In this document: one piece after another, positions 1-32,000 of the stretch
How the letters are laid out: each line of letters starts with the position of its first letter
Position numbering within the stretch: the stretch's first letter is position 1
Source of the DNA: Halovivax gelatinilyticus
GTDB taxonomy: Archaea > Halobacteriota > Halobacteria > Halobacteriales > Natrialbaceae
Length of the DNA stretch: 32,000 nt
Reading direction: 5' to 3'
Assembly: GCF_024300625.1 (NCBI RefSeq)
Contig: NZ_CP101322.1
Coordinates: 43,992-75,991 of the forward strand
Translations under genes and position numbers: made by a program
The notes under the pieces: generated by a model
What the model was told of the DNA's origin: nothing
The model's database searches: none
The model's input: only the letters and a program-made list of their open reading frames with translations

Positions 1-2727
1 ACGTCGCTTCTCGAGGTTGGTATCGATATTCCTGCCATCAAGGTCATCAGCCAATACCGAGCGCCCTGGGAGATGTCCCAGTTCGTTCAGCGCATCGGAC
101 GCGCATCCCGTAAGGAAGGGAACGATGCTCACTTCTTAATCACACTCGGTGACGAAGCCGCTGACAGAAGTCTCTTCCACCGTGCAGGGAGCTTCCTAGA
201 TCCGGAGATTACTACACCACTCAATACTGACAATGAGATTCTGACCTGGATTCACAGTCAGCTCTACAAGGCTTTTCAAACTGTCTATCGGATTAGGAGT
301 GCAGTGACCACCGGTGGGTCGACTCAGCAACAAGAAAAATTCCTCGAGTACTTTCTCCGTCGGTCGGATGAAGAGTCGTTCCAAGCTTTCGGCCAGTTTA
401 TCGAGGAGCCCGGTACAGAACTCACTAGTCTTCTCGAACAGCGGCTCCCGATATCAGGGTCGTTGAACGACCTCGAGACGATCGATGCTGTCTACAGCAC
501 AGTGCTACAGGCGGTCCAAGACGATGCACTCCTGACCGATATCGCGACCCTCCTTGACGAACCGGTCACACGGTTCACACTCCAGACGGGAAGGCTCGAT
601 GATCTAGACGACCAGATGGAGATAGGTATCCGGATGACCATCCAGGAAGTTAGGAACACAATTAACCAAGCTGAACCGCAAAATACTGCCGCCAGGGGCG
701 CTGTCGATGCAATTTCAAATCAACTATCTGAGGCCGAAACTATTCTAGATGACGGGGGTCAAGACAGACGAGACCGATACGATGACTTAGATGAGCTCTT
801 CAACAATGTCCGAAACCAACTAAGCTCGGTGGCATCTGATTTTACGGGCGTTCACGAGTCATTCCCCTATCATCTACGTCTTGAAGACGCAAACAGCGCA
901 ATCCAGGAGGCTCGCGGAATTCGACGTGATGAACAACTCCAGGATAAACGCCAGAGATGGCGGCGCGCGTACTACGTCAAACGGGCACTACAGGAGTACT
1001 ATTGCTTCGTGAATCAGCGTTTCAGTGATAATCAGGTGTATGGGCACCTGATGGTGCGAGCGTTTAAAGCTCTCTTACGAGCAGTGTACTTCTACGACCG
1101 GGCAGTGAACCTCGAATCAACACGTGGAGAACTTGAACCCCCTCACTTTGTGCCGACATCGTATTTCGGTGAAGCCGGCGAGACGTTCTCGGTAGTGCCT
1201 GAAGATCAGGCAGGGGCCCCTGGTGAGGAAGATTCTATAGATGCACTGTATGTCATTCGATTTGAACAAAATGACGACGACGAAGAACAGTTGGATGCGT
1301 CGCTAACCAAACTCTTCTTCGAGTACGCGCCGTATATGTCGAAGTACCTTTCTGACCAGTCACTCCAAATGTTCAATCCGCAGGTAGAGGAAGCCCCAGT
1401 CGACGCCGACGCCGACTACTACTTCGACATCTCCGGATTGAGCACGGAGCCAGGAGAAGACTTGGTCACGCCGAATACCCTGCCCGTGAAACAAGTCGAG
1501 GATCAGTCCGGCGACCAGGCACGCGCGATTGTTTGGTACTGCAATGAATCCCTCTACGTTGGCCGCAATCGGTGGGACCACGGACCACACGGAGAGGATA
1601 CCATGGACTACGGTCAGCTCCACTCAGAGCCGCATATCGGCACGGCGTTCGAACCCGAAGAGAGACCCACTGACCAAATCAGTGTATCGTATATCGATGC
1701 TGACGTGAGTCTCGACGCAGTAACACTGACAATCACGCCGGCAACGCTCGTAGGCGACCCTTCTGCAGAGAGTCCTCCCTTCCGCACCGAACGAGACGCG
1801 CAGCGCGAATTACTGCTGGAGTTCGAGCAACCGCTTGGTTTTTCGCTTCACTCCCGAGGCGTCATCTGGGATATCGGGGATTTCGTTGACGAACTCCTCG
1901 AGGATGAGGAATTCGTAGAAAATTTTGAAAGCCACAATCCAGGGGCCGACATCGAAGATACCATCCATTTTACGGCTGCTCACTTCCTCGTAGAGGTCGT
2001 TGCGGACGTCAGTGGGGTCAACCAGGCACAGATGCTCTACGCCGTCTCTCCAGATGCGAATCAAGTGGCAGTGTTCGAGCATGCTGAAGGGGGACAAGGT
2101 ATCGTTGATCTCTTTGACGACGTACGTAATCGTCTCGAGCACGAGAAGATGCTGCGAACTATTAACCGGGTCGCGTCGAATCCGCAGTTGATCAACGGCT
2201 CGCTCTGGGCCGACAATGAGTTTGTCGTCGCCGTTCGTGCCGGGGACTGGGCGACCGTCGAAGAATTCGTCCGTCAGCGAGTGGTCGTACCGACCGAGTC
2301 CGTGGTCAATGACGTGATGCAAATGGTCCAGAATACGGTCGACCAACTGGACGAATTCGCTGATGTCACTGATACAACGCTGGAGGAAGCCTACGAAATT
2401 CGCCACGCTGCGGCCCGATATCAGTTCGAGGTTGGGATCCACGACCCAGTCGAGGACCTCGAAGACGAAACACCAGACAGCGTTCAAGCGGAGAACCTCC
2501 GGAATCTCATCGTCGAACCCGACGTAGACGACTGTGTTGAAAACTTACATCTCGCATATAGCATCGTCATGGACCAGGGGAATGTCCTCAGCTATCTCGT
2601 CCTCGAGCGGCTTCACGAGCACGTCGTAACAAAGACCGACAGCGACGACTGGGGGGACGAAGTACTGGACCGCGAGGCAATTCCTGGAGTGAATATTGAT
2701 GGTACAAACGTTTTCCATACGCTCTGA
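1..2727 (+). CDS. C-terminal part of an SF2 (DEAD/DEAH) helicase with a long C-terminal extension, truncated by the window edge; DpdJ-like candidate
   Basis: The frame is open from base 1 (TSLLEVGIDIPAIKVISQYRAPWEMSQFVQRIGRASRK), giving helicase motif V (GIDIP) and motif VI (QRIGRASR). An ~850 aa extension follows. It overlaps a PLD gene. Confidence 0.82.
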   Translation, partial: TSLLEVGIDIPAIKVISQYRAPWEMSQFVQRIGRASRKEGNDAHFLITLGDEAADRSLFHRAGSFLDPEITTPLNTDNEILTWIHSQLYKAFQTVYRIRSAVTTGGSTQQQEKFLEYFLRRSDEESFQAFGQFIEEPGTELTSLLEQRLPISGSLNDLETIDAVYSTVLQAVQDDALLTDIATLLDEPVTRFTLQTGRLDDLDDQMEIGIRMTIQEVRNTINQAEPQNTAARGAVDAISNQLSEAETILDDGGQDRRDRYDDLDELFNNVRNQLSSVASDFTGVHESFPYHLRLEDANSAIQEARGIRRDEQLQDKRQRWRRAYYVKRALQEYYCFVNQRFSDNQVYGHLMVRAFKALLRAVYFYDRAVNLESTRGELEPPHFVPTSYFGEAGETFSVVPEDQAGAPGEEDSIDALYVIRFEQNDDDEEQLDASLTKLFFEYAPYMSKYLSDQSLQMFNPQVEEAPVDADADYYFDISGLSTEPGEDLVTPNTLPVKQVEDQSGDQARAIVWYCNESLYVGRNRWDHGPHGEDTMDYGQLHSEPHIGTAFEPEERPTDQISVSYIDADVSLDAVTLTITPATLVGDPSAESPPFRTERDAQRELLLEFEQPLGFSLHSRGVIWDIGDFVDELLEDEEFVENFESHNPGADIEDTIHFTAAHFLVEVVADVSGVNQAQMLYAVSPDANQVAVFEHAEGGQGIVDLFDDVRNRLEHEKMLRTINRVASNPQLINGSLWADNEFVVAVRAGDWATVEEFVRQRVVVPTESVVNDVMQMVQNTVDQLDEFADVTDTTLEEAYEIRHAAARYQFEVGIHDPVEDLEDETPDSVQAENLRNLIVEPDVDDCVENLHLAYSIVMDQGNVLSYLVLERLHEHVVTKTDSDDWGDEVLDREAIPGVNIDGTNVFHTL

Positions 2728-3163
2728 CCAAATCGCCCGATATCTCGGATCGGCGTTTCTCAACGCGACCCGGATAGTCATCGTCTCACCCTGGGTGAGC
2801 GATATCAAGGTCAAGGTCCCAGAGACGGACCAAATTGACGACCGAGAGTTACTGCTCTCTCAAGCGGTGAACCAGTTCGACGTTAACGTGACATTCGTCG
2901 TTGACCCTGCTAATAATGCCCACAACCGGTTACGGGCACAAGCCCTCCTCCCTAAAGTTAGTAGCCATGCGACGATCGAGACTGTAGATAACCTTCATGC
3001 GAAAGCTATTGTCACGGACCAAATTCTCTATCAGGGTTCAGCCAACGTGACCTACCACGGTCTGAATGTCAACGTCGAATTATGTGATCTTCGAGAAAAC
3101 GAATACGAGGACGCAAACGACTTCTTGCGGGAACGAATCGGGCTCGAACTTGGCGAGTCCTAA
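2699..3163 (+). CDS. Phospholipase D-like (single HKD motif) protein, DpdK-like candidate
   Basis: LHAKAIVTDQILYQGSANVTYHGLNVNVE matches the HxK(x)4D...GSxN pattern. The ORF track starts at TTG 2696; ATG 2699 is the likely start. It overlaps the helicase gene by ~29 nt. Confidence 0.8.
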   Translation: MVQTFSIRSDQIARYLGSAFLNATRIVIVSPWVSDIKVKVPETDQIDDRELLLSQAVNQFDVNVTFVVDPANNAHNRLRAQALLPKVSSHATIETVDNLHAKAIVTDQILYQGSANVTYHGLNVNVELCDLRENEYEDANDFLRERIGLELGES

Positions 3164-3507
3164 GCTTCCCGTTTAGAAGTGCTTGAACAAAAGAACACTG
3201 TTAAGAACCCATTTCATTAAAATGAATGATTTCTACTAATGTATCGAATTCATTGGAAAGTATTTGAGACGGGATGTTGAAACCATTTCTGGTCTAAGCA
3301 CATAGGAGGTTACGGTATGATTGACTATCAATTCAGATTATAAAAGCAAGCAATTTTATTCAGAATATTAATTTTAACCCTATATAAGAATGTGTAACTC
3401 AATTGGAATGAGGATCTGATTCTCACAAAGAATGGGAGGCGTTGCCGTTGTGCCTGGCGTGTCCCTGCGGATTGGATGGAGTAGCCAACGGAGTAACCAG
3501 CCTCAGG

Positions 3508-4479
3508 TTAGCGCGGGATATCTGAGTCGGGGCCGACACCGCCAGCATTGACCGCGATCTCGCAAGCGAACTCAAGCGATTTAACAAGATTCTCTACATC
3601 TTCTTCGCTGGAGATAACGCTTCGATTTCCATGCATCACCTTGTTACGGTACTTCTCAACAGTGTCAAAGGCAATTTTGCATCGAGTCTTAGAAGGAAAG
3701 CCCAATTTTTCCATGAGATCCTCGTTATCCCGAACAATTTCCTTCAGGTCAGCAATGGCCATGAATTCGACGGGATGCAAATCTACATTCTCATTGACAG
3801 CGTTTTGCCACCGATCTAAAGCTCTTCCTCTGGACCGCACATCTTGGTATACCATTTGAATTTCATCGAGGCCATACTTCTCTTTGATAAGTTCCGATAC
3901 TGTTTTCGCAGTCTCAGCATAGTAGCTAAACAAGTACTCTTTCGCAGCCCTTGTATTAATGTCAGCATGAGTCACAACCATCCAAGAATCCGGATCAGGG
4001 TGCCTAACTACCGCGAATGGATACTCGGTTAGAATATTTATACAATATAGCATTATGTCATTATAGTTGACGTACTGTTCTTCATCAATTGAGTATACCT
4101 CGCCGGTTTCCACCTCGTAGAATTCACGTGATTTGTATGGTCTAATGGGGGCGTAGTCGTATCCCTTATCCTCAATATCTTTGACAATGTCCGCCATGAT
4201 CTCATTTTGGTCAAGCTCGTTCTGGGCCACGAAGTAGATGGGAGAACCTAAGTCTGATGCGCTACCTTCACTCGGGTATCTAGTGTACTCCTCAACTTCC
4301 TCCTCACTCCAGTACATATGAAAATGCCCGACCGCAACTGACAAAACGTTATTCACATTCCATTTGCCAACTTCTTGAAGTTTATAATACTGTAGATTGT
4401 CGAAATAGATCTGTGCTAAATTATAAATATGTCCACATATCTTATTCCATATAACGTCACCGGGCGCTAACCTTGCCAC
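3508..4479 (-). CDS. Uncharacterised protein with a possible HEPN-like C-terminal helical region
   Basis: Long ORF with a GTG start. C-terminus is FDTVEKYRNKVMHGNRSVISSEEDVENLVKSLEFACEI, resembling the RNxxxHG-type signature of HEPN/Swt1-like tails. Confidence 0.6.
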   Translation of the reverse strand: MARLAPGDVIWNKICGHIYNLAQIYFDNLQYYKLQEVGKWNVNNVLSVAVGHFHMYWSEEEVEEYTRYPSEGSASDLGSPIYFVAQNELDQNEIMADIVKDIEDKGYDYAPIRPYKSREFYEVETGEVYSIDEEQYVNYNDIMLYCINILTEYPFAVVRHPDPDSWMVVTHADINTRAAKEYLFSYYAETAKTVSELIKEKYGLDEIQMVYQDVRSRGRALDRWQNAVNENVDLHPVEFMAIADLKEIVRDNEDLMEKLGFPSKTRCKIAFDTVEKYRNKVMHGNRSVISSEEDVENLVKSLEFACEIAVNAGGVGPDSDIPR

Positions 4480-4733
4480 CTTCTGGTTTGGATGGTGGCA
4501 TCCTAAAACGCTCGATAAAGAGATTCAAGTAGTAACCGGCTGACTTTCAAATACCACGTGATAAAATTACTGTCGTACTATACCTATCCTCTGGATCATG
4601 CACACTAGCTATGTCAGACTCATATCGTTACAATGGCCCTCTGTTTAAAACGGTAGTGTTATTAGATCAATAGCCAAAATATTATTTTCAGTGGAGCAAT
4701 CGGGTTCTGAGTTCCTCCCATAGGATTATCATA

Positions 4734-5204
4734 TCAGCTTGTACGGTAGAGAGCCAACTTAATTGCGGCAGGTCTCTTAGTTACATTGTTGGGATTTACC
4801 CGCATCAGTCCTTGCGGATAGTAGTCCTTCGTATATCCGAAGATGGTATTGACCTTCTGCCGAGAAACAGAAATTTCCTCGAAATCAGTTAGGGTGTATA
4901 TCAAGTTTGATTCTCCGCCGCGCCAATACGTGGTGCTAGCCCAACAGTTGCCGTCCCTGAACTTGGAATTAACCCACGCCGTACCAATGTATGCCCCATT
5001 TTGGTAGAATAGCACAAGATCTCCGCTCTCCATTTTCTCAAAGTTTGCTTCGTTCCTGCTACCGGTTCTTGCACCCCAGAACCGGACTTCATCCTCCCCA
5101 TCCAGTGGTTCTGGGACGTCGCTAACCGCATTCAGGTTGACTACTTCCTGCACAGTATTATCGAAGTTTGGGGAGTCGCAGGGCGCCAAGTACACGTTTT
5201 TCAT
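4734..5204 (-). CDS. Small EVE/PUA-like domain protein (putative modified-base reader)
   Basis: VRFWGARTGSRNEANFEKMESGDLVLFYQNGAYIGTAWV has the W...GDxVLFY...G.yIG..xV pattern seen in EVE-like domains. TATA-like box ~30 nt upstream. Confidence 0.6.
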   Translation of the reverse strand: MKNVYLAPCDSPNFDNTVQEVVNLNAVSDVPEPLDGEDEVRFWGARTGSRNEANFEKMESGDLVLFYQNGAYIGTAWVNSKFRDGNCWASTTYWRGGESNLIYTLTDFEEISVSRQKVNTIFGYTKDYYPQGLMRVNPNNVTKRPAAIKLALYRTS

Positions 5205-5227
5205 GGACTCTACACATAATCATCATT

Positions 5228-5241
5228 CAATATAAATAATA
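5228..5241 (-). promoter_or_regulatory. TATA-like element of the EVE-like gene (near-leaderless start)
   Basis: Reverse strand TATTATTTATATTG centred ~30 nt upstream of ATG 5204. Confidence 0.5.
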
Positions 5242-5323
5242 CCAGTGTATCAGGGATCTGTTGTGTTCTGGATTTGTTGTTAGAATCAGTCCTTTCTGGG
5301 ATTATTAGGTTCCGAGGCTCACG

Positions 5324-8300
5324 TCATTCACCGTGCTCACACGGCCCCCCACGGGAGAAAGCATACGGACAAGACCCACACCGAGTCTCAGTGGGTCTCG
5401 CTGACAGTCCCTCCGGCGGTTTCACGGCAACCGACCGGAGGTCATACCGGAGCTCCTCCTCGTAATCGTCGACATCGCCTTCTCGTTCGACAGTTACTGG
5501 CGTGATATCGACTGCCCTGCTATCCTCGTCGACGTCGACGTACAGCAGGGTCAGGTCGCCCACTTCGACATCGTACGTCCGTTCCAGCAACCACGCGTAG
5601 GTCCGAAGCTGCCGTGCATACTTTCCACCGGCGTAGGAGTCGGCGTCGTGGACATCGGTGGTCTTGTAGTCGGCGAGGTGCCAGACGCCGTCCGCTTCGT
5701 ACAAGAGGTCGATCTCGCCGGTGACGGTCACGGTGGTGTCATCAATTTCGAGTGTCGTCGAGACGGTGTATTCGGGGTACACCTCATCGGCGGAAAGTGC
5801 CGCACGATACCGGTCGGAATCTCGCTCCATCGCCTCCACGATCCAGAGCGCGTACTCTCTAATTTCTGGGTCGAGTGTATTCGCGTATCTCGCTAACTGG
5901 TCGCGGCCCAGCAATCGATACTCAAGGACCTTGTGGACCGTGGTCCCCCACTTGTTCGGTGCCACTCCGCCGGGTGTTGACGCCTCTTCGACGGGCTCAC
6001 CGTCTCGATCGAGAGCCGGCCCTCCACCGTAAACCGACGCCACTTCCTGGACGTGCCGGTACTGATACCGGCGCGGACACTCGACGAGGTCGTGAATGCG
6101 CGACGGCGAGATCCGGTTCGGTCGATACGGGATTATTTCCGTTCGGTTCGTGGGGTCGGCGTCGAGGTGCCGATCGACGTCATCCACTGTGATGGGGTTA
6201 TGACTCGTCGGCGACGCCCGCGGCACGTCGTCCACGCCGATTGGAACCGCGCCGTCTCGCGTGTCGAATTCCACGATATCATCTAGCTCCCCCCAACTGG
6301 CGTCGGGAAGGAGCGTCTCGTTGATTGTCGTTGCCCAGGTCGTCCACCGGGTGAAGTTCTCGACCCAATCGGGTACGTCGGCTACGCCGATGAACAGGTG
6401 GTCCTCGGCGCGTGTAAACGCGACGTAGAGAACCCGCCAGAATTCCGCACGGCTCGGAGCCAGAAACTCGTTCAGCGGGTTGGCGTAGGTGAATTCCCCG
6501 GTGTCTTCGTCGACGTCGTTCGAGATCCAGATCGGTCCCGTCAAATCCGGGTATCGACCAGCGTCACGGTCCTCGTTCATCCACGTATCGAGGTTGTCCT
6601 CCGGGGATTCGAAGCTGACAGCGTTCGGCAGTGGACGGTCACTCGCGACGGGCCGTAGCGCCAGCCCGCGGTCACGGTCACTGACGAGTCGATCTGCTTG
6701 GAGTGGCGGCGAGTCCCAGGACCGCAACGCGTCGACGAGAAAGACGATCGGGTACTCCAGTCCCTTGGCCGCGTGAATGGTCGTGAGGGTAACGGTCTCT
6801 TCGTCTTCCGGATCCGTGACTTCAGCGACCGTGTGGTCGGGTTCACCGGTTTCCTCCGCTCGGTTTCGGAGTCGGGTTAGTCGCTCGACGAATTCGCGGT
6901 AGGGCAGCAGCTCCTCTTCTTCCCAGCCGTCGATGATCTGGGTGAGCGCCCAGACGTTGCCGTACCGCCGGATTCCATCCTCGCCGGTGAGCACCACCGC
7001 GTCGAACGCGGAGTGACGGATGATTCGGTTTAACAGGTCGGTCTTCGACCCCTCACGGTCCCATCGCAGGTCGTCGCGGAGTTCGACCAACGCTTTCAGT
7101 CGTTTGCGATCCGCTTCCGGTAGATCGGTAGGCCACGCACCGTCTTCCAGGAACTTGCCGAGATAGAAGCCCTCGCCGGCGATTGCTCGGATCGTGCGAT
7201 CGGAGCAGGCGACGAACGGAGATCGGAGAATTCGCATCAGCGACGCCTTGTCGTGAGGATTTGTGAACCAGTAGAGGACGTCGATGAGAAGCGTCACTTC
7301 CGGCTGCTCGAACAAATCGTCCGTCGCTTTCGGTGCCGCGTCGATACCGTAGGCCGAAAGCGCATCCACGTACCGATGCATGTGTGTCCGCGCCTGGAAG
7401 AGCAGCGTCACGTCCCCCGGCTTCGGCGTTCTTTCTTCGATTCCTTCGTCTTCGTCAATGCCTTCGAAGACGGACACATCGGTTTCACCAGCGACCATCG
7501 CCGCGATTCTGGCCGCCACTTCTTGCGCCTCGACCGGCGTCCAATCCTCACCTCGACTCGGGAAATCATCGCCGAGTCCGAAATCGAGAAGCAACATGTG
7601 GACGTGCGGGAAATCGTCGTCCCAAGACTTTCTCGGACCCTTCGGGCTAACATCGTTGTACGTCACGTTCACGTCGCCGAAATCGCCACGCCCAGCGTCT
7701 TCGAACAGTTCCCCGAAGAGCCCGTTAGCCGCAGTGATCAGATCCGGATGGCTACGGAAGTTGGAAGTCAGCGGCCTGTAGACCACGTCTTCGACCTCGA
7801 GATACGGAATTCGTCCGCCTTCTTCTCCCGCTTCACGCGCCCGGCCCACGATCTCTCCGAAGATACTCGGATCCGCCGACCGCCACTGATAGATCGACTG
7901 TTTCACGTCGCCGATGGCCAGCAATCGCGTCCGGCCACCGACATCCGTTACCAGTTCGCGGAGGACTCGACACTGAGCGGCACTGGTGTCCTGGAACTCG
8001 TCGACGAACACGAAATCGAACCGACGTCGTAGGCTCTCGACAAACGGGTGATCCGGGTTGTCCTCGACGAACGTTCTGAGCAGGTGGGTTGCGTCCTGAT
8101 ACGTCAGGTGGCCGCGCTCGTGAGTCAACTCGTCGTACAGTTGTTCATACGCGTCGAGGATGGTCGCGAAGTCCTCCACGAGCTGGTGTGACCGCTCGTA
8201 GGTGTCCGCCACGTGATCGACGAACGCTTCGCGGGCTCGTTCGGTGGCGTCATCATCGTCGGCAGTGACGGAGAGGTCGGCTCCATCGAAAACGACCGTC

Positions 8301-9013
8301 TCCATCAACGACCGGACGTCTTCGGACGATTGGGGAGGAGTCCGGTTCGCGTGAGCAGCGTCGAGGTTAGCGAGGAGGGACTTTCTCGCATCCTCTGGAG
8401 TGATGCAGAACTCGCGGCACTTCTGCTGGGCCGTCCGAATCATTTCGCGAACCGTTGCCGGCGGATACGGCCGCCAGGACTCGTCCGGATACGCGTTCTC
8501 TAACCGCCCGAATTCCGCCCGGTGGGTGGTACGGAGGTCGGCGAAGATTTCGTCCCGGATTTCTTCGAGATCGGCGCTCGATTCCAGCTCGAAGTTCGGG
8601 GGCAAATCCATCTCCGTCGCAGCTTCGCCGAGCAATTCGTTGAAAAGCGAATCGATCGTCCGAATCTGGCTGTCGGTCTCCAACCATCGGAACACGTCGG
8701 CCGGAAGCTCGCCGTCGGCGTCCACGTGATTCCGAAGTACCTCCCTGAGGTCTTCTCTGAGTTCACTCGCGGCATCTCGTGTGAACGTCGTGAGGAGAAT
8801 GGACGAGAACGGGTTCGTACCGTCGGCTGCCGTTTCGACGATGACCTCCGCGACCGTCGTTAACATCGTCGTCGTTTTTCCCGTTCCCGCGGCGGCGTCG
8901 ACGGCGACCCGACCGGTGCCCTCGTGGAACGCCTCGATGACCGCGGCTTGATCCTCTACCGGAGTGTCGTCATCCGGTCCGAACTGAAGCGACATCTCTT
9001 CGACGTAGCTCAC
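5324..9013 (-). CDS. AddA-like UvrD-family helicase with C-terminal PD-(D/E)XK nuclease and Cys cluster
   Basis: Walker A AAAGTGKTTTML, FVFVDEFQDTSAAQ, LLAIGDVKQSIYQWRSAD, TLTTIHAAKGLEYPIVFLV, VAFTRAEDHLF. Nuclease motifs GTTVHKVLE, TGEIDLLYEADGVWHLADYKTT; Cys residues at ECPRRY and CGSCPYAFSRGGPC. Confidence 0.92.
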   Translation of the reverse strand: MSYVEEMSLQFGPDDDTPVEDQAAVIEAFHEGTGRVAVDAAAGTGKTTTMLTTVAEVIVETAADGTNPFSSILLTTFTRDAASELREDLREVLRNHVDADGELPADVFRWLETDSQIRTIDSLFNELLGEAATEMDLPPNFELESSADLEEIRDEIFADLRTTHRAEFGRLENAYPDESWRPYPPATVREMIRTAQQKCREFCITPEDARKSLLANLDAAHANRTPPQSSEDVRSLMETVVFDGADLSVTADDDDATERAREAFVDHVADTYERSHQLVEDFATILDAYEQLYDELTHERGHLTYQDATHLLRTFVEDNPDHPFVESLRRRFDFVFVDEFQDTSAAQCRVLRELVTDVGGRTRLLAIGDVKQSIYQWRSADPSIFGEIVGRAREAGEEGGRIPYLEVEDVVYRPLTSNFRSHPDLITAANGLFGELFEDAGRGDFGDVNVTYNDVSPKGPRKSWDDDFPHVHMLLLDFGLGDDFPSRGEDWTPVEAQEVAARIAAMVAGETDVSVFEGIDEDEGIEERTPKPGDVTLLFQARTHMHRYVDALSAYGIDAAPKATDDLFEQPEVTLLIDVLYWFTNPHDKASLMRILRSPFVACSDRTIRAIAGEGFYLGKFLEDGAWPTDLPEADRKRLKALVELRDDLRWDREGSKTDLLNRIIRHSAFDAVVLTGEDGIRRYGNVWALTQIIDGWEEEELLPYREFVERLTRLRNRAEETGEPDHTVAEVTDPEDEETVTLTTIHAAKGLEYPIVFLVDALRSWDSPPLQADRLVSDRDRGLALRPVASDRPLPNAVSFESPEDNLDTWMNEDRDAGRYPDLTGPIWISNDVDEDTGEFTYANPLNEFLAPSRAEFWRVLYVAFTRAEDHLFIGVADVPDWVENFTRWTTWATTINETLLPDASWGELDDIVEFDTRDGAVPIGVDDVPRASPTSHNPITVDDVDRHLDADPTNRTEIIPYRPNRISPSRIHDLVECPRRYQYRHVQEVASVYGGGPALDRDGEPVEEASTPGGVAPNKWGTTVHKVLEYRLLGRDQLARYANTLDPEIREYALWIVEAMERDSDRYRAALSADEVYPEYTVSTTLEIDDTTVTVTGEIDLLYEADGVWHLADYKTTDVHDADSYAGGKYARQLRTYAWLLERTYDVEVGDLTLLYVDVDEDSRAVDITPVTVEREGDVDDYEEELRYDLRSVAVKPPEGLSARPTETRCGSCPYAFSRGGPCEHGE

Positions 9014-12000
9014 CAGTCCTCACCCCCGCTCTCGTCGGCTCCATCGCGAGTTGGAACGCCACACAAATCACGGAAGGAGCACCCCTCACAGCCACCATTA
9101 TTGACAAACTCCTCGCTTACTGCGTACGTCACGGTTTCGTTCTCGGGCGTCATCGAGTCGAGCAGTTCTTCGAGCTCTTCACGCCACATGTCGGTCCGTT
9201 TCTCGAAGATGGTGGATCCGTTCGTTCGGACGTATTGTTCGTGAGGAACGAGTTCGATGTCGTCACCCAGGAGAAAGCCCTGCCGGCCGTTCGGACCGCT
9301 GGCATAGCGGTCGAGGAGGAACGCACCACCAGCCTCATCGATGGCGCTTGCTCTCGCCCGCGTGTCGATGGAATGCTTCGTCGGGATGGAACACTGATCG
9401 AGCCGTTCGCACGACCAGCACACTCTCTCCGCTCGTTCTGGTCGGAGCGTTCCGGTCCAGCAGTGTTTAAGGGCCGCCCGAGCCCCGCCCTGTCTTCCGC
9501 TCTGAAAGACAGGCACTGGGTCGTCGATGTCGGAGATTGTGTCGACTCTATGTGGTGGGATTACGAGCTTGTGGTCACCGACCTCGACGCGCTGCTCTCC
9601 GCGCCAGGACCAGGACCGATCGATCCCGGACTCGAGTTCCTGAGTGACGGTCAGATATTCGCCGACGAGCGCCTGGAACACGGATTCGTCGAGTTCGTCA
9701 TCCTCCCCGAGCCACATCTCGAAGTCGGATCGGAGCGCGGCGACGTCGTCGTAAGCACCGAGATCCGCCTGTCTATTCGGCAAGTGCGTCGTCACAAGCT
9801 GCTCGACCGCTCTGCGGTACGACGGAGGCACGTAGTGGTTTCCCACCACCGCTGGCACCGTCGGATACAATTCGCGTGCGTAGGGCGACTCCTCTTCCGG
9901 CCAGTCATCCCTGTTAAGCTCGGGGCCGTCGCGAGCGACGAGGAACTGATAAAAGTAGTACTTTAGATCACACTGTCCCATCAGATCGACCTCGTGTGGT
10001 CGGATCGGCGCGCCGACGACATCCGCGAGGGACAGGTCGCCCTCGAACGCCGGCTCGTCGGCCGATACCGTGACCGTCGTCTTCGGGTGGCGGAATCGCT
10101 CGCGCCGCGGAGCGATCTGGGAACGGTAGACTGGACCGTCGGCGTTCGACAACAGGCGAATCGCATCGGTCTCCGATTCGATCGCTCCGTCGCTCGGGCG
10201 GAAAACGGCTCCGGTAGAGTCGCGTTCACAGTGGTACGAAAGAAGGCGAAGGCGATCTCTCATCGGTCCTGTATCGGTTACGTCCGCCCGGTCCCGATGG
10301 TGCGTCTCGGACGGGAGCCAGTGGCTCTGTCGCACACGTTCGTACCCGCGGTCAGCTTCGTCGAGGACGTCCGTTAGCGATGCCACGAACGGCGACCAAG
10401 AGACTCGGTCGCCGGACGAGTCACGGGCGTGCCGACTGATCGTAATCCCTTCCGTGGCCGTACGAACCGCTGCTTCGTAGTCGTCGAGTTCCCGCCGATA
10501 CATCGCCTCCCCGCCGGGGAGGTATAACGGCGATGCATCCGTGGGACCCTCTGACGCGTACTGCTGGACGGTCTGGGAGAGCGCGTCGTGAAGAAAGGTC
10601 GGCGTTGGATGTTGTGCCGGGAACTCACCAGCTCCGACGCCGAGTAAGTATGCGCGTTTCGCCGATAGGAAGTAGGTGTTCGCCGGAATGACGACTCGAA
10701 CGGCGTTACCATCGGCATTGGAAGTAGCGTATTGGCTGCGACCGACAACGTCTCCGAGCGCCTGAGCGGCGAGATCCCACCCTGGTTCGGCAAGATCGAG
10801 ATCACGAAGGTAATCGTAGTACGAACCGACGCCGGCAAGCTCGTCGGCGACGCGCTCGGCGAGGTGAGACGGGTGCTTTCGGATGACGTCCGTGCGCGTT
10901 GTATCGACGCCGGGACCGCCCGACCTGCGGACTGGAGCGTCAGCTACGTGAACGACGTGTTGTTGGCACAGCCCGTCCAGGAGTGTCGTCACCTCCTCGC
11001 CCTTAACAGGGGCGCTCTCAGCCCGTTCGAGTGCCCAGGAGAGGAAGTAAACAACTTGTCGCCAAACCTCGCTCTCACCTTCCCGTTCGAGAGCCGATTT
11101 TCGCCACTCATCGACGGTACGTCGCTCTAATCTGGCGCCGGTAGTTATGGCGTGGAGACGCTCCTCGAGTAGGAGGAACGAAGCGTCGTCGAGGGGCCAG
11201 TCGCCGGGTGCGTCCTCGAGCGGGCAGAATCCGAGCCTGAGCGGGTCGACAACGTCGTGGTACGATACCGCATCGCCTTTGGCCGCCGCTGCGATGAGAT
11301 CGACGGTCGCCTTTAAAAATCGGTACGCGACCACCTGCGCGAGCGGCCGGTCCGATTCGATGTGGTACGGCAGTCCGTACGTGGTGAATACGTCATCGAT
11401 GATCGCCTCGTACTCGCGCGTCTCCCGTGGGATGACGAGATGCTCACCGGGAGTCACCGAACCCTCGCGGACGTTCGAGGCGATATCCCGTGCGACGCGT
11501 TCGACCTCTCGACGTCGGTCTGGAGCGTCCAAAAAGCGAACTTCGTCAGGAATCCCGTCCGGACGCGAGCCTTCGACGGCGGCCTCTACGAGATTCTCCG
11601 CAAAGAAGGAAGTATTCGAGGACTCCAACGAGGCAATCCTTACGTCGATACCCGTACGTCGGAATCTATCCGCGAGTCGCTCCCGGGAGCCTACGCCGAA
11701 AAAGAAACGAAGTTCGGGTCCGTCCTCGAGGTCGTCGAGCTCGCGGAAGAATCTGAGCATCGTATTGTCAACCGATTTTATCGTTCCGACTGCAACCCAC
11801 TCGACGTCACCGAAATGCCGATTCCACTCCTCTTGGAGCACGTCTCGGGCCGCCCGCGTCAGATGCGATTCTGAAAGGAATACCTCTGGTGGGAGGGGAT
11901 CGGTTCTGTCACGGAGAACGGCGGTCAGCGCGGCAAGCCCGGCCAACGCTCGCTTATTTCGGTGACACGCAAAGGGATCATCCAACCGGGCCGTCGCTTC

Positions 12001-12444
12001 GGCAAGTCGTTCGTGATCGTTGCCGGCATCGGTCGCGCGCCAATATCGATCCAGCTCGGTTCCGAGCGTTTCGTATAGTTCATCATCCCACGTATCCCCG
12101 ATCGATCCAATTAACGCGCGGAGTGCCGTGGGAGCGTCCTCCGCTTGCGCGTCTTCGACGACGCTCCGGAGAAGGCGCTCGGCAACGCGTTGATTCAGGA
12201 TACGCGGATCGCCATTATATCGCTGATCGAGCAGGCTTCGCGAGACGCTCTGAAGCGTCTCGTATTCCGCGACCTGACTCGGTTGAACGCCGCGTTCGAT
12301 CAGTCCCTCTCGAAGGTTCCGCATTGAACGCGCCCCGACGAGCAAACAAAGACCGTTTCCGGAATCGCCAACTGACCGGGGCTGGTCTTCCGCCTTTTCC
12401 CTAAGATACTGAAGTAAAGACCCGGCAGAGACCAGTGTCGCCAT
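9010..12444 (-). CDS. AddB-like protein, partner of the downstream AddA-like gene
   Basis: 1144 aa with inactivated-helicase-like architecture; C-terminal GQCDLKYYFYQF...CEGCSFRDLC Fe-S/nuclease-like region; 4-nt GTGA overlap with the AddA-like ORF. Confidence 0.75.
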   Translation of the reverse strand: MATLVSAGSLLQYLREKAEDQPRSVGDSGNGLCLLVGARSMRNLREGLIERGVQPSQVAEYETLQSVSRSLLDQRYNGDPRILNQRVAERLLRSVVEDAQAEDAPTALRALIGSIGDTWDDELYETLGTELDRYWRATDAGNDHERLAEATARLDDPFACHRNKRALAGLAALTAVLRDRTDPLPPEVFLSESHLTRAARDVLQEEWNRHFGDVEWVAVGTIKSVDNTMLRFFRELDDLEDGPELRFFFGVGSRERLADRFRRTGIDVRIASLESSNTSFFAENLVEAAVEGSRPDGIPDEVRFLDAPDRRREVERVARDIASNVREGSVTPGEHLVIPRETREYEAIIDDVFTTYGLPYHIESDRPLAQVVAYRFLKATVDLIAAAAKGDAVSYHDVVDPLRLGFCPLEDAPGDWPLDDASFLLLEERLHAITTGARLERRTVDEWRKSALEREGESEVWRQVVYFLSWALERAESAPVKGEEVTTLLDGLCQQHVVHVADAPVRRSGGPGVDTTRTDVIRKHPSHLAERVADELAGVGSYYDYLRDLDLAEPGWDLAAQALGDVVGRSQYATSNADGNAVRVVIPANTYFLSAKRAYLLGVGAGEFPAQHPTPTFLHDALSQTVQQYASEGPTDASPLYLPGGEAMYRRELDDYEAAVRTATEGITISRHARDSSGDRVSWSPFVASLTDVLDEADRGYERVRQSHWLPSETHHRDRADVTDTGPMRDRLRLLSYHCERDSTGAVFRPSDGAIESETDAIRLLSNADGPVYRSQIAPRRERFRHPKTTVTVSADEPAFEGDLSLADVVGAPIRPHEVDLMGQCDLKYYFYQFLVARDGPELNRDDWPEEESPYARELYPTVPAVVGNHYVPPSYRRAVEQLVTTHLPNRQADLGAYDDVAALRSDFEMWLGEDDELDESVFQALVGEYLTVTQELESGIDRSWSWRGEQRVEVGDHKLVIPPHRVDTISDIDDPVPVFQSGRQGGARAALKHCWTGTLRPERAERVCWSCERLDQCSIPTKHSIDTRARASAIDEAGGAFLLDRYASGPNGRQGFLLGDDIELVPHEQYVRTNGSTIFEKRTDMWREELEELLDSMTPENETVTYAVSEEFVNNGGCEGCSFRDLCGVPTRDGADESGGEDW

Positions 12445-12535
12445 CGTGACAGTCGTGGAGGACCAGCAACATCAAAGTACCGTCGGCCTATTCCTTTATC
12501 CGGTTATTCTGGAACGGAATCGGACTATTACGACC

Positions 12536-14542
12536 TTATTGGGTGTCCACCGGACTGGTCGCACGGTCGTCCAGGTAGTCCAATAATTCTTGAATGTTGT
12601 CATTCCTGAAAAACTCGGTGAGCTGTAATGCCTGGGGAGATTCAGGAAATACCACTCCTTGACCGTATTCGTCAAACGCGTCCTCGATAACTCGCCTGTA
12701 CGTTTTGCTCGTCACGTAACCAATAATCTCGTCGAATTGATCGCCGTAGCGTTCGAGGTACTGTGAGACGCGACCGGTGACCAATTCGATCTGATCGGTG
12801 TCCTCTTTCGCGAGAACGTAATCATACTCCAATATTGGCTGTTCTCGCTCGAACTCTTCGGGCACGGGTCCGTACATTCCCGAAATTGTAACTTTATGTA
12901 CGGCTTCGCTCAGAGACCCAAGTTTATCGAACAAGATTGAATGAGTCCGCGAACGCGAGTAGGGCTTTTGCTGGCTGCACGGGACAAATAGAAGGATGTC
13001 TTTCTCCCTAGGAGGCTCGTACGATTGGGTGCTAACGTTGAAATCGTTCGGACTATGTTTGAGCGAGATTTGACGCGTGCCAACGGATTCGTCGATTCCG
13101 GCACCCCACTTGGAGAGCTTCGACTGATCGCTCGCCAACGTTGAACCTGGGAGGAGATCGTACGCGCCACGGGACTCGAGTACGTTTTTAAGTCGTTTGT
13201 TTCGAAGTTGAGCCTGCTTGAGCCCGCGCTTGATGTCATCGTGTTCTCTTGCAAACTCAACAACGTACTCTAGCAGTCGTCCCTCTCGAATAGCCCCGCG
13301 GACGCGTCCGAGTTCCTCATTGTACACTTCGAAGTTGTGCCGAGCAAGGAGCGCATAGTAATCACTTTTGATATTTTTCCCGTTCTCTTTTCTACGCTGT
13401 CGTTGCTCGTAGCTCAGATCGGTGTTGAGTTCTTTGACCAACCGGTCATAACTCACACCCCCATCTGAACACAGGAGACAATTCGGGAGATCGCACGGAT
13501 AACTTCTGTCCGGTCCTAGGTACTGATCTAGATCAGATAGTTTATGAGTCGTCCATGTCTCAGGATGGAGATACTTTTTATACTGTGCAGTATGCATGTG
13601 GGTTGAACAGTCAAACGTATCGACACCAAGAAGGGAGAGCAGGCCAACCTGTTTTCCACCCACACCGAAAACGTGGAGGCCGATTTCGTCCGAACGGGCT
13701 TCCGGAATAGCGTCTTTTGCTCCCTGAACGATATCCACCAATACATCGATACTATCTCGAAGCGGAACGAGCGATCCTACGGCAAATCCTTGGAACGAAC
13801 TGTCGATATCGAGTTTGTCGACACGATCGAGAAAGTTCCCAACGTACCAATTGACCGTTTCGTAATCGTGTCCGTGAAGCGCGACATATACGCTCGGCTC
13901 GTCACCAGCCGCCTGCCGCTCTCGCAAGTGATCCGCTGCGCGGCTGTTGATCGGGAACTCATCGTCGAGGAGATTTGGTTTATCGAGAAGGCGGAGACAT
14001 TCCACTGCGCTATCTATACTCCGATTCATCCGCTCAACTTTCTCTTCTTCTTTAAGATTCGGTGGAATTGGATAATCGAGGGTCGCAACTATGTCGGCCC
14101 CAAAGTCGAGCTGTAGACCGAGTATGCTTTTTGGGTCCGTGTAAAGTCCCCACTCGTTTGGGACACCGCCCTTCTCTGGAGCCTCGCCAAATGTGTTGGA
14201 ATTCATCAGCTTGAAACCGCCAGAATCGATGAAGATGGGGGCGTCGAGACGGTTGAAGCGCTCGTGAAATGTCTTTGGTCTCCAAAAGTCATTCAGATTG
14301 TTCGGAGATACGCCGTAGTCGGTGAAGCTCATCGCCTGAAACATTATCCCTTGAAGATGCTCCTTGTCGATGAGCTTATCCCGCATTCGACGCCAGACAC
14401 CGCCGGACTTCTCAGTAGTACCGCCGATAAGATTGACGACCGGGAACAATGCAGGCGTCTCTACGGGGCCGTGCGTCACATCTAATTCCCCTAGGCGGCC
14501 AAAACCGTCATCACCCACCGTCTTCACCCGAAAGGACGCCAT
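12536..14542 (-). CDS. TGT/DpdA-like transglycosylase fused to an ArcS-type DUF5591-like domain (DpdA-like candidate)
   Basis: IFIDSGGFKLMN, IVATLDYPIPPN, FAVGSLVP and GVDTFDCSTHM give the TGT active-site Asp positions. Zn-site-like CDLPNCLLC...RHNF. C-terminal PCSQQKPYSRSRTH fits PC-x3-KPY-x2-S-x2-H. No apparent PUA domain. Confidence 0.87.
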   Translation of the reverse strand: MASFRVKTVGDDGFGRLGELDVTHGPVETPALFPVVNLIGGTTEKSGGVWRRMRDKLIDKEHLQGIMFQAMSFTDYGVSPNNLNDFWRPKTFHERFNRLDAPIFIDSGGFKLMNSNTFGEAPEKGGVPNEWGLYTDPKSILGLQLDFGADIVATLDYPIPPNLKEEEKVERMNRSIDSAVECLRLLDKPNLLDDEFPINSRAADHLRERQAAGDEPSVYVALHGHDYETVNWYVGNFLDRVDKLDIDSSFQGFAVGSLVPLRDSIDVLVDIVQGAKDAIPEARSDEIGLHVFGVGGKQVGLLSLLGVDTFDCSTHMHTAQYKKYLHPETWTTHKLSDLDQYLGPDRSYPCDLPNCLLCSDGGVSYDRLVKELNTDLSYEQRQRRKENGKNIKSDYYALLARHNFEVYNEELGRVRGAIREGRLLEYVVEFAREHDDIKRGLKQAQLRNKRLKNVLESRGAYDLLPGSTLASDQSKLSKWGAGIDESVGTRQISLKHSPNDFNVSTQSYEPPREKDILLFVPCSQQKPYSRSRTHSILFDKLGSLSEAVHKVTISGMYGPVPEEFEREQPILEYDYVLAKEDTDQIELVTGRVSQYLERYGDQFDEIIGYVTSKTYRRVIEDAFDEYGQGVVFPESPQALQLTEFFRNDNIQELLDYLDDRATSPVDTQ

Positions 14543-14607
14543 TGAATCAACAAAGGATACAGAATCGTTCCAGATAGACTCTTCGTTATCGCCGCTTCGA
14601 AATACGG

Positions 14608-15102
14608 CTAATCAGGATCCGTCACCGATTGGATTTGATCTGATATCTGGACAGTTGTGTACTCTGCGGCCTCAGTCCAGGAACTCTGCCATTCGTTTCC
14701 TTGTTTCGGCGGCTCCAGCGGAAATTCTACTGGATGATACGAGAGGTCGTCAATAGCCCCCGCTGCGATGGCTCCGACGAACTCCGCATTTTTCCGTTTC
14801 GATGAAACACCACCGCTAGCCAAGTCATAATAATTTGTGAATATTTGTGCGACGAGTACGATATCTACGTCAGTTCTTTCGTTGGTAAGATGACGGAAAA
14901 TCTTCGCAGAATTGTCGGCAGGATCAGCTCGCCTCCACTCCAATTCCAAGAGCACGAGCAGTTTGTCGTTTTCTCCACCGATGTCTACCGGTGTTCCGGC
15001 TAGATCATATTCAGTCTGCCATGACAAGCTAGTATTCGATTCACTGAGTCGGTTGTATATGTACGTCTGTACCTTCGAAGCAAATTCACCCATGTCGATC
15101 AA
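14608..15102 (-). CDS. Small protein with possible PD-(D/E)XK nuclease-like core
   Basis: TEYDLAGTPVDIGGENDKLLVLLELEWRRADPADNSAKI resembles D...ExE with a following Asn/Lys helix. It is coupled to the upstream GHKL ATPase. Start is TTG 15102 (4-nt overlap) or ATG 15093. Confidence 0.5.
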   Translation of the reverse strand: MIDMGEFASKVQTYIYNRLSESNTSLSWQTEYDLAGTPVDIGGENDKLLVLLELEWRRADPADNSAKIFRHLTNERTDVDIVLVAQIFTNYYDLASGGVSSKRKNAEFVGAIAAGAIDDLSYHPVEFPLEPPKQGNEWQSSWTEAAEYTTVQISDQIQSVTDPD

Positions 15103-16664
15103 TCGTCGGCGACGGCTCGCGGTGACATTGGTTCAATGTGGTGGCTGAGTGGCAATATCTCGACATAGGTAGGGTTCTCATCCCCGTAAAGTAGGCCGTT
15201 TTCCTCTAGATCAATCTCGATGTCTTCGCCGAGATACCCTTGCCGTTCGTATTCTCGTAACACCACCGGGTCCCCGTGATCCCAGCAAATTATGAGATCT
15301 ACTTCCTCGAACGTCAGCTCCTCATTGAAGTGATTTGTCAATGAACAGTGAACAGCCGCATTGCGAAGTTTCCCGTTCTGACGTGCAATCGCGTGTACGT
15401 CCGAATCCGGCTCGTAATCTTCGACAGAAATCTGTCCTGGTAAGGTATTCTCGTTCTCCCGTGCGAGCGTGAGTAGGACCTCAGTTCGATTCGATGGCTC
15501 ACCGGAGTCCCCCGATTCCACGCGCTCTCGTCGGAGCTTGAGTGAGGCACGGCGGTTCCGAGCTCGGCGTTTAATCTCCGCTTCTCGTCGGATTTCAAGA
15601 TATTCTTTGAACCACGGATCTTGTGCCACTTTCGATAGATGAAATTCGGTCGCTTCTTTGAGCGCCTGGAACACAGGGCTCGATTTATTTCGAATCGTTT
15701 CACGATTGGCTGATAATTCGATATCTTGGCAGTTCACAACAAAGAAGAAGTGAAGGAATTCATTGTCATGAGAGATTGCCTCGTTCAGCCGTTCAACCTT
15801 GATGTGATCCTTTGCAAGCCAGACACCGAACTGTGCGGAATGCTTTCCATAGGTAGGAAGCTCGTTTCGAGCGGCTTTCCCACCGACCATTCCAGTGATG
15901 TGGAGCGTCGTCGTGCCACCATCGTAATCGGCTTCGACCTCTGTCGGTCCGTAGTGTTTACACATTCGCTCGGCAGGGAAATCTGACGAGTAATCGGGCT
16001 CAAGTTGTTCGTTCGGGAACTCAAGTCGGTTCTTCGTCTCAACTTCCGGATATGAATCGTCTATTTCGTCACCAAGACGAACAGTGATGTCCATTTCGTG
16101 CTGATCGTCCTCGAACATGTGTGCCGTCGAGCCGGCGATAGTTTTCCACTTTAGATAATGTTCGATCTTATTATAAGTGAGTGATTCCGGATCGAATCCC
16201 TGACCGGATCGGAAATTGTGGATTCTGATCCTCGTTCCCTTGTGAAGATTGCTTACAGGTGTTTCAGTGACTTCGTACTCAGGAAGTACCCGGTTGTTAA
16301 GTTTTTTCCAAGGGTCACTCATCACCGCCCGGAGGTTGGTGCCATCATGGACGGTATTGACGACGATCTCATCGCTTTTGTAGAATATTTTCGTCCCATG
16401 ACCTTTGTACCCTATCGAATCCGTCTTGCGCGAATTCCCCAAATCGAAAAAGGATTCGAGGTCACGGAGGTCCATGCCGTCTCCATCGTCATCGATGATG
16501 ATGTCAGAGCCCATCTCTCGACTTTTAATCTCGATTTCAATATTTGAAGCATTTGCATCGTACGAGTTCGATAGCGATTCCCGGATTACCTCAAGCGGGT
16601 CCTCGAAGTCGCTCGCAATTTCGAGGAACTCGTTCACTTCGTTGACCTTTGGAGCTTTTTTCAT
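15099..16664 (-). CDS. GHKL (HSP90/MutL/MORC-like) ATPase domain protein
   Basis: N-box VIRESLSNSYDANA, IIIDDDGDGMDLRDL (DxGxG), SIGYKGHGTKIFYKSD, and GTRIRIHNF. 4-nt ATGA overlap with the preceding TGT-like gene. Confidence 0.88.
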   Translation of the reverse strand: MKKAPKVNEVNEFLEIASDFEDPLEVIRESLSNSYDANASNIEIEIKSREMGSDIIIDDDGDGMDLRDLESFFDLGNSRKTDSIGYKGHGTKIFYKSDEIVVNTVHDGTNLRAVMSDPWKKLNNRVLPEYEVTETPVSNLHKGTRIRIHNFRSGQGFDPESLTYNKIEHYLKWKTIAGSTAHMFEDDQHEMDITVRLGDEIDDSYPEVETKNRLEFPNEQLEPDYSSDFPAERMCKHYGPTEVEADYDGGTTTLHITGMVGGKAARNELPTYGKHSAQFGVWLAKDHIKVERLNEAISHDNEFLHFFFVVNCQDIELSANRETIRNKSSPVFQALKEATEFHLSKVAQDPWFKEYLEIRREAEIKRRARNRRASLKLRRERVESGDSGEPSNRTEVLLTLARENENTLPGQISVEDYEPDSDVHAIARQNGKLRNAAVHCSLTNHFNEELTFEEVDLIICWDHGDPVVLREYERQGYLGEDIEIDLEENGLLYGDENPTYVEILPLSHHIEPMSPRAVADD

Positions 16665-17908
16665 TGGAAGTACCCCCCGAGCGAGTGGTTAACTACTCGA
16701 TGAGCAGACTCTCGAGTTGGTTTATCTTGTGCAACAGTGCCTTCGATATACTCGACCAACGATGACGAATCACCTGATTTGACCCGTTGGCGAACCTCTT
16801 CGATCTCTCGTTTTTGAATGATTAAGTTGTGCATAGCTACCGGCCCCAACATGTCTTTTTTATATGGAGCATTTCCACGCATCCACCTTCGCATGTGCTG
16901 AGACGAGCATACTGGGCAATCACACTCGTCAAAATTCGCTTCATTAACGTTCACCGTCTCCATAAGTGATAGGAAATATCCACCGTTGATCGCATTTTGC
17001 AAGTACGTCGATGAATCGAAGGTGTCTACGCCAAGCGCAACAAGTAATGGGACGGCTCTGCTGGAAATTCCGAGAACGTGCAACGGTAATTTGTCGAAAC
17101 CCCAATCGTGTAGCACTTCGTGGCAATCGATTACAGCGTCGATTAGGGCCGACCGATTGTCCTTCATTGGTACGAGACTACCAAGGGCAATTCCGTCGAA
17201 AGACGACCGAAGCTTTTCCGCGCTCACATAGTCAGTTATCTCGGTGAGGAAAGCGTCCATCATCGAGTAGTTATATCCGTGTAAAGTGAGGTACCGGGCC
17301 CCGGTATACTCGTCAGACAGGTCAAGAAATATCTCGATGTTTTTTCCCGTTTTTCGGGCTTTTTCGAGCCGTTCCTCGTGAGTATCGGACGGCGTTATCG
17401 GGTGGTCGAGATTGACGATGATATCACCACCCATTCGTTTCTGTATCTCGAATACTTTCGCTTGATCGATATCCTCTTGGAAGTCGCTTCCATCCAGGCT
17501 TTCATTATTTAAGAATTTGAATCCACCAGAGTCTAGGAAGATAACTCCGTTAAAAGGTGAAAACACCTCTCGTTCTTTTATCGGTTCATAGACATAGTCG
17601 GCATATCGTTCTTTTGAGACGTTGTAGTCGGTGAGGGACGAAACGGAGGTCATGACCGCATCAAAGAATTTCGCGTATGCATCATCCCCCCCAATTCGGT
17701 CAGCTCCGATCATAAACTCCTTGACCGTTCGATGGATACCCCCGCCGTAAACACTATTCTCGGTACCGCCACCGTAAAAATTTACGACCGGGAATAGGTT
17801 TGGTGTTTCAATTACCGAGTCACCAATTGTCAGCTTACCAGCACGGGCGTCTCCCACCGTCTCCGAAACCTCAAAATTTGCCGAATAACTTGTCTTTGAA
17901 TATGACAT
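16661..17908 (-). CDS. Short TGT/DpdA-like transglycosylase (second paralog)
   Basis: VIFLDSGGFKFLN, IIVNLDHPITP, IALGSLVPM, GVDTFDSSTYL. Zn motif CDCPVC-x25-H matches the CxCx2Cx25H pattern. Confidence 0.87.
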   Translation of the reverse strand: MSYSKTSYSANFEVSETVGDARAGKLTIGDSVIETPNLFPVVNFYGGGTENSVYGGGIHRTVKEFMIGADRIGGDDAYAKFFDAVMTSVSSLTDYNVSKERYADYVYEPIKEREVFSPFNGVIFLDSGGFKFLNNESLDGSDFQEDIDQAKVFEIQKRMGGDIIVNLDHPITPSDTHEERLEKARKTGKNIEIFLDLSDEYTGARYLTLHGYNYSMMDAFLTEITDYVSAEKLRSSFDGIALGSLVPMKDNRSALIDAVIDCHEVLHDWGFDKLPLHVLGISSRAVPLLVALGVDTFDSSTYLQNAINGGYFLSLMETVNVNEANFDECDCPVCSSQHMRRWMRGNAPYKKDMLGPVAMHNLIIQKREIEEVRQRVKSGDSSSLVEYIEGTVAQDKPTRESAHRVVNHSLGGYFQ

Positions 17909-18369
17909 TAGTTAACCTTCCTAATACCCGACTCTTCGCCTTGAAGGAACTGTTTGAGCGAGCGCCCCTTCAAACCGATACCATCTCCCTGTACCAGGTA
18001 TGTCTCAACATCTAGTCCTTCATCAAATCCGTCAATGGCCCTTCGATACTCTTTACCAGCGTTAATGACAACTCGTTTATATTGTTTCTCGGTGACCCGA
18101 TTTTTCAGCTCATTCCTTACTTTTGGTCCGAGCTCTTTTGCCCTGTGAGAGTCCATTCTTCGGTCATACGGAGAGATTGGTTCTTCAGGATCGATGATAC
18201 CGTGTTTCGCAGATAGAATACATAAGTCACAATCAGAATATCCGCCTCCCTCTCCCATCGATTTTTTGATAATTTTGAAGAAGTATCCAGAATACAGTTC
18301 GAGGGCAGAGACGGGTTTATCCGGCTCGATTTTGGACTTCGAGCAAGATTGAACGAGCAGCGTCGACAT
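17908..18369 (-). CDS. DUF6884-like standalone protein, probable partner of the short TGT-like protein
   Basis: LLVQSCSKSKIEP, LCILSAKHGIIDPEEPISPYDRRM. TAATG stop/start overlap with the downstream TGT-like gene. Confidence 0.72.
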   Translation of the reverse strand: MSTLLVQSCSKSKIEPDKPVSALELYSGYFFKIIKKSMGEGGGYSDCDLCILSAKHGIIDPEEPISPYDRRMDSHRAKELGPKVRNELKNRVTEKQYKRVVINAGKEYRRAIDGFDEGLDVETYLVQGDGIGLKGRSLKQFLQGEESGIRKVN

Positions 18370-18397
18370 GGGTTGGACACTGATCGTTGTTCCAGTG

Positions 18398-18406
18398 CTA
18401 TAATAG
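18398..18406 (-). promoter_or_regulatory. TATA-like element of the DUF6884/TGT/GHKL operon
   Basis: Reverse strand CTATTATAG centred 33 nt upstream of ATG 18369. Confidence 0.5.
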
Positions 18407-18583
18407 TTTCTGGTGGTCGCGCTGTCTGTTCATTGACTATGTAATCTTACCCAGAAATAGTCCGAAGTCATATAACAACGACCGCACACATATCATAGAC
18501 CACCTACATTCCATGATGTTACTGGACTAAGTGGCATATTTAGGATTTATTATTTTCCTTTCTCCCTGGTAAAGTTTTGGGGT

Positions 18584-19282
18584 TTAATTCATAAAGGACC
18601 TAGGACGTTCACTGTACTCGATTGGATCCCTCGATCCGACGCTTCTGAACGAATCTAGCCGCAACGCACAGGAGTCACAAATCCCACACGCCGGCGCTTC
18701 GTCCCGGTAACACGACCACGTGAGTTCGTACGGAACCTCAAGTTCGAGACCCCGCCCAGCGATTTCCGTCTTCGACCACTCGACGAACGGTGCGACCAGA
18801 TCGATCTCTGTTTCGGGTTTCGTACCGACGTCAACGACCCGCTGGAAGGCGTTAAAGAACTCCGGGCGGCAATCAGGATAGCCTGCGAAATCCTCCGAGT
18901 GCGCACCGATGAACACCGCGGAGCAGTCGTTCGCTTCGGCGTACGAAACAGCCATCGCTAACAGATTCGCGTTCCGGAACGGAACGTACGATGTCGGGAT
19001 TTCGTCGCTCTCAAGGTCCGCATCGGACACCTCAATTTCGTCGTCGGTAAGGCTAGAGGCACCGATTTTCGACAGATGGCTCGTCTCAATGTGCAGAAAG
19101 TCCGCCGCGTTTACTTCCTCTGCCAGCGCTTTCGCGCACTCGTATTCCTTGTTCTCGGTTCGCTGCCCGTACGAGGTATGTAAAAAGTACGGTTGGTAGT
19201 CGCGGTCGATCGCTTCGTAGACCGCGGTCGCACTGTCCATCCCACCTGAAACCAGTATTGCTGCGCGTACGTCGTTACTCAT
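18584..19282 (-). CDS. queC: 7-cyano-7-deazaguanine (preQ0) synthase QueC
   Basis: PP-loop ILVSGGMDSATA, YGQR, SCYRDEAPACGICDSCALR Zn site. Confidence 0.95.
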   Translation of the reverse strand: MSNDVRAAILVSGGMDSATAVYEAIDRDYQPYFLHTSYGQRTENKEYECAKALAEEVNAADFLHIETSHLSKIGASSLTDDEIEVSDADLESDEIPTSYVPFRNANLLAMAVSYAEANDCSAVFIGAHSEDFAGYPDCRPEFFNAFQRVVDVGTKPETEIDLVAPFVEWSKTEIAGRGLELEVPYELTWSCYRDEAPACGICDSCALRLDSFRSVGSRDPIEYSERPRSFMN

Positions 19283-19877
19283 GTGTGTCCACCGCCGAGC
19301 GGAATCGCCACTGTTCGTTTTCGGTCAACTCACCGACTGTAAACTGCGTCGTCGTCTCCGTGGCCGCCTCGACTCCGCGCATTGCTTCGCAGAGGTGCGT
19401 CGCCGCAAGTTCAACCCGTACAGCCTCGGCGTTCACTTCGTTGGCTAACCCTGATGCGATGTCCTGGGTCAGTTTCTCCTGTATCGTCAACCGCCTCGAT
19501 CGCCACCGAACGTAGCGGGCGAGCTTCGAGAGACCGACGACCTCGTCCTTCGGACGATACGCTATGTGAGCAACACCGTGGTACGGTAGCATGTGATGCT
19601 CGCAAAGACTGTACACCGAAATTCCCGTTTTGATCACGAGTTCACCGCTTTCAGCTGCGAAGGTTCGCATCTCGGGTTTCGCCGACTCTCGCTGCCCTTC
19701 TGTGAGTGTCTCGAGAGACGCCGGCATTCGGCGCTGCCAGGTATCCGTCAGTTCTTCGCGGTTAGGATCCTCTCCCAGCGCCTCCAGTAGCATCCGCGTG
19801 GCACGCTGGGCTTTCTGCCAGTCAATGTCGGACGTTTCACTGCTCTCCATGCTCGGTTGCTGGTGCTGTCTTGTCAT
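19275..19877 (-). CDS. folE: GTP cyclohydrolase I (FolE type IA)
   Basis: SVYSLCEHHMLPYHGVAHIAY, VGLSKLARYV, RLTIQEKLTQDIA, AATHLCEAMRG. ORF track starts at 19898; the ATG at 19877 forms an ATGA overlap with the queE stop. Confidence 0.94.
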   Translation of the reverse strand: MTRQHQQPSMESSETSDIDWQKAQRATRMLLEALGEDPNREELTDTWQRRMPASLETLTEGQRESAKPEMRTFAAESGELVIKTGISVYSLCEHHMLPYHGVAHIAYRPKDEVVGLSKLARYVRWRSRRLTIQEKLTQDIASGLANEVNAEAVRVELAATHLCEAMRGVEAATETTTQFTVGELTENEQWRFRSAVDTHE

Positions 19878-20650
19878 GTTCCTGGTTCGTCGTTCCACAG
19901 ATCGACGTGCAGTCGCGGCGTGTAGCGATAGCCACGCTCAAGTGCCAATTCGGCGATCTCGTTTCGTGTGTCGTCCAGTTCGTCTCGGGTCGCCCCTTCT
20001 GGCATCAACAAAACGTCGTCATTGGTCACTGCCGTATCGGTCAACTCTCGGATCTGGCTAACGAGATAATCGACTTCGGACAAATCGTGCGCTTCAGTAA
20101 CGACGAACTTCAATTGGCTATCGTACTGGTCGATCAGCCTTCCGAGCGCTTCGAGATCGATACGCTGTTCTTCATGTCTTATCTCCCACTCCCCGTCTCC
20201 CTTCGGGGCGCGATCGGGTGTGGGTGTACTGCTCGCGAGTTTCGGACTAATGCTCGCCAAATCGATCGTTGCATCTCGATAGGTGGTGCCATTCGTCTCC
20301 ACGGTAGTGTGATAGCCGTGATCGCCCAGTTCGTCCAGGAGTTGGACAGAGCGTTCGTGGATCATCGGTTCCCCGCCGGTCAAGACGACGTGATCCGCGT
20401 TTTCGTACGTGAGAACTTCGTCGATGATATCGTCGATTGTAAGCCATGCTCCGGTCGGTTCCCAGGAGGTGTGGTAGGAGTCGCAAAACCAACACCTGAG
20501 GTTGCAGCCCGACGTTCTGACGAACACAGAGGGGACACCGGCGAGTTTGCCCTCTCCCTGTAACGAGCAGAAGAGTTCGTTTATCGGAAGACCCTCACCT
20601 TCACCAGCGTGTTCGGTGGCGAGTTCCGAAACGTCGCTTGTGACCGGCAT
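19874..20650 (-). CDS. queE: 7-carboxy-7-deazaguanine synthase QueE (radical SAM)
   Basis: LFCSLQGEGKLAGVPSVFVRTSGCNLRCWFCDS has the CxxxCxxC motif; VLTGGEPMI. The ATG at 20650 forms a TAATG overlap with the queD stop; the ORF track starts upstream at 20665. Confidence 0.94.
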   Translation of the reverse strand: MPVTSDVSELATEHAGEGEGLPINELFCSLQGEGKLAGVPSVFVRTSGCNLRCWFCDSYHTSWEPTGAWLTIDDIIDEVLTYENADHVVLTGGEPMIHERSVQLLDELGDHGYHTTVETNGTTYRDATIDLASISPKLASSTPTPDRAPKGDGEWEIRHEEQRIDLEALGRLIDQYDSQLKFVVTEAHDLSEVDYLVSQIRELTDTAVTNDDVLLMPEGATRDELDDTRNEIAELALERGYRYTPRLHVDLWNDEPGT

Positions 20651-21111
20651 TAGTACGTCGCACAAAGTTCGTCAGTCTCTCGAACCGTCACGGATACGTT
20701 TGCGACGTTGTCCGGAAACACCTCCAGCATCCGTTCCTCGAGTAGAACGGACATCACTTCAGCTGTCGGTGGGTGCTGGAGTACGATGAGTGAATCAGCA
20801 TCGCCCGATCGTTCGAAGGCATCGATCAGCGGATCCCCTTCCTCAACGAGAAACATGTGATCCCAGTCGCCGATGACATCAGTTACATCTCCCTTGTCCA
20901 CGATCCAGCCTTCCTCCGCGAGATGACCGGTGATTTCCACCGTAATCTCGTAGTTGTGCCCGTGGGGCCGCGAGCACTTTCCGTCGTGGTGGAGAATCCG
21001 GTGACCCGTGCTGATCCGAATGGGTTTGTTTTCCCCGATTACGAGTGTCCGTTCTTCAGTGTTCGAAAGGAGGGCGCTACCAAAATCACCCCCAGATATT
21101 CTCTGTGGCAT
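20650..21111 (-). CDS. queD: 6-carboxytetrahydropterin synthase QueD
   Basis: STGHRILHHDGKCSRPHGHNYEITVEI, WIVDKGDV, WDHMFL, PPTAEVMS, VRETDELCATY. ATG 21111 (MPQRISGG) preferred over the track's GTG 21135 because a TATA-like box lies ~31-37 nt upstream. Confidence 0.9.
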   Translation of the reverse strand: MPQRISGGDFGSALLSNTEERTLVIGENKPIRISTGHRILHHDGKCSRPHGHNYEITVEITGHLAEEGWIVDKGDVTDVIGDWDHMFLVEEGDPLIDAFERSGDADSLIVLQHPPTAEVMSVLLEERMLEVFPDNVANVSVTVRETDELCATY

Positions 21112-21141
21112 ACCCAAAGAATATCCCGAGTGCACATAAGC

Positions 21142-21148
21142 TTATTTG
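21142..21148 (-). promoter_or_regulatory. TATA-like element of the preQ0 operon (queD)
   Basis: Reverse strand CAAATAA, 31-37 nt upstream of ATG 21111. Confidence 0.35.
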
Positions 21149-21286
21149 TTGATTTGTTCGTACTGCGGAAACGTCTACAACGAATCATCTTCATCTATCA
21201 GTTCATGACTATTATTTGCCGAGAAAACCGAAAGTTACAGATTGAGTTGGGATATGCCCCAATGAATTGTAGAAAGGTGAGGTCTG

Positions 21287-21682
21287 TTAGAGCACTCGGT
21301 CCGAATAATATGACCCAGTGATTCTAATCTCACTCTCATCGACTACATCTACGATTCTTTTCATTAACTGTGCCAGAGGTTCGGTCTGATTTGTGGACGA
21401 TACTTTCATCGCATGTTCGTCAAAGTTGACGACACCATAATCGTCGAGCATCGGAAGATGGGTATGTTTGAGACCAATGTCCGATGATCGTTGTACAGTC
21501 CGGCCGACTGACTCGGAATCCACATCCGCTTCTTCGGCAGCAACCTGTCTACCCAGGTCTGACACCCGAACGGTCACCGTCTCGCTACCTTCCTCGATTT
21601 GAAGATCTAGGAGTAACTCGAGCACGATTCGACGTCGCTCCGACTGGAGAATACGCAGGATGTCCTTCAGTTCCTTACTCAT
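21287..21682 (-). CDS. Winged-helix DUF7344-like haloarchaeal protein (putative transcriptional regulator)
   Basis: LRILQSERRRIVLELLLD...VRVSDLGRQVAAEE...RSSDIGLKHTHLPMLDDYGVVNFDE. Confidence 0.65.
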   Translation of the reverse strand: MSKELKDILRILQSERRRIVLELLLDLQIEEGSETVTVRVSDLGRQVAAEEADVDSESVGRTVQRSSDIGLKHTHLPMLDDYGVVNFDEHAMKVSSTNQTEPLAQLMKRIVDVVDESEIRITGSYYSDRVL

Positions 21683-22023
21683 TGACGAACACCTCCTGTC
21701 GAGGAGCGCAGAAATCCGTAGTGATCGTTATATTGCCACGGGCTTCCGAATCGTCGAAGCCGAGCGTTTGTACCTTCCGAGTCGGTCGGACAGAGTTATG
21801 CCTCTCGGCCATTGTAGGCTTGATTGCTGTCATGGTTGGCAGCGCGGCGCTCCGGCGACCTAACCGCCGGGCCCGTTTTAGACGGCCACGCTACTTCGTC
21901 ATGGCCGATTGACTATAAAGAACGCTTGCATTTCTGATCACTAACTGATCATCGTAGAGGTTGCGTTTTATTCTTGATTTCAACAGCTACACCATCGCTT
22001 CCACATCCGGCATAACCCACACC

Positions 22024-22030
22024 ATTAATA
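22024..22030 (+). promoter_or_regulatory. TATA-like element of the Dna2-like gene
   Basis: ATTAATA about 26 nt upstream of ATG 22053, consistent with a leaderless transcript. Confidence 0.45.
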
Positions 22031-22052
22031 GAAATCGTGACACTAACCAGGT

Positions 22053-25000
22053 ATGGTTGATACCGATGATCGGCCGGCAGTCACACTAAATCCGAGCGGT
22101 CTCGGCCAATACATCAGTTATTCTGGGTGTCCGCGATTTTTCAGACTGAAGTTTTTCGACCACGGCCTCGTGAATAAGCGAAACTGGTACGATCCGAACG
22201 CAGGTAGTGACCTTTTCGCAGAACTTGGGTTAGCCTACGAAGAAGAACAATTGAAAACACTCAGTGAGGATGCATCCCGAGTCATCGGGGACACTGACAG
22301 CGATGGTGATGTGATCCCATATGATGAGACGTGGGAAGACAATACGGGATCACACGGCGACATAGAAACGCAGTGGAAAGGTGGAGTCCGTGAACAGTTG
22401 ATCAATCTGATCGAGACCCTCGCAGATAGCGACCATGACGAGTTGGATGGACCCGTCGTGTTGTTCCAGACACCCATGTTTGGACGGATCGGAGTCTGGG
22501 ACATTGCTGGTATTGCCGATCTCATCACACTGGAACCGCTTCCGGAGAGTCGCGGCGTCCGAACTAGAGTTCTGGAGGTCAAGACGTCCTGGAAGGACAA
22601 GACATCTCAGCAGATTCAATCGACGATCTATAGTTTACTATTAAGCACGGTGGTTTCCGAGTGTGGCGTCGATCATGAACCCGTCGCCACAGTAGTTAAT
22701 CGTGAGGCAGACCTCCGCGAACATCCCCTGCCGGAACTCCCGCCGATCGATCTTCCCTCGCGGACCGCGGAGGTGAAACGCCTGTTGAAACAGGATGGTG
22801 AACTACACCAGTTAGCGCGAAAGTCGTTTGACGAGGTCGGGTATCGCCTCGAACGAAAATGCGACGGGTGCCCGTATAACGGGATTTGTTTCACGAAAGC
22901 AATTGAATCACGCGATCCAGCACTGTTGAACCTCACACAGGGGAATCAGGAACGGCTTCGAGTGCAGGGCATAGACTCGCTCGCGGGGTTGACCGACCTG
23001 TTTGAGCGAGAAGAGGGGACGAAACCGTATGATTACGACGAACTCCCAGTACGTGATGAGACAATCGTTCGTGCCTTAGAGAGTGAGGGAACCCTTTCGA
23101 ATCGCCTCGACGAAATCGTTCAACGGGCTCAGGTACTCCGTGGAGAACTCGATCCGTCGTACGACTCGTTCGGCGGCGTAGAGTACCTACGTGGCAGTGG
23201 GAACGGCAATCTCCCTGACGACGATCCGCATCCACGATTGCCCGGAGGGGCGTGTGAGCGCAACGAACTGATCCGGGTGTACCTGTACGTCCAGCACGAT
23301 CCCGTACGTGACCGGCTGGCGCTCTTGGCTGCTCGCATCAATTGTGACAAGACCGATGCGACGACCGTCGTTGAATTTAGCGAGCAACTCCCAGCGGCGA
23401 AAGACGATAGCCTCGACGCGGAAGCGAAGCTACTGGAAGCGTTTTTCGAACGGCTAATCAAAGCAATCCAGGGCATAAAAGCCGAGTTTGGCTCGAGTCC
23501 AGACCAGGGCTATGTCCATCTGTACACGTATTCCGCCCACGAACGGGACGCACTCATGGAGGGTGTTCAACGACAACCGTCCGTCTTTGGAAGCGCCGCA
23601 GTACGTGATCTTCTGGGACTACGAGAGGGACTCGACCAACCGATGGTGTCGGTCGTGCATAACGATATTACGAGTCGCTTGGCGTTACAATACCCGGGGA
23701 CAGGGCTCATCCAGACAGTCGAGCAAATGCAGGCGTTCGCCGACGAGTCCTATCCTCGACGCTGGTTTTCTGCTACCGATTGGAAAGCGACGATTGCTGG
23801 CGACGAAGTTGACCTTCGGGATGTATTCAGGACTGGGTTGTTCGAGGGGAAGCGAGCGTACGTCGAGGAGGGCAACTCGATCAGATTGCTCCTTGGTGAT
23901 CCAGGCGATCCGGATCGGGAGCCAGATGGCTTCTACCCACTGTACAATCGATTTGGAAATCAGATTCCCCTGGAGTACCTGTGGGCTGCTCGCGGTAAGT
24001 TAGACGATGATGTGGAACTCGGGACGGGCAGTTCGTCGCTCTCAACATATCGGTACTACGACGGGGAGGGCTCCAAACCGATCGGAGCCCCAGAAGTGAA
24101 AGCACTCGCACAGCGACTGACGGAAGCTCTCGAGCACGTCGAACGGGCGATCGCGTACAAGAACTGGCAAATCGATAAGCAACCACTCGATTTGAGCCGA
24201 CTGCCAGCCTTCTCGCTTGAAAATATTGAACTGAACCGTGCCTGCCAAGAGTATCTTGATCTGGAACACACGACGAACTATCGTGACTGTCTCGACCATT
24301 ACCTCAAACCGCCTCGAAAGCGCATGCAGACCGGCGATTCGACGATTTTCCGCGTCACGAACGTCGAACCTGCTGGCCAGTGGGATATCCGCGTCGAGGG
24401 CGATCTTCTCTATGACGAGTTGTTCCGAAATCCGGATCAGGTGATCGATAGTTGCCGGATCAGCGGCTCGGACGACGGCGGCTCCGGAAGCTGGCGAGTA
24501 ATGTCGAAACTCGAGCGCAACGGCAGGGAATTCAGACAAGTCAATGCGACATACCCGCGGTATCTGGCAAATTCGATCAAGGCATCCGTCGAGTCGTTCG
24601 ATCGAACCGGCAAAACGATCACGGTGAGTGCATCGACCCACGGTGGGTTCGGCCGCAGCCGGTACCTTGAGTGGCACCGGAGTGCAACGATGGAACCCGA
24701 GGAAGCCGACGGAGAGGATTACACGACGCTGGTCTCTGAAGGTGACCTCTTTGTGCTTGATCCGTACGCGGATTCTTACCCCGCGCTCAGAGCCTACGAA
24801 GCGCTCGAGCGGACGGAGTCGAACGCGTTGTACCACCAGTTGAACCGCGCGTTCCAGGACGGCGAAACTGAGCAGTTCGACCGGCAGTTTTGTTCGCCGA
24901 CCGCTGTTGCGGACTTCATCGAAACGTTCGAGGATGCGACGGGTGCGCGTCCCCGCGGGAACCAGGCGGAGTTCGTTAAGGAAGTTGACCACAGCGTCTC

Positions 25001-26483
25001 CGTTCTGCAAGGGCCGCCAGGAACCGGCAAGACCAGTTTTACGCTTGCACCGGCGGTGTTAGCTCGACTCGCAGCGAGCGAAGACGAGGGGGATCGGTTA
25101 CTCACGGTTGTGACTGCGCCGTCGCACACTGCTGTTGATGAAGCGATGGAGGACATCGTCACGAACTGGGCCGACCTCACTGAGAGTTCAGCAACCACTG
25201 CGGCAACCGAGTTTGTTCGGGTTCGTGCCGGTTCTTCCACCGATGTCCGTGAGGCCGTCGACGAGCACGTACGGTTTGTCGATTATTACGATACAACTGA
25301 TGTGGTCGAGATGACCGACGCGCTTCGTCCACACGTGACGCCGGACGGTCGGGCGACGAATCATCTCGTCGTGTTCACCACGCCGACATCGCTTCGGGGT
25401 GTGATTAACAAATGCTCGGGTGAGTTATTCGCTCTCGACGACGCTGAAGCGGTGATGGATGCCGGGATTTCGTTCGTCGATTTGCTGGCGATCGACGAGG
25501 CGAGTATGCTCGATCTGCCGGCGACGCTCCTCTCGAGTGCGTTCCTCAAGGACGATGCACAAACGCTCCTCATCGGTGACCACCGGCAAATGGAGCCAGT
25601 TCAACAACACGACTGGGAGGGGGAGGATCGCCGAACCATCGAAGAGAATGTGCCGTTCATGTCGGTGTTGAACTTCGTCCGATTCCTCAGAGGCGACCTT
25701 GAGGAAACCGATTTTGCATTCGCCCAATCACCCGATATCGGTGACGCGATTCCGATCACACGCCTCGACCGAACCTATCGGCTACACACTCGAGTCGCTG
25801 ACTTGCTCACTGACCTGGTGTACACTGACGACGGGATAAAACTCAAATCAAGCCAGACAGCGACGATTGATCACGTTCACGCCGGTACGGACGGCGTTGC
25901 AGCCGCGATGAATCCGCAAGCTCCGGCTGCCCTTGTTATTCATGACGAGGACGAGAGCCAAGACGCTAACCGAACCGAGGTCGCTATTGTAGCCGCGTTG
26001 TTGAGCGCGTTGGATGATCCACAACCAACGGAGACTGGAATTGTGACGCCACACAATGCCCAGAAAGGACGACTCAACCAGCAGTTTAATGGAACCGCAA
26101 CGATCGATACCGTCGAGCGGTTTCAGGGTGGGGAACGCGATGTCATGGTTATCTCGGCCACTGCAAGCGACCCGGACTATGTCCGAAGCGAAGCCGAATT
26201 TCTGTTAAATCCAAACCGATTGAACGTCGCCATGTCCCGAATGAAGAAGAAACTCGTCATCGTTGCAAGCGAATCCGTGTTTGAGGTGACACCACCGAAT
26301 GCCGATGAGTTTGACCAAACGTTGATATGGAAGCGCTTGTACGACGCCCTTGGCGTCACCGACAATAGCCCAGCGACGTCAGTTTGGGAGGGAGATCTTG
26401 GTGAGTTTTGTCCAAGTAACGTTGATATTCCCCGCGGAAAATCCGGCACGAATATCGATGTCTACGCCTTGGAATCGGAGTAA
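22053..26483 (+). CDS. Dna2-like protein: N-terminal Cas4/RecB-like nuclease with Fe-S cysteines plus C-terminal UPF1-type SF1 helicase
   Basis: SYSGCPRFFRLKFF, AGIADLITLE...TRVLEVKTSW, CDGCPYNGIC. Helicase VLQGPPGTGKTS, LAIDEASMLD, LLIGDHRQMEPV, VERFQGGERDVMVIS, NRLNVAMSRMKKKLVIV. Confidence 0.94.
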   Translation: MVDTDDRPAVTLNPSGLGQYISYSGCPRFFRLKFFDHGLVNKRNWYDPNAGSDLFAELGLAYEEEQLKTLSEDASRVIGDTDSDGDVIPYDETWEDNTGSHGDIETQWKGGVREQLINLIETLADSDHDELDGPVVLFQTPMFGRIGVWDIAGIADLITLEPLPESRGVRTRVLEVKTSWKDKTSQQIQSTIYSLLLSTVVSECGVDHEPVATVVNREADLREHPLPELPPIDLPSRTAEVKRLLKQDGELHQLARKSFDEVGYRLERKCDGCPYNGICFTKAIESRDPALLNLTQGNQERLRVQGIDSLAGLTDLFEREEGTKPYDYDELPVRDETIVRALESEGTLSNRLDEIVQRAQVLRGELDPSYDSFGGVEYLRGSGNGNLPDDDPHPRLPGGACERNELIRVYLYVQHDPVRDRLALLAARINCDKTDATTVVEFSEQLPAAKDDSLDAEAKLLEAFFERLIKAIQGIKAEFGSSPDQGYVHLYTYSAHERDALMEGVQRQPSVFGSAAVRDLLGLREGLDQPMVSVVHNDITSRLALQYPGTGLIQTVEQMQAFADESYPRRWFSATDWKATIAGDEVDLRDVFRTGLFEGKRAYVEEGNSIRLLLGDPGDPDREPDGFYPLYNRFGNQIPLEYLWAARGKLDDDVELGTGSSSLSTYRYYDGEGSKPIGAPEVKALAQRLTEALEHVERAIAYKNWQIDKQPLDLSRLPAFSLENIELNRACQEYLDLEHTTNYRDCLDHYLKPPRKRMQTGDSTIFRVTNVEPAGQWDIRVEGDLLYDELFRNPDQVIDSCRISGSDDGGSGSWRVMSKLERNGREFRQVNATYPRYLANSIKASVESFDRTGKTITVSASTHGGFGRSRYLEWHRSATMEPEEADGEDYTTLVSEGDLFVLDPYADSYPALRAYEALERTESNALYHQLNRAFQDGETEQFDRQFCSPTAVADFIETFEDATGARPRGNQAEFVKEVDHSVSVLQGPPGTGKTSFTLAPAVLARLAASEDEGDRLLTVVTAPSHTAVDEAMEDIVTNWADLTESSATTAATEFVRVRAGSSTDVREAVDEHVRFVDYYDTTDVVEMTDALRPHVTPDGRATNHLVVFTTPTSLRGVINKCSGELFALDDAEAVMDAGISFVDLLAIDEASMLDLPATLLSSAFLKDDAQTLLIGDHRQMEPVQQHDWEGEDRRTIEENVPFMSVLNFVRFLRGDLEETDFAFAQSPDIGDAIPITRLDRTYRLHTRVADLLTDLVYTDDGIKLKSSQTATIDHVHAGTDGVAAAMNPQAPAALVIHDEDESQDANRTEVAIVAALLSALDDPQPTETGIVTPHNAQKGRLNQQFNGTATIDTVERFQGGERDVMVISATASDPDYVRSEAEFLLNPNRLNVAMSRMKKKLVIVASESVFEVTPPNADEFDQTLIWKRLYDALGVTDNSPATSVWEGDLGEFCPSNVDIPRGKSGTNIDVYALESE

Positions 26484-26563
26484 CGCGATAAACGAGATAC
26501 TGGTGATTTTGTAGGAATGATGTGACCAAAACACCCATCACATCTGTTGGTAATTTTTCAACA

Positions 26564-26923
26564 ATGACTGACTCGCCAGTTGCAGTTGGATCTGAAGTTA
26601 CTCACGAGAAACACGGGCGGGGTGTCATCATTGATGAAGTTGTTCAGAATACAGATGGGACGCACGAAGTTCCAGTCCTCTTCTATTACACCGGTGACGC
26701 CCAGATCGTCCCAGTCGTCACCTTAAACCCAGCAGCGGAAGTGGCGCGGTCAGAAATTTCAACCGGATCGAGCGGAATGACGATTACAGTCGATGATGGA
26801 TTTTTCTCGTTCTCCGTCGAGCCAGACGGAAAGGGATCCGGGTTCGACGTCACACTTCGAGTTGGAAATACGGTAATCGATTCTGCACATCTCGATTTCT
26901 CCGAGTTCATTGAAATGGAGTAA
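26564..26923 (+). CDS. Small protein with SH3/Tudor-like barrel motif, possible partner of the Dna2-like protein
   Basis: VAVGSEVTHEKHGRGVIIDEVVQ...VPVLFYYTGDAQIVPVVTL resembles the UvrD/PcrA C-terminal Tudor-like GxxVxHxxFGxGxV pattern. Track start is GTG 26522; ATG 26564 is an alternative. Confidence 0.55.
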   Translation: MTDSPVAVGSEVTHEKHGRGVIIDEVVQNTDGTHEVPVLFYYTGDAQIVPVVTLNPAAEVARSEISTGSSGMTITVDDGFFSFSVEPDGKGSGFDVTLRVGNTVIDSAHLDFSEFIEME

Positions 26924-27119
26924 CTGTCTCCTCGTACCTCGTTCAAATGTCTCGACCGAGCATTGATGGTTTCAGTAAATGAAACGGAATATGCAATGTT
27001 TTACTCCCGTATATGAACGTCTCGTTGCTGAACAGGCAAGGGACGCCATTCATTGTCGATAATTGCTAACAAGTCCTGAGTTGCACGTGCTGGTTAGTTG
27101 GGGTGATGAGACTCGTGGC

Positions 27120-28688
27120 TTAACACAGTAGCAGGTAGAGCCAGTATGGGAGTTTGATGATGCCGTCTTCGAGTGTTTCGATTGGGGGTTCGCCGCGGGG
27201 TGTGTCGCCGACGAGTACGATTCCGAGGGGTGAATCGTACGTCGTTTGGAACTCTTGGATCGCCGCGATCGCCGACTCGCGTGTGCCGGGTCGGTAGGCG
27301 AGGCCGATCGGGATTGGTGTCTCGTTGAGTTCGAAGACGAAGTCCACTTCGCCGTTGGATCCGCGCCAGTACTGGACGGTCGGGGTTGTGTCGATGTTTT
27401 GGGCGTGTTTGAGGCCGTAGGCGAAGCGCATGGTGTGGTCGAATCCTGCGATGCGTGCGAGATCGGCTTCGCGGTCGAAGTCCCCGCGGACGCTTGCTGC
27501 GTCGCCGCCGGTGAGCGCGGTTGCGAGTCCGGTGTCGCGCAGGTAGAGGCGGACCGATCGCGGGCGCTGGTTGTCGTACTCTGTGACGCCGGTCAGGAGG
27601 TATAGCTCGGAGAGGGCTGGGAGGTAGCTGTCGGCGATCGTTCGCCGGTCGACGTCGAGCAGGCTCGTCAGGTCGCGGTAGTCGATTGGTTCTGCACCGC
27701 AGTTGCGCGCGGCGAGTGCGCACAGTCGTTCGAGGTCGTCGATGGTTTTGATCGATTCGAAGCCGGGGATTTCTCGGTAGAGAGCGGATTTAACGTCTTC
27801 GCGTAGGGACTCGTACGCGTCCGGGTGCAGGTCGTCGGCGGATTCGACGACTCCGGCCTGGGCGTAGCTGATGACGCCGCCCATTGCGAGGTAATCGATG
27901 ACGCGTGACTGGATTCGTCGTTCGTCGTCGGCTACTTGCTGGTGTTTCGATCGGAGTTCCTCGACGAGTGCGTCCGGGTCGCCGCGTTCGACGGCGGTTG
28001 GGAGGCTGGTGTCGCCTGTTCGGATCGATGTTGGACTGATCCGGGTTGTTTCGTTTGCTTCGAGGTTCGGGTAGAGGGCGAAGATGTAGTCGCGGAATTT
28101 CTCTGGGAGGATGGGTTGGACGGCGTATGCTGACGATGGGACATCGGCTCGGTCGAATTCGCGTTGGATCTGGATTTCGGAGCTGGCGGTGACGGCGACG
28201 TGTCGGTCGGGTGCGTCTTCGAGCAGTTCGGCGACCACGGATCCCCAGCCGTCGACGTCCGGTTTGGTCGAGTGTTCGATCCGGTGGACGGCGTCGAGGA
28301 TGATGAAGTGCGATCCGTTCGCGTCTCCGCGGCCGAGGACACGGCTTTCGTAGTACCGGACGGCGCGTCGCAATTGGTCATCGGAGTGGAGCTGGTAGAG
28401 CGGGTCGGCGTCGAAGGGAAGGTAGAGAAATCGGGTCGGGTCGTCGCCGGCGTCGATGCGGTGGCGGATGAATTCGTACAGGAGCGTGGTTTTACCTGCG
28501 CCGCTGCGGCCGACGAGGGCCAGTACCGGTTGATCCTCGAATTGACTCCCGTCGGCGCCGGGGCGCGCGAGGTGGTAAAAGTCGCTTTTCTGCCTGGCGG
28601 GAAGCGTGAACGCTTCGGCGCCTGTTTCCCACCAGGGGTTGTGCTCGTGAAGGTCGCTTAGTAGCGCGTCGCCGGCGTCCGTCGTCAT
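27120..28688 (-). CDS. AAA_14/DUF4143-type archaeal ATPase
   Basis: Walker A LVGRSGAGKTTLLYEF, Walker B-like HFIILDAVHRI, YLAMGGVISYAQAG, LRDTGLATALTGG, EVDFVFELNETPIPIGLAYRPG. Confidence 0.82.
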   Translation of the reverse strand: MTTDAGDALLSDLHEHNPWWETGAEAFTLPARQKSDFYHLARPGADGSQFEDQPVLALVGRSGAGKTTLLYEFIRHRIDAGDDPTRFLYLPFDADPLYQLHSDDQLRRAVRYYESRVLGRGDANGSHFIILDAVHRIEHSTKPDVDGWGSVVAELLEDAPDRHVAVTASSEIQIQREFDRADVPSSAYAVQPILPEKFRDYIFALYPNLEANETTRISPTSIRTGDTSLPTAVERGDPDALVEELRSKHQQVADDERRIQSRVIDYLAMGGVISYAQAGVVESADDLHPDAYESLREDVKSALYREIPGFESIKTIDDLERLCALAARNCGAEPIDYRDLTSLLDVDRRTIADSYLPALSELYLLTGVTEYDNQRPRSVRLYLRDTGLATALTGGDAASVRGDFDREADLARIAGFDHTMRFAYGLKHAQNIDTTPTVQYWRGSNGEVDFVFELNETPIPIGLAYRPGTRESAIAAIQEFQTTYDSPLGIVLVGDTPRGEPPIETLEDGIIKLPYWLYLLLC

Positions 28689-28806
28689 TGGTGCGTTGGT
28701 GGCGAGAGAGTCCGCATCCTAATGGGTGTTTCGACCACTAATCCACCGGTTCGAGGGACCTAATTCGCTGATCAACCCGGTTGAACAGCCCATTACACTT
28801 CCTTAA

Positions 28807-28852
28807 CGAGTTAACAGACACTATGATGCTACTATTTACTCTGTTAAGCTCG
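28807..28852. repeat. Imperfect inverted repeat in the divergent intergenic region
   Basis: CGAGTTAACAG (28807-28817) and CTGTTAAGCTCG (28841-28852) are reverse complements except for one extra base, separated by 23 nt. Confidence 0.7.
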
Positions 28853-28875
28853 TGTCGAAGTTGCTAGCCGAAGAA

Positions 28876-28882
28876 TTTATAC
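28876..28882 (+). promoter_or_regulatory. TATA-like element upstream of the VWA gene
   Basis: TTTATAC in the intergenic region upstream of the VWA ORF. Confidence 0.35.
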
Positions 28883-29008
28883 AGTTATGAGACACACTGT
28901 TGATCGTGAAAATCATAGAAACCACACCGCAATGTGTTTTTCTTCGAAAGCCGGGTTCGACGGTCGGGGCGGGCTGGAAAGCGGGACGCGGAGGTGACGA
29001 CTGACGCT

Positions 29009-31090
29009 ATGACCGCGACGTACGACGACCTCGTCGACGGGATCCGCCTCGATCTCGACGTCGAACTCATCACCCGCCGCCCGGTCGACTGCGATGGCGT
29101 TCGACTCCACCGACTGCTCGTCGCCGACCAGCACGGTGAACACTTTCCGGTGCTGATCGCCTCGACCGCCGACCCGCACCACGACCTGAAGACCGGCGCC
29201 ACGTACCAGATGCAGGAACTGTACGCGTGCGACCCGCCCACCCGCGCCGGCGAGACGTCGATCGACTGTCCGGGCTGCGGTTCGCCGGTACGTGAAGCGG
29301 CTGGGATCGATGCGATCGATCCCGCGGTCGTCCGCGCGGCGGCCACGCTCGACATCGACCAGGCTTTCGGTGTGATCGACGAGCGGACGACCGTCTCCGT
29401 TGCCGGCGGTCGTGAAGAGCGGGTCGACGACTGGCGGCCGATGCCGACGAGCGAGGACGACACGCTCGACTACATCTGCGACGCGTGCGACCGGACGCTT
29501 CACGCGCGAGAGGTTCGAAACACCGGTGACGGAATCGCGCGCGTCGACATAGCTCACGACGCGGTCTGCTCACCGTCACCCGCCACGAACGCGTCAGCCC
29601 CGCCGACCCTCGGCCTCGCGGCAGGCGGAGCGTCCGATGCGACCAACTTCCGGAAAAACATCGAGCAAGGGTTCACACCTTTACCCGAGGCAATCAGCGA
29701 CGAGGGACTGTTTGCGGAGTACCACTTCGAGACGGGTGATCCGGTGGAGACCGACGCGCTGTTCGCACCTCGCTACGCGACCGCCGTGAGCGAGCATCCA
29801 CTCACGGGAGAGAGCGAACAGTACCTAGCGGTCGGGCTCGATTCGACCTTGACACCGGATGCGTTCGAGCGCCCGAGACTTGAGCTAGTGGTCGTCCTCG
29901 ACGTCTCCGGCTCGATGAACGCCTCGTTCGACACGTACTACTACGACCGTCACGGCCGCAAACGGTCGAACGAGGGTGACGGGACGACGAAACTGGAGGC
30001 GGCGAAACGCTCGCTGTGTGCGTTAACCGACCAGTTGCGCGACGGCGACCGGCTGGGCGTCGTGTTGTTCAACGAGCACGCACACGTGGCGAAGCCGATT
30101 CGCGACGTCGGCTCCACCGACGTGGACGCTATTCACCGGCACATCGACGAAGTCGCAGCCGGCGGCGGAACGAACCTCGCCGACGGATTCTCTGCGGCCG
30201 CCGACGTGCTGGGAGAAGGGAACCCGGATCCGGCGGTCGAACACCGGATCGTGTTCGCGACCGATATGATGCCGAACATCGGCACCACCGGGTCGTCGGA
30301 GTTAACGCGGTTAATCGCGGACGCGGCGGTCGATGGTATCCACACGACGTTTCTGGGCGTCGGCCTCGACGAGAACGCCGCACTCGCCGACCACCTCTCC
30401 GGTATCCGCGGCGCGAACCACCACTTCGTCCACTCGGCGACCGAGTTCGAGCGGCATCTCTGCGAGGCGTTCGAGTACATGGTCACGCCGCTCGTGTTCG
30501 ATCTCGGACTCGATCTCGTCACTGACGGATTCGAAGTACTCTCTGTCCACGGCTCGCCCGTCACAGACGACGCGACGGATCGCCTGATCGACGTCGGAAC
30601 GCTCTTTCCGGCCCCGAAACGGGACGACGCGGTTAAAGGAGGCATCGTACTGGTCCGACTGAACCAGCAAGAACCGGACGCTGATCTGGAACTGACCGCG
30701 TCGTGGACCGAGCGCGACGGGTTCACTCACGTCGAGCGCGCGAGCGTCAACGTCCCCGACGAGCCAGACGTGTACGCTGACGACGGCGTTCGCAAGGCGG
30801 TGGCGCTGGCTCGCTACGCTGGCGAACTAAGAGAATGGGCGGCCGACGTCCACGAGCGAGCGGATCCAGACGAAGTCGAGAGACGCATACCAATCAGCGG
30901 CGAACACGAGCGCGGATCCGTTCCGCTCACAGTCCCCGATCGGTGGGCGGATCGGTTTGATCGGCTTCATCGCTATCTAAATAACGAGCGGTCGGCAACC
31001 GCGGACGACTCTCTCAGACGAGAACTCGACTTGCTCGACGCGTTGACTCGCCGGGCGACCGACGTCTCGGCAGAACTGTGCGAGCAATAA
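29009..31090 (+). CDS. von Willebrand factor A (VWA) domain protein with paired CxxC zinc-ribbon-like motifs
   Basis: MIDAS LVVVLDVSGSMNAS, GGGTNLADGF, VFATDMMPNIG; CPGC...CDAC. Track start is GTG 28934; ATG 29009 (MTATYDDLV) is the more likely start. Confidence 0.85.
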   Translation: MTATYDDLVDGIRLDLDVELITRRPVDCDGVRLHRLLVADQHGEHFPVLIASTADPHHDLKTGATYQMQELYACDPPTRAGETSIDCPGCGSPVREAAGIDAIDPAVVRAAATLDIDQAFGVIDERTTVSVAGGREERVDDWRPMPTSEDDTLDYICDACDRTLHAREVRNTGDGIARVDIAHDAVCSPSPATNASAPPTLGLAAGGASDATNFRKNIEQGFTPLPEAISDEGLFAEYHFETGDPVETDALFAPRYATAVSEHPLTGESEQYLAVGLDSTLTPDAFERPRLELVVVLDVSGSMNASFDTYYYDRHGRKRSNEGDGTTKLEAAKRSLCALTDQLRDGDRLGVVLFNEHAHVAKPIRDVGSTDVDAIHRHIDEVAAGGGTNLADGFSAAADVLGEGNPDPAVEHRIVFATDMMPNIGTTGSSELTRLIADAAVDGIHTTFLGVGLDENAALADHLSGIRGANHHFVHSATEFERHLCEAFEYMVTPLVFDLGLDLVTDGFEVLSVHGSPVTDDATDRLIDVGTLFPAPKRDDAVKGGIVLVRLNQQEPDADLELTASWTERDGFTHVERASVNVPDEPDVYADDGVRKAVALARYAGELREWAADVHERADPDEVERRIPISGEHERGSVPLTVPDRWADRFDRLHRYLNNERSATADDSLRRELDLLDALTRRATDVSAELCEQ

Positions 31091-31322
31091 CGACGCCCGA
31101 ATCTTGATTGTAAACGAGTACTGTCGTCGAAGTTTTGATTTGGAACTCATCGAAGTTGGGGAGTGATTCGCCGTTCAACTGGGAGTACTAAGAAATATAC
31201 CGTGTCGTAACGCCTGTTTTCACTGTCGTCACTGTGAACTGGGGAAAAGCTGTCAATCCGTTAGGATTGAGCCCTAGGGTCGCATGTCGCCGTCACGTGC
31301 CGGGCCCACATTATTGTGAAAA

Positions 31323-31949
31323 TTATTCAATTACTAGTTCAGCTTCGAACATCATGTGAGGTTGTAACCAGGCGCTGCGTTCGCTTGACACAGCGACGTC
31401 CAGTGCGTCGATCACGGTTTCCGAAGCTGGTTGGCTGGAGAGGTCGAATTCGTCGAGGATGTTCTGTATGAGACGAGGTTTTGTCTCGCCTATGTTACGC
31501 ATCCAGAGCGTGGTTTTACCGACGCCCAGTGCTTGATCGTGGAGATAACTCCCGATGGCGGCTTCGGAAGCGCCAGCCCAACTGTCAGCGATGTGCGCAG
31601 CGATTTCCGTTGTATTTTGTTCCAATGTGGTGAGGTCAGATTGATCGAGGTCCGGTGAGGTTGCATCAAAATGCCGTTCAATTGCATCGTTGAGCGCGGA
31701 TGTGACTGTGTCTGAATCGAGTGGGTATTCCTCGATGGTCAGTCTGGTACCGCGTTGCAGCACGGTTTCGTTCTGGCCTTGTGTTGTGTAGGTGACTTGC
31801 CAGTGGACCCACTCCTCGTTCTTGAGTTGGGCGAGGTGGTACGTGATATTGTTCGTGCTGTCGTGAGTGCGGAGGTGTGTTGAGGATCGAATGGATTCAC
31901 CGTCAATTGTTACGGGTTGAGGGTGGTCGTCTTCTCGTTTCGAAGTCAT
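31323..31949 (-). CDS. Hypothetical haloarchaeal protein
   Basis: 208 aa acidic ORF; no recognisable motif. Confidence 0.5.
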   Translation of the reverse strand: MTSKREDDHPQPVTIDGESIRSSTHLRTHDSTNNITYHLAQLKNEEWVHWQVTYTTQGQNETVLQRGTRLTIEEYPLDSDTVTSALNDAIERHFDATSPDLDQSDLTTLEQNTTEIAAHIADSWAGASEAAIGSYLHDQALGVGKTTLWMRNIGETKPRLIQNILDEFDLSSQPASETVIDALDVAVSSERSAWLQPHMMFEAELVIE

Positions 31950-32000
31950 TATTGCAAACTAACTAACAGTCGGTCTGTCTTAAAGGTCAGCCGTGAGGAC

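Follow-up and report, generated by a model that had tools for sequence, protein, structure and literature searches.

The window analysed here is a 32,000-nt stretch of the Halovivax gelatinilyticus chromosome, and its first base falls inside a DpdJ-like gene. Gene classes were assigned by Pfam, NCBIfam and PADLOC scans, and structures were examined with AlphaFold models and Foldseek. The window (W) was compared with the archaeal loci L001–L008 and L011–L014; these 13 loci comprise 11 independent loci, the window, and L014 from a Natrinema plasmid. All gene classes named in an earlier note on this DNA are present. The same-strand, near-continuous arrangement that it described is also present: 12 genes from 21135 down to 5324 run in one direction, with gaps of at most 214 bp and several overlaps of 1–25 bp. 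The features are as follows.

1–2727, plus strand: DpdJ-like SF2 helicase (Dpd-branch YprA family), C-terminal ~908 residues, frame open from base 1.
2696–3163, plus strand: DpdK-like small PLD-family nuclease (PLDc_2, 1.9e-6), overlapping the helicase gene.
4734–5204: orf156, PUA-superfamily modified-base reader.
5324–9013, minus strand: AddA-like protein (UvrD and PDDEXK_1; addA_Gpos, 3.7e-67).
9010–12444, minus strand: AddB-like protein, the other member of an AddAB-like pair.
12536–14542, minus strand: TGT catalytic domain fused to an ArcS-type C1 domain, DUF5591 (PF01702, 5.5e-27; PF17884, 6e-21).
14608–15102, minus strand: orf164, small PD-(D/E)xK-fold protein and putative nuclease, assigned from an AlphaFold model and Foldseek.
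15099–16664, minus strand: GHKL ATPase (HATPase_c_3, 1.2e-13).
16661–17908, minus strand: TGT415, a stand-alone TGT catalytic domain of 415 residues (PF01702, 1.8e-29).
17908–18369, minus strand: DUF6884 protein (PF21818, 1.2e-16; PF03883, 2e-5).
18584–19282, minus strand: QueC, 7-cyano-7-deazaguanine (preQ0) synthase (PF06508, 4.3e-69; TIGR00364, 181 bits, over the equivalog cut-off of 150).
19275–19898, minus strand: FolE, type I GTP cyclohydrolase (PF01227, 2.4e-52; NF006826, 169.6 bits, over the cut-off of 162).
19874–20665, minus strand: QueE-like radical SAM protein, 7-carboxy-7-deazaguanine synthase (Radical_SAM, 1.9e-16).
20650–21135, minus strand: QueD, 6-carboxytetrahydropterin synthase (PTPS, 3.7e-19; TIGR03367, 68 bits, under the cut-off of 89).
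21287–21682, minus strand: DUF7344 small protein (PF24035, 1.3e-17).
22053–26483, plus strand: DNA2-like fusion of a PD-(D/E)xK nuclease and an SF1 helicase, 1476 residues (PDDEXK_1, residues 90–279; AAA_11/AAA_12, residues 970–1407).

FolE, QueD, QueE and QueC constitute the established pathway from GTP to preQ0. The QueE-like gene lies between QueD and FolE, as it does in L005, and five QueE models head its NCBIfam matches, the strongest at 1.4e-29, each under its cut-off. The last reading frame of the range 1–21682, which the earlier note had assigned to the island, encodes the DUF7344 protein and no pathway enzyme. This protein is possibly an operon regulator, an uncertain assignment whose sole link is the position upstream of QueD; at a threshold of 1e-3 the other loci have no conserved counterpart.

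The two TGT proteins have intact catalytic centers. TGT415 aligns with Pyrococcus horikoshii ArcTGT (1iq8, 1e-21), and the equivalents of D95, D130, D249, the CxCxxC motif and the histidine are conserved. Its catalytic aspartates and zinc residues are invariant in 12 loci. TGT415 lacks the C1, C2 and PUA domains and scores under the cut-offs of both the TgtA (118 versus 350 bits; model E = 4.6e-34) and DpdA (27.7 versus 200 bits) models. Its clade is narrow: a set of 1.84 billion proteins contains 23 representatives at E < 1e-30. Among phage proteins, the only matches are two weak ones (Acinetobacter phage tgt, E = 2e-6, 24.9% identity); haloviruses and the named phage DpdA proteins gave no match.

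The TGT–DUF5591 fusion also lacks a PUA domain. It retains the ArcS signature PC-x3-KPY-x2-S-x2-H (PCSQQKPYSRSRTH), and the TGT aspartates (FIDSGGF, LDYP, FDCS), C350/C355/C358 and H402 are invariant in eight orthologs. Its scores are under the ArcS (113 versus 440 bits) and TgtA (105 versus 350 bits) cut-offs, and like TGT415 it fails that of DpdA. Of the earlier description of two TGT/DpdA-like transglycosylases, the TGT part holds for both proteins, whereas membership in the DpdA family does not.

In the DUF6884 protein, the CxxxK (C9..K13) and LSAxxG (L52–G57) motifs are invariant. The family is a YaaA relative modelled as a base-flipping DNA binder, and DpdC is a DUF328/PF03883 protein. 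The DUF6884 protein is distantly akin to YaaA/DUF328, and therefore to DpdC. PADLOC matches are to PDC-M57A (5.5e-13) and DpdC (0.0015 and 0.006), and hhalign against E. coli YaaA gives a weak match (E = 0.0036, probability 9%). At E values of 2e-5 to 6e-3, the sequence kinship with DpdC is weak.

The GHKL ATPase model (pLDDT 79.4) is composed of a Bergerat fold, a transducer domain, a long helix and a small C-terminal domain. The motifs E29/N33/D36, D59xGxG63 and G85xxGxG90 are invariant across 41 sequences. Foldseek matches Hsp90, MORC3/4/2, GyrB and ParE over ~400–430 columns with E ~1e-12. The first 4 bp of orf164 are also the last 4 bp of the GHKL gene. orf164 has no Pfam, NCBIfam or PADLOC match, and its 512 homologs are haloarchaeal and all annotated as hypothetical. 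Its model (pLDDT 92.9) displays an αβββαβ fold, and E31, D40, E53, E55, R57, R58, D60 and K67 are invariant. PD-(D/E)xK nucleases make up almost all of the leading PDB matches, with SfsA, NucS/EndoMS, MspJI, Can2 and McrC at the top (E ~1e-3). The loci with orf164 are W, L002, L003 and L004. In L007, L008 and L012 it is replaced by a GIY-YIG protein, as tested by Pfam on the L008 member.

The helicase fragment carries motifs V and VI (TSLLEVGIDI...QRIGRASR) at bases 1–110, and the remaining N-terminal ~450 residues are upstream of the window. Its best match is DpdJ (6.1e-10). Orthologs in L002, L003, L004, L008, L012 and L013 have 1345–1362 residues, and the full-length L004 protein matches DpdJ best (PADLOC, 1e-50, versus 1.6e-29 for BrxHI). 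The DpdJ-like helicase has no PF09369/MZB match and no four-cysteine cluster. The PLD protein matches DpdK better than DrmC (PADLOC, 1.7e-15 versus 9e-8), with an NCBIfam DpdK score of 55.6 bits, under the cut-off of 100. The PLD gene follows the helicase gene in W, L002, L003, L004, L008, L012, L013 and L014.

The DUF6884, TGT and GHKL genes are adjacent in identical order in all 13 loci, where they overlap or nearly touch, with the GHKL gene directly after the TGT gene. The triad spans Halobacteria and Nanohaloarchaeota, with identity down to 49%. Because adjacency and order are kept throughout, the linkage exceeds chance, which bears out the conserved neighborhood that the earlier note had proposed to look for in other genomes. 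The companions of the triad vary and include DpdJ/K-like genes, the ArcS-like fusion, preQ0 genes or a YhhQ-type transporter, and small nucleases. DpdJ/DpdK-like genes accompany the TGT module in eight of the 13 loci (W, L002, L003, L004, L008, L012, L013 and L014). Only 7 of 12 loci have the helicase and PLD genes no farther than 10 kb from the core; L014, the eighth, has them at ~17 kb. The ArcS-type TGT–DUF5591 fusion is beside the core in 8/13. Genes for preQ0 synthesis or salvage occur with the TGT module in five loci out of 13, and all four synthesis genes only in W and L005. L007, L008 and L012 contain a Vut_1/YhhQ-family transporter, with or without QueC, which is the sole biosynthetic gene retained in L007 and L008. 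YhhQ is described in PMC5372724 as a preQ0 transporter.

These observations fit BRIGADE Type I. BRIGADE is a Dpd-like class named in 2025 and reported only from halophilic archaea; its definition is purely computational and its function predicted (bioRxiv 10.1101/2025.09.15.676423). The class was thus already described, and the Halovivax gelatinilyticus locus adds one member. The window probably contains the greater part of a BRIGADE Type I system, a haloarchaeal counterpart of bacterial Dpd restriction–modification. A divergent archaeal Dpd-like island with its own preQ0 supply, as first suggested for this DNA, is backed by linkage, best-hit homology and an independent preprint. The system runs past the left window end and probably reaches 26483 on the right, beyond the range 1–21682 proposed for it. 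Type I should also include an ARMADA-like helicase and DpdG/H/I-like genes, which are outside view since the window begins within the DpdJ-like gene; of these, a DpdH-like protein and the ARMADA-like helicase, the second helicase of the system, are predicted to lie immediately before base 1. On the right, the 1476-residue fusion (PADLOC MkoA, 1.1e-41) is a probable accessory effector; because it was not found in the other compared loci, its membership rests on adjacency and a quoted statement. orf164 and this nuclease-helicase are probably auxiliary effectors.

From the families of the window genes, FolE, QueD, QueE and QueC would produce preQ0 from GTP. TGT415 is predicted to be a DNA guanine-to-preQ0 transglycosylase, a functional analogue of DpdA, and would put preQ0 in place of guanines in double-stranded DNA of the cell itself. 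DpdA requires an ATPase partner in vitro (PMC10164549), and by analogy the GHKL ATPase would supply ATP-dependent clamping or opening of DNA, the part played by DpdB in bacteria. For the DpdC-like DUF6884 protein, the predicted substrate is dPreQ0 in DNA, which it would mature from nitrile to amide (dADG). The TGT–DUF5591 fusion is predicted to process or insert 7-deazaguanine in DNA; where present, its ArcS-type domain would convert the nitrile to an amidine (dG+, or a lysine adduct). A phage DUF5591-only ArcS2, working with DpdA2, produces dG+ in DNA (PMC10516641). The attack on DNA lacking the mark would fall to the DpdJ-like helicase and the DpdK-like PLD nuclease. Gene identities, intact catalytic motifs and conserved linkage are observed directly, and from them we infer DNA as the substrate, the final base, the GHKL role and restriction: some guanines in the cell's own DNA are predicted to be swapped for a 7-deazaguanine base, and unmarked foreign DNA to be destroyed.

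A possible, if doubtful, reading is that the 21.7-kb range is a patchwork of independent, co-directional defence modules and not one system. It is partly true. The AddAB-like and orf323/orf156 pairs are absent from all 12 other loci, and a Halalkalicoccus plasmid carries the AddAB-like pair by itself in a defence island, next to McrBC-like, HNH and methyltransferase genes; both pairs are therefore neighbors, not components. The AddAB-like genes, once listed as part of the island, thus form a separate module. The label "EVE-like reader" is roughly correct for orf156, since this protein is a PUA-superfamily reader with a match (6p0f, E = 2.3e-4) to the N-terminal, YTH-like domain of Thermococcus gammatolerans McrB, but its place in the island is not upheld. 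G+C also steps sharply between blocks, from 0.43 (3–5 kb) to 0.56–0.64 (5–12 kb) and 0.47–0.58 (12–22 kb). However, the helicase, PLD, both TGT, GHKL, DUF6884, orf164 and preQ0 genes are linked across families and phyla, in agreement with the published BRIGADE architecture. Within such a system, it is unlikely that the GHKL ATPase serves instead as the sensor and motor of a split GHKL–nuclease restriction effector with orf164 or the GIY-YIG protein, with TGT415 relying on host factors, or on no ATPase, to insert preQ0. The overlap of the GHKL gene with a PD-(D/E)xK-fold partner is consistent with this role, as are the GIY-YIG gene, which follows GHKL in L012 and neighbors the triad in L007 and L008, the GHKL–PD-(D/E)xK fusions known in defence (VcSduA, PMC12137116), and the similarity of the GHKL N-terminus to BbrUII/HgiDII-family restriction enzymes (5.4e-11). 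The constant neighbor of the GHKL gene is nevertheless the TGT gene, not a nuclease. No small nuclease was detected near the triad in L001, L005, L006, L011, L013 and L014 (6/13), and the GHKL C-terminal domain contains no nuclease motif.

The substrate of the TGT module could be other than DNA. The nearest characterized relatives of the two proteins are the tRNA enzymes ArcTGT and ArcS, to judge from the 1iq8 and TgtA matches and the conserved ArcS motif, and preQ0 is the usual archaeal tRNA substrate. It is nonetheless improbable that the module targets RNA, either in an alternative or extra archaeosine-type tRNA pathway or on viral or host RNA, and merely resides within a defence island. 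The tRNA-binding domains C2 and PUA are missing from both TGTs, which also fall under equivalog cut-offs, and DpdJ/K/H-like genes and nucleases are conserved as neighbors. The TGT family is narrow and sequence-divergent, haloarchaeal megaplasmids carry homologs, and G+C of the island is low (0.47–0.58 versus 0.59–0.66 at the right flank). DUF6884 and YaaA are moreover DNA binders. Still less probable, to the point of being remote, is protein deazaguanylation, in which the TGTs would handle 7-deazaguanine conjugated to a partner protein such as the GHKL ATPase. The precedent is type IV CBASS, whose QueC-like Cap9 and TGT-like Cap10 are described in bioRxiv 10.1101/2025.04.06.647259 as defence homologs that modify a protein; the retention of QueC alone in L007 and L008 is in line with it. 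However, the same preprint presents Cap10 as a remodelled TGT-family enzyme, whereas the catalytic aspartates and zinc ligands are invariant here. QueC exceeds the biosynthetic equivalog cut-off, the CBASS-type TGT model of PADLOC gives no better than 6e-4, and a CD-NTase is absent. The complete preQ0 pathway and the preQ0-type transporter indicate the free base as substrate.

The BRIGADE Type I reading invites comparison with bacterial Dpd. The helicase resembles DpdJ, the PLD protein DpdK, a recurrent 979-residue neighbor DpdH (a weak PADLOC match, 1.5e-5), and the DUF6884 protein, distantly, DpdC. The earlier note had seen neither dpdB nor dpdC; the former is indeed absent, but the DUF6884 protein is a distant relative of the latter. 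Unlike those of Dpd, both TGTs in the window derive from archaeal ArcTGT/ArcS and not from the DpdA family. In addition, the bacterial ParB-like ATPase DpdB is absent from the window and a GHKL ATPase is present, which, by analogy, may take its place.

The window carries a divergent archaeal island resembling the bacterial Dpd systems, as the earlier note had read it. This reading is supported by conserved linkage across archaeal loci, by best matches to DpdJ and DpdK, and by a gene architecture recently named BRIGADE. An ORF listing together with profile scans (Pfam, NCBIfam, and the PADLOC defence-gene models) gives the following map of the window.

1-2727, plus strand: SF2 helicase, C-terminal part of about 908 residues; the frame is open at base 1 and motifs V and VI come first
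2696-3163, plus strand: PLD nuclease, 155 residues
3508-4479, minus strand: orf323
4734-5204, minus strand: orf156
5324-9013, minus strand: AddA-like protein (UvrD and PD-(D/E)xK)
9010-12444, minus strand: AddB-like protein
12536-14542, minus strand: TGT fused to DUF5591, 668 residues
14608-15102, minus strand: orf164
15099-16664, minus strand: GHKL ATPase
16661-17908, minus strand: TGT, 415 residues (TGT415)
17908-18369, minus strand: DUF6884 protein, 153 residues
18584-19282, minus strand: QueC
19275-19898, minus strand: FolE
19874-20665, minus strand: QueE-like protein
20650-21135, minus strand: QueD
21287-21682, minus strand: DUF7344 protein
22053-26483, plus strand: DNA2-like protein with PD-(D/E)xK and SF1 helicase, 1476 residues

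An AAA_14/DUF4143 ATPase, a VWA protein, and unknown proteins lie to the right of 26483. Profile scans and structural models bear out the gene list drawn up in the earlier note: a preQ0 set, two TGTs, DUF6884, GHKL, a nuclease-like protein, an AddAB-like pair, a reader, and a helicase with a PLD protein. Its range of 1-21682 holds for gene content, except that the last ORF (DUF7344) is no pathway enzyme and that the system is cut by the left window edge. Scans for tRNA genes and Rfam families find none in the window, which thus contains neither a preQ riboswitch nor a tRNA integration site. The G+C content is 0.43 at 3-5 kb, 0.56-0.64 in the AddAB-like genes, 0.47-0.58 in the TGT and preQ0 genes, and 0.59-0.66 on the right. 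The GTP cyclohydrolase of the island (19275-19898) is FolE, the type I form. FolE2 is the form found in most archaea (PMC5699537), and a type I enzyme is consistent with an imported cassette.

The window was compared with 12 archaeal loci encoding relatives of TGT415, using tblastn and clustering of all ORFs. The hosts are Haloferax, Natrinema (three loci), Natronorubrum, Haloplanus, Halovenus, Natranaeroarchaeum, Halobacterium, one Halorutilales archaeon, and two Nanohaloarchaeota. The DUF6884, TGT, and GHKL genes are adjacent in all 13 loci, with order and strand kept and identity down to 49%; in one locus (L014) DUF6884 appears frameshifted. The earlier note had asked for neighbourhoods in other haloarchaeal genomes and would have taken missing linkage as a refutation; the linkage is kept throughout. 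A helicase of about 1350 residues followed by a small PLD protein is present in 8 of the 13 loci, and the TGT-DUF5591 fusion lies beside the core in eight. The orf164 gene adjoins the core in four loci and is replaced by a GIY-YIG protein in three. The complete four-gene preQ0 set occurs in 2 of 13, and a Vut_1/YhhQ-family transporter, with or without QueC, in three (the Halorutilales archaeon and the two Nanohaloarchaeota). None of the 12 other loci encodes the AddAB-like pair, orf323, or orf156. The conserved core linkage, the absence of these four genes from the other loci, and the G+C blocks together indicate one real system and two unrelated inserted defence modules.

Several of the compared loci show features of their own. 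The nanohaloarchaeal and Halorutilales copies are without FolE, QueD, and QueE (L007 1796-3200; L008 100-624 and 8721-10627; L012 6733-7410). All three encode the Vut_1/YhhQ-family transporter and a GIY-YIG protein, and the two nanohaloarchaeal loci QueC as well; L008 also contains a McrB_N-type DNA reader as a separate protein. YhhQ is described as a transporter of preQ0 (PMC5372724). The transporter-bearing copies imply that a 7-deazaguanine precursor is salvaged, perhaps from a haloarchaeal host. In L014, on a plasmid of Natrinema sp. SYSU A 869, the DUF6884 match (19523-19953) is broken into two parts that lie in different reading frames, and the helicase/PLD pair, past an integrase fragment, is about 17 kb from the core. 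This megaplasmid locus appears to hold the system in a state of decay. In Natrinema mahii (L004 7267-9304), a NucS-like endonuclease and a protein with Nmad3 (nucleotide-modification-associated domain 3) are encoded between the PLD gene and DUF6884. Two Bradymonadales MAGs (L009, L010) encode a TGT about 25% identical to TGT415 in a shared neighbourhood of about ten conserved genes (clusters C27-C37), which could represent a different type of bacterial system based on a TGT. Neighbouring TGT and GHKL genes with 60-64% identity to the haloarchaeal ones (locus tags 059550 and 059540) also appear on a 5-kb contig under the name Streptomyces sanglieri, probably through contamination or mislabelling.

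TGT415 aligns with the Pyrococcus horikoshii ArcTGT (1iq8; E 1e-21) and consists of the catalytic domain alone. Residues equivalent to D95, D130, and D249 are kept, as are the CxCxxC motif and the histidine, and all of these are invariant across 12 loci. The Pfam scan finds no PUA match in either TGT415 or the fusion. TGT415 is not a TgtA, as it is without C1, C2, and PUA and scores 117.6 bits against the NCBIfam equivalog cut-off of 350. Nor does it belong to the DpdA family, for which it scores 27.7 bits (cut-off 200; PADLOC DpdA 8e-7), below its TgtA score. A viral DpdA origin is rejected, since the search for phage relatives returned only two weak matches, to Acinetobacter jumbo-phage tgt (24.9% identity, E 2e-6), and no halovirus match. 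The clade is narrow: a search of 1.84 billion proteins gives 23 representatives at E<1e-30.

The second TGT is fused to an ArcS-type C1 domain (DUF5591), followed by about 35 residues at the C terminus. Its TGT domain is complete and, judged by its invariant aspartates, three cysteines, and histidine, looks active. The DUF5591 domain contains the ArcS signature PC-x3-KPY-x2-S-x2-H as PCSQQKPYSRSRTH (residues 521-534), and 8 orthologs all keep its P, C, K, P, Y, S, R, and T positions. The C1 motif is thus intact, but the protein is not a canonical ArcS, being without the C2/PUA tRNA-binding domains and scoring 112.9 bits against a cut-off of 440. Domain content and a TgtA score of 104.6 bits (cut-off 350) likewise set it apart from canonical ArcTGT. 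Expression of a DUF5591-only 'ArcS2' of Vibrio phage nt-1 with DpdA2 gives dG+ in plasmid DNA (PMC10516641).

The DUF6884 protein keeps both family motifs, CxxxK and LSAxxG. Pfam curators describe the family as a distant YaaA relative and probably a base-flipping DNA binder; DpdC, which turns dPreQ0 into dADG in DNA, is a DUF328 protein. The protein matches PF03883 (YaaA/DUF328) at 2e-5 and 24.7 bits, under the gathering score of 29.6, and the PADLOC DpdC models at 0.0015 and 0.006. An hhalign comparison of the family with E. coli YaaA is weak (E 0.0036, probability 9%) and covers the LSAxxG region only; DpdC is thus probably a homolog, though a distant one. The single match in a PDB sequence search, nucleolin, is by chance. 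The earlier note, which saw no dpdC homolog, had overlooked this probable relative.

The GHKL protein has invariant Bergerat motifs. Over the ATPase and transducer domains, its model (pLDDT 79.4) matches Hsp90, MORC2/3/4, GyrB, and ParE. No DpdB/ParB-like protein is found among the window proteins by PADLOC, Pfam, or NCBIfam, in agreement with the earlier note. Bacterial DpdA does not insert preQ0 without the ATPase DpdB (PMC10164549); since DpdB has no match here and the GHKL gene is invariant, the simplest reading, by analogy, is that the GHKL ATPase would fill the DpdB role. A serious rival is that it forms a restriction effector pair with the small nuclease encoded downstream. The orf164 model (pLDDT 92.9) confidently predicts a PD-(D/E)xK fold, with SfsA, NucS/EndoMS, MspJI, Can2, and McrC as leading matches, and defence proteins combining GHKL and nuclease are known; both points make this rival serious. 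The MORC/paraMORC-type GHKL ATPases of restriction-modification systems and GHKL-Shedu (VcSduA) share the Bergerat ATPase and transducer, the defence context, and an adjoining PD-(D/E)xK protein. Unlike in these systems, the GHKL gene here is invariantly coupled to a TGT transglycosylase, and the nuclease is a separate, optional gene; no DUF4263 domain is present.

The helicase and PLD protein, placed by the earlier note at the window edge, are DpdJ- and DpdK-like by best match. The full-length helicase ortholog of L004 (1358 residues) matches PADLOC DpdJ best at 1e-50, with BrxHI, DruE, and DrmA far behind, and DpdJ is also the best PADLOC match of the window fragment (6e-10). The PLD protein contains PLDc_2 and has DpdK as its best PADLOC match (1.7e-15), although its 55.6 bits stay under the DpdK equivalog cut-off of 100. 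Sister loci also encode a protein of 965-980 residues (the L001 copy matches DpdH weakly, at 1.5e-5) and one of 225-250 residues. The DpdJ-like gene of L004 is immediately preceded by genes for proteins of 979 and about 225 residues, that of L013 by the gene for the smaller protein; both genes are thus expected to the left of base 1. L005, L011, and L012 encode a second helicase, of about 1560-1590 residues. The L011 and L012 copies contain DEAD, Helicase_C, and MZB domains, and the L011 copy matches DruE best.

The AddAB-like pair and orf323/orf156 are rejected as components because they are not conserved with the core, differ in G+C content, and occur independently elsewhere. The AddAB-like pair and the EVE-like reader that the earlier note had counted as island members are thus unrelated modules. 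The AddB-like/AddA-like pair (5324-12444, minus strand), whose G+C content of 0.56-0.64 is host-like, recurs at 36-42% identity on a plasmid of Halalkalicoccus sp. CGA53 (L015 9001-16091). There it lies between an HNH gene and a McrBC-like pair (DUF3578), with methyltransferase genes also present. This recurrence suggests a mobile two-gene helicase-nuclease module of haloarchaea, serving defence or repair.

The orf323/orf156 pair (3508-5204, minus strand) is low in G+C (0.43). The orf156 protein matches the N-terminal domain of Thermococcus gammatolerans McrB, which is YTH-like and binds modified DNA (6p0f; E 2.3e-4). The orf323 protein ends in an R-x4-H HEPN-type motif (YRNKVMHGN) and weakly matches the PDC-M34B and DS11 anti-phage models. 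The two are possibly a stand-alone reader-plus-effector module against modified DNA. On the right, the AAA_14/DUF4143 ATPase (27120-28688, minus strand; PADLOC PDC-S01 9.7e-20) is encoded within a few kb of the TGT module. The Haloferax locus has a counterpart (L001 15326-16921, 48% identity), likewise a few kb from the module, with genes for a PLD/Aq_aa27 protein and a Piwi protein after it. The C terminus of the VWA-domain protein (28934-31090, plus strand) weakly resembles the pPIWI_RE-associated restriction-endonuclease domain (E 0.004).

A September 2025 preprint on YprA-family helicases named this architecture BRIGADE, a hypothetical class predicted computationally, with a predicted 7-deazaguanine cluster and usually a PLD nuclease; in its Type I, an ARMADA-like helicase is joined by a YprA helicase of the Dpd branch (bioRxiv 10.1101/2025.09.15.676423). 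By its features to the right of base 1, the window fits Type I. The host is a halophilic archaeon (Halovivax gelatinilyticus; the relatives are all Halobacteria or Nanohaloarchaeota). The helicase is of the Dpd branch by best PADLOC match (DpdJ; L004 ortholog 1e-50, window fragment 6e-10), and the small PLD protein (155 residues; PLDc_2; DpdK 1.7e-15) is without a 4HB domain. The 7-deazaguanine cluster comprises FolE, QueD, QueE, QueC, two TGTs, and DUF6884, and the 1476-residue DNA2-like protein (22053-26483) belongs to the fit. The composition of the upstream part is predicted from the sister loci. We infer that the substrate is DNA and that the system restricts, as we infer what the final base is.

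The window system is a further member of a still hypothetical class; because that class already has a name, the discovery value is limited. The consulted parts of the preprint text and supplements contain no mention of TGT, GHKL, or DUF6884 proteins (bioRxiv 10.1101/2025.09.15.676423), and the anatomy of the modification module thus goes beyond the preprint. What is new is an ArcTGT-derived transglycosylase, a GHKL ATPase where Dpd has DpdB, a DpdC-like DUF6884, and an ArcS-type fusion. Also new are the invariance of the module, its presence beside precursor-salvage genes in Nanohaloarchaeota, and the finding that the AddAB-like and reader genes do not belong to it.

7-Deazaguanines are known from bacterial and viral DNA; the literature searched yielded no report of one in archaeal chromosomal or cellular DNA. 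A far-reaching proposal, which we regard as tentative and rather unlikely in full, is that a hypermodified 7-deazaguanine marks the DNA of carrier chromosomes, either as the first cellular dG+ or as an adduct of the preQ0-lysine type. The machinery behind it would have been assembled independently of bacterial DpdAB. It would consist of an ArcTGT-derived DNA transglycosylase, dependent on a GHKL clamp ATPase of MORC type where bacteria use the ParB-like DpdB, and of a second active TGT that is fused to an ArcS domain; nanohaloarchaeal symbionts would use salvaged precursor. Should the predictions for the module hold, archaea have turned their own tRNA archaeosine enzymes to the marking of DNA. 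Base insertion into duplex DNA would then have been solved by another class of ATPase, GHKL rather than ParB-like, and a restriction-modification system would have been put together convergently in a clean case. The invariant core, with its three genes, is small enough for transfer to Haloferax volcanii, which would make the BRIGADE prediction directly testable, and it could yield new high-salt DNA-labelling transglycosylases.

Among known systems, two can be set aside. Type IV CBASS with Cap9/Cap10 does not apply, as no CD-NTase is encoded in the window, the PADLOC TGT (Cap10-type) match is 6e-4, and QueC is the canonical equivalog. DISARM has its helicase and DUF1998 parts on separate genes (DrmA and DrmB), along with DrmC and a methyltransferase; here the helicase is a single gene, the window contains no methyltransferase, and the DrmA and DrmC matches are far weaker than those to DpdJ and DpdK.

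The nearest sequence relatives are archaeal ArcTGT (TgtA) and ArcS, with the catalytic aspartates, zinc site, ArcS motif, and base preQ0 in common. Unlike them, the proteins here are without C2/PUA, score far under the equivalog cut-offs, lie in a defence island, and form a narrow divergent clade. The viral DpdA and ArcS2 pathways (Vibrio phage nt-1, Sulfolobus virus STSV2, and DpdA4 of haloviruses) share a PUA-less DUF5591 (C1) with PC-x3-KPY-x2-S-x2-H, a DNA transglycosylase, and preQ0, as predicted here. Those pathways are anti-restriction, whereas the present system is cellular and tied to restriction genes. In addition, its C1 is fused to a complete, seemingly active TGT domain, and TGT415 itself has just two weak phage matches, neither to haloviruses.

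Bacterial Dpd (dpdA-K; Salmonella Montevideo) is likewise a horizontally mobile island with clustered preQ0 genes and a TGT-family enzyme. The DpdJ-like helicase and the DpdK-like PLD protein, together with the DpdH-like protein of sister loci, also have their counterparts there, and the DUF6884 protein is probably a distant DUF328 relative. DpdJ and DpdK are best matches, DpdK at 55.6 bits against a cut-off of 100. However, the transglycosylase here is ArcTGT-derived and outside the DpdA family, DpdB is missing with an invariant GHKL ATPase instead, and the probable DpdC relative is the short DUF6884 form of 153 residues. A second TGT is fused to an ArcS-type domain, and DpdD, DpdE, and DpdF are not seen within the window. 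The closest system as a whole is BRIGADE Type I. The ARMADA-like helicase and the DpdG/DpdHI (BrxC-like) genes, none of which is seen in the window, would lie beyond its cut edge; host, Dpd-branch helicase, small PLD protein, 7-deazaguanine cluster, and the adjoining large DNA2-like nuclease-helicase are shared, and the two do not differ in kind.

What the first reader, a model, noticed from the sequence alone, without database searches (positions are those of the whole stretch)
12536..14542. Chimeric enzyme: TGT catalytic residues plus an ArcS-type PC-x3-KPY-x2-S-x2-H motif, no PUA domain
The protein keeps both TGT acidic positions (IDSGGF, GVDTFDCS) that ArcS typically lacks, yet carries PCSQQKPYSRSRTH, an exact fit to the motif I associate with archaeosine synthase ArcS. 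It ends soon after that domain, with no apparent PUA tRNA-binding tail. One polypeptide might insert preQ0 into DNA and also further modify it, for example towards a lysine adduct or archaeosine-like base. This would offer an alternative to DpdC.
Basis: partly seen in the sequence, partly recalled or inferred. Interest (0 to 1): 0.88.

Follow-up and report, generated by a model that had tools for sequence, protein, structure and literature searches.

The report
Fused deazaguanine transglycosylase–ArcS-type DNA modifier
This haloarchaeal gene fuses a complete guanine-swapping (TGT) enzyme to the catalytic core of archaeosine synthase, lacks the tRNA-binding tail, and sits with preQ0 synthesis genes and Dpd-type helicase and nuclease genes, so it most likely marks the cell's own DNA with a 7-deazaguanine base as part of an uncharacterised antiviral system found in both archaea and bacteria.

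Summary
ORF 12536-14542 (-) encodes a 668-aa protein, 100% identical to a Halovivax gelatinilyticus protein. It has a full TGT domain, a disordered linker and a DUF5591 (ArcS C1) domain carrying PCSQQKPYSRSRTH. There is no C2 or PUA domain. Both active sites are invariant across a family that spans haloarchaea, Cyanobacteria, Chloroflexota and Poribacteria (29-100% identity). It scores far below the curated cut-offs for ArcS and arcTGT, and it does not match DpdA models.

Context points to DNA rather than tRNA. The gene lies in a low-GC island with FolE, QueD, QueE and QueC, a second TGT paralogue, a DpdC-type DUF6884 protein and a GHKL ATPase. A DpdJ-like helicase and a DpdK-like PLD nuclease recur with the fusion in both domains of life, and in seven bacterial loci the helicase gene follows it directly.

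Canonical ArcS in my sample keeps both Asp positions; what it lacks is the substrate Asp and the GSLVP loop. The island also carries a DpdC-like gene, and DUF5591 and DUF6884 appear to be remote homologues.

Best reading: a bifunctional DNA 7-deazaguanine modifier in a Dpd-like system. The product (dG+, an adduct or dADG) is unknown. I rate it a new variant of a known kind.

The parts
12536..14542 (-). Fusion gene, 668 aa: TGT domain + linker + DUF5591 (ArcS C1-type) domain, no C2/PUA
   Evidence: (100% id to the Halovivax gelatinilyticus 'DUF5591 domain-containing protein')
13163..14542 (-). TGT (beta/alpha)8 barrel plus Zn subdomain, residues 1 to about 460. D106 in IDSGGF (14213-14230), D156 in TLDYP, GSLVP loop 256-260, D311 in GVDTFDCS (13604-13627), Zn ligands C350/C355/C358/H402
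12560..13045 (-). DUF5591 / ArcS C1-type alpha/beta domain, residues 500-661, with PCSQQKPYSRSRTH (12941-12982). C522, K526, P527, Y528 and S531 invariant
14608..15102 (-). 164-aa protein of unknown family. Its start overlaps the GHKL ATPase gene's stop by 4 nt. It recurs in five other haloarchaeal loci
15099..16664 (-). 521-aa GHKL ATPase (HATPase_c_3; MutL/BbrUII-like N-terminus). Member of the conserved haloarchaeal four-gene module. Possible functional analogue of the DpdB ATPase (inference)
16661..17908 (-). Second TGT paralogue, 415 aa, with LDSGGF, GVDTFDSS and CDCPVC..H. 29% identical to the fusion's TGT domain. Weak DpdA-model hits
17908..18369 (-). DUF6884 (DpdC-family) protein, 153 aa, starting LLVQSCSKSK. 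C9/S10/K13 invariant in 24 homologues
18584..21135 (-). preQ0 biosynthesis genes: QueC 18584-19282, FolE 19275-19898, QueE 19874-20665, QueD 20650-21135
1..2727 (+). C-terminal ~908 residues of a ~1400-aa DEAD-type helicase, DpdJ-like. The gene runs off the window start
2696..3163 (+). 155-aa PLD-family nuclease, DpdK-like (PADLOC DpdK 1.7e-15; PLDc_2 28.2 bits)
22053..26483 (+). 1476-aa PD-(D/E)XK + SF1 helicase (MkoA/DpdJ-like). Recurs next to the fusion in 9 haloarchaeal loci; candidate restriction component
5324..12444 (-). AddA-like (5324-9013) and AddB-like (9010-12444) helicase-nuclease pair, directly downstream of the fusion gene on the same strand. No homologue in any related locus, so membership in the system is uncertain

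Best explanation
The 668-aa protein is a bifunctional DNA 7-deazaguanine modification enzyme. It acts as the 'M' arm of a Dpd-like restriction-modification or defence island.

Proposed steps:
1. [quoted passage not shown] Gene identities are shown; the flux is inferred.
2. The N-terminal TGT domain exchanges a guanine in double-stranded DNA for preQ0 by the standard TGT mechanism. D311 is the nucleophile that forms the covalent deoxyribosyl-enzyme intermediate. D106 is the acid/base. D156 and the GSLVP loop hold the deazaguanine. The residues are shown to be present and invariant; DNA as substrate is inferred from context.
3. The tethered DUF5591 domain then attacks the nitrile of the inserted base. 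C522 probably forms a thioimidate, helped by K526, Y528, S531 and H534. An amine (ammonia giving dG+, or lysine or another amine giving a stable adduct) or water is added. This step is inferred from ArcS and from phage ArcS2.
4. The modified base marks self DNA. The DpdJ-like helicase, the DpdK-like PLD nuclease and the other variable nucleases of the island act on DNA lacking the mark. This is inferred by analogy with Dpd.

In haloarchaea the enzyme works beside, or in complex with, a second TGT paralogue, a DpdC-type DUF6884 protein and a GHKL ATPase. In Cyanobacteria and Chloroflexota it is the only modification gene in the operon.
For: - Domain content: TGT 5.5e-27 plus DUF5591 6e-21.
- Fold: the full model's best PDB match is arcTGT 1j2b/1iq8. 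The C-terminal domain model's only significant PDB match is AF0587 2q07 (by sequence E 3.4e-10 and 7.7e-11).
- Conservation: all catalytic, substrate, Zn and motif residues are invariant across archaeal and bacterial members at 29-55% identity.
- No tRNA-binding module: no PUA or C2 (versus ArcS).
- Not the housekeeping enzymes: ArcS model 112.9 bits against a cut-off of 440; TgtA 104.6 against 350.
- Accessory, mobile character: GC is 47-54% in the module against about 60-66% in parts of the flanks; the gene occurs on two megaplasmids; integrases are adjacent; it was found in 148 of 185,579 species genomes.
- It occurs in Bacteria, which on my background knowledge have no archaeosine in tRNA.
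- Linkage to precursor supply: preQ0 synthesis genes or the Vut_1/YhhQ transporter lie nearby.
- Linkage to Dpd restriction genes: a DpdJ-like helicase (PADLOC 1e-63, 8.5e-57, 6e-45) and a DpdK-like PLD (1.7e-15, 6.5e-10) accompany the fusion in 7 bacterial and 7 haloarchaeal loci. The helicase gene starts 20-42 bp downstream of the fusion in six bacterial loci and abuts it in a seventh. The pair is also in this window at 1-3163.
- Other fusion loci carry NurA+HerA, NucS/YhcG, HNH, GmrSD_N+HEPN or a DNA methylase.
- Precedents: the standalone phage DUF5591 protein (ArcS2) with DpdA2 yields dG+ in DNA (PMC10516641). ArcS accepts substrates as small as a preQ0 nucleoside (PMC11298593).
Against: - No biochemical or DNA mass-spectrometry data exist for any family member.
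- The fusion gives no hit to DpdA models (NCBIfam, PADLOC) or to phage DpdA PHROGs.
- In more than 40 Poribacteria species no conserved nuclease partner was found within 10 kb. Only a DNA methylase was found, in 10 loci. An RNA target or an orphan role cannot be excluded there.
- The Zn-site spacing is non-canonical in the haloarchaeal clade: C-x4-C-x2-C, with C358 present in only 21/28 sequences.
- The haloarchaeal module already holds a DpdA-like TGT and a DpdC-like protein, so the fusion's own contribution is not separable by genomics.
- T. kodakarensis ArcS is inactive without RaSEA, and no RaSEA-like gene is near any locus.
- The relative orientation of the two domains in the model is uncertain: the linker is disordered and pTM is 0.67.
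Confidence: 0.6

Rival explanations
1. Maturation only. The neighbouring 415-aa TGT paralogue, with the GHKL ATPase, inserts preQ0 into DNA. The fusion's TGT domain only binds or flips the preQ0 nucleotide, as the N-domain of ArcS presumably does, while DUF5591 converts it. On this reading the fusion is an ArcS analogue for DNA and not a transglycosylase.
For: The 415-aa paralogue has a canonical CxCxxC..H zinc site and weak DpdA-model hits, while the fusion has none. The two co-occur in 23 of 27 haloarchaeal loci. Canonical ArcS also keeps Asp at both aligned catalytic columns without being a transglycosylase.
Against: D106, D156, D311, the GSLVP loop and the Zn ligands are invariant in the fusion family, whereas ArcS has lost D156 and GSLVP. 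In all 52 bacterial loci and 4 haloarchaeal loci there is no second TGT within 10 kb. In seven bacterial loci the fusion is the only modification gene ahead of the DpdJ/DpdK-like genes.
Confidence: 0.13
2. Reverse order. The DUF5591 domain first converts free preQ0 (base or nucleotide) into G+ or another derivative. The TGT domain then inserts the finished base into DNA.
For: ArcS works on the preQ0 nucleoside and the 5'-phosphate nucleotide. The order of steps is also unresolved for phage Gat-QueC/DpdA1, and DpdA2 enzymes are promiscuous for the inserted base. Fusing the domains would channel a free base as well as a DNA-bound one.
Against: Known ArcS and ArcS2 reactions are reported on nucleic-acid-bound preQ0. 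The GSLVP loop resembles the preQ0-specific GGVVP loop of arcTGT. Neither point is decisive.
Confidence: 0.12
3. An RNA enzyme. The protein is a PUA-less paralogue of arcTGT/ArcS that inserts and matures a deazaguanine in tRNA or another RNA, and its island location is incidental.
For: Its closest solved relative is arcTGT, and databases annotate it as tRNA-guanine transglycosylase. The arcTGT PUA domain is reported as dispensable for archaeosine formation (title of reference 31 listed). The gene is widely kept in Poribacteria without nuclease partners.
Against: It scores far below the TgtA and ArcS equivalog cut-offs. Its distribution is accessory, patchy and plasmid-borne. It is operonic with DpdJ/DpdK-like genes and other DNA nucleases across two domains of life. 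It is present in bacteria, where no archaeosine tRNA pathway is known (background knowledge).
Confidence: 0.1
4. Eraser or sensor. The TGT domain removes or exchanges 7-deazaguanines out of invading viral DNA (haloviruses such as HVTV-1 carry dPreQ1), exposing that DNA to the island's nucleases.
For: Defence glycosylases that target deazaguanine-modified phage DNA exist. Haloviruses do carry such bases.
Against: The island encodes a full preQ0 synthesis pathway, and related loci carry the preQ0 transporter, which argues for insertion. The conserved nitrile-modifying domain has no role in erasure.
Confidence: 0.05

Closest known systems
Bacterial Dpd system (Salmonella Montevideo DpdA/DpdB/DpdC plus DpdD-K)
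   Same: The same kinds of component are present. There is a TGT-family transglycosylase, a DUF6884/YaaA-like DpdC-type protein, an ATPase, linked preQ0 synthesis genes, and DpdJ-like helicase and DpdK-like PLD nuclease genes.
   Different: The fusion does not match DpdA models. There is no ParB/DndB-type DpdB; a GHKL ATPase stands in haloarchaea, and a DUF262 protein in some cyanobacteria. An ArcS-type DUF5591 domain is fused to the transglycosylase. There are two TGT paralogues. Only DpdJ- and DpdK-like proteins recur from the restriction set, and the host range includes Archaea.
Phage DpdA2 + ArcS2 (Vibrio phage nt-1; Sulfolobus virus STSV2)
   Same: A TGT-family DNA transglycosylase works with a PUA-less DUF5591 core carrying the PC-x3-KPY-x2-S-x2-H motif. 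The nt-1 pair gives dG+ in DNA in E. coli.
   Different: Here the two activities sit in one polypeptide. The genes are cellular and linked to restriction-type genes, so they suggest a self-mark rather than viral anti-restriction. No phage record holds the full fusion. The only PHROG hit is a weak one (1.4e-5) to an unannotated family over the DUF5591 region.
Archaeal tRNA archaeosine pathway: arcTGT, then ArcS-RaSEA
   Same: The N-domain is arcTGT-like with all catalytic residues. The C-domain is the ArcS C1 catalytic core with the exact motif.
   Different: C2 and PUA are absent. Scores are far below both equivalog cut-offs. One protein combines what are two separate tRNA enzymes. No RaSEA is nearby. 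The gene is accessory, island- or plasmid-borne, and also bacterial.
DISARM core (DrmA helicase, DrmB DUF1998, DrmC PLD)
   Same: The recurrent partner is a large DEAD helicase with a weak C-terminal MrfA Zn-binding (MZB) domain match, which I recall as the former DUF1998. It is followed by a small PLD nuclease. There are weaker PADLOC hits to DrmA and DrmC.
   Different: The best matches are to DpdJ and DpdK, not to Drm proteins. The modification gene is a deazaguanine enzyme rather than a methyltransferase.
BREX-related capture (BRC) systems with TGT, sometimes fused to GNAT
   Same: This is another recently proposed defence system that recruits a TGT homologue, sometimes fused to a second modifying domain, to mark DNA. 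HerA partners also occur.
   Different: The fusion partner differs (GNAT versus DUF5591), as does the core (PglZ/BrxC versus DpdJ/DpdK-like). No BRC components are present in this window.

Membership tests
Archaeosine synthase ArcS (NCBIfam NF040592 / NF053620) | Whole-protein score above the curated equivalog cut-off | tested here: not met
   112.9 bits against a cut-off of 440, and 53.2 against 600. A genuine ArcS (P0250) scores 800.7.
Archaeosine synthase ArcS | C1/DUF5591 domain with PC-x3-KPY-x2-S-x2-H | tested here: met
   PCSQQKPYSRSRTH at residues 521-534. DUF5591 6e-21. Cys, Lys, Pro, Tyr and Ser invariant in the family.
Archaeosine synthase ArcS | C2 and PUA tRNA-binding domains | tested here: not met
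   No PF14810 or PF01472 hit. The model ends with one helix after the DUF5591 fold. ArcS clusters carry both domains.
Archaeosine synthase ArcS | Degenerate TGT-like N-domain (substrate Asp and preQ0 loop lost) | tested here: not met
   The target keeps D156 and GSLVP. ArcS has Pro and EGAG at these positions in 31/31 sequences (Methanosarcinales sample only).
Archaeosine synthase ArcS | Partner radical-SAM RaSEA | tested here: not met
   tblastn with a RaSEA-like segment finds nothing in the window or in the 86 related loci. This used a single query of limited sensitivity, and the rest of the genome was not searched.
arcTGT / TgtA (TIGR00432) | Score above the equivalog cut-off | tested here: not met
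   104.6 bits against a cut-off of 350. A genuine arcTGT (P0268) scores 525.
arcTGT / TgtA | Two catalytic Asp, the substrate Asp and the Zn site | tested here: met
   D106, D311 and D156 are invariant. C350, C355 and H402 are invariant, and C358 is present in 21/28. The spacing C-x4-C-x2-C differs from C-x-C-x2-C.
arcTGT / TgtA | Acts on G15 of tRNA through C2/PUA domains | tested here: not met
   The C2 and PUA domains are absent. Activity itself cannot be tested with these tools.
DpdA (bacterial bDpdA; phage DpdA1-4) | Match to DpdA profile models | tested here: not met
   The fusion has no NCBIfam NF041059, PADLOC DpdA or PHROG TGT hit. The neighbouring 415-aa TGT hits weakly: 27.7 bits against a cut-off of 200, and PADLOC 8e-7. 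DpdA4 is DUF6610 and is not matched.
DpdA | Genomic linkage to preQ0 synthesis and dpd restriction genes | tested here: met
   QueC, QueD, QueE and FolE are in the window. DpdJ/DpdK-like genes are in the window and in 14 related loci.
DpdA | Inserts preQ0 into DNA, with help from the DpdB ATPase | not testable with these tools
   No ParB/DndB-type DpdB is present. A GHKL ATPase is conserved in haloarchaeal modules, and a DUF262 protein in 6 cyanobacterial loci.
Phage/virus ArcS2 (standalone DUF5591) | PUA-less DUF5591 core with the motif, encoded with a DNA transglycosylase | tested here: met
   A 170-aa viral protein matches the C-domain at E 1.8e-6.
Phage/virus ArcS2 | Standalone protein; produces dG+ in DNA | tested here: not met
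   The domain here is fused to a TGT domain. The product cannot be tested with these tools.

The most novel reading that the evidence does not exclude
A cross-domain family of single-chain 'insert-and-convert' enzymes puts archaeosine, or a so far unseen amine or amino-acid adduct of 7-cyano-7-deazaguanine, into cellular chromosomal DNA of haloarchaea, cyanobacteria and Chloroflexota. The base serves as the self-mark of a minimal three-gene Dpd-like restriction system: the fusion, a DpdJ-like helicase and a DpdK-like PLD nuclease. The ArcS C1 domain (DUF5591) and DpdC (DUF6884) would be two branches of one Cys-Ser-x2-Lys nitrile-activating fold. The haloarchaeal module, which has both branches, would write two different deazaguanine marks.
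Probability: 0.3. Interest if true: 0.8.

Novelty: new variant of a known kind. Interest (0 to 1): 0.62.

Why it matters
In the papers I could read, 7-deazaguanines in cellular DNA are limited to dPreQ0 and dADG made by bacterial DpdABC. dG+ and other derivatives are reported only from viruses.

If this fusion family works as proposed:
- The chemistry of cellular epigenetic self-marks would widen, possibly to dG+ or a new adduct.
- Dpd-type immunity would extend to Archaea and to a compact three-gene form.
- There would be a one-gene tool for site-specific insertion and derivatisation of deazaguanine in DNA.

The non-halophilic bacterial orthologues make the idea directly testable in E. coli. 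The apparent homology between ArcS C1 and DpdC would also unify two nitrile-converting enzymes whose mechanisms are still unsolved.

Tried and rejected
- Canonical ArcS or arcTGT identity is rejected on the curated cut-offs.
- DpdA and DpdA4 membership is not supported by the HMMs.
- PADLOC gives no hit at all for the fusion.
- Pairwise BLAST of DUF5591 against DUF6884 was only marginal: E 0.001 over 27 residues. I replaced it with a profile-profile comparison and fold matches. The hhalign probability is only 58%, so this homology is probable rather than proven.
- The search for a RaSEA partner was negative.
- The phage collection holds no full-length homologue.
- Literature searches for DUF5591, ArcS2, DpdJ/DpdK, TgtA3/TgtA4 and haloarchaeal Dpd found no description of this fusion.
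- The 2016 PNAS and 2018 Mol Microbiol Dpd papers are not in the held library, so prior mention there cannot be excluded.
That it does is assumed from general knowledge of haloarchaea.
- The AddAB-like pair next to the gene was considered as a partner, but it has no counterpart in any related locus.
Full report
**What is there**

The ORF at 12536-14542 on the minus strand encodes 668 aa. It is 100% identical to a 'DUF5591 domain-containing protein' of Halovivax gelatinilyticus, on a 3.7-Mb contig. Pfam finds TGT at residues 13-435 (5.5e-27) and DUF5591 at 505-632 (6e-21), and nothing else. The strict ArcS motif PC-x3-KPY-x2-S-x2-H occurs once in the six-frame translation of the window.

An AlphaFold2 model built on 28 homologues has mean pLDDT 80.5. 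It shows a TGT barrel with its helical/Zn subdomain (residues 1 to about 460), a disordered linker (467-496) and a compact alpha/beta domain (500-661). There is no beta-barrel PUA tail. Foldseek places the whole model nearest to arcTGT, 1j2b and 1iq8. A separate model of the C-terminal domain (pLDDT 80.7) has one significant PDB match: AF0587 (2q07), a DUF5591+PUA protein, at E 2.9e-6. The sequence matches to 2q07 are 3.4e-10 and 7.7e-11.

**Is it a known enzyme?**

It is not one of the known enzymes by the curated models.
- Against NCBIfam it scores 112.9 bits for ArcS (cut-off 440) and 104.6 for arcTGT/TgtA (cut-off 350). It passes only the general TGT superfamily model.
- Genuine ArcS (P0250, 800.7 bits, with C2 and PUA) and genuine arcTGT (P0268, 525 bits) were recovered as distant relatives and used as references.
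- The fusion gives no hit to DpdA models in NCBIfam or PADLOC, and no hit to phage TGT/DpdA PHROGs.

**Both catalytic centres are conserved**

At least 378 homologues of about 660 aa with the same two domains exist. An exhaustive search of 1.84 billion cluster representatives gives 583 relatives, including many full-length proteins of 600-650 aa at 30-40% identity.

In 28 haloarchaeal sequences, and again in 20 sequences that include bacterial members (29-55% identity), the following are invariant:
- D106 (IDSGGF), D156 (TLDYP), G256-S-L-V-P260 and D311 (GVDxFD)
- C350, C355 and H402
- C522, K526, P527, Y528 and S531

H534 is present in at least 90%. The third Zn cysteine is displaced in the haloarchaeal clade (C-x4-C-x2-C, with C358 in 21/28), while bacterial members keep C-x-C-x2-C.

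In a MAFFT alignment with 31 canonical ArcS sequences (all Methanosarcinales, so a narrow sample), ArcS does have Asp at both aligned 'acidic' columns: D[AG]GS in 30/31 and G[IV]DxxD in 31/31. What ArcS has lost is the substrate-binding Asp (Pro in 31/31), the preQ0-recognition loop (EGAG instead of GSLVP/GGVVP) and part of the barrel. The target is distinctive because its whole TGT pocket is intact, not because of the two Asp residues alone. In the other direction, the arcTGT C1 domain aligns with DUF5591 but lacks the Cys. The description 'arcTGT front end plus ArcS-type C1, minus C2/PUA' is accurate.

**Neighbourhood in the window**

All of the following are on the minus strand, mostly with overlapping stop and start codons.

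| Coordinates | Product |
|---|---|
| 20650-21135 | QueD |
| 19874-20665 | QueE |
| 19275-19898 | FolE |
| 18584-19282 | QueC |
| 17908-18369 | 153-aa DUF6884 protein |
| 16661-17908 | 415-aa TGT paralogue |
| 15099-16664 | 521-aa GHKL ATPase |
| 14608-15102 | 164-aa protein of unknown family |
| 12536-14542 | the fusion |
| 9010-12444 and 5324-9013 | AddB-like and AddA-like pair |

A few further points:
- DUF6884 is the Pfam family of DpdC, the enzyme that converts preQ0-DNA to ADG-DNA.
- The 415-aa paralogue keeps LDSGGF, GVDTFDSS and CDCPVC..H. It is 29% identical to the fusion's TGT domain (E 7e-48), closer than either is to arcTGT.
- The module has 47-54% GC, against about 60-66% in parts of the flanks.

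**Related loci**

A scan of one genome per species (185,579 species) found 148 species with a relative. Of the 79 best loci, 27 are haloarchaeal. The other 52 are bacterial: Cyanobacteria (Planktothrix, Nostoc, Microcoleus, Spirulina, Coleofasciculus, Microseira), Chloroflexota (Thermogemmatispora, Aggregatilineales, Anaerolineae) and many Poribacteria. Full-length copies also sit on two haloarchaeal megaplasmids. No sequenced phage has one.

In 23 of 27 haloarchaeal loci the fusion travels with the same three genes: DUF6884, the 415-aa TGT and the GHKL ATPase. Gene order varies. The module often lies next to preQ0 synthesis genes or the Vut_1/YhhQ precursor transporter, and next to integrases. 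In all bacterial loci and 4 haloarchaeal ones the fusion is the only TGT or nitrile-modifying gene.

**The cross-domain partners**

Clustering all neighbouring ORFs shows one pair shared between archaeal and bacterial loci.
- The first is a DEAD-type helicase of about 1350 aa with a weak C-terminal MrfA Zn-binding domain match. Its best PADLOC hits are to DpdJ (1e-63, 8.5e-57, 6.3e-45).
- The second is a PLD nuclease of about 160 aa. Its best hits are to DpdK (1.7e-15, 6.5e-10).

In six cyanobacterial and Chloroflexota loci the helicase gene starts 20-42 bp after the fusion's stop, on the same strand, and in a seventh (Thermogemmatispora) the two ORFs abut. In the three of these loci where it was detected, the PLD gene follows the helicase. 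Seven haloarchaeal loci carry the helicase within 10 kb, and five of them also the PLD gene.

The window has the pair too. Positions 1-2727 (+) encode the C-terminal ~908 residues of such a helicase. The reading frame is open to the window edge, and the protein is 51% identical over 886 residues to a 1404-aa homologue. Positions 2696-3163 (+) encode the DpdK-like PLD.

Other fusion loci carry further DNA-directed or defence-type genes:
- NurA+HerA
- a NucS/YhcG nuclease
- an HNH endonuclease, in 10 haloarchaeal loci
- a GmrSD_N/DUF262 protein plus a HEPN protein, in 6 cyanobacterial loci
- a PD-(D/E)XK-SF1 helicase of about 1500 aa, in 9 haloarchaeal loci and in the window at 22053-26483
- an N6/N4 DNA methylase, in 10 Poribacteria loci

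This is the signature of a modification gene in restriction-type systems, not of a tRNA enzyme.

**The two nitrile-modifying domains look related**

The DUF6884 protein begins LLVQSCSKSK. The DUF5591 domain begins LLFVPCSQQKPY. A profile-profile comparison (79 fusion C-domains against 24 DUF6884 proteins) aligns 127 columns collinearly, including CS-x2-K, SGxYG/SAxHG, YD and YR. The P-value is 9.8e-5 and the probability 58%. C9, S10 and K13 are invariant in the DUF6884 set.

The fusion model's C-domain also matches phage YaaA and DUF6884 proteins by fold: E 1e-3 to 2e-2, probability 0.99-1.0. I regard homology as probable but not proven. If it holds, ArcS C1 and DpdC are branches of one Cys-dependent nitrile-activating fold. 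The haloarchaeal module then contains both branches, each paired with its own TGT.

**Mechanism I think most likely (confidence about 0.6)**

1. preQ0 is made by the island's FolE, QueD, QueE and QueC.
2. The TGT domain exchanges guanine in DNA for preQ0. D311 is the nucleophile and D106 the acid/base. D156 and the GSLVP loop bind the base.
3. The tethered DUF5591 domain converts the nitrile through C522, yielding dG+, a stable amine adduct or an amide.
4. The mark protects self DNA from the DpdJ/DpdK-like machinery and the other nucleases.

What is shown: the gene identities, the architecture, the conservation and the genetic linkage. What is inferred: DNA as substrate, the order of steps, the product and the restriction logic.

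Precedents exist. Phage nt-1 DpdA2 plus standalone ArcS2 gives dG+ in E. coli DNA (PMC10516641). T. kodakarensis ArcS accepts even a preQ0 nucleoside, but it needs RaSEA to be active (PMC11298593). No RaSEA-like gene is near any of the 86 loci or in the window. The product is therefore either formed directly with ammonia or glutamine, or is a stable adduct.

**Rivals**

- The fusion only matures preQ0 inserted by the 415-aa paralogue (0.13). The bacterial loci, which have no second TGT, and the intact pocket contradict this.
- Conversion of free preQ0 happens before insertion (0.12). Genomics cannot exclude this.
- The target is RNA (0.10). This is mainly a concern for Poribacteria, where no nuclease partner is conserved.
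- The enzyme erases viral deazaguanines (0.05). The linked preQ0 synthesis genes contradict this.

**Novelty and limits**

In the held literature I found the Dpd system, the phage DpdA1-4 and ArcS2 enzymes, and a 2026 proposal of TGT(-GNAT) in BREX-related systems. I found no description of a TGT-DUF5591 fusion, of its DpdJ/DpdK linkage, or of a haloarchaeal four-gene module. Two key Dpd papers are not held, so an earlier mention cannot be ruled out.

Noticed in passing
window 5324-9013 (-) and 9010-12444 (-): An AddA-like (UvrD + PD-(D/E)XK, 1229 aa) and AddB-like (1144 aa) helicase-nuclease pair lies directly downstream of the fusion gene in an archaeon. None of the 86 related loci has a homologue, so it looks like a genome-specific insertion into the island.
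   Followed up: partly
window 22053-26483 (+): A 1476-aa PD-(D/E)XK + SF1 helicase (PADLOC MkoA 1e-41, DpdJ 1e-18) recurs in 9 haloarchaeal fusion loci. It is the gene immediately after the fusion in loci that lack the second TGT (L012, L020, L087), where it is followed by two hypothetical proteins and a ~970-aa STAND-like NTPase.
   Followed up: partly
window 14608-15102 (-); L003 15287-15841: A 164-aa protein with no family hit follows the GHKL ATPase, with a 4-nt overlap, and recurs in five other haloarchaeal loci. In the Halorutilales locus a 184-aa protein that looks GIY-YIG-like by eye follows the ATPase instead. This may be a variable small-nuclease slot.
   Followed up: no
L088 (Haloarcula sinaiiensis pHsi139, NZ_CP073372.1 118246-135073): A different haloarchaeal plasmid system: a 344-aa TGT with QueD/QueE, an EVE-domain protein (on my recollection, a PUA-like modified-base reader fold), a BREX-type ATPase and a PD-(D/E)XK nuclease. 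Similar short TGTs occur on about 9 other haloarchaeal plasmids.
   Followed up: no
protein P0262 (465 aa, metagenomic): A RaSEA-like radical-SAM N-terminal half is fused to a DUF5591 domain with the full motif. This is the ArcS-RaSEA partnership as a single chain without any TGT-like domain.
   Followed up: no
window 17908-18369 (-) versus 12560-13045 (-): DUF6884 (DpdC family) and DUF5591 (ArcS C1) share a beta-strand-Cys-Ser-x2-Lys start and align over 127 columns (hhalign P 1e-4). The fusion's C-domain also matches phage YaaA/DUF6884 folds. This suggests a common origin for the two nitrile-converting enzymes.
   Followed up: partly
window 3001-5000; ORFs 3508-4479 (-) and 4734-5204 (-): This is the lowest-GC stretch of the window (43-44%). 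It holds a 323-aa protein with weak PADLOC PDC-M34B hits and a 156-aa protein with no hits, between the DpdK-like gene and the AddA-like gene.
   Followed up: no
window 27120-28688 (-) and 28934-31090 (+): A DUF4143/AAA_14 ATPase and a vWA-domain protein with a weak pPIWI_RE-associated REase match lie here. They may be a further defence-type pair at the far edge of the island.
   Followed up: no
L035-L037, L043, L047 (filamentous cyanobacteria): The fusion gene is followed directly by a GmrSD_N/DUF262 (ParB-like) protein of ~365 aa and a MAE_28990-type HEPN protein of ~210 aa. This is a second conserved bacterial operon type. The DUF262 protein might play the role of the DpdB ATPase.
   Followed up: partly

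Follow-up and report, generated by a model that had tools for sequence, protein, structure and literature searches.

A Probable Substitute for DpdB: a GHKL ATPase Encoded in a Conserved Operon with a Putative DNA Guanine Transglycosylase of Salt-Loving Archaea

In salt-loving archaea, a GHKL ATPase is invariably encoded in one operon with a putative DNA guanine transglycosylase, and it probably takes the place that DpdB has in bacterial Dpd systems. The operon, with genes for a DUF6884 protein, a transglycosylase of the TGT superfamily, and the GHKL ATPase in this order, is present in all 36 archaeal loci examined, and its genes overlap or nearly abut. We see about an even chance that it belongs to a haloarchaeal, horizontally mobile, Dpd-like island for 7-deazaguanine modification of DNA, where a GHKL clamp with a dead nuclease domain stands in for DpdB. 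A preliminary description of one such locus had recognized the GHKL ATPase, its tight coupling to the transglycosylase, and a Dpd-like context, all of which are borne out here, the last by preQ0 genes, DUF6884, and DpdJ/DpdK-like genes. It had also joined the ATPase to a small nuclease-like protein as a functional pair, which the wider comparison does not bear out. The conserved unit is the triad of DUF6884, TGT, and GHKL genes, not GHKL and the small protein.

Results

Gene Order in the Window

The window, which is the whole 32,000-nt stretch of DNA that was analyzed, is part of the Halovivax gelatinilyticus chromosome. Genes for preQ0 synthesis span 18584..21135 on the minus strand (QueC, 18584-19282; FolE, 19275-19898; QueE, 19874-20665; QueD, 20650-21135). 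QueC and FolE exceed their NCBIfam cutoffs (181 bits for a cutoff of 150 and 169.6 bits for a cutoff of 162, respectively), and QueE and QueD are the top NCBIfam matches for their ORFs, below cutoff. On the same strand lie genes for the DUF6884 protein (17908..18369; 153 aa), the DpdA-like transglycosylase (16661..17908; 415 aa; Pfam TGT, 103 bits), the GHKL ATPase (15099..16664; 521 aa), a small protein with a predicted PD-(D/E)xK fold (14608..15093; 161 aa), and an ArcS-like protein with Pfam TGT and DUF5591 matches (12536..14542; 668 aa). The plus strand carries the 3′ part of a gene for a DpdJ-like SF2 helicase, cut by the window edge (1-2727), a DpdK-like PLD nuclease gene 3′ of it (2696-3163), and a gene for a 1476-aa protein combining a PD-(D/E)xK (Cas4-like) region with an SF1 helicase (22053..26483). 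No tRNA genes were found at the island borders in the window.

The GHKL gene and the small gene are both real, since identical database entries (100%, from H. gelatinilyticus) and hundreds of homologues (E < 1e-45) exist. The small ORF covers 14608-15102 when a TTG start is included, and it had been proposed on this basis to overlap the GHKL gene by 4 nt (15099-15102). All 30 aligned homologues start at the downstream Met or Val (MGxFA...) and the NCBI annotation gives a 161-aa product; because these starts agree, we place the true start at the ATG at 15093 and reject the TTG, which leaves a 5-nt spacer after the GHKL stop codon. The proposed overlap at 16661-16664 stands, an ATGA there being common to the TGT stop and the GHKL start.

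An Invariant Operon in Variable Islands

The triad is colinear in the window and in 33 of 33 GHKL-centered archaeal genome loci, among them a plasmid and two loci of Nanohaloarchaeota. It also appears in TGT-centered look-ups, namely in locus L161 and in the near-identical metagenome pair L159/L160. A TGT of the 415-aa type always directly precedes GHKL, and intergenic gaps within the triad range from −11 to +31 nt and from −11 to +9 nt across the 34 loci measured. The ArcS-like gene, found in 30 of 34 islands at variable positions and in variable orientation, is a fourth near-constant island gene. Together with the preQ0 genes and changeable modules of DpdJ/DpdK-like helicases and nucleases, it makes up the usual neighborhood of the triad.

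Restriction-like modules differ from island to island whereas the triad never varies, and six islands are without any of the tested modules within 10 kb. MZB helicases and GmrSD are among the island partners, and two islands have a Vut_1 transporter of the YhhQ type. The distribution of islands is patchy, their GC content is low, and their settings include a plasmid and integrases. Two loci that have a large helicase gene and an ArcS-like gene and are without the triad (L081 and L152) were dropped as variant islands. The matching TGT is recorded on a contig of 61,842 bp, equal in length to that of L081, so the triad is probably just farther than 10 kb away from the small gene.

The Transglycosylase and Proteins Predicted to Act with It

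The 415-aa TGT is closest to arcTGT and is without the C1, C2, and PUA tRNA-binding domains. Relative to the Pyrococcus horikoshii enzyme it keeps all catalytic and zinc residues (the aspartates of DSGGF, LDxP, and FDS, and the CxCxxC...H zinc site). Databases name it a tRNA-guanine transglycosylase, and its matches to DpdA models are 27.7 bits for NCBIfam NF041059 (cutoff 200) and 8e-7 for PADLOC.

The DUF6884 protein (Pfam, 61.5 bits; cutoff 30) belongs to a family with a YaaA-like fold and carries the motifs CxxxK (as CSKSK) and LSAxxG (as LSAKHG), defined in PMC11701544. Bacterial DpdC carries DUF6884 (GATOR-GC preprint); because the PADLOC DpdC match is weak (0.0015), the protein is placed in the domain family of DpdC and no further. 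The ArcS-like protein scores 112.9 bits with NCBIfam ArcS (NF040592; cutoff 440) and 75 bits with DUF5591, which is the C1 catalytic domain of ArcS. The ArcS motif PCX3KPYX2SX2H (PMC5699537) is present as PCSQQKPYSRSRTH, the TGT aspartates are kept, and there is no PUA domain.

An Intact ATPase Joined to a Degenerate Nuclease-Like Domain

Pfam assigns the GHKL protein to HATPase_c_3 (51.7 bits; cutoff 25) and to HATPase_c. An N-terminal Bergerat ATP-binding domain and a transducer-like domain are followed by a helical linker and a C-terminal domain at ∼394-505. As judged from sequence, the ATPase motifs are intact: the N-box ExxxNxxD, DxGxG, GxxGxG, and the motif IV Thr are present as RESLSNSYDA, DDDGDGM, GYKGHGTK, and GTRIRI, and E29, N33, D36, D59, G61, G63, and G85-K92 are invariant across archaeal and bacterial relatives. 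In Foldseek, the AF2 model, which is of moderate quality (pLDDT 75.5), matches MutL-NTD, Hsp90, GyrB43, SMCHD1, and MORC2 over 350-440 columns (E 1e-10 to 1e-9), and the spans of the matches to MutL-NTD, GyrB43, SMCHD1, and MORC2 support an S5-like transducer as the second domain.

By its modeled topology (alpha-beta-beta-beta-alpha-beta-alpha) and by alignment, the C-terminal domain is a degenerate restriction-endonuclease-like domain without ExK. The ExK motif is lost in 22 of 22 archaeal proteins, with AVHCS-type replacements and with the E and D positions kept, whereas 14 of 14 bacterial relatives have the full E...D...ExK, with ExK as (V/I/L)E(L/F)K. Neither Pfam, with 15 members scanned, nor a profile search of the PDB gave a significant match for the domain. 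The 14 bacterial relatives are encoded by stand-alone genes without a TGT neighbor, and such genes are often beside type I HsdR, DUF499/DUF1156, or OLD nucleases.

The best NCBIfam and PADLOC matches of the N-terminal domain are restriction-enzyme families. The BbrUII/HgiDII family (NF050001) matches residues 26-153 only, at 41.7 bits (cutoff 550), and MutL (TIGR00585) matches residues 21-73 only, at 33 bits (cutoff 180). PHROG matches are confined to families of unknown function. A viral origin was rejected, as the viral contigs of IMG/VR yielded a single, distant relative of GHKL and no relative of the TGT.

The Small Protein Is an Occasional Passenger

The 161-aa protein had been described as nuclease-like, and structure prediction agrees. 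Its AF2 model (pLDDT 91.9; alpha-beta-beta-beta-alpha-beta-alpha-beta-alpha) shows the PD-(D/E)xK core fold, alpha-beta-beta-beta-alpha-beta. Proteins annotated as restriction endonuclease or as endonuclease-like lead the BFVD matches (E 7.8e-6; probability 1.0), and the top PDB matches (SfsA, the R2 RLE domain, Cdn1, OkrAI, Bax1, Can2, and BglII) are all nucleases of the restriction endonuclease (RE) fold, matched weakly (E no better than 1.6e-3, TM no higher than 0.46, identity at most 16%). The RE core is likewise that of the type II enzymes BamHI, OkrAI, and BglII, with OkrAI among the highest PDB matches (query-normalized TM 0.46) and BglII matched too. Unlike these enzymes, the 161-aa protein is without a cognate methyltransferase, and many family members are solitary, near aminoacyl-tRNA synthetase (aaRS) genes.

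Invariant residues across the family are D37 (strand 2), E50-x-E52 (end of strand 3), and N61; K64, which lies on the following helix, is kept in 90% or more. The acidic pattern is a D...ExE variant of D...(D/E)xK and presumably resembles the D94/E111/E113 site of BamHI, which we treat as a lead. We regard the protein as an accessory nuclease that is probably active. No Pfam, NCBIfam, PADLOC, or PHROG family matched it. The family profile matches the C-terminal region of NucS marginally (E 0.53), and 47 distant relatives gave only single, marginal NERD and NucS_C matches. The protein defines an uncurated RE-fold family of hundreds of members.

In 10 of 34 islands the small gene is found no farther than 10 kb from GHKL, and in the other 24 it is absent from that range. 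It adjoins GHKL in only two, the window and Natrinema mahii (L003), in the latter of which it starts inside the last 4 nt of GHKL. The arrangement seen in the window, with the ATPase and the small protein encoded between two TGT-like genes, is shared with L003 but is not general; elsewhere the small gene neighbors QueC, QueD, DUF6884, or the ArcS-like gene, and its orientation varies. Loci centered on the small protein have island genes in 18 of 83 cases (10 of 39 among loci of at least 10 kb), and a further 17 copies adjoin a gene for LeuRS or for some other aaRS-like protein of class I. An existence mainly apart from TGT-like genes, which the preliminary description itself had named as evidence against its proposal, therefore describes the small protein but not GHKL.

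A looser, accessory link to the islands is real, because the island-borne copies form one clade. The small protein also tends to co-occur with the DpdJ-like gene, 7 of 10 loci with the small protein having that gene versus 5 of 24 without (Fisher p = 0.015). Homology of the small protein to the C-terminal domain of GHKL was rejected (hhalign probability <1%). We conclude that the protein is an occasional passenger in a variable outer shell that also holds DpdJ/DpdK-like and other helicase–nuclease modules, and that it represents an island-type lineage within a widespread haloarchaeal family.

Candidate Restriction Modules and DpdB

The DpdJ-like ORF runs off the window edge, there being no stop codon in positions 1-72. 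Its product has 31% identity (E 1e-100) to residues 500-1358 of a 1361-aa helicase that matches PADLOC DpdJ at 2.6e-49; p884, which had been set apart as a new unknown protein, is the C-terminal part of this edge-cut helicase. The PLD ORF matches DpdK at 1.7e-15 in PADLOC and at 55.6 bits in NCBIfam (cutoff 100). The DpdJ-like and DpdK-like genes recur as a pair in 13-15 of 36 islands and are a candidate restriction module. Another candidate restriction component is the 1476-aa nuclease–helicase, with Pfam PDDEXK_1 at the N terminus followed by AAA_11, AAA_12, and AAA_30 (PADLOC MkoA 1e-41, DpdJ 1e-18), which is present in 3 of 36 islands. Locus L159 has a weak DpdH match.

The search for DpdB covered the window and flanks of up to 10 kb. 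There is no DpdB/DndB-like match among the scanned ORFs of the window, DpdB is absent from the annotated loci L159-L161, and the 25 commonest Pfam families in 115 flanking ORFs do not include it.

Discussion

In the interpretation we favor, FolE, QueD, QueE, and QueC would supply preQ0, and the 415-aa TGT, free of tRNA-binding domains, would swap guanine for preQ0 in double-stranded DNA. GHKL would be its obligate partner, an ATP-driven dimerizing clamp whose nuclease-dead, RE-like C-terminal domain may hold or select DNA, and would thereby supply the ATPase function that the ParB/DndB-like DpdB gives to bacterial DpdA. The DUF6884 (DpdC-type) and ArcS-like proteins would then turn DNA-bound preQ0 into amide- or amidine-type derivatives. 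Bacterial DpdA requires ATP hydrolysis by DpdB, a proposed NTP-gated dimeric DNA clamp, and why it does so is an open question (PMC10164549).

Several points count against this interpretation. The TGT falls far below the cutoffs of DpdA models and is nearest to the tRNA-acting arcTGT. Operon linkage alone leaves the step served by GHKL unspecified, and relatives of GHKL look like defense nucleases. Phage DpdAs are not known to use an ATPase partner, so the need for one may not be inherent.

The island resembles the bacterial Dpd system (DpdA/DpdB/DpdC and DpdD-K of Salmonella Montevideo) in having a TGT-superfamily enzyme by preQ0 genes, genes for a DpdC-type DUF6884 protein, a DpdK-like PLD protein, and a DpdJ-like SF1/SF2 helicase, horizontal spread, and an ATPase gene tightly linked to the transglycosylase. 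It differs in that the ATPase is a GHKL-plus-transducer protein with a degenerate RE-like domain rather than a ParB/DndB-like DpdB. Further differences are an arcTGT-like transglycosylase that scores under the cutoff of the DpdA model, an extra ArcS-like protein (TGT+DUF5591), a short DUF6884 protein of 153 aa, a restriction shell that varies strongly, and archaeal hosts. The archaeosine pathway (arcTGT and ArcS) shares the arcTGT catalytic residues and the ArcS C1 motif with the window proteins, which, unlike the archaeosine enzymes, are without PUA, C1, and C2 tRNA-binding domains. Haloviruses such as HVTV-1 also put 7-deazaguanines in DNA, and their viral DpdA4 is reported as matching DUF6610; the TGT of the window is a clear PF01702 member and is by description set apart from it.

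The layout of GHKL, a GHKL-plus-transducer module followed by a C-terminal RE-fold domain, is also that of paraMORC3 (Iyer, Abhiman & Aravind 2008) and of the GHKL-Shedu protein VcSduA. The bacterial relatives, stand-alone and with E-D-ExK kept, match paraMORC3 by description; in contrast, the TGT-linked archaeal branch is without ExK, is never stand-alone, and gives no match to DUF4263/Shedu. The GHKL-plus-transducer module is also that of MutL (with MutH or Vsr) and of eukaryotic MORC, which are the best structural matches. Unlike MutL, the window protein is without a C-terminal dimerization/endonuclease domain and is partnered with a transglycosylase, not a mismatch sensor; unlike MORC, it is without a CW or coiled-coil region. 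The preliminary description had known of no such pair in described Dpd clusters, and the literature searched describes no such GHKL there, links no GHKL ATPase to DpdA or TGT, and describes no haloarchaeal cellular dpd cluster.

The relatives of GHKL raise the possibility, which we think unlikely, that it serves restriction, as an ATP-driven looping or sensing clamp for unmodified DNA that, like paraMORC/MORC proteins of restriction–modification (R-M) systems, activates separately encoded nucleases (the 161-aa protein of RE fold, the DpdK-like PLD nuclease, or Cas4-like nuclease–helicases), with the TGT linkage keeping modification and restriction together. Its bacterial relatives are stand-alone GHKL-RE nucleases with an intact ExK, often near HsdR, DUF499/DUF1156, or OLD, restriction-enzyme families are the top N-terminal matches, the GHKL-Shedu nuclease is a proven defense protein, and in the window a small nuclease-fold gene adjoins GHKL. 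ParaMORC-type GHKLs are also classically placed in R-M systems, on the restriction side (Iyer et al., PMC2292703). However, the nuclease motif of GHKL itself is lost in every archaeal member, and translational coupling is to the transglycosylase and to no nuclease or helicase. Effector candidates also change between islands, six of which have none of those tested within 10 kb, and the small protein is in only 10 of 34. The preliminary description had allowed that the ATPase and nuclease either sense unmodified DNA or license modification; licensing fits best, because GHKL has lost ExK and sits in the invariant modification core, not in the variable restriction shell.

A dedicated clamp-plus-nuclease pair of GHKL and the 161-aa protein, MutL/MORC-like and analogous to MutL–MutH, appears highly improbable. 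The two genes are adjacent on one strand in the window and overlap in L003, the small protein has an RE fold and a conserved acidic triad, and a GHKL without its own nuclease motif makes a nuclease in trans conceivable. Yet adjacency is limited to 2 of 34 islands and the small gene is beyond 10 kb in 24, its other positions and orientations vary, most family members are outside any island and many near aaRS genes, and no sequence relation to the C-terminal domain of GHKL is detectable. Modification of RNA rather than DNA, with the TGT paralogues as extra archaeosine-pathway enzymes on tRNA or other RNA and GHKL acting like a chaperone, also seems improbable. The TGT is nearest to arcTGT and carries its database name, the second TGT protein keeps the ArcS catalytic motif, and core-type copies of the small protein adjoin aaRS genes. 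Both paralogues, however, are without PUA and C-terminal tRNA-binding domains, their partners are of DNA type (DUF6884/YaaA-like, an RE-derived domain, DpdJ/K-like helicase and PLD proteins, MZB helicases, and GmrSD), and the genes occur in scattered, low-GC islands, with a plasmid and integrases among the settings.

Returning to DNA modification with GHKL in the role of DpdB, we tentatively suggest, at somewhat less than even confidence, that archaeal cells have their own Dpd-type system, in which a GHKL clamp exapted from a stand-alone GHKL-restriction-nuclease lineage independently took the role of DpdB. If so, ATP-driven clamping or remodeling of DNA would be something that DNA transglycosylases of cells need in general and that two unrelated ATPase folds provide, and the ATP need of DpdA-type enzymes would be mechanistic, not an accident of one ATPase family. 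Comparing DpdB and GHKL systems would make the question of the ATP requirement directly testable. The island would, in addition, be the first 7-deazaguanine DNA system from archaeal cells, those in the literature searched being from bacteria, phages, and archaeal viruses only, and an example of a defense nuclease turned into a modification cofactor. In Halobacteria, proteins of ∼415 aa labeled tRNA-guanine transglycosylase and their neighbors labeled ATP-binding protein are probably mislabeled components of DNA systems.

Conservation of the DUF6884-TGT-GHKL triad

A tight run of genes on the reverse strand of the window encodes QueD (20650–21135), QueE (19874–20665), FolE (19275–19898), QueC (18584–19282), a DUF6884 protein (17908–18369), a 415-aa transglycosylase-like protein (TGT; 16661–17908), a 521-aa GHKL ATPase (15099–16664), a small protein (14608–15093 from an ATG start, or to 15102 from a TTG start), and a 668-aa ArcS-like protein with TGT and DUF5591 domains (12536–14542). 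G+C content is ∼47–55% in this run versus ∼60–64% in the adjoining AddAB-like genes. The GHKL and small proteins each have a 100% identical database entry. The 4-nt overlap between the TGT and GHKL genes noted in the preliminary description (16661–16664) is real and reads ATGA. A second overlap, between the GHKL and small genes, does not hold up, as it needs the TTG start. Every homologue in the alignment starts at the next Met (MGxFA...), and NCBI annotates a product of 161 aa; the start is therefore placed at the ATG at 15093, five bases past the GHKL stop.

When one genome per species was scanned, with flanks examined up to 10 kb, archaeal GHKL homologues (50–79% identity) turned up in 33 loci, mostly in Halobacteria, with two in Nanohaloarchaeota and one on a Halorubrum plasmid. 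In all 33 loci, as in the window, the genes for DUF6884, TGT, and GHKL are colinear. Gaps within this triad range from −11 to +31 nt and from −11 to +9 nt, and the TGT-GHKL junction is mostly ATGA or TAATG. Look-ups begun from TGT homologues recovered the same triad. Haloferax prahovense and Halorubrum ezzemoulense are among the carriers, as is Halovivax gelatinilyticus. The ArcS-like gene is present in 30 of 34 loci, upstream or downstream of the triad and in either orientation.

On the 178-kb plasmid p1 of Halorubrum xinjiangense (L025), the triad is accompanied by preQ0 genes, and in two DPANN Nanohaloarchaeota loci (L029 and L030) it is found at ∼50% identity. These occurrences fit a horizontal exchange of the triad between hosts and symbionts. 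Adjacent GHKL and TGT entries with consecutive locus tags (P0154 and P0438), 60–65% identical to haloarchaeal proteins, are on a 5139-bp contig assigned by NCBI to "Streptomyces sanglieri" (GCM10009647); the contig is most likely haloarchaeal, either misassigned or present as a contaminant.

Architecture and ancestry of the GHKL protein

Residues 23–150 of the GHKL protein match HATPase_c_3 and HATPase_c in Pfam, and its Bergerat motifs (RESLSNSYDA, DDDGDGM, GYKGHGTK, and GTRIRI) are invariant in an alignment of 22 archaeal homologues and 14 bacterial relatives. The AlphaFold model, of moderate confidence (pLDDT 75.5), aligns over 350–440 columns with the MutL N-terminal domain, Hsp90, GyrB43, SMCHD1, and MORC2 (E ∼1e-10 to 1e-9). 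The aligned part corresponds to the two-domain ATPase module, GHKL plus transducer, that is found in dimerising clamps of DNA or protein. The protein belongs to no curated family, scoring 33 bits with the MutL model (cutoff 180), 41.7 bits with BbrUII/HgiDII (cutoff 550), and 17.7 bits with MzaB (cutoff 850).

Past a helical linker, the model has a C-terminal domain (∼394–505) of order alpha-beta-beta-beta-alpha-beta-alpha, for which profile searches gave no family name and whose assignment is by alignment and topology only. In the alignment, the corresponding domain of all 14 bacterial relatives (22–31% identity, 555–693 aa) carries a restriction endonuclease (RE) signature, E ... D ... (V/I/L)E(L/F)K. 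At the ExK position the window protein reads AVHCS, and neither an acidic residue nor the Lys is present there in any of the 22 archaeal homologues. With ExK intact in the bacterial relatives and absent from the archaeal homologues, the archaeal branch appears to descend from a GHKL-transducer-RE-nuclease lineage and to have lost its nuclease motif. The inferred parent lineage has the same architecture and stand-alone habit as paraMORC3, described as a GHKL-transducer-RE-nuclease encoded by stand-alone genes (Iyer et al., PMC2292703).

In the scan of one genome per species, distant GHKL relatives occupy 41 bacterial loci, and tblastn detected a TGT neighbour in none of them. The flanking ORFs that were scanned encode, among others, type I HsdR, DUF499/DUF1156, an OLD nuclease, and housekeeping proteins. 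These relatives (L034–L074), from Myxococcota, Planctomycetota, Acidobacteriota, and other phyla, are stand-alone proteins of ∼555–693 aa with GHKL, transducer, and RE-nuclease domains and an intact ExK (e.g., L042, 6558–11773; L043, 3600–11782; L037, 9986–13822). Several adjoin genes for type I HsdR, DUF1156 with DUF499/HEPN, or OLD nuclease, and as a group they resemble a defence family of single genes that has yet to be characterised.

The small protein is an accessory with an RE fold

The small protein matches no family in Pfam, NCBIfam, PADLOC, or PHROG. Its AlphaFold model is confident (pLDDT 91.9) and has the order alpha-beta-beta-beta-alpha-beta-alpha-beta-alpha. In a search of predicted viral structures, it most resembles proteins annotated as restriction endonuclease or endonuclease-like (E 7.8e-6, probability 1.0). 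In the PDB, every top match is a nuclease of the RE fold (SfsA, the R2 RLE domain, Cdn1, OkrAI, Bax1, Can2, and BglII), although these matches are weak (E 1.6e-3 or worse, TM 0.46 or less), and a profile of the family reaches the nuclease domain of NucS with E 0.53. At the level of fold, the earlier description of this protein as nuclease-like is supported. An exhaustive profile search collected 184 cluster representatives; the 47 that were compared all share D37, E50, E52, and N61, and nearly all have R55, P58, and K64. Strand 2 holds D37 and strand 3 holds E50-x-E52 at its end, an acidic pattern that reads as a D...ExE variant. The BamHI site has D94, E111, and E113, and OkrAI is an isoschizomer of BamHI. 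We take the resemblance of the D...ExE pattern to this site, with OkrAI among the matches, as a lead only.

The distribution of the small gene differs from that of the triad. It is within 10 kb of the GHKL gene in only 10 of 34 loci and next to it only in the window and Natrinema mahii; in the other islands that have it, it adjoins the gene for QueC, QueD, the ArcS-like protein, or DUF6884. A sample centred on the small protein included three genomes and 80 metagenome loci, the latter drawn by two peptide patterns and possibly biased, and had island genes nearby in 18 of 83 loci (10 of 39 among loci of at least 10 kb). In a neighbor-joining tree, midpoint-rooted and without support values, one clade of 46 leaves takes in all 26 island-linked proteins, and all 17 copies located beside LeuRS or another class I aaRS-like gene are outside it. 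The single clade and the presence in 10 of 34 loci therefore suggest an island-type lineage that is an accessory. Islands with the small protein more often have a DpdJ-like helicase gene (7 of 10) than those without (5 of 24; Fisher p = 0.015).

Core-type copies (within L075–L157; e.g., L077 7040–10474, L085, L092, and L148) are directly beside leucyl-tRNA synthetase in seven loci, at least 69% identical to the LeuRS of L077, and in a further 10–11 loci are beside another gene with 25–33% identity to LeuRS. This conserved chromosomal place suggests a housekeeping role for the core-type lineage.

Dpd-like parts and variable restriction-like modules

Parts of the islands resemble the bacterial Dpd system of 7-deazaguanine DNA modification and restriction. 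Bacterial DpdC has DUF6884 as its Pfam domain, and the DUF6884 protein of the window carries the CxxxK and LSAxxG motifs of this domain. On the forward strand (1–3163), a PLD-like ORF (2696–3163) overlaps a helicase gene by 32 nt and has DpdK as its best match (PADLOC 1.7e-15; NCBIfam 55.6 bits, cutoff 100). The helicase ORF, listed at 73–2727, continues beyond the left end of the window and aligns (E 1e-100) with residues 500–1358 of a 1361-aa helicase that matches DpdJ at 2.6e-49. It forms the C-terminal two-thirds of a ∼1360-aa DpdJ-like SF2 helicase. A 1476-aa protein with a Cas4-like nuclease and SF1 helicase (22053–26483) matches MkoA and DpdJ. No DpdB-like match was found in the window or in annotated loci L159–L161.

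Restriction-like modules differ among 36 loci: the DpdJ/K-like helicase and PLD pair is present in 13–15, an MZB helicase in 15, a helicase with HHH/HNH-repeat protein in 8–10, a four-gene block with a weakly DpdH-like protein in 7–10, an SF1-nuclease in three, and AddAB-like genes in the window only; six islands have none of those tested. Pfam families among 115 flanking ORFs taken from 11 islands include SF2 helicases, PLD, HNH-repeat proteins, MZB helicases, GmrSD, integrases, and, twice, a Vut_1 transporter of the YhhQ type; DndB and ParB are not among the 25 most frequent.

The AddA/UvrD-like (1229 aa, with a C-terminal Cas4-like nuclease match) and AddB-like (1144 aa) genes of the window (5324–12444, reverse strand, 4-nt overlap) are wedged between the DpdK-like and ArcS-like genes and could be either an insertion peculiar to the window or an alternative module for restriction. 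The four-gene block (∼233, 968, 277, and 305 aa, without Pfam families; L159 12803–18156, and also L011, L013, L016, L017, L021, and L161) adjoins a ∼1590-aa DEAD/Helicase_C/MZB helicase. Its 968-aa protein weakly matches PADLOC DpdH (3.3e-5), and the block is probably another restriction module of the islands. In the window, the stretch 3001–5204 (∼43% G+C) has a 323-aa ORF with weak matches to PADLOC PDC-M34B and type I specificity subunits and a 156-aa ORF with no matches. At 27120–31090, an AAA_14/DUF4143 ATPase (522 aa, reverse strand) is near a 718-aa VWA-domain protein whose C-terminus weakly matches pPIWI_RE_REase; both may be further defence-island cargo.

A proposed role for the GHKL ATPase in the place of DpdB

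FolE, QueD, QueE, and QueC make preQ0. In bacteria, the insertion of preQ0 in DNA by DpdA depends on ATP hydrolysis by DpdB, a ParB-like protein for which a role as an NTP-gated dimer that clamps DNA has been proposed, and DpdC then makes dADG (PMC10164549). We consider it an even chance that these loci are Dpd-like archaeal islands in which the invariant triad is the modification core and the GHKL protein fills the DpdB slot. The TGT would be the DNA transglycosylase, and the DUF6884 and ArcS-like proteins would process DNA-bound preQ0. The GHKL protein, with intact ATPase motifs and an RE-like domain predicted to be nuclease-dead, would serve as an ATP-dependent DNA clamp or in licensing. 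The variable helicase and nuclease modules and the small RE-fold protein would form the restriction shell.

In the main alternative, the GHKL protein would belong to the restriction arm as an ATPase for sensing or looping, a role that has been put forward for paraMORCs; its inferred parentage is of that kind, while its constant partners are TGT and DUF6884 and the restriction-like modules vary, and we regard this role as somewhat unlikely. A system directed at RNA is improbable. The 415-aa TGT keeps all arcTGT catalytic and zinc residues and lacks C1, C2, and PUA, and the ArcS-like protein, which has no PUA domain either, retains both the aspartates of TGT and the PCX3KPYX2SX2H motif of ArcS. 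QTRT1 and QTRT2 form a heterodimer; the ArcS-like protein could itself be a transglycosylase or pair likewise with the 415-aa TGT. The preliminary description had instead proposed that GHKL and small protein are a dedicated clamp and nuclease pair. They are neighbors in the window and the small protein has a nuclease-like fold, but adjacency in two of 34 loci and the scarcity of island genes around small-protein copies make such a pair highly improbable.

Dpd-type 7-deazaguanine islands are already known as a kind, and the literature describes bacterial DpdA, phage and viral DpdA1–4, and the biochemistry of bacterial DpdABC. In the literature searched, no cellular archaeal dpd-like island is described and nothing links a GHKL ATPase to TGT or DpdA, in line with the earlier remark that no such gene pair was known from described Dpd clusters. 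Judged from gene content, what appears to be new in these islands is the proposed substitution of a GHKL ATPase for DpdB, an arcTGT-like transglycosylase, an extra ArcS-like enzyme, and an archaeal host.
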